Source: Myxococcota bacterium (GTDB lineage: Bacteria > Myxococcota_A > Polyangia > JAAYKL01). Taken from it: 64,000 nucleotides of DNA. Location of the stretch: NCBI GenBank assembly GCA_028278265.1, contig JANQET010000236.1, forward strand, positions 801-64,800, given 5' to 3'. Shown here one piece after another: positions 1 through 64,000 of this stretch. Under the pieces are notes generated by a model, which saw only the letters and a program-made list of their open reading frames with translations, was not told the DNA's origin and ran no database searches. Positions within the stretch are counted from its first letter, which is position 1; each line of letters begins with the position of its first letter. The translations under genes and the position numbers were made by a program.

Positions 1-123
1 CAACGCGCGGATGCGCTGGGTCACACCGGTCTGGGAAAGACCGATTTTCGCGGCAGCGCCATAGACCGTGGAGTGGTTGACCACGGCGATAAATGCTTCT
101 AGTCCCGGGTGCAGTAAACTCAT
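1..123 (-). CDS. LysR-type transcriptional regulator, N-terminal HTH fragment (gene continues off the window start)
   Basis: Reverse-complement translation from the ATG at 123..121 gives MSLLHPGLEAFIAVVNHSTVYGAAAKIGLSQTGVTQRIRAL, a typical LysR HTH. Divergent from argG. Confidence 0.5.
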   Translation of the reverse strand, partial: MSLLHPGLEAFIAVVNHSTVYGAAAKIGLSQTGVTQRIRAL

Positions 124-257
124 CTCGAGTCATCGATAATACAAAAAAATGAATTTTTCAACAGGAAAAGCGTGCGTTAGGGTCGCCCTGCTTCTCGGCC
201 GAGCAACAGGTCGAGCATGAGGCGCCACAACCGGAGTGGCTCGAAAAGGTGGAAAAA

Positions 258-1517
258 ATGTGTGCGAAGAAAGACGAAAAGAAAGTTGTACTGGCTTACA
301 GCGGCGGATTGGACACGTCGATCATACTCAAATGGATAATTGAGCAGGGATACGAAGTGATCGCCTATGTGGCGGATGTGGGACAGGACGATGATTTCGG
401 GGCGGTCGAGCAAAAGGCGCTCAAGATCGGCGCGAGCAAGGTGTTCATCGAGGATTTAAAGTCCGAATTCGTCACCGACTACATCTTTCCCATGTTCAAG
501 GCCAATGCCCTGTACGAGGGGCGATACCTGCTCGGCACGGCAATCGCCCGCCCCCTGATCGCCAAGCGGCAGATCGAAATCGCCCAACAGGAAGGAGCAG
601 CCTATGTCGCCCATGGGGCCACCGGTAAGGGCAATGACCAGGTGCGATTTGAGCTCTCCTACTACGCCCTCGATCCCAATATCAAAGTGATCGCGCCCTG
701 GAAAACACAATCTTTCCTCGATGAGTTCAAAGGCCGGACCGATTTGATTCGTTACGCCGAAAAACACCACATCGAGATCAAATCGACCATCGACAAGCCG
801 TACAGCGAGGACGACAATCTGCTGCACATCAGCCACGAAGCGGGCATCCTGGAGGCGCCGGAGTACACCGCCCCCGAGGAGGTCTACACCAAGTCGGTGG
901 CCCCGGAGGATGCGCCGGACACACCGGTCCACATCTCGATTACCTTTAAAGACGGGGTGCCGGTGCGGGTCAAGAACGGGCACAGCGGCCAGGTGGTCGA
1001 GACCCCCCTCGAGCTGTTTTCGTATCTCAACGAGCTGGGCAAGGCCCACGGTATCGGCCGGACCGACCTGGTGGAGAACCGCTTCGTGGGGATCAAATCC
1101 CGGGGCATCTACGAGACCCCCGGCGGGACCATCCTCTATGCGGCCCATCAGGACATCGAGGGAATTGCAATGGACCGCGAAGTGATGCGGCTGCGGGATA
1201 TGCTGTCGGCCAAGTTGGCGGAGTTGATCTACAACGGCTTTTGGTTTAGCCCGGAGATGGATTTTCTGATGTCGGCGATCGACAAGAGCCAGGAGCTGAT
1301 CGATGGTACGGTCCATCTCAAGTTGTACAAGGGAGGGGTCTACGTGCTCAGTCGCCAAAGCCCCAGCTCCCTGTACAACAAGGAACTGTCGAGCATGGAC
1401 GTGGAAGGCGGGTTCGACCAGAAGGACGCCCACGGGTTTATCCGGATCAACGCGATTCGGCTGATGGCCCACCACGAGATTCTCAAGAAACGCCTGGCCA
1501 ACGGCGGCGCCGTCTAA
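258..1517 (+). CDS. argG: argininosuccinate synthase
   Basis: [15 protein letters not shown]-loop and full-length ArgG-like sequence. ATG at 258 is preceded by AAGGTGG; the track start at 249 is GTG. Confidence 0.93.
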
Positions 1518-1533
1518 CCGCGAGGAGCTCGAG

Positions 1534-2745
1534 ATGAAGTTGTGGCGCAAAGGAGAAGGGGACGACCTGGACCCGCTGATCGAAGCGTTCACCGTGGGCA
1601 ATGACCACCTGCTCGATCAGCGATTGGTGCCCTATGACTGCCGCGCTTCAACGGCCCACGCCAAAATGCTGTGTAAAATCGGTGTGTTGACCGATGAGGC
1701 GCGGGATGCGCTGTGTCGCACCCTCGAGCAAATCGCCGCGCTCGCCGACGAGGACAAATTTCCCATTGAACAGTCGGACGAAGACTGCCACACGGCGATA
1801 GAAAACCACCTCATCAAAGAGCTGGGTGATGTGGGCAAGACGATTCACACGGCTCGCTCCCGCAACGATCAAGTGCTCACCGCCCTTCGGCTCTACGAGA
1901 AAGACGCCCTCGGCGAGCTCAAACAACTGCTCGAAACCTACCGCACGGAGCTCGATGACGTGGTGCATCGTCAGGGCACCGTTCCCCTGCCCGGGTACAC
2001 CCACACCCAACGGGCCATGCCCGCCTCAGTGGCGATGTGGGCCGGAAGCTTTGCCGACGGGGCGGCAGGGGATGTTCGGCAGGTGGACCATACCATCGAG
2101 ATGATCGACCAGTCGCCGCTGGGCAGCGCCGCGGGGTTCGGCGTGCCGGTGTTGGGGATCGATCGCCAAATGACCGCCGATATTCTCGGCTTTGCCCAGG
2201 TGATGGACAACCCGATGTCGGCCCAGCTCAGCCGGGGAAAGTTCGAAGCGGCGATCCTCGGCGTCTGCGCCCAGATCATGTACGACCTCAACAAGCTGGC
2301 CAGCGACCTGATCCTGTTCAACACGCGGGAATTCGGGTTTGTCGAGCTCGACGAGCGGGTCTGTACAGGCAGCTCGATCATGCCGCAGAAGAAGAATCCC
2401 GATGTGTTGGAGCTGCTGCGGGCCAAGTACCACGAGGTGCTGGGCGAGGAGTTCAAAATCAAGAGTCTCGGCGGCAATCTGATCTCCGGCTACCATCGGG
2501 ATCTACAATTGACCAAGGGGGCGTTGTTTAATGGGATTGACACCACCGCATCTTGCCTTAAGGTAGTCGCCGCGGTGCTGGGCGGGCTGCGCTTCAACGA
2601 GTCCACCTGCCGCGCGGCGATGACCGATGAGCTTTACGCCACAGAACGCGCCTACACCCTGGTCGACCAGGGGGTGCCGTTCAGAGAGGCCTACCAACAG
2701 GTGGCCGCGGCTTATCGAGACAAAGGGAACAAAGGAAACCCATGA
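1534..2745 (+). CDS. argH: argininosuccinate lyase (rather short, 403 aa)
   Basis: Fumarate-lyase family motifs (TARSRNDQV, GSSIMPQKKNPD). Stop overlaps the carA start (ATGA). Confidence 0.88.
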   Translation: MKLWRKGEGDDLDPLIEAFTVGNDHLLDQRLVPYDCRASTAHAKMLCKIGVLTDEARDALCRTLEQIAALADEDKFPIEQSDEDCHTAIENHLIKELGDVGKTIHTARSRNDQVLTALRLYEKDALGELKQLLETYRTELDDVVHRQGTVPLPGYTHTQRAMPASVAMWAGSFADGAAGDVRQVDHTIEMIDQSPLGSAAGFGVPVLGIDRQMTADILGFAQVMDNPMSAQLSRGKFEAAILGVCAQIMYDLNKLASDLILFNTREFGFVELDERVCTGSSIMPQKKNPDVLELLRAKYHEVLGEEFKIKSLGGNLISGYHRDLQLTKGALFNGIDTTASCLKVVAAVLGGLRFNESTCRAAMTDELYATERAYTLVDQGVPFREAYQQVAAAYRDKGNKGNP

Positions 2746-3860
2746 CGGTTAAGCAGGTAAAGTTAGTTCTCGAAGACCAGACCGAATTTCTGGGACAGAG
2801 CTTTGGCGCCGATCGCCCGGCGGCCGGCGAGGTGGTCTTCAACACGGGGATGGTGGGATATCCCGAAACCCTCACCGACCCGTCGTATCGGGGTCAGCTG
2901 CTCGCGCTGACCTATCCCTTGGTCGGAAATTACGGAGTGCCGGGACCCGAACGGGATGAACACGGGATCCCGCTCCATTTCGAGTCGGGCCAGATTCAAA
3001 TCAGTGGGCTTTTGGTCTGTGAGTATTCACAACACTACAGCCACTTCGACGCCCTGCAGAGCCTGGGACAGTGGCTCGCCGACGCGGGCATCCCCGCGGT
3101 GACGGGCATCGACACCCGGGCCCTGACCCGCCGGCTGCGCGAGAAGGGCACCATGTTGGGCAAAATCGTCTCGGCCGATGACGAAGTGCCCTTCTTCGAT
3201 CCCCGTACCCGGGACATGGTTTCCCTGGTCAGTCCGAAAGAGATCTCCGAGCTGGGCGCACCGAGGAAAGAGGCACCGACGGTGGTGTTGCTCGACTGCG
3301 GCTGCAAGGGGAGCATCGCCCGCTCCATCGTGAAGCGGGGGATTCACGTGGTGCGCGTGCCCTATGACCACTATTTCCTCGATTTGGATTACGACGGTCT
3401 GTTGATTTCAAACGGACCGGGGGATCCACAGATGTGCGCGGCCACGATTCGCCACGTGGAGCACGCCTTGGCCGTGGGCAAACCGATTTTGGGCATCTGC
3501 CTGGGACATCAGATTCTCGCCCTGGCCGGCGGTGCGGAGACCTACAAGCTCAAATTCGGCCACCGCAGCCAAAACCAACCCTGCGTGGCGTACGAAGAGA
3601 ATGGCAACGGCAAGCCCGCCCTGTCCAAGCGCTGCGTGATCACCTCGCAGAATCACGGGTATGCGGTGCGCGCCGACCGGATGGGCAACGATTGGAGGCC
3701 CTGGTTTCAAAACGCCAACGACGGCACGATAGAGGGCATTCGCCACCGCTCCAAACCGTTTTGGGGCGTGCAGTTTCACCCGGAGGCCAAACCCGGACCC
3801 ACCGATACGGCGTGGATTTTCGACGAATTCACCCGAGCAGTTAAAGAAGGACGCAGATGA
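2742..3860 (+). CDS. carA: carbamoyl-phosphate synthase small (glutamine amidotransferase) subunit
   Basis: N-terminal CPSase small-chain domain plus class-I GATase with GICLGHQ active-site Cys. ATGA overlap with carB. Confidence 0.95.
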   Translation: MTVKQVKLVLEDQTEFLGQSFGADRPAAGEVVFNTGMVGYPETLTDPSYRGQLLALTYPLVGNYGVPGPERDEHGIPLHFESGQIQISGLLVCEYSQHYSHFDALQSLGQWLADAGIPAVTGIDTRALTRRLREKGTMLGKIVSADDEVPFFDPRTRDMVSLVSPKEISELGAPRKEAPTVVLLDCGCKGSIARSIVKRGIHVVRVPYDHYFLDLDYDGLLISNGPGDPQMCAATIRHVEHALAVGKPILGICLGHQILALAGGAETYKLKFGHRSQNQPCVAYEENGNGKPALSKRCVITSQNHGYAVRADRMGNDWRPWFQNANDGTIEGIRHRSKPFWGVQFHPEAKPGPTDTAWIFDEFTRAVKEGRR

Positions 3861-6800
3861 AATCGATTGCAACGGCGTTGGTGCTCGGCAGCTCGGCGCT
3901 CAAGATCGGCGAGGCCGGAGAGTTCGACTACTCGGGCAGTCAGGCGATCAAAGCGCTCCAGCAGGAGGGCATCCGCACCATCTTAATCAATCCCAACGTG
4001 GCCACCATTCAAACCTCCGAGGGGTTGGCCGACGAGATCTACTTTATTCCGGTCAAACCCGAGTTCGTCGAAACCGTGATTGAGCGGGAACGTCCCGACG
4101 GTATCCTGCTCGGCTTCGGCGGCCAGACAGCGTTGAATTGCGGCCTGGAGCTGGCCCGCCGCGGCGTGCTGAAAAAATACGGGGTCGAGGTGCTCGGCGC
4201 GCCGATCGCCACGATCGAGGACACCGAGGACCGGGAGCGCTTCGTCGCTCGTCTGGACGAAATCCAGGTGGACACACCGCGCAGCGAGCCCACCACCAGC
4301 GTGGAGCAAGCCCTCGAAGCTGCCGAGGCGATCGGCTACCCCTGCATGGCGCGGGTGGCTTATGCCCTCGGCGGGCTCGGCTCGGGTATCTGCCGCGACA
4401 AAGAGGCGCTCGAGGAGTTGGCCACCAGAGCGTTTGCCCACACGGACCAGCTGTTGATCGAAGAATACCTCGAGGGGTGGAAAGAGCTGGAGTACGAAAT
4501 CGTCCGCGACCGTTATGACAACTGCATCACCGTCTGCAACATGGAGAACATCAACCCGATGGGGATCCATACGGGTGAAAGCATGGTGGTCGCGCCGAGC
4601 CAGACCCTGAGCGACGACGAATACCACCAGTTGCGCGAGTTGGCGCTGAAGGTGGTGCGCCACTTGGGGGTGGTCGGGGAGTGTAACATCCAGTACGCCC
4701 TCTCGCCCAAGGGCAACGCCTACCGGGTGATCGAGGTCAATGCTAGGCTGTCCCGCTCATCGGCGCTGGCCTCAAAGGCGACGGGGTATCCCCTGGCGTT
4801 TGTCGCAGCCAAGCTCGCCCTGGGCAAGTCACTGACCGAAATAGACAACTCGGTGACCAAGGCCACCTGCGCCTGTTTCGAGCCGGCGCTGGACTACATC
4901 GTGGTAAAGGCCCCCCGGTGGGATCTGAAGAAATTTCAGGGGGTCTCCGAGCAGATCGGCTCGGCGATGAAGTCGGTCGGCGAGGTGATGTCGATTGGCC
5001 GCACCTTCGAAGAGGCGCTGCAAAAGGCGTTGCGCATGTTGGAGATCGGCGCCAAGGGAGCAGTCTGCAATGACGGGATAACCTTTGACGATCTTCAATC
5101 TGAGCTGGCCAATCCGACCGATCGCAACATCTTTGCCGTAGCCCAGGCGCTGGAGCAGGGGATGAGCGTCGAGCAGGTGTGCGAGATCACCCGGATCGAT
5201 CGCTGGTTCGTCGACAAGCTGGCCCGCCTGGTCGAGCTCGTTCAGCAGCTCAAACGACAGGGGAGCAAGACGGTTGCCAAGCCGCTGATGCTCGAAGCCA
5301 AGCAGGCCGGGTTTTCCGACGCGCAAATTGCGCTGGCCACCGGCAAGAGCGAAGCGGATGTGTTCGCCCGCCGACAGAAGCTGGGGGTGACCCCCTGGGC
5401 CAAGCAAATAGACACCCTCGCCGCCGAGTACCCGGCTGCAACAAATTACCTCTACCTGACCTATCACGGACAGGAGCACGACGTGGGGTTCGAGCAGGGC
5501 GCGGTGACCATCCTGGGACCGGGCGCCTACCGCATCGGCAGCTCGGTGGAGTTCGACTGGTGTTGTGTCAACACGGCCAAGACCCTGCGCACGCTCAACT
5601 ACCGCACGATCATGGTCAACCACAATCCAGAGACCGTGAGCACCGACTACGACGAGTGCGACCGGCTCTATTTTGAAGAGCTCTCTTTTGAGACGGTGCG
5701 GGAGATCTATGCCCTGGAAAAACCGCTGGGCCTCATTCTCTCGATGGGTGGACAGATCCCCAACAACCTGGCTGTGCGATGTGCCGATGCGGGAATGCGG
5801 GTTTTAGGCACCTCCCCCAAGGACGTGGATCGGGCCGAAAATCGCAACACCTTTTCGAGTCTGCTGGAGACGCTGAACGTGCCCCAACCCCCCTGGCGGG
5901 AGCTGACCTCGTTTCAACAGGCCTACGATTTTGCCCAAGAGGTTGGGTTTCCGGTGTTGGTGCGGCCCTCGTATGTGTTGTCCGGCGCGGCGATGGCCGT
6001 GGCCGTGGACGAGACCCAGCTGGCCGATTTTCTCGACAAGGCGGCCGAGATCTCGCCGGACTATCCGGTGGTGATCAGCAAGTTCGTCGACAACGCCAAA
6101 GAGATCGATGTCGATGCGGTGTCTCAGGATGGGGAAATCGTGGCCTGGGCCGTTTCCGAGCACGTGGAAAATGCGGGGGTGCACTCGGGTGACGCGACCC
6201 TGGTCCTGCCTCCCCAGCGCACTTACTTGGAGACCATGCGGCGCATCCGTCAGGTGACCGCGCACGTGGCCCGCTCCCTGTCGATCAACGGGCCGTTCAA
6301 CATTCAGTTTCTGGCCAAGAACAATCAGGTGATGGTGATTGAGTGCAATGTGCGGGCGTCGCGGAGCTTTCCCTTTGTCTCCAAAGTGCTCAAGAAGAAC
6401 TTCATCGATATTGCCACGCGGGTGATCATGGGGCGGCCGTTCAGCTCGCCTGAGCGGTCATTTCTCGATCTCGATTACGTGGGGGTCAAAGCGCCCCAGT
6501 TTTCGTTCACCCGGCTCGAAGGGGCGGATCCCACCCTCGGTGTGGAGATGGCGTCCACCGGTGAGGTGGCTTGCCTGGGCATCGATTTTGACGAGGCGTT
6601 CTTAAAAGCGCTGATTTCGGTGGGATTCAGGTTTCCGCTGAAGAGCGTGTTGCTCTCCACCGGCCCGATTGAGAGCAAGGCCGCCTTTTTGAATGGGGCT
6701 AAACGGTTGCGGCGGCTGGGGATTGAGCTCTACGCCACCGGCGGCACGGCCGAATTTCTCGCGCGCAACGACATCGAGTCGACCGTGCTCAGCTGGCCGC

Positions 6801-7042
6801 TGGATGAGAAACCCAACAGCGCCATCGACGTGATCAAGAAGCGCCAGGTCGATCTGGTGATCAACATCCCCAAGCACTATCAAAAAGAAGAGCTGGCCAA
6901 CGACTACCTGATCCGCCGCGCTGCGGTCGACTTCGACGTCCCCCTGCTGACCAATCTCCAACTGGCCCAACGCCTCACCGAAGCGCTCGAGCGCATTCCG
7001 ATGGATCAGCTCAAGGTGCGCCGCTGGAGCAGCTACGAGTAG
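3857..7042 (+). CDS. carB: carbamoyl-phosphate synthase large subunit
   Basis: 1061 aa with two ATP-grasp halves, an oligomerisation domain and an MGS-like C-terminus. Unmistakable CarB sequence. Confidence 0.97.
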   Translation: MKSIATALVLGSSALKIGEAGEFDYSGSQAIKALQQEGIRTILINPNVATIQTSEGLADEIYFIPVKPEFVETVIERERPDGILLGFGGQTALNCGLELARRGVLKKYGVEVLGAPIATIEDTEDRERFVARLDEIQVDTPRSEPTTSVEQALEAAEAIGYPCMARVAYALGGLGSGICRDKEALEELATRAFAHTDQLLIEEYLEGWKELEYEIVRDRYDNCITVCNMENINPMGIHTGESMVVAPSQTLSDDEYHQLRELALKVVRHLGVVGECNIQYALSPKGNAYRVIEVNARLSRSSALASKATGYPLAFVAAKLALGKSLTEIDNSVTKATCACFEPALDYIVVKAPRWDLKKFQGVSEQIGSAMKSVGEVMSIGRTFEEALQKALRMLEIGAKGAVCNDGITFDDLQSELANPTDRNIFAVAQALEQGMSVEQVCEITRIDRWFVDKLARLVELVQQLKRQGSKTVAKPLMLEAKQAGFSDAQIALATGKSEADVFARRQKLGVTPWAKQIDTLAAEYPAATNYLYLTYHGQEHDVGFEQGAVTILGPGAYRIGSSVEFDWCCVNTAKTLRTLNYRTIMVNHNPETVSTDYDECDRLYFEELSFETVREIYALEKPLGLILSMGGQIPNNLAVRCADAGMRVLGTSPKDVDRAENRNTFSSLLETLNVPQPPWRELTSFQQAYDFAQEVGFPVLVRPSYVLSGAAMAVAVDETQLADFLDKAAEISPDYPVVISKFVDNAKEIDVDAVSQDGEIVAWAVSEHVENAGVHSGDATLVLPPQRTYLETMRRIRQVTAHVARSLSINGPFNIQFLAKNNQVMVIECNVRASRSFPFVSKVLKKNFIDIATRVIMGRPFSSPERSFLDLDYVGVKAPQFSFTRLEGADPTLGVEMASTGEVACLGIDFDEAFLKALISVGFRFPLKSVLLSTGPIESKAAFLNGAKRLRRLGIELYATGGTAEFLARNDIESTVLSWPLDEKPNSAIDVIKKRQVDLVINIPKHYQKEELANDYLIRRAAVDFDVPLLTNLQLAQRLTEALERIPMDQLKVRRWSSYE

Positions 7043-7116
7043 CGCACGGGGGGATGCCAGCGTATAATTTAGCGGGATCTTTATTGCGCGATACGCTAAG
7101 TTGGTCGTCAGGTTAA

Positions 7117-8154
7117 ATGTTTGGACACACCCACGGGGGGCGGAATCTGAACTCCGGCGGCGGATGCCGTCGTGGGTTGGGACTTATTTCTATCGTCCTC
7201 CTTCTCTCACTGCCCCAGTCGGTCGACGGTCGGAAAGTGCGCACCGTTCATACGGTCAAGACCGGCGAGTCGGTGGCCAGTGTGGCCGATTTCTACGGGG
7301 TGTCCCAGCGGGATTTGCGGGAGCTCAACAAGCTGCGCAAAGGCAAGGGACTGCGAATTGGGCAGAAGCTGCGGATCCCCAATGTGTTGCGGGTCAACGG
7401 CAGGAAGTATCGCGTGAAGCCCGGAGACTCCCTGGCCTTGATCGCCGGCCGGTTCGGGCGGTCGGTGGAGCGGATCGCCGCGGCCAACAAACTGAGCCGC
7501 AAAGCGGTGCTCTCAGTGGGTCAGACCCTGGTCATTCCCGATCGGGAAAACTCGAGCAAGACCATTGCGCTCAAAGGTCGGCGCACCAAGTCCATTTTGT
7601 TTATCCGGCTGGCCAATGGCGAACGGGCGAGACTGCGATTGTACGGCAATTCGGGTCGAATCCTTCCGGGGAGTGTCAACCGTCTCAGCCGCCTGGCGCG
7701 AGAGAGAAGGGGCCGGCAGCGGGTCAAACGACTGCATTATCGGCTGATTGAGATGCTCCAACGGGTCGCGTGGCAGTTTCCGGACAAACCGATCCGAATC
7801 CTCTCCGGCTATCGTCCCCAATCGAGCGGCAATGAGACCCAGCACGCGTTCGGCCGGGCGGTCGATTTTCGCATGCCCGGGGTGCCGACCCGGAGCATCT
7901 TCCAATTCTGCAAAACACTCTCCCGTTCGGGATGCGGTTATTATCCGGTGAAGAACTTCGTGCATATGGATGCGCGGGAGAGACGGTTCAGCTGGATCCG
8001 GCCCGAGCCCCAAAAAAAGAAACCGGCCGTTTCTGAACCGGCGCCGACCGCCCCTTCGCCGCCGACATCCCCCCCGGCGCCGACAACGCCCCCGCCACCG
8101 ACCTCTCCGCCGGCGCCCACTTCCCCACTGCCTATACCGAACACGGGCACCTAG
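7117..8154 (+). CDS. LysM-domain protein with peptidase M15A / DUF882 (YcbK-like) domain and Pro-rich C-terminal tail
   Basis: LysM repeats (VKTGESVASVADFYGVS, KPGDSLALIAGRFG). DUF882-like HxxxxxD...H motif (HAFGRAVDF...FVHMD). C-terminal PAPT/PPTS repeats. Confidence 0.72.
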   Translation: MFGHTHGGRNLNSGGGCRRGLGLISIVLLLSLPQSVDGRKVRTVHTVKTGESVASVADFYGVSQRDLRELNKLRKGKGLRIGQKLRIPNVLRVNGRKYRVKPGDSLALIAGRFGRSVERIAAANKLSRKAVLSVGQTLVIPDRENSSKTIALKGRRTKSILFIRLANGERARLRLYGNSGRILPGSVNRLSRLARERRGRQRVKRLHYRLIEMLQRVAWQFPDKPIRILSGYRPQSSGNETQHAFGRAVDFRMPGVPTRSIFQFCKTLSRSGCGYYPVKNFVHMDARERRFSWIRPEPQKKKPAVSEPAPTAPSPPTSPPAPTTPPPPTSPPAPTSPLPIPNTGT

Positions 8155-8155
8155 C

Positions 8156-10987
8156 ATGGCCGATCGGCGCGCCAACGATGTCCAGAAGCAGATCCGCTAC
8201 TTGACCAGTTGTTATCGCGCGGACAATCGTGAAACGGCGATTACTGATTTTTTCAGTGAAAAAGTGACCCATCGCATCGTTCTGTCCGGTAGCGATGATT
8301 TGCTGAACGGATTGTTTCCCAAAGTCCCAATTGATTATTTCAAGGCCGTGGAAGCGAAAAAAGCCGCCGCCATTGCCAAACGCGAGAAATCCCTGCTGTA
8401 CGGGGCATTTTTTCTGGTGGGCTCAATTCGCAGTTCCGGGTCCAAACGGATCAATATTTGCGCCCCGCTGCTCCTGTTTCCGGCCGAGATCGGGCACACC
8501 GAGGACGGGGCTTGGGTGACCATCGATTTTGGCATGCGTCAAATCAACACCCATGCCATCCGCAAGGTGTTGAACCCTCAAGACGAGAGCGCGGCAGCTC
8601 ACGATGATCTGTTTGCCCACTTTCCCCCCACCCCGCTGGAGCCCGACGGATTAAATGATCTGATCAATCTGCTCGAAGACAACATTCCCGGCGTCTCGAC
8701 CGAGGCGATGTATGACTATCCCCAACTCTTGGACGAGAAACAATTTATCAACGCGGTCAAGGCCGCGCAACGGGCGAGATCGAAGATCAAGCGGCCCAAT
8801 CTTCAGTGCCTACCGGTCGGAGCGGTCGGGTTGGTCAAGAATTCGCCGGACACCCGCGGCATGCTCGCCGAGTTGAGCACTCTCGCCCACAGCACGCGGT
8901 TTTCCACGCCCCTAATGACGCTGTTTGCCAATTCAACGAAGACACCGGAACCCGTCAAAACCGCACCGCCGGTCTGCGTGCCGACCGTCCTGAGCGCAGC
9001 CCAACGACGAGCGTTGGAATCGATATTGCGGGCTGATCTCACCCTCATTATCGGACCACCCGGAACGGGGAAGTCCTATACGATTGCGGCGTTGGCCCTG
9101 GACCAGATGGCGCGGGGGAAATCAGTGATTGTCGCCTCTCGAATGGATCAGGCGGTCAACGTTGTGGGGGACAAGATTGAGGGGATTATCCAGGAGCCCG
9201 GCTACGCGGTCCGTGCGGGTCGTAAGCAATATCTGAAGAGCCTCAAGCAATTTTTGATTTCAATCCTGGACCATAGCGCCGCGAGATACCTGGTGGCGCC
9301 CTCGCTGATTGATGAGACCGAGAATCAATTGAACTCGCAACGGCGACTGCTGGCAAAGCTCGAACGTCAGCTGCGACATCGTGCCAAGTTGGAGTGCCAT
9401 TTTGGTGCGACCCAACCCAGTGCAACAACGGGCGTGTTGTCTCGTCTGGGACATAAATTGGCCCACACCTACTGGCGCGCACGGCTCACCGGTAAATCCC
9501 CGTTTTGGCAGATCGCCGAGCTGTACACTGCGACCTTGGAACAGCGAAACCAGAGCCTTGCTCGACTGCTCAAGTTGCGCTTTCGACAGCAGATATCCTG
9601 GACGCTCGACAACCACCGGGATGTGCTCAAGGAGCTCCTCCGAGCGGTGTCAGCGCGTACCGAACTTTCCCAATCCAAACTGTTCAGTTCCATTGATATG
9701 AGCATCGTGCTCAAGATTTTTCCAATTTGGCTCGTGTCGTTCGCCGATATTCACCAGGTGCTGCCCTTTGAGCCCGAGCTGTTCGATTTGGCGATAGTTG
9801 ACGAAGCCACTCAATGCGACATGGCCAGTGCGCTGCCCATTTTTCAGCGGGCTAAACGGGTTGCCGTCTCGGGTGACCCTCGTCAATTGCGCCATGTCTC
9901 CTTTCTGAGCCAGCAGCGGCAGAGGGGGATCGCCGCGAAGTGCCGGCTGGCTGATGATGACATTGCGCCATTGAACTACCGAGACGAGAGCTTGCTCGAT
10001 CTGGTCGACAACGCGCTCAAGAGCGGACGGCAGGTCGCGGCTCTTGACGAGCATTTTCGCAGCATGCCGGACATTATCCAGTTTTCGAATCAGGAGTTCT
10101 ACGGCAACCGGTTGAAAGTGCTCAGTGCGAGACCGCAGACCTTGGCTCGCCGAAACATCGAGATATGCCCGACCGGGGGCAGCCGAAACGCACAGGGACA
10201 GAATAAGAAGGAGGCTGAAGCGCTGATTGGTCGACTGAAGCAGCTGATTGCGGAGGAGTCTGGATTGGATGCAGGTAAAGTGCGGACCATCGGTATCTTG
10301 TCACCGTTTAGAGCACAAGTCGATCATTTGAGGCGAACGGTGGAGAAACGGTGTGCTCTGGATGAGATCCTCAAACATCAGATTCAAGTGGGCACGGCCC
10401 ACTCCTTTCAAGGGGAGGAGAGGGATGTCATGTTGCTCTCCTTTGCCTTGGACGACCAATCCCATTCAGCGGCTTATCGTTTTATTGATCAGCCCGATGT
10501 GTTCAACGTATCGGTGACCCGGGCGCGCAGCCACCAAATTGTGTTCACCTCCTTTGAGATGGAAGTGCTCAATCCGGGCTCGCTGTTGTATCGGTATTTG
10601 GAAATGGCTGTCCAACGGTGCAGCCTCCATCCGGATGTGGATCCACTCAAAGACCAGTTTCTCACGCAGGTGGCCGAGCAATTGAAGAGGCACGGGTTCA
10701 CCGTCTGGCCGGATTACATTGTCGCCGGTGTCGATGTGGATTTGGTCGTCGAGAGATGCGGAAGAACCCTCGGGATCGATTTGATTGGTCATCCGGGGAA
10801 ATTCGCCGGTCTGATCGACCTGGAGTACTACCGAACCTTCCAGCGCGCGGGTCTATCGTTGTTTCCGTTGCCCTATTCAGCCTGGCAAAAGAACAGGGAG
10901 CACTGTGTCGAGAGCCTGATCACGGCCATCGAAAGAGAAGACGCCGGGTACCCACCCGACGTCATGACGATCGCTGGAGCAGGTTGA
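8156..10987 (+). CDS. Upf1/DNA2-like SF1 helicase with C-terminal PD-(D/E)xK (DUF559/Vsr-like) endonuclease-like domain
   Basis: Walker A GPPGTGKS, DEATQ (motif II), GDPRQL, VGTAHSFQGEERD, VSVTRAR. C-terminal DLVVE...IGIDLIGH resembles REase_MTES_1575/DUF559. True start is the ATG at 8156, right after the upstream TAG; the track's ORF start at 7970 is an Arg-rich read-through. Confidence 0.8.
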   Translation: MADRRANDVQKQIRYLTSCYRADNRETAITDFFSEKVTHRIVLSGSDDLLNGLFPKVPIDYFKAVEAKKAAAIAKREKSLLYGAFFLVGSIRSSGSKRINICAPLLLFPAEIGHTEDGAWVTIDFGMRQINTHAIRKVLNPQDESAAAHDDLFAHFPPTPLEPDGLNDLINLLEDNIPGVSTEAMYDYPQLLDEKQFINAVKAAQRARSKIKRPNLQCLPVGAVGLVKNSPDTRGMLAELSTLAHSTRFSTPLMTLFANSTKTPEPVKTAPPVCVPTVLSAAQRRALESILRADLTLIIGPPGTGKSYTIAALALDQMARGKSVIVASRMDQAVNVVGDKIEGIIQEPGYAVRAGRKQYLKSLKQFLISILDHSAARYLVAPSLIDETENQLNSQRRLLAKLERQLRHRAKLECHFGATQPSATTGVLSRLGHKLAHTYWRARLTGKSPFWQIAELYTATLEQRNQSLARLLKLRFRQQISWTLDNHRDVLKELLRAVSARTELSQSKLFSSIDMSIVLKIFPIWLVSFADIHQVLPFEPELFDLAIVDEATQCDMASALPIFQRAKRVAVSGDPRQLRHVSFLSQQRQRGIAAKCRLADDDIAPLNYRDESLLDLVDNALKSGRQVAALDEHFRSMPDIIQFSNQEFYGNRLKVLSARPQTLARRNIEICPTGGSRNAQGQNKKEAEALIGRLKQLIAEESGLDAGKVRTIGILSPFRAQVDHLRRTVEKRCALDEILKHQIQVGTAHSFQGEERDVMLLSFALDDQSHSAAYRFIDQPDVFNVSVTRARSHQIVFTSFEMEVLNPGSLLYRYLEMAVQRCSLHPDVDPLKDQFLTQVAEQLKRHGFTVWPDYIVAGVDVDLVVERCGRTLGIDLIGHPGKFAGLIDLEYYRTFQRAGLSLFPLPYSAWQKNREHCVESLITAIEREDAGYPPDVMTIAGAG

Positions 10988-11660
10988 GCCGGCAGGTGGA
11001 TTTGAACGTCATTGCTTCGGGTGACCTGCTGGCAACTGCGGCCAGGTCCGCCAGTCGTTTACCGGCCTCCTCGAGCACCGCGCTTCGCTGTTGTGGGGTT
11101 TCGACAAAGAGCTCGACCAATCGGTTGAAGTCCTGGACCGTTCGCTCGAAATAGAAAAATCCTTCGTGACGTTGGGTCAGTCCGTGGGTTTCAACCTCGG
11201 CCAAAGCGAGATGGGCCTGATGTTGGACATCTGCTTCATCTTCGATCAAGCGCACCAGCTCGTAGTAGGATCCTCTCTCGGCTACCGGTTCAACGATGAA
11301 GGCGTGTCCTCCGGTGCGTAGTATTCTGGCCGTTTCTCGAAGCGCGACATTCATCTCGTCAAACGGGATGTGATGAAAACTGGCGATGAACAGCACCGCA
11401 TCCACACTGTTTGCGGCCAGGGGCAACTGTTGGGCCTGACCCGCAATGAACTGGGCTGTGGTGTTGGGCCGCTCTTCGGTCGCTCTTTTGAGCGTGGACT
11501 TGATGTCGATTCCGACGGCCAACGCCGCCTGTTGCGCCACCCGGTCGATCAACTCACCAGTGCCGCATCCGAGGTCAACAACGGTTGCGTCGGCCAACTC
11601 GAGGAATTTGGAGATGAGCTCTATATCGGTTGCGATTCGCCGGTAGTTTTCAAGTGGCAT
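10962..11660 (-). CDS. class I SAM-dependent methyltransferase (small-molecule type)
   Basis: VVDLGCGTGEL motif I and Methyltransf_11/25-like acidic residue. Start is the ATG at 11660 (MPLENYRR); the track ORF to 11939 is an over-extension. The 3' end overlaps the helicase 3' end by 26 nt (convergent). Confidence 0.72.
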   Translation of the reverse strand: MPLENYRRIATDIELISKFLELADATVVDLGCGTGELIDRVAQQAALAVGIDIKSTLKRATEERPNTTAQFIAGQAQQLPLAANSVDAVLFIASFHHIPFDEMNVALRETARILRTGGHAFIVEPVAERGSYYELVRLIEDEADVQHQAHLALAEVETHGLTQRHEGFFYFERTVQDFNRLVELFVETPQQRSAVLEEAGKRLADLAAVASRSPEAMTFKSTCRLNLLQRSS

Positions 11661-11661
11661 G

Positions 11662-12573
11662 TCAACGTCCTGTAGTGTCCTTTGTCTTGGCTTGACCGAT
11701 GATTTCCACCCGACCCAGATCAGTGAAATTGTAACTCGAAGCGCCCCCGTCCTGGGCGATCGCCTTGAGCTCGTCGAGCACGAATGCCAGAAAAGCGGAC
11801 ATCCGTGGATGGGCGGTAAACTCGGTGGGCACGGCCAGTTTGAACGTCTCTTCGTGCAGGGGCACGAAATCGAGCTCACACATCTGGGCCGCCACCTTGA
11901 CACCGATCCCCACGTCGGCGCGGCCCTTTTGGATCGCATGGGCCAGCTCCAGGTGGGTGGAAAAAGGTCCCACGTGGGTCAGCTCAGACAGGGTGAACCC
12001 CTGTTCGTCGAACAACCGTTTGGTCAGCTGGTAGGTCCCCGAGAGGGGCTGGCGAATGGCGAATTTGGGGTTGCGATCGGCCAGTTGGGAGATCTGGCTA
12101 AACGGTTGTTGGCGTTTACCATCGAAGATCAGCCCCTGGTGTCGGGCATACAGGCTCAAAAAATAGCACCCCCCCGAGGCGCGGGTGAGTTTTTTGGCCT
12201 GGGCCATCTCCGTGTGAAAACAGGCGAGGTGGGCCTTGCCCTCCCCGACCGCTGTCAGCCCGGCCAAGCTGCCGGTGGGTGACGAGACGACCGGAATATC
12301 ACTCGTGGATCGAAAGTGTTTGACCACCTTGGAAAACAACCAATCATCGCTCCCCTGGATGACCAGCATTTCGTCCAATGCGGCGGCGAGCAGACCACCG
12401 GCGGGATGGATGACGTTCTTTTGCACCCACTGATCGATCAGATGCCTGGGAAACAGCCATTTGCCGGAGATCCGCGCCGCGGGCATCTTTCCCTCGGAAA
12501 CCAGGGAATAGACCTTTTTTTCGTTGAGCTTGAGGTACTTGGCGACCTCTTTGGTTGTCAGGTATTCGGTCAT
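11662..12573 (-). CDS. HTH (excisionase/MerR-like) DNA-binding domain fused to periplasmic-binding-protein-like (molybdate/tungstate-type) domain
   Basis: N-terminus LTTKEVAKYLKLNEKKVYSLVSEGKMPAARISGKWLF is an HTH_17-like motif, followed by a PBP-like fold. Stop abuts the methyltransferase start. Confidence 0.68.
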   Translation of the reverse strand: MTEYLTTKEVAKYLKLNEKKVYSLVSEGKMPAARISGKWLFPRHLIDQWVQKNVIHPAGGLLAAALDEMLVIQGSDDWLFSKVVKHFRSTSDIPVVSSPTGSLAGLTAVGEGKAHLACFHTEMAQAKKLTRASGGCYFLSLYARHQGLIFDGKRQQPFSQISQLADRNPKFAIRQPLSGTYQLTKRLFDEQGFTLSELTHVGPFSTHLELAHAIQKGRADVGIGVKVAAQMCELDFVPLHEETFKLAVPTEFTAHPRMSAFLAFVLDELKAIAQDGGASSYNFTDLGRVEIIGQAKTKDTTGR

Positions 12574-12685
12574 CGCTCCTTACTATGCATACTTTCGGCA
12601 ACAGCGTCAGATTTTTCATTATTCAACAAAAAAAATCGACGCCCTGCTCAGAGAATACGAAGCGATTTTCGCCTAATATCAGGAC

Positions 12686-13051
12686 TCAATCAGCGTCCCG
12701 GTGCACCGTCTGCGGCGAAAATGCCGGCAGGCAGACCGCCACATATTCCGCCCCCAAGTCACCCGGAGTGCTGTATTGCACCCATTCACCTGCCTGAACG
12801 ATAATGGCCTGTCCTGCCTCGACATCCACGGTTTCCGCCTCGGTTTTGACCCGCAACGCCCCCTTGAGCACCACTGTGTATTCGTCGAATTCAGGCCGTT
12901 GACCGGGTTCGAGCCAGCCGGAGGGGCTCTTCATCCGCGCAATACTCAACGCGCTGGTGCTGGAATTGACGCGACCGACGTATTCTTCGATGATTTTGGG
13001 TTTGTTGCCCGCGGACTGGATGACACTCGGATGTTCGATTTTTTTGGCCAT
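12686..13051 (-). CDS. cupin-domain protein
   Basis: 121 aa; sequence profile suggests a small beta-barrel cupin (VDVEAGQAIIVQAGEWVQYSTPG). Confidence 0.55.
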   Translation of the reverse strand: MAKKIEHPSVIQSAGNKPKIIEEYVGRVNSSTSALSIARMKSPSGWLEPGQRPEFDEYTVVLKGALRVKTEAETVDVEAGQAIIVQAGEWVQYSTPGDLGAEYVAVCLPAFSPQTVHRDAD

Positions 13052-13214
13052 TGTTGCTCCAATCTTCGAATGAAGTTACCCTCAGTCGCATAGATGTCGG
13101 CCGCCATACAATCCCAATTTTGCCACCCCTGGCAAGACCAACGACTGCTGTGAACCGTTTACCGATAACCGCGGTACCTACTTGATTATGATGTCATTGA
13201 CTTAGGAGTATGAC

Positions 13215-14840
13215 ATGAAAGTATTGCTGGTCGGTCCGGATTTCCAGGAAAACCTTTCCACCCGTTATTTGTCCGCCTCGCTCGTCGAGGCAGGACATGC
13301 AGTTGAGTTGACCCGGTTCAATGAACGCCGGGATGGACCGGCCGTACTCGATGCGGCGCGAAACGCGGATTTGATTGGACTCTCGATGTGCTTCCAAGCG
13401 CGCGCAGCGGAATTTATCGAACTGGCCGAACAGTTGAGAGCCCGGTACCCCGAGGTGATGATTGTGGGCGGTGGACATTACGCCTCTTGTGAGGCCACGA
13501 CCCTGCTCGAGCACCACTCGGCGATCGATTTGATCGTTATCCGCGAGGGCGAGAGAAGCTTGGTCGAAATTGCCGATTTGGCGACCCGGGGGCGGGATTT
13601 TTCCTCGATCCACGGAATCGCTCACCGGGACTCGGCCGGCCGACCCGTGCTCACGGCGGCGCGCCCTGCCGAAGACGACCTCGATGAACTGCCGTTTCCC
13701 GACCGCCGGGGCCAGGAGACTCGGCTCGCCGGGATCCCGACTGCCTACCTCATGGGCAGCCGTGGATGCTTGGGCGATTGCGGCTATTGTTCGATCACCA
13801 CGTTACACAAAATGTCCGGTGGCCAGCGCTTTCGCCAGCGGGACCCGGAGAACATCGCCCTGGAGATGGCCGAGCTGTACCATCAAAAGGGCATTCGCCA
13901 GTTCGTGTTCCACGACAATAACTTTCTGGTGCCCTCGGCATTTCGCAATCACCGACGACTGGACACCCTGGAACGGGCGATCGTGCGCGAGGGGCTCACC
14001 GACATCGCCCTGGTGTTGAAGCTGCGCCCGGGAGACGCGGATCGGGACGTGCTGGAACGCCTCAAACGGATGGGGCTGATTCGCGTATTTCTCGGTATCG
14101 GCTCCTCCACGGCGGCCGGATTGGGCTTTTTGAACCGCCGCCAATCAGTGGCCGAATGCAAGGATGCGCTGGATTTGTGTCAGGAGTTGGGCATTTCCGC
14201 TCACTACACATTGCTGGTGTTTCATCCGGAGACCACTGTCGAATCGTTGGACGCGGATATCGCCTTCATGAGGCAGTACAATCATTTCCCGCTCAATTTC
14301 TGTTGCGCGGAGATCTACTCCGGCACGCCCCTGTTGGCGGCCTTGCAAGCACAGGGACGGGCTCGGGGCAACTACCTGTCTTGGGAATACGAGATTTCCG
14401 ATCCGACCGTGAACCTGATCCGCAATGTGTCCAAGCGGCTGTTCTACCAGCGCTGTTGGTCGACCACCGGGCTGGTTCAATTGTCGATCGGTATGGATCA
14501 CCTCTCGACCCTACTGAGTCACTTCTACAGCGGTTCAGCGGTTGATCGCGTTTGTGATGAAATTGATTTGTTCGGTCATGAGGTCAACACCGACACCATC
14601 GAGCTGCTCGATTCGTTGACCACCCTGTGTGTGCGTTTCGATGATCCCACCGCACCGGCGTTTTTGGTTCGCTTGCGCCAATTGGCCGAGCAGGAAAGCG
14701 CCCTGCGCCGTCGCAGCATGGCCGTGCACGGGGCCCTGCGCCAGCGGATCGAGGCGATCGCGTCCCACCAAGAACCACGCGCTTCGTCTCAACGATGGAC
14801 ACCACGGCTCCACCAAACGGCTCGGGTGGTGGCGAGATAA
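13215..14840 (+). CDS. B12-binding domain / radical SAM protein (class B radical SAM)
   Basis: N-terminal cobalamin-binding Rossmann domain (KVLLVGPDF...MIVGGGHYAS). CxxxCxxC-type cluster (GSRGCLGDCGYCSIT). AGGAG RBS upstream. Confidence 0.85.
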   Translation: MKVLLVGPDFQENLSTRYLSASLVEAGHAVELTRFNERRDGPAVLDAARNADLIGLSMCFQARAAEFIELAEQLRARYPEVMIVGGGHYASCEATTLLEHHSAIDLIVIREGERSLVEIADLATRGRDFSSIHGIAHRDSAGRPVLTAARPAEDDLDELPFPDRRGQETRLAGIPTAYLMGSRGCLGDCGYCSITTLHKMSGGQRFRQRDPENIALEMAELYHQKGIRQFVFHDNNFLVPSAFRNHRRLDTLERAIVREGLTDIALVLKLRPGDADRDVLERLKRMGLIRVFLGIGSSTAAGLGFLNRRQSVAECKDALDLCQELGISAHYTLLVFHPETTVESLDADIAFMRQYNHFPLNFCCAEIYSGTPLLAALQAQGRARGNYLSWEYEISDPTVNLIRNVSKRLFYQRCWSTTGLVQLSIGMDHLSTLLSHFYSGSAVDRVCDEIDLFGHEVNTDTIELLDSLTTLCVRFDDPTAPAFLVRLRQLAEQESALRRRSMAVHGALRQRIEAIASHQEPRASSQRWTPRLHQTARVVAR

Positions 14841-15001
14841 TCTCCAGGACAATCCAACCGAACCAGAAGTCCCAGAAGTCGAAGACGGTCGAGCGCAAAA
14901 AAAGGACACAAGATGCTTTTTTTTAGCAACCCTTCGGCTTGTTTGACCGATAGGGGTAGTATCGACGAGGTGAACATGACCATCACGCGAGTAAACCGAT
15001 C

Positions 15002-15352
15002 ATGACGAGCGAGATAAAAATCACACCACCGAGCGGAACACCGCTCACCTCATTGGAAGATGCACCGACCCGGCAATCACCGATTGGTGAATCAACGCTC
15101 GATCCCACCACCTCCCAATCCGGGGAGGTTTCAGAGGCAGTCCCGTCGACGCCAATTTCGACGGAAAGAGGATCTGGTGAGGTGCAGTTGAACCCAACCG
15201 TGGAACAACTCATCGATGCCGTATTCGACGATCCGATTATCCATTCGGCGCCAGAGGAAATCTCCATCGAAATACGAAAAATTTTCACCGCTCTACTGGA
15301 GACCGAACCCCACCTGCAGGCCCTTGTTCACCACATGCGCCATACCAGCTAG
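15002..15352 (+). CDS. hypothetical small acidic protein (doubtful)
   Basis: ORF only; low complexity, no recognisable motif. Confidence 0.2.
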   Translation: MTSEIKITPPSGTPLTSLEDAPTRQSPIGESTLDPTTSQSGEVSEAVPSTPISTERGSGEVQLNPTVEQLIDAVFDDPIIHSAPEEISIEIRKIFTALLETEPHLQALVHHMRHTS

Positions 15353-15593
15353 ATTGTTTTTAAATAATTGTAATTATTTGATTTTATCGCGGAATGCACC
15401 ACTGATTTTCGAGGAGTCATCGGCGGATTATGCTTGATTTCGGTTGATGGAAAATATACCGATCGGGCGATTTTCATGTTTCACAAAAAGCATATTTTTT
15501 CATTTTTATCGATTTTTTTGCAGATATTCATTTGCACTAATCTTGGGTATTTGTACAATAGTCTACATGGATTTTTAACAAGCGAGGTGATTC
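15353..15593. promoter_or_regulatory. AT-rich intergenic island (probable promoter/regulatory region for the GEVED-repeat protein gene)
   Basis: GC drops sharply (runs of T/A such as ttttcatttttatcgatttttttgcagatattcatttgcac) in an otherwise >60% GC context. Strong GAGGTGA RBS precedes the ATG at 15594. Confidence 0.4.
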
Positions 15594-18125
15594 ATGGGTA
15601 GGAACGGTGTATTTTATGTTTTTGTCTATTATTTGACCTTTGTGGTCCTTTTGGGCACAGGGTGCTCACTCGTCGTCGAGGAGGAGGCTGACGGGGGATC
15701 GGATGGGGGGGGTGATACCGATACCGACACGGATACTGACACCGATACCGATTCCGATACGGATACGGACGGAGATGCCGATACCGACACTGACACCGAT
15801 GCCGATACCGACACTGACACCGATGCCGATACCGATACTGACAGCGATGCCGATACCGATACAGACACCGACGCAGATACCGACTCTGACACCGACGCTG
15901 ATACGGATACGGACGCCGATTCCGATGCTGACACGGATGCTGATTCGGATACGGACACGGATGGCGATACCGATACGGACACGGACACAGACGCCGATAC
16001 GGATACGGACACAGATGCCGATACCGATTCGGATACGGATACAGATACTGAACCCCGATACGATTTCGGCGACTTGCCCAAGGAATACCCCACCGTGCTC
16101 GATCACGACGGGGCGCGGCACCTCATCGACACCAAGCGTCCCTTCCTGGGTGAACAGATCGATTCAGAAGATGACGGTCAACCCCACGAAGATGCGTTGG
16201 GGGATGACGAGGCTGAGCTGGACGACGAGGATGGGATCGATTTCTCCCTGACACCGGTGTGGATCTCAGGAGAAATGGCCGAGATTGTGGTGCACGTCAA
16301 TTCGCCGGGAGATGAGAACGCCTATTTCCAGGGGTGGGTCGATTTCAATGGGGATCGCTTTTTCGACGAGCTGACCGAGCAGGTTTTTGTGGATGAATGG
16401 CTCGCTCCCAAAGAGAACGTGCTCAGCTTCCGCGTGCCGCCGTTGGGTGATACCGACGGTCTCAAATCATATGCGAGGTTCCGCCTGAGCCTCACGCCGG
16501 CGCTTCCGTACTACGGCCCGGCCGACGATGGTGAAGTCGAAGACTACCTGGTGACCCTCAACCAGGAGGATCCTCGCTACGACTTCGGCGACGCGCCGGT
16601 CGAAGGGGGTTTCATGTTCCCCACGCTGCTCGAGCAAGACGGAGCGTACCATCTCATCACCGAGGATCTGATCCTCGGAGAGGCGATTGACGGTGAGCGC
16701 GATGGGCAACCGAACCTCGAAGCGACCGGTGATGACAAAGCGGAAATCGAAGATGAAGATGGAATTAAATTCGACGGCAATATTGTTCCCGGCGCGACCA
16801 ACAACGTACAAGTAAATGTCAAAGGGGCGGTAAACGGAGTGATCCACGCTTGGGTCGATTTTGACGGCAGCGGTGACTGGGATCAGGACGAGAAGATCAT
16901 CGATAACGTCTTGGTGTTGGTGGGATCCAACGACCTCACCTACGCCGCTCCGCCCATCCCCATGCCCGAAGCCGTGCACTGCCGCTTCAGGCTGACCAGT
17001 GTCGCCGGGCCAATGGAACCCTACGGTCCGGCACCGGACGGGGAAGTGGAAGACTACCTGGTCAAAACGGAGATGGTTGAAATCCGTCGCGATTTCGGCG
17101 ATGCCCCCTATGACCCCGAAAAGAATTTCTTTTACCCCACATTGCTGGAACACGACGGTGCGTTTCACGTCATGGATGAAGGGGTCCCAATCATGCTGGG
17201 GTCGTCAATCGATCCCGAGGACGATGGTCAACCTTCGGGCAGTGCCGCCGGTGACGACATCGTCGGTGACGCTGACGAAGACGGCATCGAATTCGGCGAC
17301 CGGTTGATCCCCGGTAATCCGGCGTCGATAACGGTCAGTTTGAAAACCGGTAGTACCGCCACCTTCCTCCAGGGGTGGATCGATTTCAATGGGGACGGGG
17401 ATTGGGACGACGACGGTGACCAGATTTTCCACAACCTCGAGCTGGAAGACGGCCAGCAGAAGATCGAAATCATGGTACCGGTGGTGCCCGGGGGAATCGA
17501 CACATTTGCCCGCTTCAGGCTATCCACTGAACCGGACCTCACGCCCAGAGGGTGGGCCCCCAACGGGGAGGTCGAGGACTACATGGTGGGCCTCGAATCC
17601 GCCGAGATCCCCCTCGATTTCGGTGATGCACCTTCTGACATGGAAACCTGGTACTACCCGACCATGTTCATCGACAATGGCCCCTACCACGCCGTCGGTG
17701 AGCTGTACCTGGGGGGAACGGTGGATCCGGAATTGGACGGCCAGCCCAACAAAGAAGCGACCGGGGACGACAAAGTCGACGATGACGATGAGGACGGCAT
17801 CAATCTCCTCTCCGGGCCATTGGTCTCCGGAACCAAGGCCGAGCTCGTGGTCACCGTTAGTCACGACGGGGGACTGCTCCAGGGGTGGGTCGATTTCGAC
17901 GGCAGCGGTTTTTGGGACTACGGGGCAGAGATGGTGTTCGAGAATGTGCTCTTGAACGATAAAGAAACACAGCTCTCCTTCGACGTCCCCAGCACACTGG
18001 ACGAAGAGGCGGTGTATGCCCGCTTCAGGGTGAGCACCGTAGCGGATCTGCCCTATGAGGGGTTTGCCCCGGACGGGGAGGTCGAAGACTATATGTTCAT
18101 GGTGGCCCCTCCCGCTCCTCGCTAA
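15594..18125 (+). CDS. secreted protein with N-terminal (Asp-Thr/Ala/Ser)n tract and four ~170-aa GEVED-like repeat domains
   Basis: Signal-peptide-like N-terminus. About 120 aa of [11 protein letters not shown] repeats. Four repeats each ending [10 protein letters not shown] and beginning PRYDFGD/RDFGDAP...YPTL...GA.H...DGQP...EDGI.F. Confidence 0.8.
15700..16060 (+). repeat. (GAT-ACC-GAY-ACN)n coding microsatellite-like repeat
   Basis: Seen directly. Near-identical repeat families occur at 20160-20560, 21040-21180, 23190-23450, 29200-29390 and 50290-50700. Confidence 0.9.
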
Positions 18126-18167
18126 AGACCTGTTCTCACTGCGATAATTTCCAACTTCTGGGGGCGG

Positions 18168-19127
18168 TTATGAAAGGGTCTCTTCGGGCTCGGCGGTCGC
18201 CGCGTGTACCACGCAGTTGCCCCCTTGTTGCTCGGCCTTGGTCAATGCGGTGTTGGCTTGAGTGAGCAGGCCCTCGCTGGTGCAGCGCTCACCTGCGGGA
18301 ATCGCCGTGGTGCCCATGCTGACGGTGATTTTGAGCGTTTTCTTCGGTTCGATTTCGATGGGGGTGGCGATTGCCTTGCGGAACAACCGGTGGGCGATGA
18401 TTCCCACATTGACCGGTGAGGTGTGGGGACAGATGACCAAAATGCGGCTGTCGTCCCAATGGATCACCGCGTCGTAGTTGCGGCACGATCGGCGAATCAA
18501 CGCGGCGACGTGCTTGAGCACCGCATCGGCCGCAGCGGCGCCGTTGGTGCTGATGATTTCGGTGAACCGATCCACCTCAAAGAGGATGATTGCCAATTCC
18601 AACAGCCCACGACCCGCGCGGGACAGCTCCTGTTGGAGCAGCTCGGCGCCGTGATTCCGGTTGTACACCTCGGTCAGGGGATCGAGCGTGGTCAGCTGTC
18701 CCAGCTGGTTGATGGTCTTGCGCAGCTGGGCCGTGGTCTTCAGGCTTATAAAGCCCACTTGGATTCGCTGAGCCAATTGATCCCACTCGAACGGCGGGGA
18801 GATGAAGTCATTGGCCCCCTGGTTCAATGCACTGGCAAAGCCCTCCTCGTCATCCGGACCGGTGAAGATGACAAAGTGCCCCCCCTGACGGCTGTTGTCC
18901 CGCTCGAATTGGCCGACCTTTTCGATGAATTGCGCCCCGCTCAGCTCACCGAGATCCCGATTGGCCACGATCACCGCCCCATCGTTGTAAATCAGCTGTT
19001 CCAGGGCGTCCTCAGCAGTGGCGCAAAACACCATTTGCCATTGGTCGGTATGATCGGCGAAGTGTTTTTCGAACGCCTTCAGGGAATCCGGTGCGGGCTC
19101 CACAAATATGACATGCTGTTTGGACAC
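18168..19127 (-). CDS. response-regulator receiver domain fused to degenerate GGDEF domain
   Basis: REC-like N-terminus. GGDEF-domain start DPLTEVYNRNHG, but the signature site reads HWDDSRI instead of RYGGEEF. Confidence 0.78.
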   Translation of the reverse strand: MSKQHVIFVEPAPDSLKAFEKHFADHTDQWQMVFCATAEDALEQLIYNDGAVIVANRDLGELSGAQFIEKVGQFERDNSRQGGHFVIFTGPDDEEGFASALNQGANDFISPPFEWDQLAQRIQVGFISLKTTAQLRKTINQLGQLTTLDPLTEVYNRNHGAELLQQELSRAGRGLLELAIILFEVDRFTEIISTNGAAAADAVLKHVAALIRRSCRNYDAVIHWDDSRILVICPHTSPVNVGIIAHRLFRKAIATPIEIEPKKTLKITVSMGTTAIPAGERCTSEGLLTQANTALTKAEQQGGNCVVHAATAEPEETLS

Positions 19128-19186
19128 GGCTTCTTCCCTTGATTGATCTCAATCGATCTATTCGGCCAACCGATAATTTGATTAAG

Positions 19187-20635
19187 TCAACGGGTCGTTT
19201 TTCCATATTTTCGTCGTGTAGAGTATTTTTGCTCAAAGGGCGCCAAGTGGCGAATGAGCACCGCGGCTTCACCGGCATGGGAGGTGCACCATTGAGCGAT
19301 CGCTTCCCCGTCGGAGAGGGATATCATCACCGCGGGAATGGCGGCATCCCCGTCGCCGGGCATGGTGATCAATTCACCGTCCGAGTGATTGATGACGATC
19401 ATGGCCACGGCGCCGGCATCGGCCGCATGGGTCACCTTGTCGCTGAAGCTGCACGTGCCTCGGCGAATCAGGGCCGCACTGCCGAGAAATACGCCGGGAG
19501 CAAACGGCTCGCATCCCTCTTCATTGGGCTGGCCGGCGTCCGGCAGAGCCACATCACCGGCCCATTGGATTGGCACAGCGAGCTCCGCCTCGAGCTGAAC
19601 GCCGAGATTGCCCTCTTGGTGGACCACGCCGATCAGCGTTTCGGGGACCGTTCCGGGGGCGGTGATGTCCAACGTGGTGTTCGTGTCCAGCGCCGGATCG
19701 GTCGTCAGGTACAAGCGGCTGACCGCTGCGGCGGGAGCGTTGCCAGATACTTCGCGTCCCCCCAGGGTGACCGGCAACTCGCCCTTGTCCAGGTTGAATA
19801 CCGCCTGATCGACGATCTGGTCGGGCAGGCAGTCCGCCGGATCCCCGGGTACGTGGGAGACGTAGTCCCAGCTCCAGGTTCTGTCCGGAGCGCTGCACTG
19901 GAGAATGTCCCACGTCGCCTTTTGGTGGCCCACGGTCAGGTACAGCGAGTCATCTCTGTGTCCCCATTTCCAGGCGCGGGCGAGCACATACCACTCCCCC
20001 GAACAGGGGATCGGGACGCAGGGCCACGTCGCACGCCCCTGGTGCGCCCCCCGGCTAGCGCAGTAGCTCCCTTCGCCCGCATTGCTCTCGCCGGTTCTCA
20101 TCGGCGGCAGAAACCGGGCCTCTTCGACGAGCAGCTCGACAATTTCATCCCCCAGACAGTCATCACCCGATGCGCCTGTGTCGGTGTCCGTATCCGCGTC
20201 TGTATCGCCCGTATCGGAGTCGGTATCCCGAAGGTGGGCCGCGCCGGCAAAATAGCACTCACAATCCGCTGCATCCTCGAACACGCTGTTTCCGGTCAGC
20301 TCACAGAGGCGATCACAAAAGCCGTCGACCCGCCAACCGCAGGGATCGGCCACACCGCAGGTGCAGGGGGTGTAGTATCCCCTGCTGCAATCCCCTCCAC
20401 AGTCGCTATCCGAATCGGTGTCCGTGTCGGTGTCCGAATCGGCATCGGCATCTGCGTCTGCGTCGGTGTCCGCATCCGTGTCAGTATCGGTGTCTGCGTC
20501 GGCGTCTGTATCAGTATCGGTGTCCGTGTCCGCATCGCCGCAGCTGGGGGGATCCAGGTCACTCGATTCCTTTACACCGCATCCCCAGTAAAGCGAGACG
20601 AGCAGCACCAGTGGGAGTATCCGAATGGGTCCCAT
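19187..20635 (-). CDS. secreted Cys-rich protein with DTDTD linker and C-terminal PA (protease-associated) domain
   Basis: Real start is M92 of the track ORF (MGPIRILPLVLLVSLYWGCG signal peptide) at 20635. PA-like GAVAMIVINHSDGELITMPGDGDAAIPAVMISLSDG. Two DTD repeat tracts. Confidence 0.7.
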   Translation of the reverse strand: MGPIRILPLVLLVSLYWGCGVKESSDLDPPSCGDADTDTDTDTDADADTDTDTDADTDADADADADSDTDTDTDSDSDCGGDCSRGYYTPCTCGVADPCGWRVDGFCDRLCELTGNSVFEDAADCECYFAGAAHLRDTDSDTGDTDADTDTDTGASGDDCLGDEIVELLVEEARFLPPMRTGESNAGEGSYCASRGAHQGRATWPCVPIPCSGEWYVLARAWKWGHRDDSLYLTVGHQKATWDILQCSAPDRTWSWDYVSHVPGDPADCLPDQIVDQAVFNLDKGELPVTLGGREVSGNAPAAAVSRLYLTTDPALDTNTTLDITAPGTVPETLIGVVHQEGNLGVQLEAELAVPIQWAGDVALPDAGQPNEEGCEPFAPGVFLGSAALIRRGTCSFSDKVTHAADAGAVAMIVINHSDGELITMPGDGDAAIPAVMISLSDGEAIAQWCTSHAGEAAVLIRHLAPFEQKYSTRRKYGKTTR

Positions 20636-21285
20636 CAACGCACCTCCTCTCTGCTTTGCCGGGTTTCTCGCGGTGAACCGGGGCCACGGGGATTGGGGAC
20701 GTAGCAAATCCGCTCCCCCTGACTGTCCTCGCCGTCGCAGACCATCCCGTCGAGACAATCGTCGTCCGATTGGCAGCGAATAACGCAATAGTATCGCATT
20801 CGCCCGTCCGCGCCCATGCGCTCGTAGCCGCAAAATTCGGTTCCCGGAGCGATGTCCGGGCAGTACTCCGGATCCGGGGTGAACCCGTTGCAGCATTCCG
20901 CGGCGCAATATCCCCTGATGGGATCGATCTCATCGATGATGATGCACCACGCTTCGTCCGAACAGTAATTGACTTGAACGTGACAGTACCCGCCCCACTC
21001 CTCGGCACCCATCGGCGCGTCACACTCAGCGGTATCGGTGTCCGCATCGGTGTCCGTATCGGTATCCGTGTCTGTATCGGTATCCGCGTCCGTGTCCGTA
21101 TCGGTATCCGCGTCCGCGTCCGTGTCCGTATCGGTATCCGCGTCCGCGTCCGTATCGGTATCCGTGTCCCCTGCGCCTCCGTCACATTCGGCGGTGTTGT
21201 CCTGCCAATCCGATTCGCCGTTGCACATGGCGACGCCAAAGAGACACCAGATCGCCCCGATGACTTGTGTGATGTTGTCTGTCAT
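20635..21285 (-). CDS. small secreted cysteine-rich protein with (DT/DA)n tract
   Basis: Signal peptide MTDNITQVIGAIWCLFGVAMC. About 20 Cys in 216 aa. Its stop TGA overlaps the ATG of the downstream PA-domain gene (ATGA). Confidence 0.55.
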   Translation of the reverse strand: MTDNITQVIGAIWCLFGVAMCNGESDWQDNTAECDGGAGDTDTDTDADADTDTDTDADADTDTDTDADTDTDTDTDTDTDADTDTAECDAPMGAEEWGGYCHVQVNYCSDEAWCIIIDEIDPIRGYCAAECCNGFTPDPEYCPDIAPGTEFCGYERMGADGRMRYYCVIRCQSDDDCLDGMVCDGEDSQGERICYVPNPRGPGSPRETRQSREEVR

Positions 21286-21316
21286 TGGTCACCAACGTTC
21301 GTTGAGGTCATTGTCG

Positions 21317-23008
21317 TTACTCCAGCAAATCGAAATAAATTTGAGGCTTTTTGCGTTCGAGCGCCGTTTCGACCACCCGGGCCAGGCGCAAGAGGGTGTG
21401 CTCCTGCCAGTGCCGACCGAGCGCCTGGAGGCCCACCGGTAAACCATCATCGTTGTAACCGGCGGGAAACGAAATCGCCGGATATCCACCAAAATTGCCC
21501 GCCAGGACGAAGCGCATGATCTCGGTCAGGACCACCAGATCGGATTCGCCGGATCCCAGCGCGCGGGGGTTGATCGGCGGCGCGGTGCAGCCGGTGGTGG
21601 GCGTGAGGATGACGTCCACCTGCTCCAATGCGTCGCTAAAGGCGCGCATCACCTCCGCGCGAACCCGCTGCGCTTTGACATAGTCACTGCTGGTGAAGTG
21701 GCGGGCCAGGGCCAGGTTGATGCGAATATCGAGACCGAAATCCCGACGATGGTCGCGGTAATGGGGCTCCATCGCGCTGACCATCTCGGCGGCAATCGTC
21801 AGTAAGTGACCGATGCGGAGTTGTTCCAGTCCGGGGATTTCAACCGCTTTGAGGGTCGCCCCTTTGTCGGTGATGAGGTGCAGGGTGTGCTCGCATTCCC
21901 GGACAACGCTCGCCTCGGCATCGCGAAACCAGGGCTCGTACACGCCGACGGTCATGCCGGTGAGATCCGAGGCGTCCACTTCTTGAAGGTGTACCGGCGG
22001 TTGAATCATTGTTTGTCGATCGTTCGAATCCGGGCCGGCGATAACGGCGTAGGCCAGGGCCACATCGGTCGCGGTTGCGCCCAGTGGGCCCCCATGGGTG
22101 ACGCTCCAACAGATCGGGGTTGTGCCGAATTCGCTGATCCGGGCGTAGGTCGGCTTGAGCCCCACCACACCGCAAAAAGCGGCCGGAATTCGAATGGATC
22201 CACCGCCGTCGGCGCCGATGGCTACCGGACATAGGCCGGACGCCACACTAACCCCTGCGCCGCTGGACGATCCACCGGGATAGTGCTCGGGATGGTAGGG
22301 ATTGCGCGGCGTGCCGAAGTGGGGATTGAGCCCGGTCACGCCGAGCCCGATTTCGTGCATGTTCGATTTTCCGATCAGCAGTGCTCCGGCCTCCCGCAGG
22401 CGGGCCACCACGGTGGCGTCGCGCTCGGCGGGTTTTGTACCGAGGAATTTCGTGCCGACCCGGGTATGGAAAGGCACCTGGTCGAATTGATCCTTCACGC
22501 TGACCGGTACGCCGTCAAATACGGAGAGGGGCGTTCCCTTGTTGAATCTCACTGAGGAGCGCTCTGCCTGTTGCAACAAATCCTCGGCACGCCATTCGAC
22601 CAGCGCGCCCAGAGGCGGCTCGCTGTTTTCGGACGCATCAATGCCCTGGAGGACCCGATCGGCGACCTCGGTGGGTGTCACCGATCCGCAGCGGTAAGCA
22701 GAGGCAAAGTCGAAGACCGTCCGGAACGTGAACCCGGGGGGCGCTTGCGGGGTGGACTGCAGCACTGCCTCGATACGATCTGAATCGATGGGAGTGCGCT
22801 GCAGATCGGCCGGCGCCGGCGGCTCGATTGGCTTCAACACCGGAGCGCTCTTGGGCAGGAGGGTGCGAAAGCCGCTAATCCCCATATCCCGGAAGAGGCT
22901 GGGGCGCAGCAATCGGGAGAAGGCGCCGGTTTCAATCAGTGCGGTGAAGATCCTCAGCGGCCAGCCCGACAGGCGGGGCGCTTTTGCGGGTTTGAGATCG
23001 TAGACCAT
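21317..23008 (-). CDS. amidase signature (AS) family amidase
   Basis: GGSSSGAGVSVASGLCPVAIGADGGGSIRIPAAFCG AS motif. Real start ATG at 23008 (MVYDLKPAK) with GAGGGGAA RBS. The track ORF to 23410 reads through the opposite-strand repeat region. Confidence 0.85.
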   Translation of the reverse strand: MVYDLKPAKAPRLSGWPLRIFTALIETGAFSRLLRPSLFRDMGISGFRTLLPKSAPVLKPIEPPAPADLQRTPIDSDRIEAVLQSTPQAPPGFTFRTVFDFASAYRCGSVTPTEVADRVLQGIDASENSEPPLGALVEWRAEDLLQQAERSSVRFNKGTPLSVFDGVPVSVKDQFDQVPFHTRVGTKFLGTKPAERDATVVARLREAGALLIGKSNMHEIGLGVTGLNPHFGTPRNPYHPEHYPGGSSSGAGVSVASGLCPVAIGADGGGSIRIPAAFCGVVGLKPTYARISEFGTTPICWSVTHGGPLGATATDVALAYAVIAGPDSNDRQTMIQPPVHLQEVDASDLTGMTVGVYEPWFRDAEASVVRECEHTLHLITDKGATLKAVEIPGLEQLRIGHLLTIAAEMVSAMEPHYRDHRRDFGLDIRINLALARHFTSSDYVKAQRVRAEVMRAFSDALEQVDVILTPTTGCTAPPINPRALGSGESDLVVLTEIMRFVLAGNFGGYPAISFPAGYNDDGLPVGLQALGRHWQEHTLLRLARVVETALERKKPQIYFDLLE

Positions 23009-23096
23009 GCGCACCGTTCCCCTCACTTTGACAATTGTCGGATGGTATCGAGTTTCCCTACACGGGGTCAATGGCCGATTGGGCCGGGATAGGATC

Positions 23097-25058
23097 TCAG
23101 CGACCGGGGGAGATGAGAGTGATGAATTTGACGAGGAGAGTGCTGTATCGGCTGCTGCCCGTTGAACGACAGTTGCAGCTGCCCTCACTGGAGTCGCCAT
23201 CGTCGTCCCCGTCGGCGTCCCCATCCCCATCGCCGTCCGCGTCCCCGTCGCTATCGGTATCGGTATCGGCGTCGCTGTCCGCATCGGCGTCGCTGTCACT
23301 GTCCGCATCGGCGTCGCTGTCACTGTCCGCATCGGCGTCCCCGTCGCTATCGGTATCGGCGTCGCTGTCACTGTCCGCATCGGCGTCGCTGTCGCTGTCT
23401 GTGTCAGCATCGCTGTCGCTGTCCGAATCGGCGTCGCCGCTGCCGTCGAGGGCCTCGATCGCCGCCCGGATGTTGGGGAGGGGGCCGATGTGTCCGCCGC
23501 TACCCTGGGGTATCCCGGTTTCGACGAGGAGCTCCCGCATCTCGACCGAGGTCAGCGGATGGCCCAGCTCTTGAATGGCGAACTCCTGAACGAGTGCCAC
23601 GGCCGAGGTGGCAATCGGCCCGGCCGAGCTCGTGCCGCTGAAACTGGAGGTGTACTCCTGGTTGGGATCATTGCCGTAGGTGGCAAATCCCCCATAGCCG
23701 AGGGTAAAGACGTTTTGCCCCCATCCCTGGATATGAACGCATGAGCCGTAGGTGCTGAAATCGAGCTTATTGTGCTGGGTGTTCGACGATCCCGCTCCCA
23801 CGCGGATGGCGCCGTTGTCTCCGCGGGCGTTGTACTCATCGTAGGTCGGCGAATCCATATTTTGATTGCCGTTGCCAGCCGTCTGTACCACGATAATGCC
23901 CGCATCGACAGCTTCCTTGACGAGATCCCAGTTGGCCTTGGGGATGTCGGGCACCCCACCGTTGCCACGCTGCATCTCCATCAACATGATGTCTCCGATG
24001 TCCAAATCCTCGATCGCCGCGGCGAGAATCTGCGTGTCCCCGTGCACCACCGAGTACACCAGCCCGGATGCTTCGGGCACACTGCCCTGGATGCCGTAAC
24101 CGTTTTCACCGGCGAGCAACAACCCCATTACCGCGGTGCCGTGATCTTCGTAGTCGTTTGTTTGCCAGGGTAGGCCATAGGCGATGTCCTGCTGGTGTAG
24201 ATCTTCGTGAACATCCTCATCGGCGTGGTCCAGCGCGCCCCAGCTGTGCTCGTGGTCCGTGATCGTCAGGCCCGCTCCCCGCAGTCCGAGGCTCCAGGCA
24301 TAGTCCACGTCGATGCCCGGATCCGGACCGCGGTAATCCTGCTCGCCGACCAGATCCGGTGTGGTCGGGGCGAAGTCGACCGGTGGGGGCTCGGGGTGCG
24401 CCGGATCAACCGATGCGTACTGAACCTCGGCCAACCCCTTGAGCGCCGCGGCCACTTCGAGCAGGCGTTGGGCAGGCCCGTTGCCCATCGTAACGGTCAG
24501 GAGCCCGGAGAACTCGAGCAGGTTGAAGCCCTTGTGGTCGGGGAGATGACGGCGTACCGGATCGCGGAGCCGTTGGCGCTGCTCGCCACGGAGCAATACA
24601 GCGCGTGCAAAGCGCAGGTCATAGCGGTCGATCAATTCCTGTACTGGGGCCCGTGGGCGTTGTCCGGACAACCGCAACGTGCCGTTTTCGTCCACATCAG
24701 CGATATACGCCGGATGAAATTTCACGATGAGTCGGTACTCCGACACTCCGGGAAGCAGGCGATGCCCGCCGAGGAGCCGCCGAAAAGCGTCATCCGGCCG
24801 GCCGCCGATGATCGCTCGGAGGCTCGTTTCCAATCGGTCGAGTGTGGCCATTGCCCGCCCGGTGGAACGTCGCTCGCCCAACAGCCGACGTGCCTCAACG
24901 AGATGGGACAACGTCTGTTTCAAGGCGGCCTGCTGATAAGGGTTGGCAGCATCCCCGATGGTTTGACCGGCAGGCTCGGCCGCCATGGCGCCGCTCGCCC
25001 AGAGCCCGACCAGTAAGCCGATCAGCAGGGCCCAAAAGAACCAGTTTTCTTTTTTCAT
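23097..25058 (-). CDS. secreted subtilisin-like serine protease (S8) with C-terminal (DSD/DAD)n linker and Cys-containing hydrophobic tail
   Basis: HGTAVMGLL (His) and [12 protein letters not shown] (Ser) motifs. Real start at 25058 ([16 protein letters not shown] signal peptide) with GAGGAGG RBS. C-terminus [13 protein letters not shown]...[28 protein letters not shown]. Confidence 0.85.
23190..23450 (-). repeat. (GAC-AGC/GCC-GAT)n coding repeat (DSD/DAD linker of the subtilase)
   Basis: Seen directly; it generates long spurious ORFs in several frames. Confidence 0.9.
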
Positions 25059-25291
25059 ATTCAACCTCCTCGAACCCGTGAACAGTCCAGAAAACTCAAC
25101 GAGATGTGCTGCAGAATGGCAAAATGGGGTTTTAGTCAGGTACTCCTTGCGATATTGATCCCAGCACTGCGGTCCGCGATATTTTATCAGAAATCTGGCA
25201 ACCGCGTCTTGAATTGGCTTATCGCTGAGGTGCACATTTTTGCACAACCCGATTGGGATTTTGCGAATGGGATTTTGCGAAAGGGAGAACG

Positions 25292-26491
25292 ATGTTTACC
25301 AAAGGAACGCTCAACAAGTATGCCCAAGTACTGCTCTGGGGGCTACGCACCGCCCGTCAGCAACGGTTCAAAAAGCAGGACATTGTACTGCTTCGCTACC
25401 ACCGTCCCGCCTTGCCGTTGGCCGAGGTGTTGTACCGCGTGCTGATTGAGGAGGGGTTCAATCCGGTCCAGCGAATGGTCGAAACGCCGACCATGGAGCA
25501 GAGTTTTTTCGAGCTCGCCAATGCGCGTCAATTGGTTTTCCAGGCACCGGGGTCGACTTCGTTTTACCGCCGGTTGAGCGGAACGATCTACCTGCACGCG
25601 CCGGAATCCCTGACCCACCTGAGCAACATCGACCTCAAATCGATCGGCAAAGCCGCGTTGGCGCGAAAACCGCTGCGCGATATCCTCGATAAGAGAGAAG
25701 AACGGGGGGAATTGGGCTGGACCCTTTGCGCCTACCCCACCCCTGAGTTGGCACGCCATGCCAAGCTGAGTCTCGCTCAGTACGAAGCGCAGATAAAGAA
25801 AGCCTGTTTCCTCAATACCCGCGATCCGGTGGCCAAGTGGCAAGAGGTCTTCGCCGAAGCAAACCGGATCAAACAGTGGCTGAACGGTATGGAGGTCACC
25901 CGGTTTCACATCGAGTCGGCGAATACGGATTTGTGGATCGCACCGGGTCAAAAACGCAAATGGATCGGGGTTTCGGGACACAACATCCCCAGCTTCGAGC
26001 TGTTCATTTCGCCCGATTATCGCGGCACGCAGGGGGTCTACTACGCCGATCAGCCGTCCTATCGGAGCGGGAACTGCGTCGAGGGACTTCGCCTGGAGTT
26101 CAAGAACGGTCGAATCGTCAAGCTCCGAGCGCGAAAAGGACGCCGCTTCGCCCAAAAGCAATTTGCCATCGATCGGGGGGCGAGTCGGGTCGGCGAGTTT
26201 TCACTGACCGATAAACGGTTTTCAAAGATTGATACCTTTATGGCCGACACCCTGTTCGACGAAAACTACGGCGGGAAATACGGCAATTGCCATATCGCCC
26301 TCGGTGCCGCCTATTCCGCCACCTTCGACGGCAATCCCGCCAGGCTCACAAAGGTGGTGAAAAACAAACTCGGATTCAATGATTCTGCGCTCCATTGGGA
26401 CATCGTGAACACCGAACAGAAGCGGGTCACGGCGGTGCTCCGGGGGGGGCAGAAGATCGTGATATACGAAAATGGCAAATTTAAATGCTAG
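25292..26491 (+). CDS. M29 family aminopeptidase (AmpS/aminopeptidase T-like)
   Basis: Full-length similarity to thermophilic-metalloprotease family (M29) aminopeptidases. ATG at 25292 with GGGAGAA RBS. Confidence 0.8.
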
Positions 26492-27708
26492 AGAGAGCCT
26501 TGCACTTGAAGTAGCAGCAGGTTGTCGTCGAGGTCCGGTTGGGCTGGATCGGTGGTGTGTTTGTTCATGTAGTTGAGCTGCAGTTTGAGCAGCTTGTCCA
26601 ATTGATAGGTGACGGCCAGTACCCAGTCTTTTTGGGTGACGGGCTGGTTTGATTCGTTCCACTCCTGTTGGTAGTGCGCCAGACGCACGCCCAATTCGAA
26701 GCGGTGTCTCTGCCGGAATGAATCGGGCATCCCTCTGAAAAGCAATGGGTTGAGGTGCCAGAGCAGCCGGCATTCCCAGCCCGAGTATCGGAGGTCGATC
26801 CGTCCGTCGTCGTCGTAGTCGTCGCGGATGTCTCCTCGGCCGTAGAGGCCCCTGAGGCGGATGCCGGTTCCCGGAAGGTGCAGTGTGGCGTCACCGGAGG
26901 CGGCGATCCGCTTGATGTCGACAACTTTGCGACCCGAGTTGAACACCATGTTGTCGTGCCAATTGACAGCGGCGTGTCCCCCGATCGTCAACAAATAGAA
27001 CAAGTCAGCCGCCTCCAGACGCAGCCCGTAAAAAAGCTGACCCGGATTGGTCAGGATGTACTCCGGTTTGGCCCGACCGGAGATAAATTGGTTGGCCCCC
27101 AGCCCATTGCCCGCCATGAGAAAATAGCCCAACCGACCGAAGGTGATATCCACCGTCCCCTTGAGCGCCAAACCCATGTCGCGCAGGTAACAGTGCACGC
27201 TATAAAACAGCGAAGAGGGGTAGGTCGTGCGCGAAAGGGAAAAGTCCACCAGGGATTCGGTGATTCTCGGGCGGAAGATGAAATCCAGTTCACTCGCCGG
27301 GGTCAACGCCTCGGCCGGTGCGGGTACTTTGAGTTGTCCGATGTACAGGGACAACCAGGGCGCCAGGTGCAGCCCGATGTTGAGATCCAACAGGCTCGTG
27401 CTTTTTTCCAGCCGGAGCTGGACGTTGAGGGAAACCCTGTTGTCCAACACCAGTTGTCTTGCGCCGATACGGGCGCGATTGATCGAGAATCCGGTGGTGT
27501 AGGTTGCCGCTGCGTCCCGGCTGGGAAACTGATACAGCTCCTCGGCCTCCTCCATTTGCTCGACAACGGTGAACCAGAACTGGGCGTGTCCGTAGACGCG
27601 AAGGGTGTCGGTGACGTCGTACGCGCGCGCGGCGGGTACCGCCAGCAGCAGCGCCAGGGCGAATAAGGGACTTTTACGGGGGCGCCTAAGGGGTGATGCC
27701 GTAGCCAT
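26488..27708 (-). CDS. outer-membrane beta-barrel (porin-like) protein
   Basis: Signal peptide MATASPLRRPRKSPLFALALLLAVPAARA, then alternating amphipathic beta-strand pattern with aromatic girdle residues. Confidence 0.45.
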   Translation of the reverse strand: MATASPLRRPRKSPLFALALLLAVPAARAYDVTDTLRVYGHAQFWFTVVEQMEEAEELYQFPSRDAAATYTTGFSINRARIGARQLVLDNRVSLNVQLRLEKSTSLLDLNIGLHLAPWLSLYIGQLKVPAPAEALTPASELDFIFRPRITESLVDFSLSRTTYPSSLFYSVHCYLRDMGLALKGTVDITFGRLGYFLMAGNGLGANQFISGRAKPEYILTNPGQLFYGLRLEAADLFYLLTIGGHAAVNWHDNMVFNSGRKVVDIKRIAASGDATLHLPGTGIRLRGLYGRGDIRDDYDDDGRIDLRYSGWECRLLWHLNPLLFRGMPDSFRQRHRFELGVRLAHYQQEWNESNQPVTQKDWVLAVTYQLDKLLKLQLNYMNKHTTDPAQPDLDDNLLLLQVQGSL

Positions 27709-28876
27709 AAACGATGACCGACGCGGAATCGATAAAGGCCCAGCCCCCATTTTGATGGTCGAAATCCTCGTACCCTGCCGGCAGCGGATTGATGCGGATG
27801 CCCGTTACCCCGCGAACCATCGCCCCGGCGTTGTGATCCTTGCTGTCGTCGTAGTCGTGCCCGTCGTCGCATTCGGTGGGGGAGTACTTCGATCCTCGAT
27901 CCGGCATTCCCGGGTCTGATTGGGGGACGACAATGCGGAACGGGCCTTCGCCGTTGATCCGACCCGAAGTGATGTCCAGATTGCAGATCTCCATGGCCAA
28001 TCCGTCGCGCTGGTAGGCCAGGGTGAGCCACTGCTCGCCAGGGCTCTCTCCCCCGTCAACCAGCCCCTCTGGCAACGTGTCGGGGTAGTTTACAAAGCCG
28101 CATTGGGGGCCCAACGTGGCGTTGTCCAGCCCGGCGAAGTAGAGCCCCGCCGGGAAAGGATAGAGGATCTCCGCGCTTGGGAAGTCCTTCATGTAACCGT
28201 CCGGAGCGAACACGGTGATCCCTTGAATCCCCGTATCGGTCGGATCGACGCCGGCGGCGGTGAGCAAATCGACAATCCGAACGCCGCGGTAGGAGGCGTA
28301 GTCGTCGTACTCCTGTTTGTGGGAGTTGGCCAACAGGAACTGGTCATGGGCTGCCAAGCCCTGCAACTCCGCCATCGTGAACGTGACCGCCGGAGCGACC
28401 TCCTGTCCCGGTTTGGAATTTGCGTCGCCCGGGTATTTCGAGTCGGTGATCTCCTCGTCGTTGGTGAAGCCGTCCCCGTCCGCATCAGCGGAACCGATTT
28501 CCGAGAGCGCCTCGACAGAGCGTCCGGCACCGACATACTGCGCGCCGTAGGGGTTGAGGGTCTGCGCCGTGCCGGTCGGTTGGGGTTCGTTGTAGTCCGG
28601 TGACGGATGCTGAATCAGGTGACAGAAGTCGCATGGATTGGTGTAGACCGTGACGGTTTGCCCGCCCTTGTCGAATGTGAATGTCCCCCCTGTGTGACAG
28701 GTCTGGCAGTCATCCAGGCGGGTGCCGATGGTCGCCGGATAAGCGGTCGCGAAATGGTTCATATCCACGTCGCTCTCATGGCCCTTGTACGCCCGCGAGG
28801 AAAAGTGGTCTTTGATGTCGTCCTCAGAGCAACCCAGCAGGCAGGTGATCAACAGCAGTAGTGTGGTTCGGTTCAT
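27686..28876 (-). CDS. lipoprotein with two CxxCH c-type haem-binding motifs and a large C-terminal domain of unknown function
   Basis: Lipobox LLGCSE. CQTCH and CDFCH motifs. C-terminal domain with GEGPFRIVVP motif. Confidence 0.55.
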   Translation of the reverse strand: MNRTTLLLLITCLLGCSEDDIKDHFSSRAYKGHESDVDMNHFATAYPATIGTRLDDCQTCHTGGTFTFDKGGQTVTVYTNPCDFCHLIQHPSPDYNEPQPTGTAQTLNPYGAQYVGAGRSVEALSEIGSADADGDGFTNDEEITDSKYPGDANSKPGQEVAPAVTFTMAELQGLAAHDQFLLANSHKQEYDDYASYRGVRIVDLLTAAGVDPTDTGIQGITVFAPDGYMKDFPSAEILYPFPAGLYFAGLDNATLGPQCGFVNYPDTLPEGLVDGGESPGEQWLTLAYQRDGLAMEICNLDITSGRINGEGPFRIVVPQSDPGMPDRGSKYSPTECDDGHDYDDSKDHNAGAMVRGVTGIRINPLPAGYEDFDHQNGGWAFIDSASVIVYGYGITP

Positions 28877-29106
28877 GTCGGATCTCCTTTGTCCCCCTCC
28901 TTGAGAGACCGCGTCTATCGCAGTGTTCGGGTGTTATCAAGAAAATAATGACAAAAAATAACCGATAATAACTTATGGGCCCACGATTGTGGAGAGACCA
29001 ATCCGCAAAATGAACCTCTCCTGTCGAATGGGGTGCAGCGATGATGGATGAGAGAACCGACGGTTACTGACAGGGTTCAGATGGGGGTCAACCCATCGGG
29101 TGTGGG

Positions 29107-32028
29107 CTATCCCAAAAGGGCGGAGAGCAAGGCAGTCACCGACCGCAGGGGTGCCGGTGCAGCGGCGCCGGGCGTGCGGCAACCGCAGGATCCCCCATCG
29201 TCGTCGCTGGCGTCGTCATCATCGTCGGCCGAGTCGTCATCATCATCGGTCGAGTCATCATCGTCATCGCTGGCGTCATCATCATCGTCGGCCGAGTCGT
29301 CGTCATCGTCGGCCGAGTCGTCATCATCGTCGGCCGAGTCATCGTCATCATCGTCGTCGTCGCCGGTGTCGGTATCCTGATCCTGTTCCACCGTGTACAG
29401 ACAGACATCGTCGATGGTCCAGCCGCCGAACTCCAGCGCCGCATCGCTGGTCAGCTCCCAGCGGATCTCCACCTCGGGCTCTTCACCGGCCAGCTCGCTG
29501 ATGTCCAGGTCGAAATGGATCCACTCTCTGTCCCGGTGATGCACGGTGCCGTCCTCTTCAGCGGTGGCCAGGTTGGCCCAGACCTCTTCGTCGTTGACGT
29601 ACAATTTGGCCTGGTCGTGAAGGCCGTCCTGCACGTTCAGCCAGCGCTTGAACTGCAGGCGCACGACCTTGTACTCGGTGAGATCCCACTTGGGGCTGCG
29701 CAGGGTGTTGCTCACGTTGGGCATGTACATGCCGTCCCAGGACTCCTCGAGCTTGAGGTCGTTGCCCCAAACGTTCGTTCCGCTGGCGGCGGCTTCGGGA
29801 TCCCCTCCTTCGCCGGCCGGCTCGCCCCAGTTCCAATCGTCGGCCCCGTCCACGTTATCTCCGGCGAGCAGCTCGTGAGTCCAGTCCGGATCCTCACTCT
29901 CGAAATCTTCACACAGAATTTCAATCAATGGACCGACGTAGACCCGGTAGAATGGTTCGGCTTTGTTGTTCGGACGCATCACCTTCTCCCCGGACTGGGC
30001 CTTGATCGCCTCCACCCGATAGTAGAGCTCGGTGCCCTCTTCCTGCCCGGGAATCTCGGCCTCGTATGCATCACCACCGACCGAGTCCATCTCGATCTCT
30101 GCCCAGCTGGCCCCGTTGTCGGTGCTGTACACCACGCGGACGTTACCGATTTCACTGCATTCATCGTCATTGCCCACACTGACGTCGGCCTCGATGGTGA
30201 TCGGGGTCAGGGGAGTTTCGATCGCTTCGACCGGTTGATGGCTCAGCTCGATCTCCATCGAGTTGTCCTCGGCCAAACCGTGGAGGGAAAACTCCCGTCG
30301 AATGATGCAGAAGTTGGGGGTGCCGTCGGCCAAATCACCGTTGTCGTCGTCAGCCAACAGCGCGGATTCGTACGTGGTGGGGATGTTGCCCGATGTCTTC
30401 AGCATGCCGGCCATGATCACGTCGGTGGTGTTGCGACCCACGACCCAACCGTGCCGCTCCACCAACGCCTTGCGCAAATCCCACAGGGCGCCGCCGAGAA
30501 TCAGTCCGGTGATGTGCACATCGCTATCCTGGTCGTCGGGCCAGACCATGTTCGGCTCGGTGTCGCGGATGCCGTCCGGATCGCCGATGAAAAAATAGGC
30601 GCCGAGGATCGGGCTGTGAATGATCATCTGGGAGGTGGCGTCGGAGTACCCTTCGCTGGAGGCCCCGTCGAAATAGCCGATGCCGTCGATGATACTGGCC
30701 CCGTGGAAGCTGTGGCCGAACTCGTGGTAGACCACACTGCCGAGCATCGCCGTGTTGTTGCACCGATTGTCGGCAGATAAAAAGTTGATCGAACCGCCGC
30801 TGGACCAGGCGTTGCAGCTGCCGTTGTAGTTGACGTTGGTGATGATCGCCTTGTCGAGCAAATCCACATCGTCCACCACCGGTCCGATCGCCTTGGCGTG
30901 CTCCCGCATGACCGCGGCAAAACGGAACGAATCGACCTGGGACTGCTGGAATTCCGATCCGTCAGAGGCCCAGATATAGGTCTCCCCGTCGTCGATCTCC
31001 GCGGAAAGCTGCAGGTCGCTCCCCGCTTGATTGTTGACCTCGACGTACTTTCCCTTGAGCTGTGCAGTGATCTGTGCCGAATCCCCACTGGCGGTGAACT
31101 CCCCGTTTTCATCGGTGTATTCACTGGCGCCGTCTACCGTGATCCGCATGTGGGGTGCCAAGTTATCGATCAGATCCATCCCGGGTACCGGTGCTTCATC
31201 GTGGTGTTTGAGGTGGATTTTGGCGGTCATGAACATGCGTTTGTCTTTGAGCACGAAGAGCTCGCCGCTCTTGGCGTCGATGTAGGCGGTCCAGTCCCCC
31301 ACTGCCGGTGCGCTCAGCTCGACCGCATAGACCAGCTTGAAGGCCACCGAGTCCCGCCCCATGATCGGAAACGCGGCCAGCTGGTTCTCCCCGCTCTTGA
31401 CGGTCACGCCCCGCTGCCGTAGCGCCTCGACGGCCAATTGGGCGGCCTTGGCGGCTGTTAGCCGCGGTTTGGCGTCAAAGGGCAGGGCCGGAAAATTGCG
31501 CACACCGAACATCACCAATCGACCGGACATGATCGCGACAAAATTGCTCGATCCCAGTATCGGTACCCCGTTGAGGGTCTGCCGGTGACTGACGAAGCGG
31601 ATGCCGTTGGATAACACGTTGCGCCAGGGTCTGAGGCTCGTCGGTGAGACGCTGTCGAACAGCAGTTCCCGGTGCTCGACCCAAAACTGTTCGGCCACCT
31701 CGAGGGCCGCCGCCGCATCGGACATGGCCCGGGAGTTGACGTGAAACCCTTCGCCCCAATAGCGCTTGAAGTAACCGTTCATCCCCTCGTCCCGCACCAC
31801 CCAGCGACTGCTGTGTCGCTCGGTGAACACTCGCGGTGCCTGTCGCAGCGCACCGGCGTTGGAGATTCCGGCCCGGCCGGAGATCCACTTGGTCCCCCGG
31901 GGATAGTGCTCAATGCGCAGACCATCGGGCTCGCGAAACGCTTGGGCGTCGACAGCGAAGCCGATCACCAGCAGCAGAGTCGCCGCGAGGGCCAGCAGTT
32001 GACGGACTTGTTTGGTTTTACATGCCAT
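29107..32028 (-). CDS. secreted thermolysin-clan (M4/M36-like) zinc metalloprotease with C-terminal extra domains, poly-Asp linker and Cys-containing tail
   Basis: Signal peptide MACKTKQVRQLLALAATLLLV. VVYHEFGHSFH (HExxH) followed by SSEGYSD (third ligand Glu). Tail DDDDDDSADDDDD...DGGSCGCRTPGAAAPAPLRSVTALLSALLG. Confidence 0.8.
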   Translation of the reverse strand: MACKTKQVRQLLALAATLLLVIGFAVDAQAFREPDGLRIEHYPRGTKWISGRAGISNAGALRQAPRVFTERHSSRWVVRDEGMNGYFKRYWGEGFHVNSRAMSDAAAALEVAEQFWVEHRELLFDSVSPTSLRPWRNVLSNGIRFVSHRQTLNGVPILGSSNFVAIMSGRLVMFGVRNFPALPFDAKPRLTAAKAAQLAVEALRQRGVTVKSGENQLAAFPIMGRDSVAFKLVYAVELSAPAVGDWTAYIDAKSGELFVLKDKRMFMTAKIHLKHHDEAPVPGMDLIDNLAPHMRITVDGASEYTDENGEFTASGDSAQITAQLKGKYVEVNNQAGSDLQLSAEIDDGETYIWASDGSEFQQSQVDSFRFAAVMREHAKAIGPVVDDVDLLDKAIITNVNYNGSCNAWSSGGSINFLSADNRCNNTAMLGSVVYHEFGHSFHGASIIDGIGYFDGASSEGYSDATSQMIIHSPILGAYFFIGDPDGIRDTEPNMVWPDDQDSDVHITGLILGGALWDLRKALVERHGWVVGRNTTDVIMAGMLKTSGNIPTTYESALLADDDNGDLADGTPNFCIIRREFSLHGLAEDNSMEIELSHQPVEAIETPLTPITIEADVSVGNDDECSEIGNVRVVYSTDNGASWAEIEMDSVGGDAYEAEIPGQEEGTELYYRVEAIKAQSGEKVMRPNNKAEPFYRVYVGPLIEILCEDFESEDPDWTHELLAGDNVDGADDWNWGEPAGEGGDPEAAASGTNVWGNDLKLEESWDGMYMPNVSNTLRSPKWDLTEYKVVRLQFKRWLNVQDGLHDQAKLYVNDEEVWANLATAEEDGTVHHRDREWIHFDLDISELAGEEPEVEIRWELTSDAALEFGGWTIDDVCLYTVEQDQDTDTGDDDDDDDDSADDDDDSADDDDDSADDDDDASDDDDDSTDDDDDSADDDDDASDDDGGSCGCRTPGAAAPAPLRSVTALLSALLG
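29200..29390 (-). repeat. (GAC-GAC-GAT-GAY)n coding repeat (poly-Asp linker)
   Basis: Seen directly. Confidence 0.9.
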
Positions 32029-32239
32029 GGTCCCACCTCGTTGGGTTGGATAGAAGTTTGGGGGTATGTCTGGATTTTATACCTCGTCTCATTTTTATAC
32101 ATACAATTGCCGAATTTAATCTGTCAAACGTAATTGAAATAATCCGGTTTTGCTGCAGAATTACACGATTAAACGGGGATTCTAGTTCATTTTTTATGGT
32201 CGAGCTGAAAGTGGCAGGGGGTTCCGCGGTTGGCGGAAA

Positions 32240-32731
32240 TCAGCGCTCGAGGGTGAAGGGATACTTGATCACCTGTTGCTCGGCCCCGGTGAACCGGGGA
32301 AAGACCGCTTGCAGGACCACTTCGGCGACGCATTTTGCCGCGTCCGTATCGGCCGTATCACCGATGGGAAAGGCGTTGACCACTGCTCCGGATGCGCTGA
32401 CCACCAGCTTGGTGATCACCTCGACCTTCGGGCCTTTGGCGCAGGCGTCGATCTGTGGTTTCAATGCGTAGAGACACGCCCGAACCTGAATCGCACTGAG
32501 CTTGGTCTCGGGCTTGGTTTTCGCCTTCTCGATCTCTTGTTCGCAGCGCTGCTTGGCCTCCTGCGCTTTGGGATTTGCCGTCGCCGCGTCCCCCATGGAT
32601 TCGCCTTCGCCACTCGTCTCCCCGCTGATGCCGAAATTGCCGGTGGCGGCCCCACCGCAGGCCAGTGTGCTGAGAGCCAGTACAAAAATTCCGGTGACCA
32701 CCCAAACCGATAGGATACCTCTTCGCGCCAT
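32240..32731 (-). CDS. small lipoprotein, unknown function
   Basis: Start at M88 of the track ORF (MARRGILSVWVVTGIFVLALSTLACGG lipoprotein signal). Four Cys in the mature part. Confidence 0.4.
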   Translation of the reverse strand: MARRGILSVWVVTGIFVLALSTLACGGAATGNFGISGETSGEGESMGDAATANPKAQEAKQRCEQEIEKAKTKPETKLSAIQVRACLYALKPQIDACAKGPKVEVITKLVVSASGAVVNAFPIGDTADTDAAKCVAEVVLQAVFPRFTGAEQQVIKYPFTLER

Positions 32732-32973
32732 CGTCTGTTTCTCCTGTCCTCTGCAGTGATGAGATGCGTTATCAGACCCGTAAACGGTGTCGTCTATAAG
32801 CCTATATACCAGACAGGCGTTTGCAAAAAAATACCCTTCCTTCCCGTTGCCGCCGATAGCTGTGACCACCGGTGGGTCGCCGGTCGATGCGGTCGCCCGG
32901 TTTTTGGTCCAGGCCTTGCTTTTGAGTGGAGAGCGCAACAAAATCCCGAGACGGCCCATGGCCTGTGAGCTGA

Positions 32974-33744
32974 ATGACCGCTGAGTTTTCAAAAAGAGGA
33001 GCCGATAACGTGTTGAAAGAAAAGACCGTTCTGATCACCGGCGGCACCGGCGCAATCGGGTCGGCCCTGTGCCGAATTGCTGCTGAACAGGGGGCCAGTG
33101 TGGCCTTTACGTATCACCGCAACCGGGAAACAGCAGATGAGTTGCAAGGGGAGCTGGAGCGCAGGGGGGGTCGCGTCATCGGCCGATCTGTCGAGGCGAC
33201 GGACGGTGCTGAGGTGACCGCGTTTGTGGAACAGGTGACCGCCGAGCTCGGGTCGATCGATGTGCTGGTCAACAACCTGGGGGTGACCCAGGTGATGCCT
33301 TTCGCCCTCATCGAGGAGGAGGATTGGGATCAGCTGATCGAGACCAATCTCAAGGGATTGTTTCTGTTTTCCAAGGCGGTGGTGCGGACGATGGCGCGGC
33401 GCAAATCGGGAGTGATCGTCAACATCGGCTCGGTGGCCGGTCACCGGATCATCGAAGTGCCGGTTCACTACGCCACGGTCAAGTCCGCCGTGGCAGGGTT
33501 TACCACTTCCCTGGCCGGAGAAATGAAACGGTACGGGGTGAGGGTCAATGCGGTGGCGCCCGGGTTGATCGATGGGGGGATCGGCCACAATGTCTCGGCC
33601 CGTCAACTGGAGGAGTACAACCGGTTCTGCGCGCTCGGCCGACCCGGTACCCCTGAGGAGGTGGCCCACCTGGTCCTCTTTTTGGCTTCGGATAAAGCGT
33701 CGTACATCAACGGCCAAGTCATTTTCACCGATGGGGGAATTTAA
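32974..33744 (+). CDS. SDR family oxidoreductase (FabG-like 3-oxoacyl-ACP reductase)
   Basis: TGGTGAIGSA Rossmann motif and YxxxK/NNLGV motifs. Immediately followed (1 nt) by a radical SAM gene. Confidence 0.85.
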   Translation: MTAEFSKRGADNVLKEKTVLITGGTGAIGSALCRIAAEQGASVAFTYHRNRETADELQGELERRGGRVIGRSVEATDGAEVTAFVEQVTAELGSIDVLVNNLGVTQVMPFALIEEEDWDQLIETNLKGLFLFSKAVVRTMARRKSGVIVNIGSVAGHRIIEVPVHYATVKSAVAGFTTSLAGEMKRYGVRVNAVAPGLIDGGIGHNVSARQLEEYNRFCALGRPGTPEEVAHLVLFLASDKASYINGQVIFTDGGI

Positions 33745-35166
33745 ATGAGCTGCTGTCAAATCGGAGGGGACGAACAGACCTTCTTGTCGGCCACCAAGGG
33801 GATGTGCCGTGAGTGCCGGGAAATAGTGGACGCCCGCTACGTGGCCCGTGGGGAGCGGGTTTTTTTGGAGCGCCATTGTCCGAGTCACGGAAAACAGACC
33901 GCGTTGGTGGCCCGACGGCTTTCATCCTATTTGGAGATGATGCGCACCCCGCCCGGAGGGCAACCGCCCCGGCGCGTTCTGACCGAGCGGCAAGGGGGAT
34001 GCCCCACCTCCTGTGGCCCCTGCTCCTTTCACGGGCAAAACTGCCATCTCCCGGTCTTCTCGATCACCAACGCCTGTGATCTGCGCTGCCCTATTTGTTT
34101 TACCTACAACCGGACGGACCAGACCTTTTTCATGTCTGAAGAGGCGTTTGTCGAGCAGATCGATTTTGTGATCGACGCGGCAGGACCGGTCGACCTGGTC
34201 AACATCACCGGCGGGGAGCCCACCTTGCACCCGGAGTTGCCCCGGCTGTTGCGCCACGCCCGGCGACCGGAGATCGGCCGAATCACCGTCAACACCAACG
34301 GGTTGAACCTGGCCCGGAATCCCGGATTGGCCAGGGAGCTGGCCGATTTGGGCGTCTACTTGATCCTCTCTTTCGATACCTTTAATCCCCGGACGAGCCA
34401 AGCGATTCACGGCCGGGATATCGTCGAAGCCAAGCTCTCGGCGCTCGAAACAGCGGAGCGGTACGGTATTCCAACCACTTTGTTGATGGTGCTGATCAAG
34501 TCGGTCAACGAAGCGGATTTGGCGCCGGTGGTGGAGCTGGCCCTGTCCCGTGACATCGTTCGCTCCCTGACGATCCAGACGATGACCTACACCGGACAGG
34601 GGGGTGGCGAGTTCCTGCCGCGGGCCCATCTGCCGGTGGACGAGGTGGAGGAGCTGATCGAAGCTGCCACGTCGGGCCGAATCCCCCGCGCGGCATTCAT
34701 GCCGTTACCCTCGGCCCACCCACTGTGCTACGGGGTGGCCTACCTGATGTCCCACGGTGGGGCGACCCATTGCCTGACCGAACTGCTCGACAAATCGACC
34801 ATCGGCCAATATCTCCAAGAGGGTTACCTGCTGCGGCCTTCGGACGAGCTGGAGATCGAGCTCAAACAGGCGATCGACCGCCTGTGGAGCGAAGGGGGAG
34901 ACCCGGAGGTTCTCTCGACCCTCAAGTCGATGATGACGGACCTCTTTCCCGCCCAACCGATCACCGTCGCCGAACGCCAACGACGGGCGGAAAAACAGTT
35001 GAAGACGATCTACGTGCACGCCCATATGGACGAGGACACTTGGGAGCTGGGCCGCGCCGTGCGCTGTCCGGATCAGGTGCCGGTGGATGGCAAGCAGCTG
35101 ATCGGTGCCTGCAACTACAACCTGTTCTATCGCATGCGAGATGAGCGATTTTGGGTGACCCGATGA
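33745..35166 (+). CDS. radical SAM enzyme with N-terminal Cys-rich (zinc-ribbon/rubredoxin-like) domain, paralogue A
   Basis: N-terminus CC...CRECRE...HCPSHG and CPTSCGPCSFH; radical SAM NACDLRCPIC (CxxxCxxC); GGEPTLHP. Confidence 0.85.
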   Translation: MSCCQIGGDEQTFLSATKGMCRECREIVDARYVARGERVFLERHCPSHGKQTALVARRLSSYLEMMRTPPGGQPPRRVLTERQGGCPTSCGPCSFHGQNCHLPVFSITNACDLRCPICFTYNRTDQTFFMSEEAFVEQIDFVIDAAGPVDLVNITGGEPTLHPELPRLLRHARRPEIGRITVNTNGLNLARNPGLARELADLGVYLILSFDTFNPRTSQAIHGRDIVEAKLSALETAERYGIPTTLLMVLIKSVNEADLAPVVELALSRDIVRSLTIQTMTYTGQGGGEFLPRAHLPVDEVEELIEAATSGRIPRAAFMPLPSAHPLCYGVAYLMSHGGATHCLTELLDKSTIGQYLQEGYLLRPSDELEIELKQAIDRLWSEGGDPEVLSTLKSMMTDLFPAQPITVAERQRRAEKQLKTIYVHAHMDEDTWELGRAVRCPDQVPVDGKQLIGACNYNLFYRMRDERFWVTR

Positions 35167-36650
35167 ACCGTTTGAACAACGCCGCCGGTATGGTGGACGA
35201 GATCTGTCACAGCGCGACTCAGGGGTTGTGCAACACCTGCGGACAACTGACCGACGCCCGGATCGTTTTTCGTGGCGAGCAGGTGGTGCTGCAGAAGTGG
35301 TGTCTCGAGCACGGACAGACCGAGGCGCTGATCTGTTCGGACAAGGCGTGGTATTTGTCCTCTGGGGGATTCGTCAAGCCGGGCACCGAACCGCGGCAAC
35401 GGGCGGTGACCGAGTTCAACGGCTGCCCCGACTCCTGCGGGTTGTGTCCTGAACATCAACAGCACACCTGTGTGCCGATCGTGGAGATCACCGATCGCTG
35501 CAATCTGGCCTGCCCGATCTGTCTGGTCCGCGATCGCTGCGAGCAGGAGCTCACCGTGGCCCAGGCGAGCGCGATGTTCGATCGGTTGGTGCGGTACGAA
35601 GGTCAGATCAACATGGTGACCCTGAGCGGCGGAGAGCCGACCGTGCATCCCCACCTGCTCGACATTGTCGACGCGGCCCGGGAGCGGCGTGAGATCGGCG
35701 TCGTTTCGGTCTCCACCAACGGCGTGGCCCTGGCCCGCGACGACGACCTGCTGCAGGCCTTGGTGGATCGGGAGGTGGTGATCTCCCTGCAGTATGACGG
35801 GCACTCCGCTGACGTCTACCGAATCCTGCGCGGGGACCCGGCATTGGCCGAGCTCAAACAGAGGTTGATCGAGCGGGTGGTCGAGTTGGGCGGCCTGCTC
35901 TCACTGACAGTTACCCTGGCCCGCGGCATCAACGAGGACCAGTTGTCCGGCGTGCTAGAGCGGTTTTTTGGCCACGATCAGATCTTGAGCATCATGGTGC
36001 ACCCCCTGGCCTATCGCCCCCGTCAGACGCCGGAGATCGCTTGCGATCCTTCCGATATCATCACCATCCCCGATGTGGTGCGCTTGCTCAGCGAGCAATC
36101 CGGCGGCCGATTGGTCCGGTCCGATTTTGTGCCGCTGCCCTGCTCCCATCCCAGCTGTTTCGCCCTGACCTACGTGCTCAAGACCGATGACGGCAAGTTC
36201 GTCTCATTACCCCGGTTGATCGACCTCGAGACCTATCTCGACGTGATCAAGAACCAGGCGCTGCTCAGCACGGATGCTGAAAACCTGGGCAAGATCAAGG
36301 ACGCCATCTACGCGCTGTGGTCGGCGCAAAACGCGGTCCCTGATCAGGAGAGCGTGCTGCGGACCGTGCGGCAGATCCTGCTGCAGATGAACCGGCTGGG
36401 AAATGATACACCCTCGCCGCGGGATGCGCTGTCCCTGGGGCTGCGGCATGTCAAATCGATTTTCATCCACCAGTTCATGGATCGGGCCACCTTTGATCTG
36501 TCGCGGGCGATCAAGTGCTGCAACCACTACCCTGGGGCCGACGGCCGATTGCAGCCCGTTTGTGTGCGCAACACCATCACCGCGCCGCGGGCGACGTCGG
36601 GCGGAGCTGGGCGCGAAAGAACCACAACACCAGACCCACCCCGAGGGTGA
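35151..36650 (+). CDS. radical SAM enzyme with N-terminal Cys-rich domain, paralogue B
   Basis: CNTCGQ...WCLEHG, CPDSCGLCPEH, DRCNLACPIC, GGEPTVHP. Collinear similarity to paralogue A; overlaps it by 16 nt. Last ~25 aa are low-complexity. Confidence 0.82.
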   Translation: MGDPMNRLNNAAGMVDEICHSATQGLCNTCGQLTDARIVFRGEQVVLQKWCLEHGQTEALICSDKAWYLSSGGFVKPGTEPRQRAVTEFNGCPDSCGLCPEHQQHTCVPIVEITDRCNLACPICLVRDRCEQELTVAQASAMFDRLVRYEGQINMVTLSGGEPTVHPHLLDIVDAARERREIGVVSVSTNGVALARDDDLLQALVDREVVISLQYDGHSADVYRILRGDPALAELKQRLIERVVELGGLLSLTVTLARGINEDQLSGVLERFFGHDQILSIMVHPLAYRPRQTPEIACDPSDIITIPDVVRLLSEQSGGRLVRSDFVPLPCSHPSCFALTYVLKTDDGKFVSLPRLIDLETYLDVIKNQALLSTDAENLGKIKDAIYALWSAQNAVPDQESVLRTVRQILLQMNRLGNDTPSPRDALSLGLRHVKSIFIHQFMDRATFDLSRAIKCCNHYPGADGRLQPVCVRNTITAPRATSGGAGRERTTTPDPPRG

Positions 36651-37395
36651 TCAGCAGCTCGGTGAGCTCCTCCCAGAAGTCGAGCCAGACCGGCGTGCGG
36701 GCAAAGGCGGTGACCAGACAGAAGCGAAACCAGGAGAACAGCCAAAACCCCAGCCCGACGAAAAATGGCCCCTTGGCCCTGGCCGGTGCCGTGGCAGCTC
36801 CCCAGAGCAGCCCGGCCGTGGCGACGAAGCACCCCGCGGCGATGATCGGGAAGAGGCGAAAATTGAGCCAGATCAAGAACGGAGAGTAAGTGTAGCGCAC
36901 CTCGCTGCCGAAGACTGTGCCGAGGTGATCGTAGGGGGCGATGGTCGCGGTCAGCGGCAGCAGGGCGACCACGGCAAAAAACAGGGCGGCGAAGATCATC
37001 AATCGCTTGAGGCCGCAGGGGACATCGTGTTGCTTGTAGCATCGACCGCAGAACCGCTGAAGCACACACCTCTTTTGCGAATCGATAAAACCGATGACCT
37101 GGGTGTCGAATAGGGTCAACAATCCCCAGGGGACAAAGATACCCATCGCCACCATGCCCAAATCGTGCATCCCGTCGAGCCAATCGCTGGCCCCACCGGC
37201 AGAGAGAAAATTGAGCGCACAGGCCGCCTCACCGAGCCAAAACGCAGCCAAGCCGATGCAGAGGGTCGTTCGGCCCGAAAAGACGGGTTTGCGGGCAAGG
37301 GCGAGTATCCCGAGGACCAACACCATGTAGATCGGTTTGATGATGAGCCCGGAGGTGAAGGCCAGGTACTGCTCAAACGGCGTGAACAGTATCAT
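36577..37395 (-). CDS. polytopic membrane protein with conserved Cys cluster
   Basis: At least 7 hydrophobic helices. CVLQRFCGRCYKQHDVPCG loop. 3' end overlaps the paralogue-B 3' end by 74 nt (convergent). Confidence 0.5.
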   Translation of the reverse strand: MILFTPFEQYLAFTSGLIIKPIYMVLVLGILALARKPVFSGRTTLCIGLAAFWLGEAACALNFLSAGGASDWLDGMHDLGMVAMGIFVPWGLLTLFDTQVIGFIDSQKRCVLQRFCGRCYKQHDVPCGLKRLMIFAALFFAVVALLPLTATIAPYDHLGTVFGSEVRYTYSPFLIWLNFRLFPIIAAGCFVATAGLLWGAATAPARAKGPFFVGLGFWLFSWFRFCLVTAFARTPVWLDFWEELTELLITLGVGLVLWFFRAQLRPTSPAAR

Positions 37396-37727
37396 CGCCG
37401 GTCAATTCTGGTCTGAGATGACGCTGCCATATTGCATGACGATCGTGCGATCTGCCTGATTTGTCAATTGGCTGTCGTGGGTGGCGATATTGGTGACCTG
37501 AACCCCCACGCCGATGATCACCGCCACCATCACCAGACCAAAAGAAAATCGATTCTTCTTGAGCGACTGAAGCGCCGGAAATGCAAAGATGCTGAGGTCG
37601 GACTGGGTTCCTTCGGGCAACGGGTTCTCCTTTTGCTGCTCGGAGCAGGCTGCAAAAACTCGTTCCGACAATTGGCGCGATTTGTGCGGTTTGAGAATGG
37701 GTTGATCGGTGGTATCGAGGGAGCAGT

Positions 37728-38756
37728 ATGTGGCGATCGGTGCGCAACTATTGGTATTTGCGGCTGGCTGGGGTCACCCCGACGCGATGGCGCCCCTTGC
37801 TCGCGGTCTACTACTTGACCTATGCCTGCGATTTCAGATGCCCCTATTGCGCGGACGGCGCGAACCGTCCGTACTATCGGCTCGATTCGCCGACTCTCGA
37901 CGCGGACGGGGTCGTCGAGCTGCTCACCACCGTGCGGCGATACTGTGACCACTTGGTGCTCACTGGCGGTGAGCCGCTGAACCACCCGCAAGTGGACGAA
38001 ATTCTCCGCGCACTTTCGCCACTTGGATTTCGCAGTGTGGTGTTGACGACCAACGGGTATGACTTGGCGCCCCGGCTGGCCGGCGTGCTGGAGGCGGTGG
38101 ATCACCTGGTGATCAGCCTGGACACCTTGGATCGGGCCAAGGCAGACGGCTGGTACGGGGTGGGAGACGGGGCCCTGGACCGCATTCTGGCCACCGCCCT
38201 AGAGGCCGAAGCCAGGCGCTCGGCCAGCAGCACTGAGATCATCGTCTCGGCTGTGGTGACCCCCCACAACATTGCCGATTTGTACGAGGTCTATCAGTTC
38301 TGTCAAACCAATGGGCTTCGCTTTGCCGCCTCTCCCCAATTGGAGGGGGTCAAGGTACATCCCGATTTGATCGACAACGGGCCTTACCGGACGCTGTTCG
38401 ACTTTTTGCTCGAGGAGAAGAAAAAGGGTCGGGCGATCAACGGGACGCCCCTCTACCTGCAGTACATGCGCGATCTGAAGGCGTTTCGCTGTTTCCCTTC
38501 CGCCACCCTTGCCGTGTCACCCGTCGGAGAGGTCTTTTACCCCTGTCTGGAGCGGGGCACCAAGGGGGGCAACTTGCTTCAGGAGCCGGACCTGGATCGG
38601 ATTCGGCAACAGGCGATCGAGCGATTCGGCCCCGAGCCCAGCTGTGACAACCGCTGCCACTCCGCCTGTGCTCTGAGTTTCGGGCTCATTCTGGGACGGC
38701 CGTGGAGCATGGCCCCCGAGGCGCTGATTCAGCTCAAATCAAGATGGCATCGTTGA
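37728..38756 (+). CDS. radical SAM enzyme (SPASM/twitch-like C-terminal Cys motifs)
   Basis: YACDFRCPYC, LTGGEPL, C-terminal CDNRCHSAC. Confidence 0.8.
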   Translation: MWRSVRNYWYLRLAGVTPTRWRPLLAVYYLTYACDFRCPYCADGANRPYYRLDSPTLDADGVVELLTTVRRYCDHLVLTGGEPLNHPQVDEILRALSPLGFRSVVLTTNGYDLAPRLAGVLEAVDHLVISLDTLDRAKADGWYGVGDGALDRILATALEAEARRSASSTEIIVSAVVTPHNIADLYEVYQFCQTNGLRFAASPQLEGVKVHPDLIDNGPYRTLFDFLLEEKKKGRAINGTPLYLQYMRDLKAFRCFPSATLAVSPVGEVFYPCLERGTKGGNLLQEPDLDRIRQQAIERFGPEPSCDNRCHSACALSFGLILGRPWSMAPEALIQLKSRWHR

Positions 38757-39773
38757 AGGGGGTGGGGTCAGGGGCAACGGCCGGGTCATCTGGTAGTAGT
38801 CCCGCAGGTTGGCCCACCGCTGATTCCCGTACATCAGCGTCTCGATCGCCCCGCGACAGCTGGTCCAGCAACTCGAGCATTCGTTTGCCAGGTGCTTTTC
38901 ACGAAGCCGAGCGGTGAGGGTGTCAATCGGCTCGGTGAGAATGTTGCCCACAGGTTGATCGAGGCAGTCGATACACAGGCTCACGTCCCCCCGGCAGTCG
39001 ATGTTGCAGAGGTTTTTCCCGGCATAGCAGGGGGAGATGCCGTCCTGTTCGCCGGCCCTGGTGAAGCGCCCGATGTAGCCCCGCAGGGTGACGAAATCCG
39101 GGTACCTTTTTTTGAGGTCGAGTAACCGTTTGCTGATCGCTGATGGGGCGACCCGGCGGGATTTCTGGCCCCTCATGGTGGAGTGGAGGGTCACCAGGTA
39201 GGTCACATTGAGTGATCCGGCGAGGCGGATCAACGGTTCGATGTCGTCCAGGTTGTCGTCCATCACCACGGTGATCAGGTTGACCCGCTGCTCCGGAACG
39301 AGGCGGTTTTGCCCCAAGACGCGCAAGGCGTCGACCGCGCGGTCATAGGCACCGGTGATGCCCCGTTGGGCGTCGTGCCGGGTCGCGTCGGCATAGTCGA
39401 TCGAGACGCTGATCTCCCACATCCCCGCGGCGAACAGGGCGCGGGCCATCTCCCGGGTCATGTACCAGCCGTTGGAGATCATCACCGGAAAATGGTGCCG
39501 GCTCAGTGTTCTGACGATATCCACCACCTCGGGGTGCATCAACGGCTCACCACCTCCCACGTGGATGATTTGCGGGGCGATGCGATTGAGCTTTTCGGAG
39601 ATGACGCGGACGTCACCGGCGGTCAAGTGGGCGCCGGCGGTGCGATCCTGCCACAGATCGCAGATTTGGCAGCGGCAGTTGCAGCGCTCGAGGATCTGCA
39701 TGTTGGTGTGGATTATTTTCCTTTTGGACAAAAACGCCCTGACAAAGCGAAGCATTTTGCGGTTGTCTTTCAT
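38739..39773 (-). CDS. radical SAM enzyme (SPASM-like C-terminus)
   Basis: ERCNCRCQIC, VGGGEPLMHP, C-terminal CNIDCRGDVSLCIDC...CSSCWTSC. Confidence 0.8.
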   Translation of the reverse strand: MKDNRKMLRFVRAFLSKRKIIHTNMQILERCNCRCQICDLWQDRTAGAHLTAGDVRVISEKLNRIAPQIIHVGGGEPLMHPEVVDIVRTLSRHHFPVMISNGWYMTREMARALFAAGMWEISVSIDYADATRHDAQRGITGAYDRAVDALRVLGQNRLVPEQRVNLITVVMDDNLDDIEPLIRLAGSLNVTYLVTLHSTMRGQKSRRVAPSAISKRLLDLKKRYPDFVTLRGYIGRFTRAGEQDGISPCYAGKNLCNIDCRGDVSLCIDCLDQPVGNILTEPIDTLTARLREKHLANECSSCWTSCRGAIETLMYGNQRWANLRDYYQMTRPLPLTPPPSTMPS

Positions 39774-39776
39774 CGC

Positions 39777-40769
39777 CTAACCATACAAAAAATGCCGATA
39801 CAGATCGACCAGTTGAACGCGCTCTTTGAGGCTGAACGGTTGGCGCGGTGCCACGTGGCTCAACAGCGAGGTGAGCGCGATCCGCTGATCGCCGTTGGGG
39901 CGCTGTTCGTTGAGTTCGGTCAGTATCCGCTCGCTGTGGGACGGGGGGATGAGCTTGTCTGACTTGTCGTGAATGAGGGCAACGCGACCTGAGAGCCGGG
40001 ATAATTTGTGCTGTGGCGAAATCGATCGGCGCTGCTCCGGGGAGAGGGGCTGCCTGGCGGCGCGGCGCACAGCTTCGCTGTCGGCGAATCGGCGGTACAA
40101 TGTGAGCTTCCATGCCGGATCGTCCCGCTGACAGTAGTCGGAAAGACCTTGCCGGAGCGCTTGTTGATCCCCTTCGGAGAGGGGCGATGCCCGGCGCTCC
40201 CGCCAGGCGATGATCAGGTGGAAGTAGATGACGTTGTCCAACACCGCCTGGTCCATCTCCTGGTGAATATCGATGGTGAGAAGCTGGTCCCACACCTCTT
40301 CAATCGCGTAGGGGGCGCCGATGCAGAGCGCGGCGTCGACCCCGGTACCGGACTCCATTTCGGCCAGTGCGGTCAACAGTAGCCCTGCCCCGAAGCTGAA
40401 CCCAGCGGCGATGACCGATGGTGTCTCCGTGCGAAGGAGCCGGCGCACCCCATTTTGGATCGCCGTGCGGTCGCCGTCGATGATGCGAGCGGTCTTGAGG
40501 CCCGGCAGATCCGGAACGATTGTGGCAAAGCCGAACCTGGCGTGGGCGGTGGCAAAGTGGATCAGACGGGGATCGTCGCGACCCAGAACCGTGACGCCGG
40601 GTACGGCGAGTAGGGATCCGCTCGGAGCGCGGTGTGGGGAATACAGTGTGTACTCCGTGCCACAGTCGAGTTTTCCGTCGGTTGTTGTTACCGAAGAGGA
40701 GCCACCTTTGAGGTTGGGTGGTTTGGCGAGGGAGGTGAGCAACCGGATTGCGGTCCCCCAGCCCTTCAA
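39777..40769 (-). CDS. alpha/beta-hydrolase fold protein (putative thioesterase/acyltransferase)
   Basis: Size and secondary-structure-like pattern; no clean GxSxG seen, so the call is weak. Confidence 0.5.
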   Translation of the reverse strand: MKGWGTAIRLLTSLAKPPNLKGGSSSVTTTDGKLDCGTEYTLYSPHRAPSGSLLAVPGVTVLGRDDPRLIHFATAHARFGFATIVPDLPGLKTARIIDGDRTAIQNGVRRLLRTETPSVIAAGFSFGAGLLLTALAEMESGTGVDAALCIGAPYAIEEVWDQLLTIDIHQEMDQAVLDNVIYFHLIIAWRERRASPLSEGDQQALRQGLSDYCQRDDPAWKLTLYRRFADSEAVRRAARQPLSPEQRRSISPQHKLSRLSGRVALIHDKSDKLIPPSHSERILTELNEQRPNGDQRIALTSLLSHVAPRQPFSLKERVQLVDLYRHFLYG

Positions 40770-41173
40770 GGGGATTCTCCAAGCTTCCGCGCGATGGACT
40801 TGGCCACCTCCTCGGCAGTCAGCAGAAAGGCGAGCTGCTTGATCGTCGTGCCCTCCACCAGGGACGCCTCTGCTCGGGGAAAGCGCTCCCGCAGCATGGC
40901 CAGCGCCCGCGGGGTCAGCACCTCGTCCCGGTGCAGCTCAGCCTCGGCCAAGCCGAGTTGCGCCGACAGGCTCATGTCCTGTTTGTCCAGCTTGATCTCG
41001 AACTCCTGTTCGAGCAGAAACATCAGCTCCACCAGATCGAGGGACTCGGCGCCCAGGTCGTTCATCAGGGTCGATTCCGCGGTGATGGCGGACGGCTCGA
41101 GGGCCAGTACTTCGGCGATGCAGTTGTTGACGCGCGCTTGAATGTCGTTTTTTCCGGTGGCTTCGGTCATCAA
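40766..41173 (-). CDS. acyl carrier protein (extended C-terminus)
   Basis: LGAESLDLVEL phosphopantetheine-attachment (DSL) motif. Start ATG overlaps the ketoreductase stop (ATGA). Confidence 0.8.
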   Translation of the reverse strand: MMTEATGKNDIQARVNNCIAEVLALEPSAITAESTLMNDLGAESLDLVELMFLLEQEFEIKLDKQDMSLSAQLGLAEAELHRDEVLTPRALAMLRERFPRAEASLVEGTTIKQLAFLLTAEEVAKSIARKLGESP

Positions 41174-41910
41174 TATCCTCCGTCCACCGGCACTACGGCG
41201 CCGGTGATATAAGCTGCATCATCCGAGAGCAAGAATGAGACCACCTTGGCGATCTCGTCCACTGTGCCGAATCTGCGCAGAGCGATACTATCGGTGATCG
41301 CATCCCCGGCGAGCGTCCTGACCGCCCGGGACATTTTGGTCTCAATCACACCGGGGGCCACAGCGTTGACGCGGATCTGCTTGGGACCCAATTCGACGGC
41401 GAGGGCACGGGTGAACGACTCGACAAATCCCTTGGTACCGGCGTAGACGGCATTGCCCCGATTGGGCCGGGTCGCTGCCACCGAAGAGATGTTGATCACA
41501 CTGCCCCGTTTTTGGCGCATCATCGGACGCAGCACCGCCCGGGTCAGGCGGACCATTCCCGCGATGTTGGTCGCGAGCATCGCCTCCAGATCCTCGTCCT
41601 CGAGGAGCGCCAGCAGTTCCTCGCGAACAACTGCGGCATTGTTGACCAGACCGTGGATCGTATCAAACGCTTCGACGGAACGATCGACGATCTGTTGGGC
41701 GCAGTCCGGTTCACAGATATCCCCGCGGACGAGAATCACCCGGGACCCCCGGTCACGGCACCGGGCCTCGACGCGATTGGCCGCCTTTTTATCCCGGTGG
41801 TAACAGAGCACCAGATTGGTCCCGGCACCTGCCAGTGACTTGGCCAGGGCCGCTCCGATGCCCCGGGAGGCACCGGTAATGATTAGCGTTCTTGTGTTAT
41901 TTTTTTTCAT
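41170..41910 (-). CDS. SDR ketoreductase (3-oxoacyl-ACP reductase-like)
   Basis: TGASRGIGAA, NAAV, YAGTK. Start at M48 of the track ORF (ATG 41910). Confidence 0.85.
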   Translation of the reverse strand: MKKNNTRTLIITGASRGIGAALAKSLAGAGTNLVLCYHRDKKAANRVEARCRDRGSRVILVRGDICEPDCAQQIVDRSVEAFDTIHGLVNNAAVVREELLALLEDEDLEAMLATNIAGMVRLTRAVLRPMMRQKRGSVINISSVAATRPNRGNAVYAGTKGFVESFTRALAVELGPKQIRVNAVAPGVIETKMSRAVRTLAGDAITDSIALRRFGTVDEIAKVVSFLLSDDAAYITGAVVPVDGGY

Positions 41911-41944
41911 TTCGTTGTCTCGAACCTCGTTGAACAGGACCGTG

Positions 41945-43225
41945 TTACGGTGACCATTGCCCGGCAACGATGCAGGCATTTTGGCCGCCGAACCCGAATG
42001 AATTTGACATGAAGTGCTCCACAGTCGCCTGGCGCGGCGTGCCGGGCACATAGTCCAGATCGCACTGGGGATCCGGGGTGACCAAATTGATCGTCGCCGG
42101 GAGAAGCTGCTCGTTCAGGGCAAACAGGCCGGCGATGAACTCCACCGCACCGGCGGCGCCGATCAAGTGACCGATTTGACTCTTGGTGGAGCTGACCGGA
42201 ATCTGCCTTGCCCGGGAACCGAACACCTTCTTGATCGCTCGGGTCTCGGCCGGATCGTTTTTACGGGTTCCCGTGCCGTGGGCATTGATGTAGTCCACCT
42301 GGGCCGGGGAAAGCCCTGCCGAGGCCAGTGCCCCCCTCATCGCGCGAATTGCGCCGGCCTGATCCGGGGCGGGATCGGTCACCCGGTAGGCGTCCATCGA
42401 CGAGCTGTAGCCCAACACCTCTCCGTGAATGGTGGCCCCCCGGGCCAGCGCCGACTGGGCGTTCTCCAGGATACAGAATCCCGCGCCTTCGCCGAGCACG
42501 AAACCGTCCCGGTGTTTGTCGAACGGGCGGGACGCACCGGGTCCCAAATCGTTGGCCGTGGAGAGGGCTTCCAGCATGCAGAACCCGCCCACGCCGAGGG
42601 GATTGAGCATCGAGTCGTAGCCCCCGGTGACGGCCACGTCCAGCACCCCTTGGCGGATCGCGAGGAAGGCCTCGCCGAGGGCTTGGGTGCCGGCGGCGCA
42701 TGCGGAGACGTTGACCTGAACCATCCCACCGGCACCGGTCAGCCGGGCGATCGCCCTCGCCCCGAGGTCCGCGGGGATCTGGAGGTTCGTGAACACGGGG
42801 GTGTCAAAGAGGTGGTCGCGCAGCGCCCGGCCGTCGATCGCGCCGTCGGAGAACAGGGGCACCAAATCGTCGAGGTGAAAAATTTCCAACCCCGCGGCGG
42901 CAACAACCCCTACCCGCTCCTCGGGGTAGCATCGGCTGATCGGAACATCGCCGAAAGCGGCAGCCAGCGCTTGACGAGCGGCTGTGACGCCGAAGGCCGA
43001 CTTGGGATCCGCGCTCAGGGCAGATCGCTCCCGGTCCGACAATCCGGTGGTATCCAGGTCAAACCCGTTGACCTCTGCGCCGATTCGGGTCGGAAAACGC
43101 CCCGCATCGAACGAGGCGATGCGATCCACACCGGCCCGTGCGGATCGCAAGCCGTCGAAAAACGGCCCGATTCCGATGCCGATCGGAGCGACCACCCCCA
43201 TCCCGGTGACCACGACCCTAGGCAC
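41945..43225 (-). CDS. beta-ketoacyl-ACP synthase (KAS I/II-like, catalytic Cys-His-His present)
   Basis: VSACAAG (Cys), NAHGTGT (His), QIGHLIGAAG (His). Confidence 0.9.
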   Translation of the reverse strand: MPRVVVTGMGVVAPIGIGIGPFFDGLRSARAGVDRIASFDAGRFPTRIGAEVNGFDLDTTGLSDRERSALSADPKSAFGVTAARQALAAAFGDVPISRCYPEERVGVVAAAGLEIFHLDDLVPLFSDGAIDGRALRDHLFDTPVFTNLQIPADLGARAIARLTGAGGMVQVNVSACAAGTQALGEAFLAIRQGVLDVAVTGGYDSMLNPLGVGGFCMLEALSTANDLGPGASRPFDKHRDGFVLGEGAGFCILENAQSALARGATIHGEVLGYSSSMDAYRVTDPAPDQAGAIRAMRGALASAGLSPAQVDYINAHGTGTRKNDPAETRAIKKVFGSRARQIPVSSTKSQIGHLIGAAGAVEFIAGLFALNEQLLPATINLVTPDPQCDLDYVPGTPRQATVEHFMSNSFGFGGQNACIVAGQWSP

Positions 43226-44417
43226 CTGAGCCCTCCTCGGGGGCGAGCGCCAAGGCGAACTGAGCCCCGTCCGCGTCCCCGGCAGAAATCAGGTAGCACC
43301 GATCCGTTGAATCGATCGGCGCGTTGCCTGGGGGGTCGCCCGTCAGCACCAATGCCACGGCAAAGAACACCCCGGCCGGACCGAGCTCCCCCAGGGCGCC
43401 GTCGAACGACACCAGCCTGGCACGCTCCGTTTGGGGGAAGGCGTCCCGCTGGTCTGCTTCCGCGATATCGGCCGTGCGATCCGGGTTGCCGCAGGAAACG
43501 ATTCGGCTGGGTTGCCGGTTGCCCAGCGCCCTTGCCCAGTGCCGGCGGCGAACCGCGTACAGCTCGTCCGGTGTGGTCCCCTCGCTTCGTCCATGGGAGA
43601 CGCCGAGTACACGGGCGCGGATTGGCGTGCCCCTCCGAGCAGCCGTTCCGCGGGTTGTCATGACGAATAATCCGGCACCGTCGGCCGGGGCGATGCCGCG
43701 GTGCTGCGGCTCGAAAGGAACCGCCTGTTCGACCGTTTCGGCGAGCCGTCCCAGGCGCAGTTGGGTGCACAGTGTCATCAAGCTGAACCCCTGGGAAGCG
43801 GCTCCGACCAGCACCTCGGTGAAGCGGCCCTCGACCAATCCCCGGGCGGCAGTCTCCAAGCAGGCGCCGGCCTGATCCACACTGGGATAGGTGACGAAGT
43901 TGGGCCCTTTGAGATTGAAACAGATCGAAATCAAGCCCACCGGCATATTGAGCAGCGATTTGAACGGCATCAGCGGATGGCAGGCACCCAACCCCTCTGT
44001 TCCCATCCGCTGCAGATCGAGGGTGCCGTCCGGGGCCTTGGACCGCTCCACCGCGCGGCTCACCGAGGAGAGATCGAACACGGTCATTCCCACCGCGGCA
44101 AACAGCCCCATCGGTTGAAGCACATCGTCGCTGTCGATCACTCCCGCGTCGCTCAACGCTCGGCCGGCGGCGATCACCGAAAGTGACGTGGTCTGGCTCA
44201 TGTACTTGGCCAATTTCCGATCGGGCAAAAACGGCGCTGGCGAGGCGGGCTCTGCCGTCGCACCCGGACAAGGGGGAAAGGCGTCGACCCCCGCGGGAAT
44301 AGCCATGGACAAGGCGCTGCGTCCCTGCTTGATCGCCGACACGGTGGCGGACAGGTCGCCGAACGGACCGTGCAGGCCCACGCCGGTGATGACCACATCC
44401 CCGTCGGATCCGGGCAT
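43218..44417 (-). CDS. ketosynthase-like protein lacking the catalytic Cys (chain-length-factor-like partner)
   Basis: Thiolase-fold KS-like sequence, but the active-site position reads SVDQAGA with no Cys/His triad. Start at M134 of the track ORF (ATG 44417), which overlaps the dehydratase stop. Confidence 0.72.
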   Translation of the reverse strand: MPGSDGDVVITGVGLHGPFGDLSATVSAIKQGRSALSMAIPAGVDAFPPCPGATAEPASPAPFLPDRKLAKYMSQTTSLSVIAAGRALSDAGVIDSDDVLQPMGLFAAVGMTVFDLSSVSRAVERSKAPDGTLDLQRMGTEGLGACHPLMPFKSLLNMPVGLISICFNLKGPNFVTYPSVDQAGACLETAARGLVEGRFTEVLVGAASQGFSLMTLCTQLRLGRLAETVEQAVPFEPQHRGIAPADGAGLFVMTTRGTAARRGTPIRARVLGVSHGRSEGTTPDELYAVRRRHWARALGNRQPSRIVSCGNPDRTADIAEADQRDAFPQTERARLVSFDGALGELGPAGVFFAVALVLTGDPPGNAPIDSTDRCYLISAGDADGAQFALALAPEEGSGA

Positions 44418-44881
44418 CACTCGACGACCTTCATTTCTCGGGTGATCAGGTCGAGGTACTGTTTGCCGAACGTGTCCAGCTCCGGGTCGTCCACGTGGAG
44501 CATGACGTAAATGATATCCGCTTGGCACACCTTGTCCCCGTCCCGGGAACCGATCACTTTGACGAATCCGGAATCCTCGTGGTGCGACTGGATCTCGGCC
44601 CTCACCGACAGCTTGTCTCCCGGTTTGACGAAGTCGCGAAATTTGGCCTTGACTGAGCTGAGCACGCAGCGGGGCACATCCTCTTGGCGATCGCGGAGGG
44701 AGAGCTCGATCAGCGCTCCTCCTAGCTGGGCCATCGTCTCGATCAACAGGGCCCCCGGGTAGATCGGCTGACCCGGATAGTGGTACTCGAAACAGTCGTC
44801 CGCCAGGGTGATGCACTTCGAGGCCACCGCGTAGTCGAATTTTTTGATTTCCTCTATTCGGTCAATCAGTAGGTATCGCAT
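44417..44881 (-). CDS. FabZ/FabA-like beta-hydroxyacyl-ACP dehydratase (hot-dog fold)
   Basis: YHYPGQPIYPGALLIETMAQLGG is a classic FabZ motif. Confidence 0.82.
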   Translation of the reverse strand: MRYLLIDRIEEIKKFDYAVASKCITLADDCFEYHYPGQPIYPGALLIETMAQLGGALIELSLRDRQEDVPRCVLSSVKAKFRDFVKPGDKLSVRAEIQSHHEDSGFVKVIGSRDGDKVCQADIIYVMLHVDDPELDTFGKQYLDLITREMKVVE

Positions 44882-44899
44882 GGGTTCATACCGACCTCG

Positions 44900-45571
44900 T
44901 CAATCCAAATAGGTGATTAGCCGCGCCAGGGGCCGCCGCTCCGGCGCCGCGGGCCGGTGTTGGGCGTAGCCCAGCGGAATCAACGCGGCGATTTCCCAAC
45001 TGCGGGGCACCTCGAGCAATTTACTGAGTGAAGTCCTAGCAAAAAGTGGACCGGTCATCCAGCAAGCGCCCAAGCCGAGGGTATGAACCGCGAGCAGGAG
45101 GTTCATAATCGCCGCGGAGACAGCGGCCAGTGAATCGGCATCCGCCTTGAGGGGGCCCCGATCGTCGCTGTGGGTCCCCCCGGTGATCATCGTCAGAAAA
45201 TCGGTCCCCTCTCGATAGCTGCGATAGATCGGCGCGATGACCAGGGGGGCCTGGGCAAAGTGCATGAAATTGCCCGAGTAGCGGGCAAACTCCTCGCGAA
45301 ACTCGGGCCGGACGTGTTGCAGCAACGCCTCGACGGCCCGGGCCACCGCCTGATCCATGCGGGCGAGCATCGCCGGGGATTGGACCACGATGAACCGAAA
45401 GCCCTGGCGATTGCCCCCGCTGGGAGCCCATCTGGCCGCTTCGAGCACCTGCTCGATCAGTTGTCGGGGCACCGGATCCGGTTTGAACTGCCGGATGCTG
45501 CGTCGCTGGGAGATCAGTTCCATCAGCTGTCGGTGAGAATTGTTCACAGGATCACCTCGTTGTTCCATCAT
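44900..45571 (-). CDS. nitroreductase-family flavoprotein
   Basis: RRSIRQF...WAPSGGNRQ nitroreductase signature. First gene of the minus-strand operon. Confidence 0.75.
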   Translation of the reverse strand: MMEQRGDPVNNSHRQLMELISQRRSIRQFKPDPVPRQLIEQVLEAARWAPSGGNRQGFRFIVVQSPAMLARMDQAVARAVEALLQHVRPEFREEFARYSGNFMHFAQAPLVIAPIYRSYREGTDFLTMITGGTHSDDRGPLKADADSLAAVSAAIMNLLLAVHTLGLGACWMTGPLFARTSLSKLLEVPRSWEIAALIPLGYAQHRPAAPERRPLARLITYLD

Positions 45572-45719
45572 CGGATGGCCAAAACGTAAGGGTGAGACCC
45601 GTCGAAGTCAACGGGAGGTGGATCGTCCCGCGGCGACTGAACGGGCGTCCGGTCCGACAGGAGAGCTTGAAAAAAAGATCGGTTTGCTCCACCCTCAACT
45701 GGAAAGTGAAGCACAAAAA

Positions 45720-46679
45720 ATGAGTGGACAATCGACAAAGAAGCGATCGAGCGGACGCCTCTGGATGGCCTTTGATTTGAAACAATTGGCTGTTTTTATC
45801 GAAGTCGTTCGCTGTGCCAGTTTCTCCGGTGCAGCGCGGTCGTTGAATCTGGCGCAAGCCTCGGTGAGTGAGCGAATTTTGACCTTGGAGGAATCGGTGG
45901 GCACCCGCTTGCTCGACCGGTTGGGCCGCAAGGTGATCCCCACCAGCGCCGGGGAACTGTTGCTGCGACGAGGACGCGAATTGCTGGAGCTGCAGAACGA
46001 GACCGAGCGAGAGCTGCGGGAGCTGCTCGGCCTGAGCAAGGGGGAGGTGTCGTTGGGGGCGAGCACCACACCCGGCGAGTACATCCTGCCCGGGGTGATC
46101 CAGCGATTCAAACGCCGACATCCGGCAATCGGTGTGCGCATGCTGATCGGCGACTCCCTCTCGATTACCCGCCGCGTCGAAGATGGGACGCAGGAGTTCG
46201 GCGTGGTGGGATTCCGCGAGGAGAGTGAACAACTGAAGTTTCAAGCGTTGGCCGACGATGACATCGTACTGGTGGTCGCCGGCAACCATCCCCTGACAGC
46301 CCGACGGGGGCCGGTCTCCCCGGAGCAACTCGAAGATCAGCCGATCGTGCTGCGGGAATCCGGGTCGGGTACGCGGGCCAATGCGATGCGCCCGTTGACC
46401 GCGATCTTCAAGAAATCCGGAGTCGGCTGGAAAAACGTGACCGAGTTGGGCAGCTCCACCGCGGTCAAGGAGGGGGTCAAAGCGGGGCTGGGATTTGCAC
46501 TTCTATCGCGGCGGGCGATTCGCGCCGAGCTGGCGTCGTCGTCGTTGAAAATTGTCGAAATGAAGGGATTGCCGATCAAGCGCAAATTTTACCTCGTGAC
46601 CGACAAGCGGCGAACCCTCTCCCCGGCGGCGCGGGCTTTCAGCCGGTTTCTGCTCGACAACAGAAAACATCTCGACTGA
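45720..46679 (+). CDS. LysR-family transcriptional regulator (divergent from the biosynthetic operon)
   Basis: LKQLAVFIEVVRCASFSGAARSLNLAQASVSERILTLE HTH plus LysR substrate-binding domain. Start could instead be 45765. Confidence 0.8.
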   Translation: MSGQSTKKRSSGRLWMAFDLKQLAVFIEVVRCASFSGAARSLNLAQASVSERILTLEESVGTRLLDRLGRKVIPTSAGELLLRRGRELLELQNETERELRELLGLSKGEVSLGASTTPGEYILPGVIQRFKRRHPAIGVRMLIGDSLSITRRVEDGTQEFGVVGFREESEQLKFQALADDDIVLVVAGNHPLTARRGPVSPEQLEDQPIVLRESGSGTRANAMRPLTAIFKKSGVGWKNVTELGSSTAVKEGVKAGLGFALLSRRAIRAELASSSLKIVEMKGLPIKRKFYLVTDKRRTLSPAARAFSRFLLDNRKHLD

Positions 46680-46779
46680 TTGGATTTGACTTCTGAATAC
46701 CCCCTTTTTATTGAAGGTTAGGGACCGGGTATCGGCGGATGCGGGGACAAACGTCTCCAGTCGAAAGTGAGGACACCAA

Positions 46780-47838
46780 ATGAGCAAAACCGAACACCAT
46801 CTCACCGCGGTGGTAAAGGGCGCGGGTTGAGCATCCAAGCTCGGGCCAGGGGACCTGGCCAAGGCGCTGTGCGGACTCGAAATTGATCGCCATCCGGATC
46901 TGTTGGTCGGGTTGGCCCGGCCGGACGACGCCGGGGTCTACCGCTTGACCGACGAGTTGGCCCTGGTGCAGACCGTGGATTTTTTCACGCCGATTGTGGA
47001 CGATCCCTACACATTCGGCCAAGTCGCCGTGGCCAACGCCCTGTCCGATGTCTACGCGATGGGGGGGTGCCCGTTGACCGCAATGAATATCGTCGGTTTT
47101 CCCAAAGACAAGTTGGATCTGTCGGTGTTGGGGGATATCCTGCGGGGAGGACAGGACAAGCTGCGGGAGGCCGAGGTGGCGTTAGTCGGGGGGCACAGCA
47201 TCGCCGATCCGGAGTTGAAATTCGGTGTCTCGGTGACCGGCGTGGTCCATCCCGACCAATTGTGGACCAACCTGGGTGCCCGGGCGGGGGATCGGGTGGT
47301 GCTGACCAAGCCGTTGGGCACCGGCATTGTGAACACGGCGCTGAAGGCCAAGCAGGCCAGCGCCGAAGCGGTGACCGCCTCCATCGATACCATGCGAGCC
47401 CTCAATCGGGATGCCGCCGAAATAGCCCGGGAGTTCGACCCCCACGCCTGCACCGACGTGACCGGGTTCGGCCTGGTGGGGCACGCCGTCGAGATGCTCG
47501 ATGCCTCCGGCCTGTGCCTGCGCATCGATACCGAGGCGCTGCCCCGCTTGCCTGAGGTGGACCGGTACAGCAACCAGGGGTTGATGCCCGGGGGACTGCA
47601 TCGCAATCGGGATTTCTACAAGGAGAGGATTCGAGTTGAGCAGGGAGTGGCTCAAGAGATGCTCGATTTGGTGTTCGATCCACAGACCTCAGGGGGATTG
47701 CTCATCGCCGTGGCCCCCCAAGACGCCGAAACGATGGTCGCTCGAATGAACACCCGCGGGGTGAGCGCGGCGATCATCGGTGAAATTATCGACACCCCGG
47801 ATCCCATCTTGATCGAACTTGCTAGAAAGGGGACCTGA
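46780..47838 (+). CDS. selD: selenide, water dikinase (selenophosphate synthetase) with in-frame UGA selenocysteine codon
   Basis: ATG at 46780 with AGTGAGGA RBS, in frame with the ORF at 46903. MSKTEHHLTAVVKGAG-[TGA 46828-46830]-ASKLGPGDLAKAL aligns to the SelD GAG-C/U-G-K active-site loop. The rest is full-length SelD/AIR-synthase-related. Confidence 0.85.
46844..46860 (+). ncRNA. candidate bacterial SECIS hairpin for selD UGA recoding
   Basis: Perfect stem GGCCAGG/CCTGGCC with GGA loop, beginning 14 nt 3' of the UGA. Confidence 0.45.
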
Positions 47839-47891
47839 ATACATGCTAATGTAATCGTCTCGGTTTTGGTGCAACGGAAAGGACGAGAGAG

Positions 47892-48890
47892 ATGACGTCG
47901 TACGGAAAGGTCGAAGTCCCCCTCGATCGGCGCGAATGGCGCCCCACACCCTTGATTGAGCAGGTGGTGCTCGTGACGACGATCAATCGCGATCAGGAAC
48001 CCCACGTGGCCACCAAGTCCCGCGTTTCGATCGTGACCTACGGCCCTCCGGCGGTGGTTTTTTTCGCCTGTCGGGCCGAGTTCGTCACCGCCAAGAACAT
48101 CCTGAAGACCGAGCAGTTTATCATCAACGTACCCAGCGACGATCTCGTCGCCACATCATGGGTGCTCGGCTCGGACCCCTCCGGGTTTGGTGCTGATCGC
48201 TTCGAGGACAACGGGCTGACCCCCATCCCGGCGGTCAAGCTCGACGCACCGCGCATCGCCGAGTGCCAAGCCCACTTGGAGTGCGAGTTGGTCGAGACCC
48301 GGCCGTTCGAAGAGGATTTTGCCGTCTTCGGCAGGGTGGTTTCGGTGACGATGAATGAGCGCGTCCTCGCCGGCAGCGCCACGCCGCGGTACCGCACCTT
48401 GGCCCCGTTCTTTTTCCTGGAGGCGGGATGGACCGCCTCGATGGGCTCGGCCCGGTTGGTCGAAAAACCTATTCCCGGTCCGCGGCACGATCGCACGGTG
48501 CTCCCGGTGAGCGAGATGGCCAGGTCGGTCGAGTTTTACCGGCAGGTCTTCGGTTGGCCGGTCAGTGTCGAGGATCCGAACTATGTCGAGTTCGAGTTGC
48601 CCAAAAATCGCCGCCTGGCCCTCTGCCGGCGCGAGACCATCGCCAAAACCACCGGCGTGCCGCTCAAGGCAGACTCAGCCGATGCATTGAGCGGCCTGGA
48701 GCTCCACTTTTACGGAGAAGACGCCCCGCACATTGTCGCCCGGCTCGTCGGGGCTCAGGCCCAACAGCTGACCCATCCGAGCAAGTTCGGCCGGTTCGAC
48801 GACGCCTCCTATTTTGTCGACCCCGACGGCCACCTGCTCGTTATCTCCCTTCGACCGACGGGCACCCCGGACCAGAAAACCGACATTTGA
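47892..48890 (+). CDS. flavin reductase-like (FMN-binding split barrel) domain fused to glyoxalase/VOC domain
   Basis: N-terminal half resembles flavin reductase domain proteins. C-terminal half (PVSEMARSVEFYRQVFGW...) resembles VOC/glyoxalase. Confidence 0.6.
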   Translation: MTSYGKVEVPLDRREWRPTPLIEQVVLVTTINRDQEPHVATKSRVSIVTYGPPAVVFFACRAEFVTAKNILKTEQFIINVPSDDLVATSWVLGSDPSGFGADRFEDNGLTPIPAVKLDAPRIAECQAHLECELVETRPFEEDFAVFGRVVSVTMNERVLAGSATPRYRTLAPFFFLEAGWTASMGSARLVEKPIPGPRHDRTVLPVSEMARSVEFYRQVFGWPVSVEDPNYVEFELPKNRRLALCRRETIAKTTGVPLKADSADALSGLELHFYGEDAPHIVARLVGAQAQQLTHPSKFGRFDDASYFVDPDGHLLVISLRPTGTPDQKTDI

Positions 48891-48926
48891 GCCACCGCTG
48901 GCGCCTGACTATCTCGGGGTAGACCA

Positions 48927-50219
48927 TTGGCCAAGACGATTAAGCTAAGTATCGCCCGGCAGATCGAAAAGTCGAAGGCCGAGGTGACGATTTTGTTCAG
49001 CGACATCGTCCATTCCACGCGATTTTGGGACAAACACGGGGATACGGCGGGCCGCCTGATGCTCGATTTGCACAACAAGCTGCTCTTTCCGGTAGTGACC
49101 ACCTTCAGGGGCACCGTGATCAAGACCATCGGCGATGCGATTATGGCCTCGTTCAAATCCCCCCGGGACGCGATTCGCGCTGCGATCGCGATGCAGCAAC
49201 GGCTGGCGAGAAGCCGAAAAAAAGATCCGGATTTCGACATTAAGATCCGTATCGGCATTCACACGGGTGAGGCCATCGTCGAAGCCAAGGATGTCTACGG
49301 CGATATGGTCAATGTGGCTTCGCGGGTCGAAGGGGCGGCCCGCTCCAATCAGATTCTCCTGTCCGGAAGCACCGTGGAGAAGCTCGGGCGAAAGCGAAAC
49401 GCCTATCTGATCAAGCGCAAGCGGAGCTTTGTGCCCAAGGGCAAAAAGAAGGCGCTGGTCGTCTGGACCTGCGATTGGGAAAAGCACCCCAGCCTCATCA
49501 ATGTGATCAAACAGGAGGGGTTCCTGCCGGCCAATCGGCGGCAGCAGGTCGAAGTCGTGGTCTATTTCGTCGTGGGGGTGTTGGGGCTCTACGCGCTGTT
49601 TGATCAGTTCGTTCGATACCTGTTGGCTGATTTCGAGTTCATCGCGCTCTATCTCCTCGATCCCCATCCGGTGCTCAAGTGGACTCTGATATCACTGATC
49701 CTGGTGGGGATCGGTTTTGGCGTGCGCTACTTTGTCCGCCTCAGAACCGTACCGGTTCGGATTCTGCGCATCGTCAAGGGGGGGTTCGGCTTCGGCGGGG
49801 TGATCCTGATCTGTCTGGCCGTCGGCAGTTGGATCGAGATGCCCACGGCCCGGTACTGGAGCAAACCGCTCTATCGCACCGCCCACGGTTTTGTCGAGGT
49901 GGTCGCCGATCAGGCGACGATTTTTCGGCGCGCGTCCACCAAGGCGCCGGTGTTGACCCGGGCCGAGCGGGGGGGACTCTATCTGCGCGCCGGTCAACTC
50001 AGACGGCAGAAACTCAAGTGGTACAAAATTCACATCCGCCACAAAGGCGCTCGGTACGGGTTTATCCAACACCAGCGACCCGCGGCATTCGGAGTGGCCG
50101 CATCTCAACTGACGAAGACGAGAAGACTCTCCATCCGGTACTACCATCTCTACGGGCTGTTGTTATCGCTGCTGGGATTTGTCTGGGGCCACCTGTCGTT
50201 TCGCCTGCGGCCGTTGTAG
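48927..50219 (+). CDS. class III adenylate/guanylate cyclase with C-terminal membrane domain
   Basis: CHD motifs (ILFSDIVHSTRF, KTIGDAIMASF, RIGIHTGEAIV), followed by several hydrophobic helices. Probable TTG start. Confidence 0.78.
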   Translation: MAKTIKLSIARQIEKSKAEVTILFSDIVHSTRFWDKHGDTAGRLMLDLHNKLLFPVVTTFRGTVIKTIGDAIMASFKSPRDAIRAAIAMQQRLARSRKKDPDFDIKIRIGIHTGEAIVEAKDVYGDMVNVASRVEGAARSNQILLSGSTVEKLGRKRNAYLIKRKRSFVPKGKKKALVVWTCDWEKHPSLINVIKQEGFLPANRRQQVEVVVYFVVGVLGLYALFDQFVRYLLADFEFIALYLLDPHPVLKWTLISLILVGIGFGVRYFVRLRTVPVRILRIVKGGFGFGGVILICLAVGSWIEMPTARYWSKPLYRTAHGFVEVVADQATIFRRASTKAPVLTRAERGGLYLRAGQLRRQKLKWYKIHIRHKGARYGFIQHQRPAAFGVAASQLTKTRRLSIRYYHLYGLLLSLLGFVWGHLSFRLRPL

Positions 50220-50283
50220 ATCGTCTGTCTATGCTGGGATGGGGCGGGCGGCCGGATAGGTGCGGGGGAAGTGCGGCTTCGCA

Positions 50284-50793
50284 CTAGAGTTCGATAATGA
50301 TGTCCGTGTCCGCGTCCGTGTCATCGTCGTTGTTGTCGTCATCATCATCATCGTCATCATCATCGTCGCAATCATCATTGTCGTCGTTGTTGTCGTCATC
50401 GTCATCATCGTCATCATCATCGTCGCAATCATCATTGTCGTCGTTGTTGTCGTCATCATCATCATCATCGTCATCATCATCGTCGCAATCATCGTTGTCG
50501 TCGTTGTTATCATCATTATCATCGTCATCGTCATCGTCATCGTCGTCATCGTCATCATCGCCGTCGTCGCAGTCGTCGTCTTCGGTGTCGTCATCGGGCT
50601 CGTCGTCCGTATCGTTGTCCCCGTCGTCGTCTTCGGTGTCCCCTTCGTCGCAGTTGTTGCCCCCTTGATCGTCATCAGTGATCAGGCAGCCGTTTTCGTC
50701 CAGGTAGAAGTCCGGCTCGAGACCACAGGAGGTGAGCATGAAAAATGCGAAGATAAAAACCACTGCGAAACACAACCATTCCAACGTTTTCAT
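50284..50793 (-). CDS. lipoprotein consisting almost entirely of poly-Asp/Asn with periodic Cys
   Basis: Start at M22 of the track ORF (MKTLEWLCFAVVFIFAFFMLTSCG lipobox). Mature protein about 80% D/N, three tandem D10-NN-DD-N-DD-C-D units. Confidence 0.6.
   Translation of the reverse strand: MKTLEWLCFAVVFIFAFFMLTSCGLEPDFYLDENGCLITDDDQGGNNCDEGDTEDDDGDNDTDDEPDDDTEDDDCDDGDDDDDDDDDDDDDDNDDNNDDNDDCDDDDDDDDDDDDNNDDNDDCDDDDDDDDDDDNNDDNDDCDDDDDDDDDDDNNDDDTDADTDIIIEL
50330..50560 (-). repeat. tandem repeat (~60-63 nt unit, 3 copies) within GAT/GAC-rich tract
   Basis: Unit ...gtcgcaatcatcattgtcgtcgttgttgtcgtcatc... recurs at ~50362, ~50422 and ~50485. Confidence 0.8.
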
Positions 50794-50948
50794 TTGTTCT
50801 CTCCTTGCTCGTCGGTTCTGATTTCCGGGCAGCTGCAAGATGAATACCATCGCCATTTAACTGGATTTTCAGGCCGAATTTGGTGGGTCAGCCGCTGTTA
50901 CGGTGTGCGGTCCAGTGTGCTGACAGTGTGCCGCACAGCCAGGTGTCC

Positions 50949-53900
50949 CTACTGGGCAACCCCTTGGGGTGTGGAGGGGCGCAGGGGGACCCGGTTGGCC
51001 ATCGAGGGACTGGTGATTGAGGGAATACCGATCGGCTCGGGTTCACCATTGGGAAACTTCGGTGAGAAGAAGGCCATACCATCCGGGCGATCCCGGCGGA
51101 TGGCGATGATCTCGCGCGCATCCAGGTCCGATGTCTCTTCAGCCACAATCATCACGTAGTTGACACCGTGCTTGAGCGGCAGCTCGGCTTCAAAGGTGAC
51201 TTCTGTGGGATCAGTTGCATCTGTATTGGATTTGAAAAACACCTTCTGCTCGTCCACGAAAATGTAGACATCGCGCACGTTTTTGTCGTCGCTGACCCTG
51301 CCCTTGAGTGTGATCGTGTCCGAGCGCACCACTTGCTCGGTCTCGTCAATGGACAACCGGGGCGGTGCATTCAACACGAAGTCGAGAGAGGGGTTGGCTT
51401 CGGCGGCTTGGTTCGCCGTGACCTCCCGGCGGTCGATCCATCCGATGCGGTGCTCGTCGATGCGGACGCGATAGAATTCGCCAATCCGACCATCAACCGA
51501 TCCGGTATCCGATAGGTACGCCACGATCGGCGCGTCATCCCGGGGCGCCTGTCTCAAGGCGGCTCGCTTTTCCTGCGGAGCGACGGTCGCCGTGTGGGGC
51601 TCGACCCGCTGGGCCGGGGTGATCGGAATGGTGATCTTTTCCACTGCATAAACCCGCAGATCCACGTCGGCGATGGCCAACTCCAACTTGGCCAGCGACT
51701 CGGTGAATTCGGGCTTCACGTCAAATGAAAAGACAATTTGGTGGCGTTTGCCCGGTTCGAATTTGCCGAACGATTCCCGGCCGCGCACCATGAACAGCTC
51801 TTTTCCCGAGAGGCTCTTCAAGCTGGCATAGCTCTCCAGGGAGGCCCCTTCGCCGACGTTTTCAACATCTACAATAAATTCAACAGATTCACCGGGCTGG
51901 AGACCACCGTCTCCATTGCCCCCTTTTTGATCGACCATTTGGAAGCCGTAAGCGAATCTGGGCCGGGGCAGCGCCTCGACCTGAAACCGCAGGGCCGTCG
52001 AGGTGACCGGTCGGCTGTTGGCTTCGGTAAAACTGAACCGAACATCGTCCACCCGGCTCAGAGCGTCCTTGGGAACCTTGAATTTCAACTCGCGGGTGAT
52101 CGTCTGTCCCGGTTCGATTCTGCCGAAAGCCAACTCCCGTTCGTCCAACGGCCTGAAATCACACCGGGTCGTCGAATGGAGACGATAAACCGTACCGGGG
52201 CCCCGATTGGTCACTGCCATGCTGATCCGGTGGGGCTTACCCGGTTCGAGGGGCTTGGGGTCGACCAGTTTGGCGATGACCGAAACATCTACGGTTCGAT
52301 CATCGGGCTGAACACTCCAGTCAATCCCCAGCTTTTTGAGCGCCTTGGCCAGTCGCCGTTCCTCGATATTGGTGCGTTCCTTGATCAAAGAGACGAGGGA
52401 CGCCGCGTCGACGTTGGACTGACCGGACTGAGCCATCTCCAACACCAGATCCCGGGCGAAATCAATCTCGAAATCGGGTTTGAACGATTGGTCCGCTGCC
52501 CCTGCGGCGGCCGGAGGCGGGGCCGGGGTCGGGGTTGGGGCAGCCGGGTTGGGGCTCTGACCCGTACCGGAGGTTGCAGGTTTAGGGGTCGGGGTCCACA
52601 AGTAGTTGAGCGTGGTGGCCGGGCGCTTGGCCGCTGCCGAAAGTCGCGCACTCTCGAAATGGTGGTCCAGATCGCTCTCCCGGTAGCGGGGTTCGACCAC
52701 CAGATCGAGCCGCTCTTCATCGGCGCGCATGGGCAGTGATTCCACATGGGGGGTCACCCCCACCGACTGGATCGAAATGTCTCCGGGGGTGAGGTATTGG
52801 GCAGTGGTCAACTTGAGCGCCGAGTTGTTGGCAAATCCCCTCTCGTAGAGCACCTGCACCGAGCCCTTGCCGAAGGTTCGCTGGCCGACCACGAGGGCGC
52901 GGTTGTGGTTTTTCAGCGCGCCGGCGACGATCTCAGAGGCCGAGGCGCTGCCCGCGTTGACCAGTAATACGATGGGATAGTCGGGCTCGTTGTTGTCGTC
53001 GCGCGCCCTTCTGATGTCCCGCTCGGCCGGTCCCTGTCCGGCGGTCGTTACGATCACCCCGCGCTTGAGGAACCGGTCGGAGACCCGGATTGCCGCATCC
53101 AGCAAACCGCCGGGGTTGTTGCGCAGGTCGAGCACCAACCCCCGGATATTCTTGCGCTCCAACTCGGCGAGGTGCTTGTTGAGATCCTTCGCCGTGTTGC
53201 CCTGAAAGTCCTTGATGCGGATGTAACCTATTTTTTTGGACAAAAGCTGGGATTCGATGCTGCGCACCTCGATAATTGCGCGGATGATTTGAAACGCTAT
53301 TGGCTCTTCCCACCCCTTGCGCACCACTTCGACGGCCACGGTGGTTCCCGGATCGCCGCGCAGGAGAGTAACCGCGTCATTGAGGGCCATGGAAACCGTT
53401 GAGACATCGTCGATTTTGACGATTTTATCACCCGATTTGAGCCCGGCGATATCGGCCGGGGTGCCGTCAATCGGTGAAATAACGGTCAGCGCCCCGTCCC
53501 GAATCGAAATCACAATGCCCAGGCCGCCGAACTTCCCTTGGGTCTTGTCTTTCATGTTGCGGTACATCTCCGGCGTCAGAAAGACGGAATGGGGATCGAG
53601 GGTCTGCAACATCCCGTTGATCACGGAGTACTCGAGCTCGATGAACCGTTTCTTATCCTCCTTGAAGTTGCTCCTTAAGAAATCAAAGACATCTTTGATG
53701 CGCTGCAGCAGCACCCAGGGGGTGGTCAGCTCATCGAGGGCAAACTGCCGCTCCTCGGTGTTGAAGCGAATGAAGAGCTGTTCCCCCTGCTCCCGCACCA
53801 GCACATTGGCCACCTCCCGTTGAACGGCGCGGGTCGCGGCGATGAACATCTCCCGGGCGTCGATGCGGGAGGCGTCGATGTAGTGCTTTTGGACGAGGTT

Positions 53901-54089
53901 AATCGTGCGGTAGAGCGCCTTCAAGGACTGCATGTCGTGAGGGACGCGGGCGCGTGCCGGTGTCGACCGCTGGTCCACATCGAGCTCCAGTCCCTGGTGG
54001 GCGGGGTCCCAGAATGTCACATATGCGGCAATGGCCAGCACCACGGCAATGAGCAGGGCGCCGCGAAACCCTTTGTGTTTACCCGTCAT
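50949..54089 (-). CDS. S41 family C-terminal processing (tail-specific) protease, unusually large (1046 aa) with long C-terminal extension
   Basis: PDZ domain (GLKSGDKIVKIDD), S41 catalytic region (LVLDLRNNPGGLL, TFGKGSVQ), N-terminal TM anchor, about 550-aa C-terminal region of unknown function. Confidence 0.82.
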   Translation of the reverse strand: MTGKHKGFRGALLIAVVLAIAAYVTFWDPAHQGLELDVDQRSTPARARVPHDMQSLKALYRTINLVQKHYIDASRIDAREMFIAATRAVQREVANVLVREQGEQLFIRFNTEERQFALDELTTPWVLLQRIKDVFDFLRSNFKEDKKRFIELEYSVINGMLQTLDPHSVFLTPEMYRNMKDKTQGKFGGLGIVISIRDGALTVISPIDGTPADIAGLKSGDKIVKIDDVSTVSMALNDAVTLLRGDPGTTVAVEVVRKGWEEPIAFQIIRAIIEVRSIESQLLSKKIGYIRIKDFQGNTAKDLNKHLAELERKNIRGLVLDLRNNPGGLLDAAIRVSDRFLKRGVIVTTAGQGPAERDIRRARDDNNEPDYPIVLLVNAGSASASEIVAGALKNHNRALVVGQRTFGKGSVQVLYERGFANNSALKLTTAQYLTPGDISIQSVGVTPHVESLPMRADEERLDLVVEPRYRESDLDHHFESARLSAAAKRPATTLNYLWTPTPKPATSGTGQSPNPAAPTPTPAPPPAAAGAADQSFKPDFEIDFARDLVLEMAQSGQSNVDAASLVSLIKERTNIEERRLAKALKKLGIDWSVQPDDRTVDVSVIAKLVDPKPLEPGKPHRISMAVTNRGPGTVYRLHSTTRCDFRPLDERELAFGRIEPGQTITRELKFKVPKDALSRVDDVRFSFTEANSRPVTSTALRFQVEALPRPRFAYGFQMVDQKGGNGDGGLQPGESVEFIVDVENVGEGASLESYASLKSLSGKELFMVRGRESFGKFEPGKRHQIVFSFDVKPEFTESLAKLELAIADVDLRVYAVEKITIPITPAQRVEPHTATVAPQEKRAALRQAPRDDAPIVAYLSDTGSVDGRIGEFYRVRIDEHRIGWIDRREVTANQAAEANPSLDFVLNAPPRLSIDETEQVVRSDTITLKGRVSDDKNVRDVYIFVDEQKVFFKSNTDATDPTEVTFEAELPLKHGVNYVMIVAEETSDLDAREIIAIRRDRPDGMAFFSPKFPNGEPEPIGIPSITSPSMANRVPLRPSTPQGVAQ

Positions 54090-54119
54090 GCGTCACAGCT
54101 GTGAAAATTGGCATAGGGG

Positions 54120-54518
54120 TTAATCGGATGGTTTATCGTCATTTTCTTCGGTCGTTGGGGTCAGTTTTCGTATCGGTCGGCGCTCCACTTGTAGCTCCAA
54201 AACCTCGGTTCCTCTCTTTATAGTTAATAGCACATTTGAGCCCACCGGTCCGCGAATTGCGTCCCGCACCGCTTCGTGGGAGGCATTGGTGACGTCCTCA
54301 CCGTCCACGGCGAGGACCCGATCCCCGCGCTTGAGCCCTGCGGTTTCACTGGCCGATTGCGGCCGCACTTCGTACACAATAGTGCTCTTGTCCTTTGCCC
54401 GGTAGCGAAACACCGCATCGGCACTGCCCACCCAAGTGTTGGGAGTCGACATGCACCCTATGAGAATCATGTACCCAATAAGCCATACGAAATGTGATTT
54501 GAACCATTTTCCCAACAT
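54120..54518 (-). CDS. small PDZ-domain protein
   Basis: GLKRGDRVLAVDGEDV PDZ motif. N-terminal TM/signal. Confidence 0.5.
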   Translation of the reverse strand: MLGKWFKSHFVWLIGYMILIGCMSTPNTWVGSADAVFRYRAKDKSTIVYEVRPQSASETAGLKRGDRVLAVDGEDVTNASHEAVRDAIRGPVGSNVLLTIKRGTEVLELQVERRPIRKLTPTTEENDDKPSD

Positions 54519-54739
54519 GATGTAGTCGCTCCTGATATAAAAGGTGTCGTTCTTTACTATCACGATCCAAACTCGGCTATAATAACTTTGTATTCGATGG
54601 GACCAAATAGTATTTGTCTAAAGTGAAAAAGAAATATAACAACGTAAAAAAATTTTAGGCGCGGTTCGAGGATTTAAAAATGACTAAAATCGGACAGTCT
54701 CACCAATTTTTGTCGCTGTTTCGACACCGATTCGGGCCA

Positions 54740-56173
54740 ATGCCTCGTACTGCGGGGTGGGGCCGATCGCTCCTCGGCTGGATGGGTGTGCTCTGCTGTT
54801 GGGCATCAATGCTGGGGATGAGCGTGGGCTGTTCGGACGACCCGGACCCGAATGAGGAGATGGACGCGGGCGCCGACGCGCAAGAGGACGAGGACTCGGA
54901 GACCGAGACCGAAACCGAGACCGATTCCGAGGTGGATACCGGCGAGAACGAGATCCCGCCTCCCCTGCCGGAACTGTGTGATATCTCCCTGCTCGAATAT
55001 CCAGTGAGCGGCGACGGGGACGGCCGATCCCCGGATATCGCTGCCGACGGTACGGCCATGATCACCTGGGCACACAACGATCAATCCGGCACGACCGGGT
55101 GGCGGCTGATCGTCGCTCCATACGATCCGTCGGTTCTCGATCATGCGGACACCGACAGCGATGTGGACACGGATACGAGTCCCCTCGGCGACGAAGTGAT
55201 CATCGAATCCACCGGACCCAAGAGCAGACAGCCTGTGGTGGCCGCGCGTTCCAATGCCTTTGGATTGGCTTGGTTGGACGCGAGGGATGACGATGAGTGC
55301 GATCCCAATAACTGGTCTTCTTGTCAACGAGAGTTGTTGTTTCTGCTCGTCGATCAAATGGGACAGCCGATCAATGGACCGGTGCCGGTCCAGATCACCA
55401 ATCTGACCACTTCTGGGGGATCGGTGGTGACCCGGCCGTCCATCGTGGCCACAACGACGGGCTACTTGCTGGTCTGGAACGAACGCAGCGGAGGTAGCGT
55501 ACAGGTGATGGCCCGTGCCCTCGACGCCAACGGGGATTTTGTCGATGCGGCGGCGCATCAAGTGTCCGAGGCAGAGGGGGTCTATGAGACCCAGAGTCCG
55601 GAGGTGGCGGCGCGAGGAACCAATGTGGTGGTCGTCTGGCTCGCCAAGAGTCAGTACGGTCTGCACTCCCGGGCTCTCGGCACCAACGGGGGACCCGTCG
55701 GAGCGGTACAGGAAATTCAATCGGATATTTGGTGCCTCGATCCGGCTATTGCCGCCGGCAGTGACGGGTTTGTCGTCTCCTGGAGCTCCCGGCCGGTGAA
55801 CGATCACGAAGTGTTCACGATGAAATTGAATTCGGTCGGCACCCCCGTGGGGCAGCGCCATCGCATCACCTGGACCACGTCGGACGTCAACCATTCCGCG
55901 ATCGCCTGGAACGAAATCCAGTCCAGGTACGGGATCAGTTGGCAGAGCAGTTTGGCCAACGGAAGCGACGACCCATTTCCCAGTCCGCAGGTCTTTGTAT
56001 CGGTACTGGACAACGACGGTAAATTGGCCAGCGTGCCGGTCAAGGTGTCAGACGATCCCAATCCGGGAACGGAGATGATTCTGGCTGCGGACGGTAGCGG
56101 GTGGACCGCAGCCTGGCAGGTGATCGGTGCCGGACGAAAGCGAGTGTTCATCGGACGCATGAAGCTCAAGTGA
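54740..56173 (+). CDS. lipoprotein with acidic ETETETD tract and ~8 W-containing repeats (beta-propeller-like)
   Basis: Lipobox SVGCSD. Recurring ~45-aa units ending in xxxW (ITWAHND, LAWLDARD, LVWNERSG, VVVWLAKS, VVSWSSRP, IAWNEIQ, ISWQSSL, AAWQVIG). Confidence 0.45.
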   Translation: MPRTAGWGRSLLGWMGVLCCWASMLGMSVGCSDDPDPNEEMDAGADAQEDEDSETETETETDSEVDTGENEIPPPLPELCDISLLEYPVSGDGDGRSPDIAADGTAMITWAHNDQSGTTGWRLIVAPYDPSVLDHADTDSDVDTDTSPLGDEVIIESTGPKSRQPVVAARSNAFGLAWLDARDDDECDPNNWSSCQRELLFLLVDQMGQPINGPVPVQITNLTTSGGSVVTRPSIVATTTGYLLVWNERSGGSVQVMARALDANGDFVDAAAHQVSEAEGVYETQSPEVAARGTNVVVVWLAKSQYGLHSRALGTNGGPVGAVQEIQSDIWCLDPAIAAGSDGFVVSWSSRPVNDHEVFTMKLNSVGTPVGQRHRITWTTSDVNHSAIAWNEIQSRYGISWQSSLANGSDDPFPSPQVFVSVLDNDGKLASVPVKVSDDPNPGTEMILAADGSGWTAAWQVIGAGRKRVFIGRMKLK

Positions 56174-56272
56174 TCTGTCGATGTGATGAAAGTTGACACG
56201 GTAAAAAGCAAGGTTGTACGTTGAATTTTCGTTGTGATTTTCTTGACCGCAGAGTTTTGAGAAAGTAGCGCG

Positions 56273-57682
56273 ATGTACAAGCTCGTCATCTGCGACGATG
56301 AAGGTAAAACAACTATTGTTCCGCTGATCAGGGACGAGATTACGGTCGGTCGTTTGGAGGGAAATACGATACGGCTCACCGATCGCAATATCTCGCGCCA
56401 TCACGCCCGCCTTATTCGCAAAGACGATTTGTTCATCATCGAAGACCTCAACAGTCTCTGCGGCACCAAGATCAACGGCAAGCCGGTCGCCAAAAAAGCG
56501 CAAAAAATCACCCCTAAGGATCAGATTACGATTGGCGACTACTCCCTCTCGATCCGCACTGACGTCTCCGCCGAAGTGCCCTTGGGCAAGCAGATGGACC
56601 CGGGCGACAGCGCCGGTATCGGCAAGGTGGCCTCCCGGGCGCGTCTGGTCATGCTCACCGATCCTTCCCCTGGATTGGACGTCGAGTTGACCGCCGATTT
56701 GTACGTATTGGGGCGCTCGGACGATGCCAATTTTCGCATCAATCACCCGTCGATCTCCCGGGCCCACACCCGACTCGATCACTCTGATGGGGAGTGGACG
56801 ATTTCCGATCTCGACAGCATTAACGGAATATTAATCAACGGGCTGAAGAAAGACGACTATGTCCTCAAATCCGGCGATATTGTTCAGCTCGGGGTGGTTC
56901 AACTGCGGTATGTCGCCCCTGGTGAGCCGTACGAATTCAATCCGTCCGACTCTGTCGCTCCGGTCGAGACGAAGCGGCCGGGCAGTGCGCTCAAAGCGTT
57001 TTATATCATCGGTGCGGTGGCGATTATCGCCGCCGGGGCGATCGTCGCATCGGTCGTTTACAAACAGCGATCCGGCGATTCGGCTGACCCGGATCCCACC
57101 GTCTTGGGTGAAGAGTTTCAGACGGTGACCTTCGAAGAGCTGATGGAGCAGGGCAAGGATAAAATCCAGACCGAAGAGTGGGCCGAGGCCGCCCATCTTT
57201 TTGCCCTGTGCCTACAAAAGCGATCCAAGAGCCAAAGCGCTCGCGATCTCAAAGAGCTCGCCATTCGGGAGTCCGACGCCCAGCAGGCGTTCAACAAAGC
57301 CCTCGTCGCCCTCGAGAACAAGAGTTGGCGCCGCGCCTTTGAACTGCTGTCGAGCATTCCCCGCTCCAGCCATTACTACGATGTCGAGCAGATCAAGAAT
57401 GTGTCGGACATGCTGTGTGTGCAGCTGATCAAGCGGGCGCGCAAGGCAGTGGTAAAGGGCAACCTTCCCCGGGCGATGGAGATTCTCGGTGAGATCGACG
57501 GGCTGCCGGAGACACCGCAGAGCTGCAAAGACAAGCAGCGCCTGATCATCGAAGAGATCGAGCCCCGGCTGTCCGGCGGCGATCAATCCCGCAAGTCCGG
57601 TTCGAGCCGTTCCAGAACCACCGATCCGGATCGCAGCAGGCGGCCGCGGAAAAAGAGCTCGATCAACAATCCCTACGATTAG
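56273..57682 (+). CDS. protein with two FHA domains, a TM segment and helical/TPR-like C-terminus
   Basis: FHA1 ITVGRLEGNTIRLTDRNISRHHARL. FHA2 YVLGRSDDANFRINHPSISRAHTRL. Confidence 0.78.
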   Translation: MYKLVICDDEGKTTIVPLIRDEITVGRLEGNTIRLTDRNISRHHARLIRKDDLFIIEDLNSLCGTKINGKPVAKKAQKITPKDQITIGDYSLSIRTDVSAEVPLGKQMDPGDSAGIGKVASRARLVMLTDPSPGLDVELTADLYVLGRSDDANFRINHPSISRAHTRLDHSDGEWTISDLDSINGILINGLKKDDYVLKSGDIVQLGVVQLRYVAPGEPYEFNPSDSVAPVETKRPGSALKAFYIIGAVAIIAAGAIVASVVYKQRSGDSADPDPTVLGEEFQTVTFEELMEQGKDKIQTEEWAEAAHLFALCLQKRSKSQSARDLKELAIRESDAQQAFNKALVALENKSWRRAFELLSSIPRSSHYYDVEQIKNVSDMLCVQLIKRARKAVVKGNLPRAMEILGEIDGLPETPQSCKDKQRLIIEEIEPRLSGGDQSRKSGSSRSRTTDPDRSRRPRKKSSINNPYD

Positions 57683-58545
57683 TCTTCAATGCGCACATCG
57701 ATATTGCCTTCGTAGCTGGTGAGCCGAACCAGGGTCTTTCCCGTGGCCATTCGACCTCTGAAATAGTTGTTGGCCTTGTTTTGGGCGGTGACGTCGTCAT
57801 CGACCGAGACCTGACCCCGGCGGCTGTGGGCCTCCAGGTCGAGGGGAGCGCCGGCATCGAAGGTGAATCGCATCGTTCCGTCGAATGTGGATGCCTCCCA
57901 GAACCCGTTGTCGGGGAGGCTCCCGCGAAAATCTACTGAGCCGGAGTGGGTTCGGATGCGCAGTTGGCGAGTTGAGACGAGGGTAAAAAACAGGGCGCCG
58001 TTCACCGACTTGGACTCCATGAACGCCGCTTTGAGCTGGTTACCGCTAATCGTGCCGCTGACAGTTTTCAGTGAGAGATCGCCCTTGATTTCCTTGAGCT
58101 CGATATCCCCGGAGACGGTTTCGATCTCCAACGGGGCCGAACAGGAAGACACCTGCGCGTCCCCCCCCATGGTCACGATTTGAATGCGGCTGTTGAACCC
58201 CTGCACGGTGACGTCGGCGCTCTCGGTGATCACCATCAGCCTGAGGTGTTGTGGCGCATAGATCTTCACTGCATCGCTAATCTTTTTGTCCGGTGACGAG
58301 CCGGCACCGATTTTCAAGACCCCCTGGGCTGCTACGACAGGCAAGGGGGATCGGCGGTGCTCGATGGTGATGTGGTCGCCGTTCCAGGCCATCAATTGCA
58401 CGTTTCCGCTGGTCAGACGCACCTCGATGGTTGACACCTCGTTGGCGTCCACCTTCTGTTTCAAATCGGCCAGGGCCGGTGACGAGGCGCACAACAGCGC
58501 GCCGATGGCCCACAACATTCGTATTTTTCCGGCGTGACGGATCAT
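57679..58545 (-). CDS. DUF4097-like (LiaG/YvlB-type) beta-strand repeat protein, secreted
   Basis: Start at M164 of the track ORF (MIRHAGKIRMLWAIGALLCASSPALA). Repetitive ...VSG.I....G.L.L.TVSG... strands. Confidence 0.55.
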   Translation of the reverse strand: MIRHAGKIRMLWAIGALLCASSPALADLKQKVDANEVSTIEVRLTSGNVQLMAWNGDHITIEHRRSPLPVVAAQGVLKIGAGSSPDKKISDAVKIYAPQHLRLMVITESADVTVQGFNSRIQIVTMGGDAQVSSCSAPLEIETVSGDIELKEIKGDLSLKTVSGTISGNQLKAAFMESKSVNGALFFTLVSTRQLRIRTHSGSVDFRGSLPDNGFWEASTFDGTMRFTFDAGAPLDLEAHSRRGQVSVDDDVTAQNKANNYFRGRMATGKTLVRLTSYEGNIDVRIED

Positions 58546-58546
58546 C

Positions 58547-59209
58547 TCACGCTCCTCCGGGTCGGGTTCGCGATCCGACCAGCTCGAACAAAAAGTCCAT
58601 TTTTTCGCGATAAGCAGCCAGCATTGCCCGATGGGTCTCGGCGTTGTCCGGGTTTTCGAGCATCGCCGCCCGGCACCGTTCGATCGCCCCTTCGATTTCG
58701 GCCAGGCTCTGTTCGACGATTCGCCGGGTCTGGGGATCCAGGCTCGGCTTCTCCTGTTCGAGCGCCTGTTCCAACGAGAGAATTGCGTCTCGATAGGCCA
58801 GTTCTGCCTGTTGCGCCGTAACGAACGCCTGGTTGAGCGCCAAACGATCGGGATGCTCCGCCGGGGGCTCGACGGGTTGGCGATAGAACAAGACGAGCAG
58901 TAAGGCCGCCACCGCCGCGGCGATCGGGACGGGCCACCAGCGGGGAAACCAGGAACCCAAGAGGGTGGCAGCTCCTTTTTCTGCGCTGACTTGCCGATCG
59001 ATTTCAGGCCACAGATCCCGCTTGGGCCGTTCATCCCGGCAGGCGCTCAGGCTGACCTTCAGTCCGCGCAGCAATGTTTCGGCGTGCTGGCATTGGGCAC
59101 AGGTATCGAGGTGGACGGCGATCTCCGCTTGGCGCGATCGGTTCAATTCCGCGTCGATGTAAGCACTGAGCTCCTCGACGTCGACACACTTTAATTTGTC
59201 CTTGATCAC
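58547..59209 (-). CDS. zinc-binding anti-sigma factor (ZAS-like)
   Basis: HLDTCAQCQ (HxxxCxxC) at N-terminus, central TM helix (WWPVPIAAAVAALLLVLF). Sits immediately downstream of the ECF sigma gene. Confidence 0.68.
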   Translation of the reverse strand: MIKDKLKCVDVEELSAYIDAELNRSRQAEIAVHLDTCAQCQHAETLLRGLKVSLSACRDERPKRDLWPEIDRQVSAEKGAATLLGSWFPRWWPVPIAAAVAALLLVLFYRQPVEPPAEHPDRLALNQAFVTAQQAELAYRDAILSLEQALEQEKPSLDPQTRRIVEQSLAEIEGAIERCRAAMLENPDNAETHRAMLAAYREKMDFLFELVGSRTRPGGA

Positions 59210-59211
59210 CC

Positions 59212-59793
59212 TTACCTCCTCGAACCTGCGGCCCGGCTGGCCACTTCCTCACTGCCGTCGGCCACCAAAAATTCGCGCATCTTTGCCCGCGCGCGGTGCA
59301 ACTGACTCTTCGAAGTGCCCACCGACATGCCCAACACTTCGGCAATTTCGGCGTGACGCAGATCCATCACGTCGTGCAAAACGAGCACCTCGCGGTAGCC
59401 GTCGGAGAGTTGATTCAGCGCCCGATCCAGCCATAAGCGGGCCAGGGCGTCAGAGTTGTTCTCCGGCGCCGCAGCGTCGATCAGGGCCACGGTCTTCTTG
59501 CGTCGCTGGTGCAGGTTGCGGCACAAGTTGACCGCGATGCGGAGCAACCAGGTGCGGAACGCCGCTTCGGCGCGAAAACTGCGAATCGATTTCCATGCCC
59601 GGACAAAGGTCTCCTGCAGCATGTCCTCTGCGTCGGCCTCCTGTTTGGTCAGTCGCCGCACGACTGCGTATACATAGGTGTGATGACGGTCGTAGAGCAG
59701 GCGCAGCGCATGCTTGTCGCCCTTCTGGCAACGCTTCACCAAGCCGGCGTCATCGCTTCGGTTGTTCACTGCAACTCCGTCAACCATGCCCAC
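59212..59793 (-). CDS. ECF (sigma-70 family) RNA polymerase sigma factor
   Basis: Sigma-70 regions 2 and 4 (LLYDRHHTYVYAVVRRL, DLRHAEIAEVLGMSVGTSKSQLHRAR). Confidence 0.85.
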   Translation of the reverse strand: MGMVDGVAVNNRSDDAGLVKRCQKGDKHALRLLYDRHHTYVYAVVRRLTKQEADAEDMLQETFVRAWKSIRSFRAEAAFRTWLLRIAVNLCRNLHQRRKKTVALIDAAAPENNSDALARLWLDRALNQLSDGYREVLVLHDVMDLRHAEIAEVLGMSVGTSKSQLHRARAKMREFLVADGSEEVASRAAGSRR

Positions 59794-59965
59794 CTATTGG
59801 GAATGGACCCGGCAACCGCTAAAAAGGTTGTCAGGGCACCGATTTTGACCCAACTACTGATTGTCGGACAGCTCACGCAACCTTTTTTTGGGGTCGCGGG
59901 TCCGTATAGCGATATTACCTGTTATGGGCGCACTATCGATGCCAATCATCATAAGGAGCTGATCA

Positions 59966-61234
59966 ATGAAAGTTAACATTATCAAATTGCTGGGCCTCGT
60001 GGTTTTCGCCGGTATGCTGTTGGCTGGTCGCACCGGCCTGGCCCAGCGGACCAAGGTCGTCGTTATCTTGGATGTCAAACCCTTCGACGAAACCCTGTCC
60101 GCCCAGGAGATCGAACAATTGACCGAAGCGGTCTACGCGGCTGCGACCGAAGTGTCTCCGGAGTTCTATTCCGTCGTCTCGCGCGATAAGCTTCTCTCAT
60201 TGCTCGCGTCACCGGCCAAAACCGGGGATCAGGGCGAACGCTCCCCGACAGAGATCGGCACCTTACTCGGCGCGGATATGGTGTTTTACGGCGAGCTGCG
60301 TCGGCCCGGGGAGGGTCGTCTGGTAGCGACCCTCAAGCTGTTCGAGACGGGCTCGGGACGAATTCTCGGCTTGGAGCGGGCCGAAGCCGCGGACCTGGAC
60401 ACCCTTTGGGGTGAGCTGCGCAAAGTGACCCGGCAGATGCTGCTCCCCCTGGTGACCGGCGGCCTGGCCATCGGAGCTGAGGCGAGGGAGGGCCCCGAAC
60501 CGACCGATCGGGGCCCGGCCGGACCGATTCGTGAGCCCGACTTCCTCATCCAATTCAGAACCAGCCCCGCAGAAGCGGAAATCTACCTGGATGGCCGGGA
60601 GATCTGTGACGAAACACCCTGCTCCTACCGGGTGGAGCCCGGTGACCACGAACTGCGGATCAAGGCCCGGCACTACAAAACCGATAAAAAACGGGTGATC
60701 ATCGACAGCGATCGGGAGCTCAGCTTCAGGCTCGAACCGAAGAAGTACAACTATTTCGGCATGCACGACGCGGATCGGGCGGGGTATGGGGTGACTGTGG
60801 GGATATCGCCGTTGGAAAAAGAGTACAAGACCCTCTCCGTGCTCAGCGGATCCGAATTCGGCAACCTACATCCGGTGTTCGATGTGGGCTCCAATGGGGA
60901 GATTTTCGGTTATCGACAGACAGCCGAAGCGGCCAGCTGGTCCATCTTGGGGTTCGGCCCCTCCTTTCGCATCGGCCGCATCATGATCAGCTCCCAGGTC
61001 CAGTTGCTCTCCTTTCGCCGGGATTCGGACAAGGAGGGGGGACGGGACGGAGGATGGCAGCCCGGGGTAACCAATCGGGTGCAAATCCCGCTGATCAACT
61101 CCCGCGAGGCCAGAAAATGGACCGCCCTAATCCCCACCCCGGCGGCCGGCTTCGATGTCTGGTTCGATGATCTGGACTACGACCAATACCACTTCTGGCT
61201 GGGCCTGAGCTGGTTGGGGGGCGTGGGCTTCTAG
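59966..61234 (+). CDS. secreted PEGA-domain protein
   Basis: Signal peptide MKVNIIKLLGLVVFAGMLLA. PEGA-like AEIYLDGREICDETPCSYRVEPGDHELRIK. Confidence 0.55.
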   Translation: MKVNIIKLLGLVVFAGMLLAGRTGLAQRTKVVVILDVKPFDETLSAQEIEQLTEAVYAAATEVSPEFYSVVSRDKLLSLLASPAKTGDQGERSPTEIGTLLGADMVFYGELRRPGEGRLVATLKLFETGSGRILGLERAEAADLDTLWGELRKVTRQMLLPLVTGGLAIGAEAREGPEPTDRGPAGPIREPDFLIQFRTSPAEAEIYLDGREICDETPCSYRVEPGDHELRIKARHYKTDKKRVIIDSDRELSFRLEPKKYNYFGMHDADRAGYGVTVGISPLEKEYKTLSVLSGSEFGNLHPVFDVGSNGEIFGYRQTAEAASWSILGFGPSFRIGRIMISSQVQLLSFRRDSDKEGGRDGGWQPGVTNRVQIPLINSREARKWTALIPTPAAGFDVWFDDLDYDQYHFWLGLSWLGGVGF

Positions 61235-61242
61235 TTGACCGA

Positions 61243-63633
61243 TTATTTGTTCTTTTTCGGATCTGTTTTTTCGAAATATCCCAATGCTTCCAGCTGCTTG
61301 CGAGTTTGGGGATCGATGGTTGCTTCCTCTGGGCGGTGGACCCGCTTGCCCTTGATGTTGTGGTTTTTCCCGGCCTTGGTGGTCGGCCGGGGGCTGTTCA
61401 GGGAGCCCAAGTGGAGCCCCAGGGCATCCCGCATCAGGGCCAGCGCAGCGGGGCGCTCGGCTGCCAGGTCGGTGGTTTCCCGGGTATCGGTTTTCAAATC
61501 GAACAGGAGGGGGTTGAGCCCTTTGTAAATCACCTTGTAGCGTCCCATTCGCGCTGCCCGCTGGCTGTTGAGGAACTCGGAGAAGGTGACCGAGGGGTAG
61601 CGGCCGGTGGATGTTCCCATCAATTGGGGCACCAGCGATTCACCTTCCAGGTCGGCCGGGGGCTCCACGCCGAGAATGTCACAGCAGGTGGGGAACACGT
61701 CGGCCAGGTTGACCTCGGCGGTCGATCGGGTCCCTCCGTCGTTCGCCGCGCCGGGGAGTCGAACCATTAGCGGCACGTGGAGCAGCTCTTCGTACAGGGA
61801 GTGTCCGTGGCCCACCAGACCGTGCTCGAAAAACTCCTCGCCGTGATCCGAGGTGACCACGATCAGCGTATCGTCCAGTAGTCCGTGGCGCTCCAGGGCA
61901 TCGTGGAGCCGGGCGAGCTGGTCGTCGTGGTAGCTGATCTCGCCGTCGTACAGAGCCTCGAGCCGAATTTTGTCCCGGTCCGACAGTTTGAGGGATCCGG
62001 TTTTGACCTTTTCGAGCAGCTTGGCCGTCTGGGTCGGCTTGACCGGACCGTTGTACGGCAGGCTGTCATAGCGCGACCAATACGCCTTGGGCGGAATGTA
62101 CGGCACATGGGGATCGATGGTGTGCACATAGAGAAAGAACGGCTTGTCCGGCGGCCGCGAATCGAGCCAGTTGATCGCATCGTCGATCACGTAGCGGGCC
62201 CGGTTGGCCTTGCCCTCGCGCACGTAATTGGTCCACGTATCCCAACCCCGTTTGAAGCCGAATTTGTCGGAGACGTATCCGTTGGCGACAAACGCCGCAG
62301 TGGTAAAGCCCATTGCCTTCAAGTGCTCGGAGGCCATGCGCACTGATTTGGGTAGTTTGGCTCGATCGTCTTTGGTCAGATGGGTCTGGGGATAGAGGCC
62401 GCTGAGCAGACTGGCGATAGATGGTTTGGTCCAGTTCTCAGAGGCAAAGGCGCGCTCAAAGACCATCGATTGGTTGGCCAGCTTGTCCAGGTAGGGGGTC
62501 TGTACGCGGGTGGAGGGGTTGTGAAAGACCAGCCGATCCGCGCGCAGGGTGTCGATGAGCACGAGCACGAGATGTTTCGCTCGAGATTTGCCGGAGGCGA
62601 TCGGTTTCTGTTGCACCGGCCGGTGAAGGGCGATGTTGTCCAGCACTACTTCGCCCCGATCGGCGCGAAAGAGGAGGGTCACCGCTTGATCGCTGTAGGC
62701 GGCGAGGGAACTGTCGATCGGCGCGGCCTGTTGGCCCACCTCGAGCTGGGCCAGGGGGGTGGATTTGTTGTTACGCACGAGGGAAATCGTCAATTGGCCG
62801 GCGGTGTCGACGATGCGAGAGCGCAGGGTGCCGACCAGGCGGGCCCCCGGTGGGAGCAATAGATTGTAGGCCAGTGATTCACCGGCGGTGAGCACCAGAT
62901 CCGCCCTGCCCCCTTTGGGGTCGGGGAAGTGCACCGCGTCGATGGATGACGCCGCCGGTCCGCTCGCCGCCTGATGGGAGATAACCCGCAGATAGTCGAG
63001 GGCCAACGCCGCCGGTTGGCGCGCCCGACCCGGTGGCCGGCGGTCCGCGCGCAACAGAATTTTGTTTTGACCCGCTCTTAAGCCCTCTTCGACCTTGATG
63101 GCGAAGTGGGAGAAGTGATCGGTGGGAAACTGGACCCGGCCGATGGCCTCGCCGTTGAGATACACCCGGGCGCTGTCCGAGCCGACTGCCCGGCCGCGAA
63201 ATGCGATGGTGCCGCCACCGGCCTCGTCGGGCAGCAGATCGAAAAAGAGGGTCGCCGTGTTGGCGGTCATCCGGCTGTAGGTCACCTCCTGTTCGACGAA
63301 TGCCCCGCGCCACCCGCTGCGCCAGTTGCCCAAGGTGTACTTGTGCTGACCGGGGGTACCGAAATCGATCAGCAGCCCGCCCGAGCGCAGATGGGCCCGG
63401 TGGAGCTGCCCGGAGAAGTCGAACAGGGGTTCGCTCTGGGCGCGGTCCTGGTCGGTGCGCTTCGGCGACGGTGCGGAGCGACGGTTCGGTTGGCCTTTCT
63501 CAACGGTGTTGGTTTTGGCGACCTCCCCCTCAGAGCTGCGGGGTGGCGCCGGTTGGGCGGTTCCCCCGCCGTTACCACACGCCGCTGCGACCACCATCCA
63601 GCTGAGGAGAGTAGTGCGAAATTGAATCGTCAT
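61243..63633 (-). CDS. sulfatase-like hydrolase/transferase (alkaline-phosphatase superfamily) with ~400-aa N-terminal extra domain
   Basis: LVLVLIDTLRADRL...NWTKPSIASLLSGLYP...DHGEEF...GHGHS core. No C/S-x-P-x-R formylglycine motif seen. Start assumed at M14 (63633); could be 63672. Confidence 0.72.
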   Translation of the reverse strand: MTIQFRTTLLSWMVVAAACGNGGGTAQPAPPRSSEGEVAKTNTVEKGQPNRRSAPSPKRTDQDRAQSEPLFDFSGQLHRAHLRSGGLLIDFGTPGQHKYTLGNWRSGWRGAFVEQEVTYSRMTANTATLFFDLLPDEAGGGTIAFRGRAVGSDSARVYLNGEAIGRVQFPTDHFSHFAIKVEEGLRAGQNKILLRADRRPPGRARQPAALALDYLRVISHQAASGPAASSIDAVHFPDPKGGRADLVLTAGESLAYNLLLPPGARLVGTLRSRIVDTAGQLTISLVRNNKSTPLAQLEVGQQAAPIDSSLAAYSDQAVTLLFRADRGEVVLDNIALHRPVQQKPIASGKSRAKHLVLVLIDTLRADRLVFHNPSTRVQTPYLDKLANQSMVFERAFASENWTKPSIASLLSGLYPQTHLTKDDRAKLPKSVRMASEHLKAMGFTTAAFVANGYVSDKFGFKRGWDTWTNYVREGKANRARYVIDDAINWLDSRPPDKPFFLYVHTIDPHVPYIPPKAYWSRYDSLPYNGPVKPTQTAKLLEKVKTGSLKLSDRDKIRLEALYDGEISYHDDQLARLHDALERHGLLDDTLIVVTSDHGEEFFEHGLVGHGHSLYEELLHVPLMVRLPGAANDGGTRSTAEVNLADVFPTCCDILGVEPPADLEGESLVPQLMGTSTGRYPSVTFSEFLNSQRAARMGRYKVIYKGLNPLLFDLKTDTRETTDLAAERPAALALMRDALGLHLGSLNSPRPTTKAGKNHNIKGKRVHRPEEATIDPQTRKQLEALGYFEKTDPKKNK

Positions 63634-63672
63634 CTTGTACCCGTTATAGAGGGTTCTGGGCTGAAATTCCAT

Positions 63673-63927
63673 TTATTGTCCCTCTGCCGTAGGGGTGCCG
63701 ACGGCCGGTTTGAGGGCCCGAAAACAGGGCCACAGCAGGGTGAGGTTTCCCCCGACTCGGCCGATGAGCAGCGCGACGGCCCCGGCGGTGGCGCCAACCA
63801 GGTCCAGCACGTCGATCGCGACCCAGAGGGTGATGCCGATGCCCAGCACCTCGATTATCGTCGCCGCGGTCACCGGCACGGTGTGGCGTTTCTTGACCAG
63901 GATGCCCCACTGAAACGAGAGCAACAC
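63673..63927 (-). CDS. small hydrophobic membrane protein (doubtful; may be a 3' fragment of a longer gene)
   Basis: ORF only; two hydrophobic helices. Confidence 0.2.
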   Translation of the reverse strand: MLLSFQWGILVKKRHTVPVTAATIIEVLGIGITLWVAIDVLDLVGATAGAVALLIGRVGGNLTLLWPCFRALKPAVGTPTAEGQ

Positions 63928-64000
63928 CCCCAGCGCGGGGAAGATGACCAGGATGCGAATCGGCGTGGTGGCAAATGCGGCCAGGGCCGGCGACAGACCG

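What the first reader, a model, noticed from the sequence alone, without database searches (positions are those of the whole stretch)
32974..46679. Candidate ~13.7-kb biosynthetic gene cluster: four radical SAM enzymes plus a dedicated type-II FAS/PKS-like module
Gene order on the minus strand is nitroreductase, FabZ-like dehydratase, KS-like protein with no catalytic Cys (CLF-like), ketosynthase with an intact Cys-His-His triad, SDR ketoreductase, acyl carrier protein, alpha/beta hydrolase and a radical SAM. Most consecutive starts and stops overlap (ATGA), indicating translational coupling. A third radical SAM lies convergently, a Cys-motif membrane protein sits in the middle, and upstream on the plus strand are an SDR and two tandem paralogous radical SAMs with N-terminal Cys-rich domains. 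A LysR regulator is divergently transcribed from the minus-strand operon. A KS/CLF/ACP/KR/DH set next to four radical SAM enzymes does not correspond to housekeeping fab genes, nor to any well-known cluster type I can recall (aryl-polyene clusters lack radical SAMs; ladderane-type clusters are from a different phylum). It suggests a dedicated acyl/polyketide chain that is C-C cross-linked, methylated or cyclised by radical chemistry, i.e. an unusual lipid or small metabolite.
Basis: partly seen in the sequence, partly recalled or inferred. Interest (0 to 1): 0.85.

Follow-up and report, generated by a model that had tools for sequence, protein, structure and literature searches.

The report
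Orphan lipid cluster with paired Tes-like enzymes
This is a real, widely conserved but uncharacterised gene cluster of uncultured bacteria that joins a private fatty-acid-type assembly line to two relatives of the archaeal enzyme that welds lipid tails together, so it probably makes an unusual radical-tailored lipid that nobody has yet seen.

Summary
Window 32974-45571 carries 13 tightly packed genes:
- an SDR;
- two paralogous radical SAM (rSAM) enzymes;
- a 7-TM Cys-rich membrane protein;
- two SPASM-like rSAMs;
- an alpha/beta hydrolase;
- a long ACP, a KR, a FabF-like KS with an intact Cys-His-His triad, and a CLF-like partner lacking the triad;
- a FabZ-like DH and a nitroreductase-fold flavoprotein.

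The two tandem rSAMs are full-length homologues of the archaeal tetraether synthase Tes/GDGT-MAS (PDB 7TOL). All four metal sites are conserved.

Synteny is conserved in about 30 loci from MAGs and metagenomes of at least six phyla. In an NJ tree the cluster-linked TesA and TesB form mirrored sister clades. Solitary bacterial Tes homologues form a separate clade and have no cluster FAS-module gene within the up-to-10-kb flanks fetched.

The LysR gene belongs to the adjacent Sec-type selD, not to the cluster.

No paper in the searchable library describes this cluster.

Best reading: a dedicated ACP-bound acyl chain is cross-linked by Tes-type C(sp3)-C(sp3) coupling.

Minority reading: sulfur insertion, suggested by recurrent rhodanese and NifS partners in related loci.

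The product is unknown. Verdict: new variant of a known kind, interest about 0.7.

The parts
32974..33744 (+). FabG-like SDR (second ketoreductase-type enzyme), abutting TesA with no gap
   Evidence: Pfam adh_short_C2 E=3e-57. NCBIfam 3-oxoacyl-ACP reductase 219.6 bits, below the 297.75 cutoff. YxxxK at Y166. An SDR lies immediately upstream of TesA in clade-1 and variant-3 loci; in clade 2 the SDR follows TesB.
33745..35166 (+). TesA: radical SAM enzyme of the Tes/GDGT-MAS family (paralogue A)
   Evidence: Zn_ribbon_HMPTM plus Radical_SAM. 7TOL E=1.5e-35, aligned over residues 17-335 plus a weak C-terminal stretch. NCBIfam Tes 188.5 bits versus cutoff 450, and TrsS 207.8 versus 490. Motifs CxxC...CxxH, GCPTSCGPCSFH, C111-x3-C-x2-C and the C-terminal Cys/Met are present. 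Orthologues of 56-62% identity in clade-1 loci.
35163..36650 (+). TesB: radical SAM enzyme of the Tes/GDGT-MAS family (paralogue B); ATGA overlap with TesA
   Evidence: 7TOL E=1.3e-54, aligned over residues 5-477. NCBIfam Tes 221.4 versus cutoff 450, and TrsS 241.9 versus 490. Motifs GCPDSCGLCPEH, C117-x3-C-x2-C, FMD and KCC...VC. 1335 homologues at E<=1e-20, all from MAGs or metagenomes among those carrying a source name. Forms its own clade mirrored by TesA.
36577..37395 (-). 7-TM membrane protein with a cytoplasmic Cys4 loop (C110, C116, C119, C127) and a WEELTEL motif; a partner of the Tes-like enzymes
37728..38756 (+). Small radical SAM enzyme (rS5) with C-terminal Cys motifs (twitch/SPASM-like); a variable accessory gene
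   Evidence: Radical_SAM E=9e-16; weak MoaA, PTO1314 and HpnH-like hits, all far below cutoffs. CX3CX2C at residue 34. Orthologues of 51-55% identity in L006-L010, L012, L014, L034 and L040; absent from L001.
38739..39773 (-). SPASM-like radical SAM enzyme (rS6), last gene of the minus-strand operon
   Evidence: Radical_SAM E=1.5e-17. Best NCBIfam hits are NirJ2, MftC, PTO1314 and ScmF at 75-87 bits, all below cutoffs. CX3CX2C at residue 31 and C-terminal C-x12-G-x4-C...CxxCxxxC. Orthologues in clade 1; a 33-36% homologue lies directly upstream of DH in clade 2.
39777..40769 (-). Alpha/beta hydrolase (candidate thioesterase or acyl-transferase for off-loading)
   Evidence: Weak Abhydrolase_6/1 hits. 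GFSFG nucleophile elbow at residue 123. Orthologues of 25-33% identity in L001, L006, L008-L010, L012, L014, L034, L035, L059 and L061.
40766..41170 (-). Dedicated acyl carrier protein with a conserved C-terminal extension of about 55 residues
   Evidence: PP-binding E=7.5e-10, covering residues 14-67 only. ACP NCBIfam models all score below cutoff. The ESLD serine and the extension are conserved in all variants aligned.
41170..41910 (-). FabG-like ketoreductase (KR)
   Evidence: adh_short_C2 E=2.8e-62. 3oxo_ACP_reduc 229.8 bits versus cutoff 297.75. YxxxK at Y156.
41945..43225 (-). FabF-like ketosynthase with an intact active site
   Evidence: fabF TIGR03150 420 bits (cutoff 493.75). Subfamily NF005589 401 bits, above its cutoff of 387. 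Cys176/His316/Lys348/His353. Best PDB match is B. subtilis FabF at 322 bits, against act KS 254, 9s5h_B 257 and Iga11 190.
43218..44417 (-). CLF-like KS homologue without the catalytic triad, overlapping the DH stop and the KS start
   Evidence: Only the N-terminal ketoacyl-synt domain is detected. Cys->Val/Ala, His->Cys/Thr, Lys->Asp and His->Glu across the family. 54 representatives at E<=1e-30 among 1.84 billion.
44417..44881 (-). FabZ-type dehydratase (orthologues carry precomputed Pfam ApeI-like hits)
   Evidence: FabA-like domain E=3e-18. fabZ 95.7 bits versus cutoff 155. Catalytic His (HYPGQP, residue 34) and Glu (IETMAQ) are present. ApeI-like Pfam hit on orthologues.
44900..45571 (-). 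Nitroreductase-fold flavoprotein, first gene of the operon; candidate C=C reductase or dehydrogenase
   Evidence: Nitroreductase E=4e-37. BluB 85 bits and FbiB C-terminal domain 67 bits, both below cutoffs. PDB relatives include FbiB-C (4xom), albonoursin synthase (8uc3) and, weakly, the fatty-acid enone reductase CLA-ER (4qlx). Sits before DH in clade 1 and between KR and ACP in clade 2 and variant 3.

Best explanation
The block is a dedicated, conserved biosynthetic gene cluster for a radical-SAM-tailored, fatty-acid-type lipid of unknown structure.

**Proposed course**
1. The FabF-like KS pairs with the inactive CLF-like subunit. Together they prime by decarboxylating malonyl-ACP and elongate to a length set by the CLF, on the cluster's own long ACP.
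2. KR and the FabZ-type DH process each round. The nitroreductase-fold flavoprotein stands in for the missing enoyl reductase, or sets the double-bond pattern.
3. The second SDR and the two Tes/GDGT-MAS-type rSAM paralogues then act on the finished chain. Each cleaves SAM, abstracts H from an unactivated sp3 carbon, parks the radical on a sulfide of its C-terminal [4Fe-4S] cluster and joins it to a second carbon radical. Two non-equivalent C-C bonds are made, one per paralogue. The result is a cross-linked lipid: tail-to-tail dimeric, macrocyclic or ring-bearing.
4. The SPASM-like rSAMs add further modifications.
5. The hydrolase off-loads the product.
6. The 7-TM Cys4 protein docks or supplies the Tes-like enzymes at the membrane.

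**Shown:** gene identities, catalytic residues, metal-site conservation, and synteny with co-evolution.

**Inferred:** the heterodimer, the ER-like role of the nitroreductase, the substrate, the C-C chemistry and the product.
For: - **Families and residues.**
- **Tes homology.** TesA and TesB are full-length homologues of the structurally and biochemically defined GDGT-MAS, 7TOL. They keep the rubredoxin-like site, the N-terminal cluster motif, the rSAM motif and the C-terminal Cys/Met ligands described for Tes.
- **Synteny from the CLF side.** 18 of 26 genome loci found with the CLF alignment carry a Tes-like gene within 10 kb. Most of the others are cut by contig ends.
- **Synteny from the TesB side.** The cluster-type homologues (about 37-59% identity) are usually paired with TesA and an SDR. 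Where the contig is long enough they lie next to DH-CLF-KS-KR-NR-ACP. About 47 of the 49 more distant homologues (L063, L065-L113) stand alone with none of the FAS-module genes (KS/CLF/DH/KR/NR/ACP); three carry a stray SDR- or Mem-like hit.
- **Co-evolution.** An NJ tree gives a solitary bacterial Tes clade and sister TesA and TesB clades with mirrored topology. That pattern indicates an old duplication and co-evolution.
- **Range.** The cluster occurs in genomes from GC 0.47 to 0.76.
- **KS/CLF precedent.** An anammox FabF/FabFmut pair forms a KS/CLF-like heterodimer that decarboxylates malonyl-ACP (bioRxiv 10.64898/2026.05.19.726425).
- **Nitroreductase precedent.** Nitroreductase-fold enzymes are known to perform C=C redox.
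- **Lipid-type neighbours in some loci.** PlsA/Ger-like genes, a MacB-type ABC exporter, a patatin, a hexapeptide acyl/acetyltransferase and an MprF-TM-like protein.
Against: - There are no experimental data and no known product.
- TesA and TesB score less than half the NCBIfam Tes cutoff, so their chemistry may differ.
- The window has no enoyl reductase of a known type and no glycerolipid acyltransferase.
- The recurrent sulfur-trafficking partners (rhodanese fused to the membrane protein; a NifS-rhodanese fusion in L059/L061) are not needed for C-C coupling.
- The distant clade-2 version carries class-III aminotransferases, an FMO-like enzyme and an MFS fusion. These look more like small-metabolite tailoring.
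- L033 has the Tes pair without KS/CLF within 10 kb, and L019 has the reverse.
- The NJ tree has no support values.
Confidence: 0.5

Rival explanations
1. Sulfur insertion rather than C-C coupling. The Tes-like paralogues stop at the carbon-sulfide(cluster) adduct that is an intermediate in Tes. They deliver one sulfur each into the ACP-bound chain, in the manner of LipA or BioB, giving a thiol-, dithiolane- or thioether-bearing lipid or cofactor. The dedicated sulfur-relay proteins rebuild the sacrificed cluster.
For: - Tes forms a substrate-S adduct with its C-terminal cluster when SAM is limiting.
- 15 of 23 homologues of the 7-TM partner carry a rhodanese domain, and the three fused sequences inspected keep an active-site Cys.
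- The rhodanese fusion is present in L006, L008-L010, L012, L013, L038 and L042-L044.
- L059 and L061 place a NifS-type cysteine desulfurase-rhodanese fusion directly upstream of DH-CLF-KS (NifS model 370.7 bits, below its 530.75 cutoff).
- A dedicated ACP plus rSAM is the logic of lipoate synthesis (own knowledge).
Against: - The window copy and L001 lack the rhodanese domain, and no remnant is present.
- The fused rhodanese follows a lipoprotein signal and so is probably periplasmic, away from the cytoplasmic rSAMs.
- A NifS could simply serve the heavy Fe-S load of roughly 8-10 clusters.
- The NifS fusion was seen in only one lineage.
- The Met ligand and the Cys pattern of the Tes C-cluster are unchanged, so no sequence feature argues for a sacrificial role.
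Confidence: 0.15
2. An aryl-polyene-like or highly-reducing type II PKS pigment or small metabolite. KS/CLF, KR and an ApeI-like DH with no ER make a polyene on the ACP. The rSAMs and the flavoprotein cyclise or tailor it into a secreted or outer-membrane small molecule rather than a bulk membrane lipid.
For: - Precomputed Pfam ApeI-like hits on DH orthologues.
- No canonical ER in the cluster.
- Weak hits to cispentacin AmcF, AmcE and AmcB and to the flexirubin FlxB models.
- Clade 2 carries aminotransferases, an FMO-like enzyme and an MFS fusion.
- L001 carries an ABC/MacB exporter.
Against: - The KS is nearer to true FabF than to type II PKS KS enzymes.
- No starter-unit genes (ammonia lyase or CoA ligase), no thioesterase of the ApeK type and no LolA/MMPL export set were found.
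- All NCBIfam APE, flexirubin and cispentacin models score far below their cutoffs.
- The only characterised chemistry of the Tes family is on saturated lipid tails.
Confidence: 0.15
3. General membrane-spanning lipid (brGDGT or diabolic-acid type) synthesis. The Tes-like enzymes couple the tails of ordinary membrane phospholipids. The adjacent FAS-like genes only supply or adjust the acyl pool.
For: - Bacterial Tes homologues have been proposed as brGDGT synthases (PMC8941075; PMC11868695).
- The loci come from named Acidobacteriota, Myxococcota and Planctomycetota MAGs.
- PlsA/Ger-like ether-lipid genes lie beside the cluster in two loci.
Against: - The solitary Tes homologues form a separate clade without these neighbours. 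They dominate the more distant TesB homologues returned by the metagenome scan, which makes them the better brGDGT candidates.
- Tight operon coupling of the ACP, SDR and Tes pair argues that the special chain is the substrate.
- No branched-chain primer enzyme (FabH) is present.
Confidence: 0.1
4. Coincidental adjacency of a spare fab operon and unrelated rSAM genes.
For: High-GC genomes carry many rSAM and fab paralogues. L019 and L033 show that the modules can be apart.
Against: The same 9-13 gene set recurs in three or more gene orders, in at least six phyla and across a GC range of 0.47-0.76, with co-diverging TesA, TesB and CLF.
Confidence: 0.02

Closest known systems
Archaeal tetraether synthase Tes / GDGT-MAS (M. 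jannaschii, PDB 7TOL)
   Same: TesA and TesB share the full four-domain layout: a rubredoxin-like Zn-ribbon, an N-terminal GCPxxCGxCxxH cluster site, the CX3CX2C rSAM core, and a C-terminal cluster with Cys and Met ligands. E-values are 1e-35 and 1e-54.
   Different: - Sequence divergence is high (visual estimate about 30% identity), and scores are less than half the NCBIfam cutoff.
- The genes are bacterial.
- They always occur as a co-evolving pair, sometimes a trio.
- They are operon-linked to an ACP-based synthase and an SDR, not to isoprenoid ether-lipid genes.
Anammox 'ladderane' Cluster I (amxACP, amxFabZ, amxFabFmut/amxFabF2, PDH, B12-rSAM)
   Same: A dedicated ACP, a FabZ variant, a dead KS encoded just upstream of a live KS (a KS/CLF-like pair), and rSAM enzymes in a fab-type operon.
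   Different: - There is no phytoene-desaturase-like gene and no B12-rSAM in the window.
- The rSAMs here are Tes-type and SPASM-type.
- A nitroreductase-fold protein and two SDRs are present.
- KS and DH are no closer to the presumed anammox entries than to ordinary FabF and FabZ.
- A B12-rSAM neighbour in L059 scores 50 bits on TIGR04072, whose cutoff is 360.
Aryl-polyene / highly reducing type II PKS modules (ApeI, ApeO/ApeC, ApeQ, ApeE/F; Iga11/12; cispentacin AmcB/E/F)
   Same: KS plus CLF-like partner, KR, ApeI-like DH and a discrete ACP, with no canonical ER.
   Different: - The KS is FabF-like (Iga11 scores only 190 bits).
- There are no starter, thioesterase, glycosyl- or acyl-transferase, or LolA/MMPL genes.
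- Several rSAMs are present, which those clusters lack.
Solitary bacterial Tes homologues (Acidobacteria and others; proposed brGDGT synthases)
   Same: Same protein family; 33-36% identity to TesB.
   Different: They form a separate clade, occur as single genes and have no cluster FAS-module neighbours; three carry a stray SDR- or Mem-like hit. Their function is also unconfirmed.
Mss, the bacterial membrane-spanning lipid synthase (Thermotoga, Thermoanaerobacter)
   Same: An rSAM enzyme that joins two fatty-acid tails. It shows that ketoacyl-derived chains can be substrates for such coupling.
   Different: No sequence was available here, so homology was not tested. Mss acts alone on ordinary membrane fatty acids.
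LipA / BioB sulfur-inserting rSAM enzymes
   Same: As a functional analogy only: a carrier-bound medium-chain acyl substrate, an auxiliary cluster that contacts the substrate carbon, and sulfur-supply partners nearby.
   Different: No sequence relationship. Sulfur insertion by a Tes-family enzyme has never been shown.

Membership tests
Tes / GDGT-MAS (NCBIfam NF045702) | Score at or above the curated equivalog cutoff (450 bits) | tested here: not met
   TesA 188.5 bits and TesB 221.4 bits.
Tes / GDGT-MAS (NCBIfam NF045702) | Four-domain architecture with a rubredoxin-like Fe site, [4Fe-4S]N, [4Fe-4S]RS and [4Fe-4S]C ligands | tested here: met
   Alignment to 7TOL is full-length for TesB; for TesA it covers residues 17-335 plus a non-significant C-terminal stretch. 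All ligand motifs are present in both paralogues, by inspection of motifs.
Tes / GDGT-MAS (NCBIfam NF045702) | Couples terminal carbons of archaeol-type diether lipids to give GDGT or macrocyclic archaeol | not testable with these tools
   Needs enzymology and lipidomics. The genomic context is ACP/FAS-type, not isoprenoid.
TrsS radical SAM (seleno)protein (NF045646) | Score at or above the cutoff (490 bits) | tested here: not met
   207.8 and 241.9 bits. No in-frame TGA is needed to read either gene.
KS/CLF heterodimer (type II PKS logic) | Active KS with a Cys-His-His triad | tested here: met
   Cys176, His316 and His353, plus Lys348.
KS/CLF heterodimer (type II PKS logic) | Adjacent KS homologue lacking the catalytic Cys and His residues | tested here: met
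   Val/Ala, Cys/Thr, Asp and Glu/His/other at those columns in 12 family members. The gene overlaps the KS start by 8 nt.
KS/CLF heterodimer (type II PKS logic) | Gln at the position of the active-site Cys in the CLF | tested here: inconclusive
   A Gln lies two residues downstream in most but not all members. The alignment register is ambiguous.
KS/CLF heterodimer (type II PKS logic) | Physical heterodimer that controls chain length | not testable with these tools
   Needs co-purification or a multimer model.
Anammox ladderane Cluster I | Phytoene-dehydrogenase-like gene and B12-dependent rSAM alongside ACP, FabZ, FabFmut and FabF2 | tested here: not met
   No such domains occur in 32974-45571.
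Anammox ladderane Cluster I | KS and DH specifically related to amxFabF2 and amxFabZ | tested here: not met
   KS: B. subtilis FabF 322 bits against 9s5h_B 257 bits. DH: Campylobacter FabZ 70 bits against 8ayc/7qv0 43-47 bits. Assigning those PDB entries to anammox is my inference from their names.
Aryl-polyene BGC | APE-type KS pair, ApeI DH, ApeQ KR and ACPs, plus ApeH starter enzyme, ApeK thioesterase, acyl- or glycosyl-transferase and LolA/MMPL export genes | tested here: not met
   Only a generic KS/CLF/KR/DH/ACP set is present. None of the accessory families is found in the window.
Housekeeping type II FAS (fab operon) | Equivalog-level FabF, FabG, FabZ and AcpP, with FabD, FabH and FabI | tested here: not met
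   fabF 420 versus 493.75, FabG 230 versus 297.75, FabZ 95.7 versus 155.15 and ACP 50.5 versus 70.45. Only the broad FabF subfamily NF005589 passes (401 versus 387). No FabD, FabH or FabI is present.
Mss (bacterial membrane-spanning lipid synthase) | Homology to T. maritima or T. ethanolicus Mss | not tested
   No Mss sequence was retrievable with the tools.

The most novel reading that the evidence does not exclude
The paired Tes-like enzymes may be sulfur-inserting rather than C-C-coupling. Each would transfer a sulfide from its C-terminal [4Fe-4S] cluster to an unactivated carbon of a chain held on the dedicated ACP. The cluster would be replenished through the rhodanese-fused 7-TM partner and, in some lineages, a NifS-rhodanese fusion. 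The cluster would then make a previously unknown class of organosulfur lipid or lipoate-like cofactor in uncultured soil and sediment bacteria. It would also reveal a second catalytic outcome for the Tes fold.
Probability: 0.15. Interest if true: 0.9.

Novelty: new variant of a known kind. Interest (0 to 1): 0.7.

Why it matters
**An untested prediction.** The function of bacterial Tes homologues is an open question that bears on the origin of bacterial membrane-spanning lipids used as palaeoclimate proxies. It is explicitly described as untested (PMC8941075, PMC11868695).

**What this cluster adds.**
- It defines a distinct, co-evolving TesA/TesB subfamily that is hard-wired to its own ACP, KS/CLF pair and reductive enzymes.
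- It therefore supplies both the likely substrate and the enzymes for a direct test by heterologous expression or in vitro reconstitution with the cognate acyl-ACP.
- It offers a second, independent system, besides anammox, in which a FabF/CLF-like pair feeds radical chemistry.

**Possible outcomes.** The result would be a new lipid class: cross-linked, cyclic or sulfur-bearing. It would also show whether Tes chemistry extends to carrier-bound fatty chains.

Tried and rejected
1. **Source organism not identified.** Exact-sequence look-ups for TesB and the CLF failed. Cluster-member look-up gave only unnamed singletons on a 64,891-nt NCBI contig.
2. **First rarity estimate was misleading.** The word-index search gave 16 CLF homologues, an underestimate caused by the prefilter. 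It was replaced by the exhaustive search: 54 representatives at E<=1e-30.
3. **LysR/selD as part of the cluster: rejected.** Neither gene occurs in any of the 113 related loci.
4. **A rhodanese remnant upstream of the window's membrane gene: none found**.
5. **Specific kinship to anammox proteins: not supported**.
7. **Promoter and terminator scan:** at chance level.
8. **Rfam and tRNA scans of the whole window:** empty.
9. **Flanking ORFs as cluster members.** 29107-32028 and 32240-32992 have no Pfam hits and no counterparts in the genome-derived related loci L001-L033; the later metagenome loci were not searched for them.
10. **Literature.** Searches for the gene combination found no description. 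The library covers only open-access papers and bioRxiv.

**Method caveats.**
- ORF calls in the loci are heuristic.
- The NJ tree has no bootstrap support.
- The NJ tree's outgroup, 7TOL, was rebuilt from a printed alignment.

Full report
**1. Observation**

Plus strand:
- a FabG-like SDR (32974-33744);
- two tandem radical SAM (rSAM) paralogues (33745-35166 and 35163-36650). They are 31% identical, and each has an N-terminal Zn_ribbon_HMPTM domain;
- a small rSAM (37728-38756).

Minus strand, in transcription order:
- nitroreductase (44900-45571);
- FabZ-type DH (44417-44881);
- CLF-like KS homologue (43218-44417);
- KS (41945-43225);
- KR (41170-41910);
- ACP (40766-41170);
- alpha/beta hydrolase (39777-40769);
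- SPASM-like rSAM (38739-39773);
- separately, a membrane protein (36577-37395).

Catalytic residues were checked as follows.
- The KS keeps Cys176, His316, Lys348 and His353. The CLF-like protein and 11 relatives have Val/Ala, Cys/Thr/Gly, Asp and Glu/His/other at those columns.
- All four rSAMs have CX3CX2C. The DH keeps its His and Glu. The ACP keeps its serine. Both SDRs keep YxxxK. The hydrolase has GFSFG.
- Junctions are tight: 0- to 8-nt overlaps or gaps at six of eight junctions. The literal 'ATGA' motif holds only for TesA/TesB.

**2. Boundaries**

The LysR gene (45765-46679) scores 244.6 bits on the NCBIfam 'selenium metabolism-associated LysR' model, just under its cutoff of 250. 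It is followed by selD (46780-47838). That gene has an in-frame TGA in the GAG-U-ASK motif, with a hairpin just downstream. Neither gene appears in any related locus. Neither do the two upstream ORFs that lack Pfam hits, although those were checked only against the genome-derived loci L001-L033. The cluster is therefore 32974-45571: 13 genes in 12.6 kb.

**3. What the tandem rSAMs are**

Both are full-length homologues of the archaeal tetraether synthase GDGT-MAS/Tes (7TOL), with E=1.5e-35 and 1.3e-54.

The 2026 review of lipid rSAM enzymes describes four metal sites in Tes:
- a rubredoxin-like Fe site (3 Cys + His);
- [4Fe-4S]N (3 Cys + His);
- the rSAM cluster;
- [4Fe-4S]C (3 Cys + Met), whose sulfide traps the first substrate radical before C(sp3)-C(sp3) coupling.

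The corresponding motifs are present in both paralogues: CxxC...CxxH; GCPxxCGxCxxH; CX3CX2C; and HPxC, (F/H)MD, RC(C) and xC-x-(R/Y)N.

Both paralogues score less than half the NCBIfam cutoffs for Tes (188/221 versus 450) and TrsS (208/242 versus 490). They belong to the Tes fold and family but are not Tes equivalogs.

**4. Synteny**

*Small-scale look-ups.* A CLF-based look-up gave a Deltaproteobacteria MAG (L001) that conserves 11 of the 13 genes at 33-67% identity. TesA matches TesA and TesB matches TesB. Further contigs conserve NR-DH-CLF-KS-KR-ACP.

*Genome scan.* A scan of GTDB species genomes with a CLF alignment returned 26 loci. All but one are MAGs. They come from Myxococcota (Polyangia, Anaeromyxobacter, Haliangium, Labilithrix), 'Deltaproteobacteria', Acidobacteriota, Rokuibacteriota, Planctomycetota, Elusimicrobia and Betaproteobacteria. 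Eighteen carry a Tes-like gene within the fetched flanks. Most of the others are cut by contig ends.

*Metagenome scan from the TesB side*.
- Homologues at about 37-59% identity (L034-L062, plus the truncated L064) are usually paired with TesA and an SDR.
- In 13 loci with enough sequence, these lie beside DH-CLF-KS-KR-NR-ACP.
- About 47 of the 49 more distant homologues (L063, L065-L113) stand alone, with none of the FAS-module genes (KS/CLF/DH/KR/NR/ACP). L069 carries a rhodanese-Mem gene, and L107 and L112 each carry a stray SDR-like hit.

*Three gene orders occur.*
- Clade 1 is the window type.
- A colinear variant reads DH-CLF-KS-KR-NR-ACP-SDR-DH2-TesA-(hexapeptide transferase)-TesB-Mem-Tes3.
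- A distant clade 2 reads TesA-TesB-SDR-aminotransferase-SDR-rS6-DH-CLF-KS-KR-NR-ACP.

*Range and abundance.* Host GC spans 0.47 to 0.76. An NJ tree places the solitary bacterial Tes homologues in one clade. TesA and TesB form sister clades with mirrored internal topology (no support values). An exhaustive search finds only 54 CLF-type representatives at E<=1e-30 among 1.84 billion, so the system is rare but recurrent. Coincidental adjacency is excluded.

**5. The assembly module**

- The KS is nearer to true FabF (B. subtilis, 322 bits) than to actinorhodin KS (254), 9s5h_B (257; presumed anammox) or Iga11 (190). It passes only the broad FabF subfamily cutoff.
- The DH is FabZ-like, and its orthologues carry ApeI-like Pfam hits.
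- There is no FabD, FabH, FabI, FabK or FabV.
- The nitroreductase-fold protein is embedded in the module in every variant. It sits before DH in clade 1 and between KR and ACP elsewhere.
- Its solved relatives include enzymes of C=C redox: the FbiB C-terminal domain, albonoursin synthase and, weakly, the fatty-acid enone reductase CLA-ER. I infer an enoyl-reductase-like or desaturating role. This is not shown.
- The ACP family has a conserved extension of about 55 residues after the PP-binding core.
- A recent preprint shows that the analogous anammox FabF2/FabFmut pair is a KS/CLF-like heterodimer that decarboxylates malonyl-ACP. I use this as precedent, not as evidence of membership.

**6. 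Accessory parts**

*The 7-TM protein.*
- It has no family hit.
- Its alignment shows invariant C59, C110, C116, C119 and C127, and a WEELTEL motif.
- The positive-inside rule puts the Cys4 loop in the cytoplasm (inference).
- Fifteen of its 23 homologues carry an N-terminal rhodanese domain. The fused examples inspected also have a lipoprotein signal and keep an active-site Cys.
- The fusion is present in many cluster loci and in one solitary-Tes locus, L069. The window copy lacks the domain, and no remnant is present.

*Other sulfur and methylation genes.* In L059 and L061, a NifS-type cysteine desulfurase fused to rhodanese sits directly upstream of DH (NifS model 370.7 bits, below its 530.75 cutoff). 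A B12-rSAM and a methyltransferase follow TesB.

*Neighbours in other loci.* These include PlsA/Ger-like genes, a MacB-type exporter, a patatin, PMT_2, and an MprF-TM-like protein. They also include FMO-like enzymes with an MFS fusion and class-III aminotransferases.

**7. Mechanism**

*Best-supported model (confidence about 0.5).*
1. KS/CLF, KR, DH and NR build a chain of defined length on the long ACP.
2. The SDR and the two Tes-type enzymes then make two non-equivalent C(sp3)-C(sp3) bonds by the Tes mechanism. Paralogue multiplicity argues for non-equivalent bonds, as with GrsA/GrsB in archaea (own knowledge).
3. The SPASM-like rSAMs tailor further.
4. The hydrolase off-loads the product.
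5. The 7-TM protein serves the Tes-like enzymes at the membrane.

Whether coupling is between chains (bola-type) or within a lipid (macrocycle or ring) cannot be decided here.

*Rivals.*
- Sulfur insertion via the known Tes C-S adduct, supported only by the sulfur-relay partners (0.15).
- An APE-like polyene metabolite (0.15).
- General brGDGT-type coupling of ordinary lipids (0.1). The separate solitary-Tes clade and the operon coupling to the ACP argue against this.
- Chance adjacency (0.02).

**8. Comparison and novelty**

The cluster fails the membership tests for Tes equivalogs, TrsS, anammox Cluster I, aryl-polyene clusters and housekeeping FASII (see the membership table). It works most like two known systems. 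One is anammox Cluster I (private ACP, KS/CLF pair and rSAM). The other is Tes (radical tail coupling).

Literature searches found no description of this gene combination.
- Zeng et al. and Ding et al. treat bacterial Tes homologues as untested single genes.
- The 2026 review lists only ladderanes and the Jaw5 product as rSAM-modified ketoacyl lipids.
- Surveys note unexplained antiSMASH 'ladderane' clusters in Myxococcota, Desulfobacterota and other phyla. The broad class is therefore a known unknown.
- Rattray et al. described other fab+rSAM clusters in Deltaproteobacteria with different accessory genes.

I rate this a new variant of a known kind. All hosts but one are uncultured. Betaproteobacteria bacterium GR16-43 (complete genome, L028) carries the distant clade-2 version and is the most accessible entry point.

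**9. Limits**

- Nothing here identifies the product.
- The source organism of the window is unknown.
- ORF calls in the loci and the tree are heuristic.
- antiSMASH could not be run.
- The paper library covers only open-access papers and bioRxiv.

Noticed in passing
window 46780-47838 (+), TGA at 46828-46830; LysR 45765-46679 (+): selD (selenophosphate synthetase) is read through an in-frame TGA in the GAG-U-ASKLGPGDL motif, with a GC-rich hairpin about 17 nt downstream (SECIS-like). It is preceded by a LysR that scores just under the NCBIfam 'selenium metabolism-associated LysR' cutoff. The ORF listing start at 46903 therefore truncates the gene.
   Followed up: yes
window 36577-36650: The window's TesB has a C-terminal tail of about 25 residues that orthologues lack. 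The tail overlaps the convergent 3' end of the membrane-protein gene by 74 nt. It could be a real overlap or a lost stop codon.
   Followed up: partly
P0144-P0160; L006, L008-L010, L012, L013, L038, L042-L044, L069: Most homologues of the 7-TM Cys-rich protein carry an N-terminal rhodanese domain; a lipoprotein signal was seen in the fused examples inspected. The window and L001 copies do not carry the domain. One solitary Tes homologue (L069) also has this fusion next to it, which ties the protein to Tes-like enzymes rather than to the FAS module.
   Followed up: partly
L059:1773-3368 and L061:2-1336; L059:10778-12759: A NifS-type cysteine desulfurase fused to rhodanese lies directly upstream of DH-CLF-KS in a low-GC lineage. 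A B12-binding rSAM and a SAM methyltransferase lie downstream of TesB.
   Followed up: partly
L039, L041, L044 (also L040, L046, L048): A colinear variant of the cluster has a second FabZ-like DH after the SDR. It also has a hexapeptide acyl/acetyltransferase between TesA and TesB and a third Tes paralogue after the membrane gene. The transferase's best weak hits are WcaF and heptaprenylglyceryl-phosphate O-acetyltransferase.
   Followed up: partly
L015, L020, L025-L028, L053: The distant clade-2 version carries one or two class-III aminotransferases between two SDRs. It also carries an FMO-like flavoprotein (fused to an MFS transporter in L025) and an MprF-TM-like protein (L028). This hints at an amino-functionalised product.
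   Followed up: partly
L001:1-182 and the JGI contig (genes at 5362-7264): BcrAD_BadFG/HGD-D/DUF2229 genes lie beside the cluster in two loci. This is the family of the plasmalogen synthase PlsA and the glycerol ester reductase Ger.
   Followed up: no
L063, L065-L113: About 49 solitary bacterial Tes homologues (33-41% identity to TesB) have none of the cluster's FAS-module genes within the fetched flanks and form a separate clade. These are the 'bacterial Tes homologues' discussed as brGDGT candidates.
   Followed up: partly
window 29107-32028 (-) and 32240-32992 (-): A 973-aa ORF and a 250-aa ORF directly upstream of the cluster have no Pfam hit and no counterpart in the genome-derived related loci (L001-L033).
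   Followed up: partly
window 47892-48890 (+), 48927-50219 (+): A flavin-reductase/glyoxalase-domain fusion protein and an adenylate/guanylate cyclase-domain protein follow selD. No link to the cluster was found.
   Followed up: no
window 1-64000: There are no tRNA genes and no Rfam family hits at gathering thresholds in the whole 64-kb window.
   Followed up: yes

Follow-up and report, generated by a model that had tools for sequence, protein, structure and literature searches.

The 64,000-nucleotide stretch of Myxococcota DNA analyzed here (the window) carries two adjacent radical SAM genes, rSAM-A and rSAM-B (A and B below), which raise the question of which reaction their products catalyze and on which substrate. 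The initial annotation had noted tandem radical SAM ORFs at this site, and they were found at the positions it gave (Table 1).

Two adjacent paralogous radical SAM genes

A and B could be aligned collinearly with 142 of 457 residues identical (31%, E 8e-70), a similarity far beyond chance, indicating that they are paralogs, as had been claimed. The gene junctions, however, differed from the first description. The TAA stop codon of the upstream SDR gene (33742–33744) is followed at 33745 by the ATG of A, with a gap of 0 nt instead of 1 nt. Similarly, the reported 16-nt overlap of A and B is reduced to 4 nt (ATGA) when B starts at ATG 35163, overlapping the stop codon of A (35164–35166). This ATG is most likely the start of B and is matched exactly by the deposited 495-aa protein (P0001), whereas the alternative TTG at 35151, generating 499 aa, is less likely. 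The overlapping or abutting junctions in the cluster around A and B are consistent with translational coupling.

A and B are homologs, not orthologs, of Tes

Profile HMM searches, a check that the initial annotation had suggested, revealed PF23545 (HMPTM/Tes N-terminal zinc ribbon) and Radical_SAM (PF04055) in both proteins. The best NCBIfam models were TrsS (207.8 bits for A and 241.9 for B) and Tes (188.5 and 221.4 bits). All four scores were below the curated cut-offs, which are 490 bits for TrsS (NF045646) and 450 bits for Tes (NF045702, equivalog), and by these NCBI criteria A and B are classed as neither Tes nor TrsS. Five further cluster-linked paralogs from related loci scored 222–266 bits against the Tes model, and two Tes-type representatives used as positive controls (P0355 and P0384) passed its cut-off with 610 and 573 bits, respectively.

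AlphaFold (AF2) models of A and B had pLDDT values of 90.3 and 86.4. In Foldseek, the top match of A was 7TOL (TM 0.80), and B matched 7TOM with TM 0.78, with 482–504 aligned columns. These two Tes structures were the sole full-length match of the models; the next was MoaA at ~0.36, and the rest were below ~0.4, including BioB (TM ~0.35), which superposed in the radical SAM core only. Residues 7–473 of B aligned with the 7TOL chain (E 2e-54). The identity of A and B to MjTes was only 23–30%. The resemblance to the Tes/GDGT-MAS group, which the initial annotation had pointed out, is thus borne out by domain, profile, alignment and fold. Neither A nor B is claimed by a well-characterized radical SAM family unrelated to lipids.

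Tes (MJ0619) joins the termini of phytanyl chains in archaeal diether lipids. A and B resemble it in size, full-length four-domain fold and lipid-related context, as well as in the rubredoxin-like Fe site, the [4Fe-4S]N cluster, the CX3CX2C motif and three [4Fe-4S]C cysteines. However, Tes is a single archaeal enzyme acting on isoprenoid diether lipids, whereas A and B are two divergent bacterial paralogs within a KS/CLF-ACP cluster. Considering the sub-threshold scores, a His in place of Met439 and the type II FAS/PKS context, A and B are homologous, but not orthologous, to Tes. TrsS, the best-scoring curated model for both with a full-length alignment, is itself an uncharacterized member of the same superfamily. 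It is often a selenoprotein, whereas the ORFs of A and B are uninterrupted, full-length against 7TOL and need no in-frame UGA.

The metal sites of Tes are retained, with His for Met439

The claimed cysteine motifs were found in both proteins. In A they are C21-x2-C24 ... H-C45-P-S-H48-G, C86-PTS-C90-GP-C93-SF-H96 and C111-x3-C115-x2-C118, and in B (numbered from the ATG) C23-x2-C26 ... W-C47-L-E-H50-G, C88-PDS-C92-GL-C95-PE-H98 and C113-x3-C117-x2-C120. The N-terminal Cys-rich region corresponds to two separate Tes sites, the mononuclear rubredoxin-like Fe site and [4Fe-4S]N, each with three Cys and one His. The rubredoxin-like ligands of A map onto MjTes C9/C12/C33/H36. Among 48 A-clade and 75 B-clade sequences, the Cys residues of this site were invariant and the fourth ligand was His or Cys. 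The GGEP SAM-binding motif was also invariant.

A third, C-terminal auxiliary cluster had been missed in the initial annotation. When numbered on a reconstructed MjTes sequence, the columns of C338, C455 and C470 contained Cys in 48/48, 48/48 and 47/48 (one gap) A-clade sequences, respectively, and in 75/75 B-clade sequences. Since C438 and C456 of MjTes are not conserved, we infer that C338, C455 and C470 mark the [4Fe-4S]C ligands. The Met439 position was occupied by His in 47/48 A-clade and 72/75 B-clade sequences, and Met at this position was, in our survey, almost confined to the representatives closest to MjTes. Judged from these alignments, A and B keep every ligand of the four Tes metal centers except the labile Met439. 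Its replacement by His suggests that the chemistry of the auxiliary cluster may differ from that of Tes.

A and B lie in a fatty-acid/polyketide-type gene cluster

A and B are located in a cluster of 12.6 kb (32974–45571; Table 1). A start at ~33010 was called for the neighboring FabG1 in another assembly (L001). Of 38 well-flanked loci, 35 have this gene next to the Tes-like genes. The ketosynthase matched FabF of B. subtilis (4LS5) with E 7e-95 and has an intact Cys-His-His triad. In its chain-length-factor-like partner the three residues are changed (Cys to Val, His to Cys and His to Glu), indicating a catalytically dead subunit, which in turn points to a dedicated chain-building machine. 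Residues 8–99 of the ACP align to AcpM, and the protein has a C-terminal extension of ~55 aa. Orthologs of the dehydratase bear the Pfam FabA/ApeI-like domain. FabG2 could be a ketoreductase or possibly an enoyl reductase, and the nitroreductase-like flavoprotein, found in 29/38 loci and with sub-threshold BluB/FbiB-C matches, may serve as an enoyl reductase or a dehydrogenase.

Two further radical SAM enzymes had only sub-threshold NCBIfam matches, which were MoaA, PTO1314 and HpnH for rSAM-C and NirJ2, mycofactocin maturase and PTO1314 for rSAM-D. Orthologs of rSAM-C occur in the cluster of other phyla, and rSAM-D was present in 23 of the 38 well-flanked loci. The alpha/beta hydrolase is a candidate thioesterase or release enzyme. 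The membrane protein, with ~7–8 hydrophobic segments, had no match in Pfam or NCBIfam; its orthologs in 28 loci share invariant C59, H77 and C110-x5-C116-x2-C119-x7-C127. The LysR-type gene is a candidate cluster regulator, and no ortholog of it was found in the other loci.

Table 1. Features of the radical SAM locus, with positions in the window
Feature	Positions	Strand	Description
FabG1, FabG-like SDR	32974..33744	+	Pfam adh_short_C2/adh_short/KR; NCBIfam FabG 219.6 bits vs cut-off 297.75
rSAM-A	33745..35166	+	473 aa; radical SAM enzyme of the Tes/GDGT-MAS superfamily, A clade
rSAM-A, rubredoxin-like/zinc-ribbon domain	33781..33915	+	aa 13-57 (PF23545); C21, C24, C45, H48
rSAM-A, putative [4Fe-4S]N and radical SAM sites	34000..34098	+	C86-x3-C90-x2-C93-x2-H96 and C111-x3-C115-x2-C118; invariant in 48/48 A-clade sequences
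rSAM-A, putative C-terminal auxiliary cluster region	34726..35112	+	C328, H425 (for Tes Met439), C441, C456
rSAM-B	35163..36650	+	495 aa from ATG; radical SAM enzyme of the Tes/GDGT-MAS superfamily, B clade
rSAM-B, putative [4Fe-4S]N and radical SAM sites	35424..35522	+	C88-x3-C92-x2-C95-x2-H98 and C113-x3-C117-x2-C120; invariant in 75/75 B-clade sequences
rSAM-B, putative C-terminal auxiliary cluster region	36156..36563	+	C332, H436 (for Met439), C452, C453, C467
Polytopic membrane protein, undescribed family	36577..37395	-	convergent with rSAM-B, 74-nt overlap
rSAM-C	37728..38756	+	342 aa; Pfam Radical_SAM, Cys-rich C-terminal region
rSAM-D	38739..39773	-	344 aa; Pfam Radical_SAM, SPASM-like Cys-rich C-terminus
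Alpha/beta hydrolase	39777..40769	-	weak Pfam Abhydrolase_6/1; G-F-S-F-G serine motif; kept in cluster
Dedicated acyl carrier protein	40766..41173	-	135 aa; Pfam PP-binding; NCBIfam ACP matches below cut-off
FabG2, second FabG-like SDR	41170..41910	-	Pfam adh_short_C2/KR; NCBIfam FabG 230.6 bits, below cut-off
Ketosynthase, FabF-like	41945..43225	-	Pfam ketoacyl-synt N + C; fabF 420 bits vs cut-off 494
Predicted dead ketosynthase partner (chain-length-factor-like)	43218..44420	-	Pfam ketoacyl-synt N-terminal domain only; weak FabF matches
FabZ/ApeI-like hotdog dehydratase	44417..44881	-	NCBIfam fabZ 95.7 bits, below cut-off; PDB FabZ matches
Nitroreductase-family flavoprotein	44900..45571	-	first gene of minus-strand operon; Pfam Nitroreductase
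LysR-type regulator	45540..46679	+	divergent from minus-strand operon; Pfam HTH_1 + LysR_substrate

The cluster recurs in many bacterial phyla

The set DH-CLF-KS-FabG2-NTR-ACP-FabG1-A-B, together with rSAM-C/D, the membrane protein and the hydrolase, recurs in at least 12 bacterial phyla, including Myxococcota, Acidobacteriota, Verrucomicrobiota, Planctomycetota, Bacillota and Elusimicrobia. By its gene content, it represents a dedicated fatty-acid/polyketide-type context conserved around A and B. Among 80 loci, none with the tandem form was found in a cultured organism, and a literature search found no published description of this cluster. The A and B sequences fall into two distinct clades with members from several phyla in each, which indicates an old duplication with both copies retained. 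In addition, the host of the window appears to decode Sec, as its SelD gene contains an in-frame UGA.

Alternative functions of A and B

Sulfur insertion is a serious alternative for A and B, suggested by the rhodanese and cysteine desulfurase genes that are often found in related clusters, although we consider it less likely than the C-C bond formation proposed below. On the Tes scaffold, the two enzymes would act like LipA, BioB or MiaB: the substrate radical would attack a sulfur of the auxiliary cluster, the C-S bond would be kept, and the open or labile Fe site (His for Met439) would be resupplied with sulfane sulfur by a rhodanese or cysteine desulfurase. The acyl chain would gain a thiol, a dithiol or a thioether bridge, yielding either a lipoate-like cofactor or a thio-lipid. 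LipA, BioB and MiaB/RimO also carry an auxiliary Fe-S cluster beside the radical SAM cluster, form a C-S bond from the substrate radical, and rely on sulfur and cluster resupply, and LipA acts on a protein-borne acyl chain. However, they belong to other families, and it is hypothetical that a Tes-type enzyme would retain sulfur, as no member of the superfamily is known to leave sulfur in the product. When SAM is limiting, Tes does give a sulfur-bearing substrate adduct (PMC13459092), and both clades have the His where Tes-type representatives keep Met. Moreover, two paralogs could set two sulfur atoms. In 13/28 orthologs, the membrane protein carries an N-terminal rhodanese domain that has the active-site Cys loop; in a comparison with TsoB, this fusion gave no match at E ≤ 0.001. 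A NifS/IscS-like cysteine desulfurase lies in or beside the cluster in nine loci from several phyla (at least eight of these ORFs with a rhodanese domain), and five loci encode an ICMT/MddA-like methyltransferase. The rhodanese and desulfurase genes suggest a need for sulfur that pure C-C coupling does not explain. Nevertheless, they are present in approximately one quarter of the loci and absent from the window cluster, and a dedicated desulfurase could just feed the Fe-S clusters of four radical SAM enzymes, about ten clusters in total.

A role of A and B as bacterial membrane-spanning-lipid synthases, coupling the tails of ordinary membrane phospholipids (such as iso-C15 chains) into iso-diabolic acid or brGDGT-type lipids, with the FAS genes only supplying chains, is improbable. 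Such a role has been proposed for bacterial Tes homologs by Zeng et al. (PMC8941075) and in later surveys (PMC11868695), and it would fit the Tes homology with the full cofactor set, the presence of the cluster in some Acidobacteriota, and the JGI label ‘tetraether lipid synthase’ on some orthologs. But the scores of 188–242 bits are far below the Tes cut-off of 450 bits and the 573–610 bits of true Tes representatives. A and B also lie within a KS/CLF-ACP cluster that encodes a carrier protein and a hydrolase of its own but lacks glycerolipid and ether-lipid genes. Moreover, this cluster is found in phyla not named as (iso-)diabolic-acid producers in the literature cited, among them Verrucomicrobiota, Planctomycetota and Elusimicrobia. 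Tes homologs are present in just 3 of 14 iso-diabolic-acid-producing Acidobacteria (PMC13159169), and it would be left unexplained why two paralogs and, in addition, rSAM-C and rSAM-D are needed. Mss of Thermotoga and Thermoanaerobacter, remote from Tes in sequence (PMC13159169) and similar to it in modelled architecture (PMC13274423), is described as another radical SAM enzyme for C-C coupling of inert fatty-acyl tails. Unlike A and B, it is by these descriptions a lone enzyme acting on membrane lipids, with no KS/CLF-ACP cluster reported.

A ‘ladderane-type’ or polyene route, in which the KS/dead KS pair, DH and KR would build a polyunsaturated acyl-ACP for cyclization to carbocycles by the four radical SAM enzymes, A and B included, is very improbable. 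The architecture parallels that of anammox Cluster I, the proposed ladderane cluster, where a special ACP and a variant of FabZ accompany a heterodimer of FabF with an inactive FabF, the triad of the latter being altered by Val/Thr and Glu/Cys/Asn substitutions (bioRxiv 10.64898/2026.05.19.726425). The two clusters share a specialized ACP (amxACP), a FabZ-type dehydratase (amxFabZ), an active/dead KS pair (amxFabF2/amxFabFmut) and radical SAM tailoring, and the three corresponding triad positions of the CLF in the window are occupied by Val, Cys and Glu. In addition, antiSMASH ‘ladderane’ calls are reported in Myxococcota, Verrucomicrobiota, Planctomycetota and Desulfobacterota (PMC9902471), which overlap the phyla found here. 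However, the CLF had no specific match to the deposited anammox heterodimer chains. Cluster I encodes a phytoene-dehydrogenase homolog (PDH) and a B12 radical SAM enzyme, both lacking in the window cluster, where no gene has a Pfam amine-oxidase/phytoene-desaturase or B12-binding domain; a nitroreductase and four radical SAM enzymes, two of them Tes-like and two SPASM-like, are found instead. Furthermore, the cluster described here occurs far beyond the anammox bacteria, and the precedent of Tes concerns saturated carbons, not polyenes. Finally, KEGG/JGI-style annotation would make A and B pterin C-methyltransferases (7,8-dihydro-6-hydroxymethylpterin dimethyltransferase, HMPTM, a class D radical SAM methylase), in line with the Pfam name Zn_ribbon_HMPTM and the JGI names of several orthologs. 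This reading is effectively refuted: the founding assignment of MJ0619 was not reproducible and MJ0619 is Tes (PMC9433317), the neighborhood is of the fatty-acid type without pterin or methanopterin genes, and the carriers are bacteria outside the methanogens.

A proposed pathway for A and B

A and B are homologous to Tes, share its fold, retain all four of its metal sites and lie in a conserved neighborhood. On this basis, we tentatively favor the view that they are the duplicated signature tailoring enzymes, from the Tes superfamily, of a type II FAS/PKS-like pathway, and that they activate inert C-H bonds and form C-C bonds, by way of the auxiliary cluster, on the acyl chain of the cluster. 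The presence of KS/CLF, ACP, FabZ and FabG argues for a fatty-acyl rather than an isoprenoid substrate. In Tes, Csp3-Csp3 bond formation proceeds via a substrate-S(cluster) intermediate (PMC9433317; review PMC13459092). The substrate of A and B would be the acyl-ACP of the cluster itself and not a membrane phospholipid, and the auxiliary cluster would capture the radical, with a C-C bond as the outcome.

In this pathway, an acyl chain of fixed length would be assembled on the extended ACP by the KS and its dead partner together with the reductases and the dehydratase. A and B would each cleave SAM at the CX3CX2C cluster, and the 5'-deoxyadenosyl radical would take a hydrogen from an unactivated sp3 carbon of the chain. 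As in Tes, the substrate radical may then stay bound to a sulfide of the auxiliary [4Fe-4S]C cluster until a second hydrogen abstraction generates the new C-C bond, either tail-to-tail between two chains or as a ring or cross-link within one chain. rSAM-C, rSAM-D and the hydrolase would finish and release the lipid.

Results

Two adjacent radical SAM paralogs resemble Tes

The adjacent paralogous radical SAM genes rSAM-A and rSAM-B (A and B) are two overlapping plus-strand ORFs at the place where the initial annotation had put them, and two small coordinate corrections were made. The gap between the upstream SDR and A is 0 nt instead of 1, as the stop codon TAA of the SDR (33742-33744) abuts the ATG of A. 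The overlap between A and B, previously given as 16 nt, is most likely 4 nt, with B starting at ATG 35163, because this ATG overlaps the TGA of A (35164-35166) in an ATGA arrangement and the resulting 495-aa product matches the deposited protein P0001 exactly from end to end. The two proteins are indeed collinear paralogs, with 31% identity across 457 residues (E 8e-70), and all the Cys/His motifs named earlier were found in both.

Profile searches detected Pfam PF23545 (Zn_ribbon_HMPTM) followed by Radical_SAM in both A and B. The top-scoring curated NCBIfam models were those of TrsS (NF045646), a family of radical SAM selenoproteins that is itself uncharacterised, and of the tetraether lipid synthase Tes, also named GDGT-MAS. 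A scored 208 bits against the TrsS cut-off of 490 and 188 bits against the Tes cut-off of 450, and the scores of B were 242 and 221 bits, respectively. By curated criteria, A and B are not Tes or TrsS. The resemblance to Tes suggested in the initial annotation gained support from alignment, profile, ligand mapping and structure prediction. Residues 7-473 of B aligned with the Tes of Methanocaldococcus jannaschii (MjTes, MJ0619; PDB 7TOL) at E 2e-54. The AlphaFold2 models of A (pLDDT 90.3, pTM 0.92) and B (pLDDT 86.4, pTM 0.88) were confident, and their sole full-length structural match was 7TOL/7TOM (TM 0.78-0.80, 482-504 aligned columns). The next matches (MoaA, viperin, and SkfB) were limited to the radical SAM core, with a TM of ~0.36.

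The metal sites are conserved with a Met-to-His change

Tes contains four metal centres, namely a rubredoxin-like Fe (C9, C12, C33, H36), [4Fe-4S]N (C73, C77, C80 and a His), CX3CX2C, and [4Fe-4S]C, which is held by three Cys and the labile Met439 (PMC9433317; PMC13459092). For ligand mapping, the 7TOL sequence, reconstructed from its printed alignment, was aligned to sequences from related loci, 48 of A type and 75 of B type. All the Cys ligand columns were Cys throughout, except at C470, where a single A-clade sequence has a gap. For [4Fe-4S]N, the His was invariant, and the fourth rubredoxin-like ligand was His or Cys. Met439 was replaced by His in 47 of the 48 A-type and 72 of the 75 B-type sequences. 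In A, the rubredoxin-like site consists of C21, C24, C45, and H48, [4Fe-4S]N of C86, C90, C93, and H96, the radical SAM cluster of C111, C115, and C118, and [4Fe-4S]C of C328, C441, and C456 with H425. In B, the respective residues are C23, C26, C47, and H50; C88, C92, C95, and H98; C113, C117, and C120; and C332, C452, and C467 with H436. The GGEP SAM-binding motif was invariant in both families. With the metal ligands and this motif conserved, both proteins appear to be complete and active enzymes of the Tes type.

When 1.84 billion 50%-identity representatives were searched exhaustively with HMMER, only 331 matched at E <= 1e-30, indicating a small superfamily. Among 93 full-length representatives, position 439 was Met almost solely in those nearest MjTes, His in the A-like and B-like ones, and Lys, Gln, Glu or Arg in other groups. 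Two Met-type representatives passed the curated Tes cut-off with 610 and 573 bits, indicating that this cut-off discriminates; five more paralogs from related loci fell below the cut-offs of both Tes and TrsS. A and B formed two separate clades in a neighbour-joining tree, each across several phyla, and the identities were 30% between A and B, 30% between B and MjTes, and 23% between A and MjTes. By sequence comparison, the A/B duplication is ancient and both copies are retained. In some Verrucomicrobia clusters, another Tes-like paralog, the third, follows downstream of the gene for the membrane protein (L023 12404-13729, L030 11408-12742, L047 12431-13756); it shares ~28-29% identity with A and B and likewise scores below both cut-offs.

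A and B belong to a 12.6-kb gene cluster

Pfam and NCBIfam scans delimited a 12.6-kb cluster (32974-45571) around A and B, including a tightly packed minus-strand operon of eight genes.

Features of the cluster and its surroundings in the window
Feature	Coordinates	Strand	Remarks
Predicted secreted protein	29107-32028	-	973 aa; no Pfam match; immediately upstream of cluster
FabG-like SDR (FabG1)	32974-33744	+	Ahead of A and B
rSAM-A	33745-35166	+	473-aa ORF
rSAM-B	35151-36650	+	499 aa if started at TTG; 495 aa from ATG 35163
Membrane protein	36577-37395	-	272 aa; no family match
rSAM-C	37728-38756	+
rSAM-D	38739-39773	-	In eight-gene operon
Alpha/beta hydrolase	39777-40769	-	In eight-gene operon; GxSxG motif
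ACP	40766-41173	-	In eight-gene operon; 135 aa
Second FabG-like SDR (FabG2)	41170-41910	-	In eight-gene operon
FabF-like ketosynthase (KS)	41945-43225	-	In eight-gene operon
Ketosynthase homolog (CLF)	43218-44420	-	In eight-gene operon; without C-terminal Pfam domain
FabZ/ApeI-like dehydratase (DH)	44417-44881	-	In eight-gene operon
Nitroreductase-family flavoprotein (NTR)	44900-45571	-	In eight-gene operon
SelD (selenide, water dikinase)	46780-47838	+	TIGR00476, 365 bits against a 125-bit cut-off (ORF from 46903)

The divergence between KS and CLF was too great for active-site alignment by pairwise BLAST, and the catalytic triad was resolved by multiple alignment with orthologs. KS retains the Cys-His-His triad, whereas CLF has Val, Cys, and Glu at the three positions, indicating a chain-length-factor-like dead subunit. 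Substitutions of these kinds are also described for anammox amxFabFmut, the inactive FabF of the 'ladderane' cluster heterodimer. A PDB search gave no specific match of CLF to the anammox inactive FabF, its hits being confined to generic FabF chains and to 9S5H chain B. The cluster ACP carries a C-terminal extension of ~55 aa, conserved in its orthologs (128-135 aa), and aligns with the mycobacterial meromycolate AcpM past the usual ACP core (residues 8-99).

The Rfam scan of the whole window revealed no riboswitch or other RNA family at the gathering score, and promoter- and terminator-like sites between 32 and 47 kb occurred at the level of shuffled sequence, that is, of chance. The predicted secreted protein upstream of the cluster ends in a long acidic repeat (DDDDDSADDDDD...) at its C-terminus, and the opposite strand of its gene contains spurious ORFs rich in Ser and His/Arg.

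The cluster recurs across bacterial phyla

The same gene set was present around B orthologs on the encoding contigs of one Acidobacteriota MAG and one Myxococcota MAG. A scan of one genome per species then yielded 80 loci, in which the window proteins were sought by tblastn. The arrangement DH-CLF-KS-FabG2-NTR-ACP-FabG1-A-B, with the membrane protein, rSAM-D/C, and the hydrolase coming next, recurred in Myxococcota/'Deltaproteobacteria', Acidobacteriota, Elusimicrobia, Planctomycetota (Phycisphaerae), Verrucomicrobiota, Bacillota (including Syntrophomonadaceae), and Ignavibacteriales. In the 38 loci with sufficient flanking DNA, FabG1 was found in 35, KS in 33, DH in 32, A in 30, NTR in 29, ACP in 27, FabG2 in 26, and rSAM-D in 23. 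A more distant form of the cluster, with ~38-40% identity to B, was found in Polyangia, Burkholderiales, and other groups; here the B-like gene adjoins FabG1 and DH-KS-KS, and the A-like gene is farther off in some loci, including the complete genome CP019169 of Betaproteobacteria bacterium GR16-43 (L052). Nearly all carriers of the cluster are MAGs. A and B are constant members of this dedicated cluster, which is type II FAS/PKS-like and encodes four radical SAM enzymes.

Accessory genes include a Cys-rich membrane protein family and sulfur modules

A second FabZ-like hotdog protein occupies the FabG1/A interval in ~25 loci, and a hexapeptide-repeat acetyltransferase lies between A and B in 24. 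An ICMT/MddA-like membrane methyltransferase was found in five loci, often after a cysteine desulfurase. In L026, the ORF at 13520-14845 was judged by eye to be a candidate B12-binding radical SAM enzyme.

Orthologs of the membrane protein were found in 28 loci (for example, L002 12458-13753 and L021 8714-10024). They are polytopic, with 7-8 hydrophobic segments, and share the invariants E56, C59, H77, D97, C110-x5-C116-x2-C119-x7-C127, and a WEExTE motif. The family had no Pfam or NCBIfam match. Pfam scans and an HMM search detected an N-terminal rhodanese domain, preceded by a hydrophobic segment, on 13 of the 28 orthologs. We flag this Cys-rich, often rhodanese-fused family as an undescribed part of the system. 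TsoB, one of the selenoproteins encoded by the Tso (three-selenoprotein) operon and listed beside TrsS in a review, was rejected as an identity for the fusion, which had no NCBIfam match at E <= 0.001.

A NifS/IscS-like cysteine desulfurase is encoded in or beside the cluster in nine loci from Bacillota, Verrucomicrobiota, Ignavibacteriales, and other groups (L031, 12379-13848; L026, L032, L034, L038, L042, L058, L060, and L076). At least eight of the nine ORFs carry a rhodanese domain, mostly C-terminal. The window contained neither a rhodanese nor a cysteine desulfurase, and its membrane protein has no rhodanese domain.

A probable selenoprotein SelD lies beside the cluster

The SelD gene has an in-frame TGA at 46828-46830, and the upstream in-frame reading is MSKTEHHLTAVVKGAG-UGA-ASKLGPGDL. 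The TGA adjoins the Gly-rich N-terminal motif, where SelD proteins carry Cys or Sec. The window SelD is therefore probably itself a selenoprotein, and Sec is probably decoded in this organism. A hairpin starts 16 nt past the UGA (dG -22.5 kcal/mol, z -1.5). As no SelD homolog was found near the cluster across the 86 other loci, its adjacency here is probably coincidental.

Discussion

A and B form a branch of their own in the Tes superfamily, paired and of the His type, and are encoded in a previously undescribed and widespread cluster. The full-text literature searched, outside which many subscription-journal papers lie, contained no account of Tes-like genes within a KS/CLF-ACP cluster, so that this absence is not proof. 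We propose that A and B would act on an acyl chain that the cluster assembles on its own ACP. Each of the two would abstract hydrogen from an unactivated carbon, and the substrate radical may be parked on the C-terminal auxiliary cluster, as in Tes. By analogy, the outcome may tentatively be a C-C bond, either a tail-to-tail coupling or a ring or cross-link. This outcome is favoured because it is the sole chemistry demonstrated for the fold; Tes, the only characterised enzyme of the superfamily, catalyses an unprecedented Csp3-Csp3 coupling (PMC9433317). The main rival, in which A and B would insert sulfur and retain a C-S bond, is doubtful. Two observations speak for it, namely that His replaces the labile Met ligand and that rhodanese and cysteine desulfurase-rhodanese modules have been recruited repeatedly, but these modules are absent from the window and most loci. 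Rather doubtful as well is the fuller proposal that A and B are the first C-S-retaining enzymes on the Tes scaffold. The rhodanese-membrane protein of the cluster, or cysteine desulfurase-rhodanese fusions, would supply sulfane sulfur, which would first occupy the His-ligated C-terminal auxiliary cluster and then be inserted at one or two inert carbons of the ACP-bound acyl chain. If true, at least 12 bacterial phyla would make, under anaerobic conditions, either a lipoate-like cofactor or thiolated or thioether-bridged lipids of a class not recognised so far.

Other readings come from the literature and from public annotation. GDGT-MAS homologs were noted by Lloyd et al. in bacteria not known for biphytanyl chains (PMC9433317), and Zeng et al. 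reported 456 bacterial 'Tes homologs' with a proposed role in the synthesis of branched tetraether lipids (brGDGTs) (PMC8941075). That A and B are brGDGT synthases seems unlikely, since the role fits poorly with both the self-contained ACP-based cluster and its taxonomic spread. According to Sahonero-Canavesi et al., most producers of diabolic and iso-diabolic acids have no Tes homologs and use the membrane-spanning lipid synthase Mss, which is only remotely related to Tes (PMC13159169); the modelled architecture of Mss is Tes-like in a 2026 paper (PMC13274423). Polyene cyclisation of the ladderane kind is very unlikely. Clusters called 'ladderane' by antiSMASH, of unknown function, occur in Myxococcota, Verrucomicrobiota, Planctomycetota, and Desulfobacterota (PMC9902471). 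In the anammox cluster, the genes for ACP, FabZ, and the FabF heterodimer are accompanied by those for a phytoene-dehydrogenase homolog and a B12 radical SAM enzyme (bioRxiv 10.64898/2026.05.19.726425), whereas the window cluster has neither of the latter two. A pterin methylase, as the HMPTM annotation implies, is extremely unlikely, and we rejected this annotation because its founding assignment for MJ0619 was not reproduced and MJ0619 is Tes (PMC9433317). Several orthologs (P0048, P0049, P0149, P0150, and many others) are named 'tetraether lipid synthase' or the obsolete '7,8-dihydro-6-hydroxymethylpterin dimethyltransferase' by JGI, and both names appear to be over-annotations for the A and B clades.

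Genome and metagenome surveys use 'bacterial Tes homologs' as markers for producers of the palaeoclimate lipids brGDGTs, a role that is putative for the bacterial homologs; a Black Sea metagenome survey inferred producers from such homologs, none of them stated as confirmed (PMC11868695). A large multi-phylum set of these homologs is set apart by the ancient A/B pair, the diagnostic Met-to-His change at the auxiliary cluster, and the self-contained KS/CLF-ACP cluster with four radical SAM enzymes, and for this reason A/B-type genes should be left out of counts of tetraether synthases. The compact 12.6-kb cluster lends itself to heterologous expression, through which a new lipid or cofactor could come to light and the Tes scaffold could show a new reaction outcome, whether C-C or C-S. 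The finding bears on radical SAM enzymology and on how 'Tes homologs' are employed as brGDGT markers, and it may open the way to a probable new lipid or cofactor.

Follow-up and report, generated by a model that had tools for sequence, protein, structure and literature searches.

The window analysed here, that is, the whole 64-kb stretch of DNA, carries on its plus strand a predicted full-length selD gene, which codes for selenide, water dikinase and extends from 46780 to 47838 (352 codons, the end coordinate including the TGA stop). Codon 17 of this gene is an in-frame TGA (46828-46830, plus strand), read here as selenocysteine (Sec, U17) and homologous to the catalytic Cys17 of E. coli SelD. 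The start codon is the ATG at 46780-46782 and a Shine-Dalgarno-like GAGGA, read from the sequence, is located 6 nt upstream on the same strand (46769-46773), which bears out the good ribosome-binding site that the first-pass annotation had ascribed to this ATG. Following the TGA, the frame meets no further stop until the TGA at 47836-47838, and the earlier claim that translation would run from the short 5′ segment through the UGA into the body of SelD therefore agrees with the frame. Three further plus-strand features frame or follow the site: a SECIS-like upper stem-loop at 46844-46860, a gene for a LysR-family regulator of the selenium-metabolism type (LysR_Se/HrsM-like) at 45765-46679, directly 5′ of selD, and a 332-aa fusion of a flavin-reductase-like and a glyoxalase/VOC domain (Pfam PF01613 and PF00903) at 47892-48890, which lies 53 nt 3′ of selD. 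Existing gene calls do not describe this arrangement in full. The ORF list opens the selD frame at TTG 46903, as had been pointed out before, and the public annotation (P0001; 46912-47838, plus strand) is a protein of 308 aa that starts at a TTG with MARPDD... and lacks the Gly-rich catalytic loop.

The reality of the interrupting codon is supported by the independent Logan assembly (SRR20820740), which matches the window with 99.97% identity over 2.9 kb and is identical across 46780-46900, so that the TGA is not an assembly error. Apart from codon 17 the selD ORF is intact, with a strong coding bias (GC3 0.79). An alternative genetic code, with UGA specifying Trp or Gly, was considered and rejected: TGA is the ordinary stop of many genes in the window, including selD itself and the LysR gene, and a reassigned code is thereby excluded. 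Besides selD, a screen of the whole window for coding frames interrupted by TGA yielded nothing other than antisense frames, neighbouring genes that share a frame and low-complexity artefacts.

The product obtained by reading through the TGA (352 aa) is recognized as SelD over practically its whole length. Specifically, it scores 394.7 bits against TIGR00476 (cutoff 125), with residues 8-315 covering profile positions 2-310 of 311, and 350.4 bits against NF002098 (cutoff 299), where the alignment starts from residue 2. The TIGR00476 alignment thus begins at residue 8, that is, 5′ of the TGA codon, and the family profile includes the region that the gene calls leave out, in line with the proposal that the read-through product is SelD. 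For the deposited protein P0001, precomputed matches to PF00586 and PF02769 (AIRS plus AIRS_C, PurM-like) are available. A structural reference is provided by E. coli SelD (PDB 3U0O), with which the read-through product is collinear over residues 1-338 (E = 2.2e-73). In this alignment the TGA codon falls on Cys17 and K20 on Lys20, and the GAG-U-ASK of the window stands opposite the GAG-C-GCK of E. coli at positions 14-20, in the Gly-rich loop; the Aquifex SelD structures 2YYE and 2ZOD likewise have their equivalent site opposite U17. The assertion that Sec replaces the active-site Cys of a GAG-C/U-GxK loop is in this way upheld by the alignment. Moreover, the Asp-rich ATP/metal motifs are kept (DDAxVY, xDFF, NAxSD and TDVTGFG). 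With scores far above the family cutoffs, the gene is by sequence criteria a full-length selD, and the predicted 352-aa enzyme would make selenophosphate from selenide and ATP. In contrast, a product starting at 46903 or 46912 would be deprived of the whole Gly-rich loop, including Cys/Sec17 and Lys20.

Conservation of the UGA among orthologues was assessed on two collections. The former consists of 32 related loci from species-representative genomes, in 27 of which the site could be located by its motif; these 27 span Deltaproteobacteria, Thermodesulfobacteriota, Acidobacteriota, Planctomycetota, Nitrospinota and Clostridia MAGs. The homologous codon is TGA in 26 of them and TGC in the remaining one (L001). 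For the latter, a degenerate DNA pattern for G-[U/C]-A-[S/A]-K-x-G-P-G-D-L, accepting TGA, TGC or TGT, was scanned over metagenome contigs, and the matches were pooled with the earlier loci; among the resulting 117 distinct context-matched sequences, TGA occurs in 112 and TGC in 5. The two closest relatives, L033 and L034 (62-63% protein identity), keep the TGA. Cys occupies codon 17 in E. coli SelD and in L001, L037, L084, L104, L136, L141 and L156-L159. The alignment with orthologues thus sustains the first-pass annotation, and the same holds for the start of the protein: orthologues beginning at a conserved position downstream of the TGA, which would speak for a shorter enzyme, were looked for, and it is instead the TGA and the coding sequence upstream of it that turn out to be conserved. 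In particular, the peptide 5′ of the TGA (LT..V.GAG) is conserved and agrees with full-length Cys homologues such as P0115 (TVKGAGCAAKLPPGDL), and coding sequence is conserved across phyla on both sides of the TGA, including the 24 start-less codons that follow it. No alternative start is conserved, and the truncations found in databases begin at varied points. Among the best 120 SelD proteins matched, most measure 303-334 aa and miss the N-terminus, and a few, which include the Cys forms inspected, measure 348-355 aa. This split indicates that gene callers truncate the protein systematically in metagenome annotations.

The stem-loop downstream of the UGA had been described as a perfect 7-bp hairpin, GGCCAGG-GGA-CCTGGCC, beginning 14 nt after the UGA, and it is found as such at 46844-46860: seven Watson-Crick pairs (GGCCAGG/CCUGGCC) close a GGA triloop, and the first base of the hairpin is the 14th nucleotide after the TGA, which corresponds to a 13-nt spacer. 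On its own the hairpin has a predicted energy of -12.1 kcal/mol. Folding of the region, the check that had been proposed for it, gave a mixed outcome, since the hairpin is present in both the minimum free energy (MFE) and the centroid fold, while the folding energy of the whole region is not significantly lower than that of shuffled sequences (z = -1.45; 16 of 200 shuffles fold equally well). The z-score of the region was replaced by position-specific and codon-aware statistics. Perfect Watson-Crick stems of at least 7 bp starting 8-25 nt downstream are a feature of about 1% of window positions and follow 8 of the 1068 TGA triplets of the plus strand. Because the stem lies within the codons of the conserved peptide G-P-G-D-L-A, a probability was also computed over the synonymous choices available for this peptide under the codon usage of the window itself. 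Given the peptide, seven contiguous pairs are expected with p of about 0.055, and the all-Watson-Crick stem as observed, in which Pro is encoded by the rare CCA (6% of Pro codons), with p of about 0.002. A search of Rfam at gathering and at permissive thresholds returned no SECIS match, the sole hit with E < 10 being an unrelated chance match. This result carries little weight and is to be expected, as bacterial SECIS elements have no common sequence model (PMC12013277). A possible extended and interrupted lower stem (46831-46872, plus strand) appears in the MFE structure of the window sequence; L033 and L034 lack its outer pairs, and the element was dropped as a prediction confined to the window sequence and not conserved in relatives.

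Comparative evidence on the upper stem-loop comes from the closest relatives and from an alignment of Sec-type genes. L033 and L034 keep the hairpin at the same offset from the TGA. The stem of L033 is identical to that of the window, and that of L034 carries a CCA to CCG change, which converts an A-U pair into a compatible G.U pair, together with an extra closing G-C pair. Covariation was evaluated on an ungapped, codon-anchored alignment of 112 Sec sequences (A1). Columns 18 and 32, namely the wobble base of a Gly codon and the middle base of the codon that follows Leu, covary, with U-A in 37 sequences, G-C in 12, U-G in 10 and C-G in 3; none of 500 shuffles reaches the observed double-sided changes or the covariation score, and a contingency (Fisher) test gives p = 2.7e-4. 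Covariation is restricted to this one pair of the eight; only about 40-55% of all Sec-selD sequences form the outer pairs, and several registers are in use. The inner pairs are uninformative either way, being fixed by the conserved peptide GPGDL. As judged from the alignment, the conserved peptide dictates the greater part of the stem, and a single pair shows genuine covariation. The earlier statement that a hairpin sits where a bacterial SECIS would be expected receives partial comparative support from the conservation in L033 and L034 and from this covarying pair.

The choice of register differs among lineages. Most Sec-selD genes across phyla carry GGUCCGGGNGACC (Gly wobble T and Pro wobble G; A1 columns 16-28, equal to 46843-46855 of the window), a string that can fold in two registers, one of which is shifted from that of the window. 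The subgroup to which the window belongs (GGG CCR GGG GAC CUG GCC) is committed to one of the two, and more distant lineages have hairpins at other offsets. The hairpin potential of Sec forms relative to Cys forms goes in the expected direction, in a comparison that includes only 9 Cys sequences and is underpowered. Individual Cys forms behave differently: L158, whose peptide is the same as in several Sec forms, uses GGC and has a broken outer stem, and L157, which carries the GGUCCGGGAGACC string, retains a 6-bp hairpin in the shifted register.

The genes surrounding selD provide a further line of evidence. The product of the LysR gene has its best NCBIfam match in NF040786 (LysR_Se/HrsM); the score of 244.3 bits falls slightly short of the curated cutoff (250) and exceeds that of the next family (YeiE) by about 50 bits. 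The LysR-selD arrangement recurs in 16 related loci, and LysR relatives at 48-49% identity bear a LysR_Se-type name at NCBI. The LysR_Se/HrsM subfamily has been reported almost only in Sec-decoding organisms, close to Sec-pathway genes (PMC5322559), and the adjacent regulator of the window probably controls selenium-related genes. In the closest relatives the place of this LysR gene is occupied by YedF-like genes: TusA/DsrE-like (YedF-like) genes are found beside selD in L033 (5274-5891) and L034 (5351-5920), and also in L159 (1371-1656). YedF is a published candidate selenium-metabolism protein (PMC5322559).

On the 3′ side, the flavin-reductase-like/VOC fusion has a counterpart directly 3′ of selD in L034 (7073-8071, 53% identity), the relative whose SelD is 62% identical, and was not found in the other selD loci, about 150 in number. 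It is tempting to imagine an undescribed selenium-handling partner that, for example, would reduce or detoxify selenium species and hand selenide over to SelD, within a LysR_Se-selD-reductase module; this idea is nonetheless a long shot, and the linkage is explicable by shared ancestry alone, since it is seen in two related loci only. Among related loci, the nitroreductase and adenylate cyclase neighbours have no conserved linkage to selD.

As regards the selenocysteine machinery, ARAGORN detected no tRNA in the 64-kb window, and Rfam found no tRNA-Sec there at either gathering or permissive thresholds. Likewise, no SelA, SelB, SelU, YqeB or YqeC domain was found among the large coding-like ORFs of the window that were scanned. 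As selA, selB and tRNA-Sec do not appear in the 64 kb, the machinery is inferred rather than shown, and, from the established knowledge of bacterial Sec decoding, a reasonable inference is that selA, selB and selC would reside elsewhere in the genome. Indirectly, this is supported by the adjacent selenium-type LysR gene and by the selC genes beside selD in 26 related loci. Of the 38 tRNAs that were detected in the related selD loci, 26 are tRNA-Sec (anticodon tca) near selD, often within about 1-1.3 kb of its Sec/Cys codon and in a few cases several kb away; examples are L042 (4436-4534), L048 (7796-7892) and L085 (2233-2329). In other words, the Sec trait is visibly linked to this selD family in other loci. 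Clustering of selC with selD is common in other lineages and absent in this window. In L156, a Logan contig, selA (PF03841; 1246-1480) lies directly 3′ of a Cys-type selD, and the Cys-type SelD of close relatives therefore also serves the Sec pathway.

The features of the locus can be compared with those of well-characterized systems. The native SelD proteins of Haemophilus influenzae and Aquifex aeolicus carry Sec. The window gene resembles these Sec-type bacterial genes (H. influenzae and A. aeolicus; 2ZOD/2YYE) in belonging to the same family, in having the UGA at the same position of the catalytic loop and in having a stem-loop directly 3′ of the UGA within the coding sequence. The local peptide G-U-A-[AS]-K-x-G-P-G-D-L is also common to them, and the Aquifex crystal sequence reads SSGCAAKVGPGDL. 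Overall identity of the window SelD amounts to about 45-55% with sequences from named genomes and to 62-65% with metagenomic ones. Its hairpin register (GGCCAGG/CCUGGCC, GGA) is common to a subset of Sec-selD genes; most others have GGUCCGGGNGACC, where a different register is possible. The E. coli protein (3U0O) is collinear with it and alike in the Gly-rich loop, in Lys20 and in the Asp-rich motifs, but has Cys where the window has UGA, and needs no SECIS because of this Cys at position 17. The paradigm of bacterial SECIS elements is that of E. coli fdhF, a minimal upper stem-loop of 17 nt that follows the UGA at a distance of 11 nt, has a bulged U and contains G/U in its apical loop. Like this element, the hairpin of the window spans 17 nt within the coding sequence and exposes G residues in a small apical loop; unlike it, it shows no sequence similarity to fdhF and no bulged U, has a triloop in place of a tetra- or penta-loop, and starts after a spacer of 13 rather than 11 nt.

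Taken together, the open frame, the identification of the product as SelD, the homology of the UGA with Cys17, the conservation of the UGA and of the coding sequence that flanks it, and a hairpin that is partially conserved and covaries at one pair point to a selD product that is itself a selenoprotein, with Sec inserted at UGA codon 17 of the catalytic loop by bacterial Sec decoding. We assign to this reading a probability of about 0.93. The mechanism would be the following. Translation would begin at ATG 46780 and, as the ribosome reaches the UGA at 46828, SelB-GTP carrying Sec-tRNA(Sec) would bind the stem-loop at 46844-46860, so that, as in established bacterial Sec decoding, Sec would be inserted in place of termination. 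Sec17 would then take the place that the catalytic Cys has in other SelD proteins, within the N-terminal Gly-rich loop (G-A-G-U-A-S-K). SelD makes the selenium donor for Sec synthesis and the expression of a Sec-type SelD is for this reason tied to, and dependent on, the selenium supply.

Three other explanations deserve to be weighed against this one. The TGA might be a genuine stop, the functional protein being the shortened product that starts at TTG 46903 or 46912 and the upstream ORF of 16 codons being meaningless. Such a view matches ORF finding as well as the public annotation, and fits with a 64-kb window in which the Sec machinery is not visible. It would, however, leave the enzyme without the loop bearing Cys/Sec17 and Lys20, a loop that can be matched to E. 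coli SelD residue by residue, and it sits badly with a family profile that extends 5′ of the TGA. Nor does it explain the conservation, in several phyla, of the peptide 5′ of the TGA, of the TGA itself and of the 24 start-less codons that come next, or why database proteins lack a conserved alternative start and measure 303-334 aa as opposed to the 348-355 aa of full-length Cys forms; we regard it as highly improbable. Slightly less probable still is a pseudogene, produced by a recent nonsense mutation of a Cys codon (TGC or TGT) to TGA, or else a sequencing error. The change from TGC to TGA requires a single base, and Cys forms do occur in related lineages (L001, L084 and L158), but a recent lesion or an error would hardly be shared by 112 distinct related sequences and by the closest relatives at 62-63% identity, nor be reproduced identically by an independent assembly. 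Furthermore, the remainder of the ORF is intact and strongly biased in its coding (GC3 0.79), and the hairpin that follows the TGA is conserved.

Just as improbable as the pseudogene is the explanation in which the UGA is recoded as a standard amino acid (e.g., Trp, Cys or Gly), with the hairpin acting as a general stimulator of read-through. A bacterial selD is not known to undergo non-Sec read-through of this type. The precedent is the UGA of insect SPS1, whose non-Sec read-through is aided by local stem-loops (PMC4561486). Against its application here, TGA is the normal stop of many window genes, which leaves no room for a reassigned code, and the site coincides with the catalytic Cys/Sec position; in addition, tRNA-Sec lies beside selD in related loci and a selenium-type LysR gene is adjacent. 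Insertion of Sec at codon 17 accordingly is the reading retained.

The significance of the finding is mainly one of annotation. Sec has been reported in 19% of prokaryotic SelD genes, always at the same position and with a bacterial SECIS downstream (PMC4561486), and SelD is among the most widespread bacterial selenoproteins (PMC9312934). A Sec-containing SelD followed by a bacterial SECIS has thus long been described and is common, so that the finding is correct and already known in kind (PMC4561486, PMC9312934), and adds nothing conceptually new to selenium biology. Its value lies in correcting an entry of 308 aa without catalytic loop to a 352-aa selenoprotein with U at position 17. The selD gene also marks the organism as a probable user of selenocysteine, and other UGA-interrupted genes on other contigs, for example for formate dehydrogenase, are therefore likely to be mis-called too. 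Moreover, the large share of N-terminally shortened SelD among the closest database proteins indicates that the annotation error is systematic in metagenome-derived proteins.

A few other features of the window are worth recording. The segments 33745-39776 and 41170-44881 contain a group of four radical-SAM genes, of which two have HMPTM-type zinc ribbons, beside two ketoacyl-synthase-like genes, an SDR gene and a FabA/ApeI-like dehydratase gene; the whole has the look of a biosynthetic cluster for a lipid or polyene-type product that is so far uncharacterised. Further upstream (13206-14840) there is also a radical-SAM gene of the B12-binding type. On the minus strand, an ORF at 50284-50856, for which no Pfam match was found, encodes a signal peptide resembling those of lipoproteins (…FFMLTSCG…), after which comes a tail that is extremely rich in Asp and Asn. 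This tail corresponds to a 60-nt tandem repeat at 50324-50545 (3.8 copies, 90% matches), a region in which overlapping frames on both strands give rise to spurious low-complexity ORFs.
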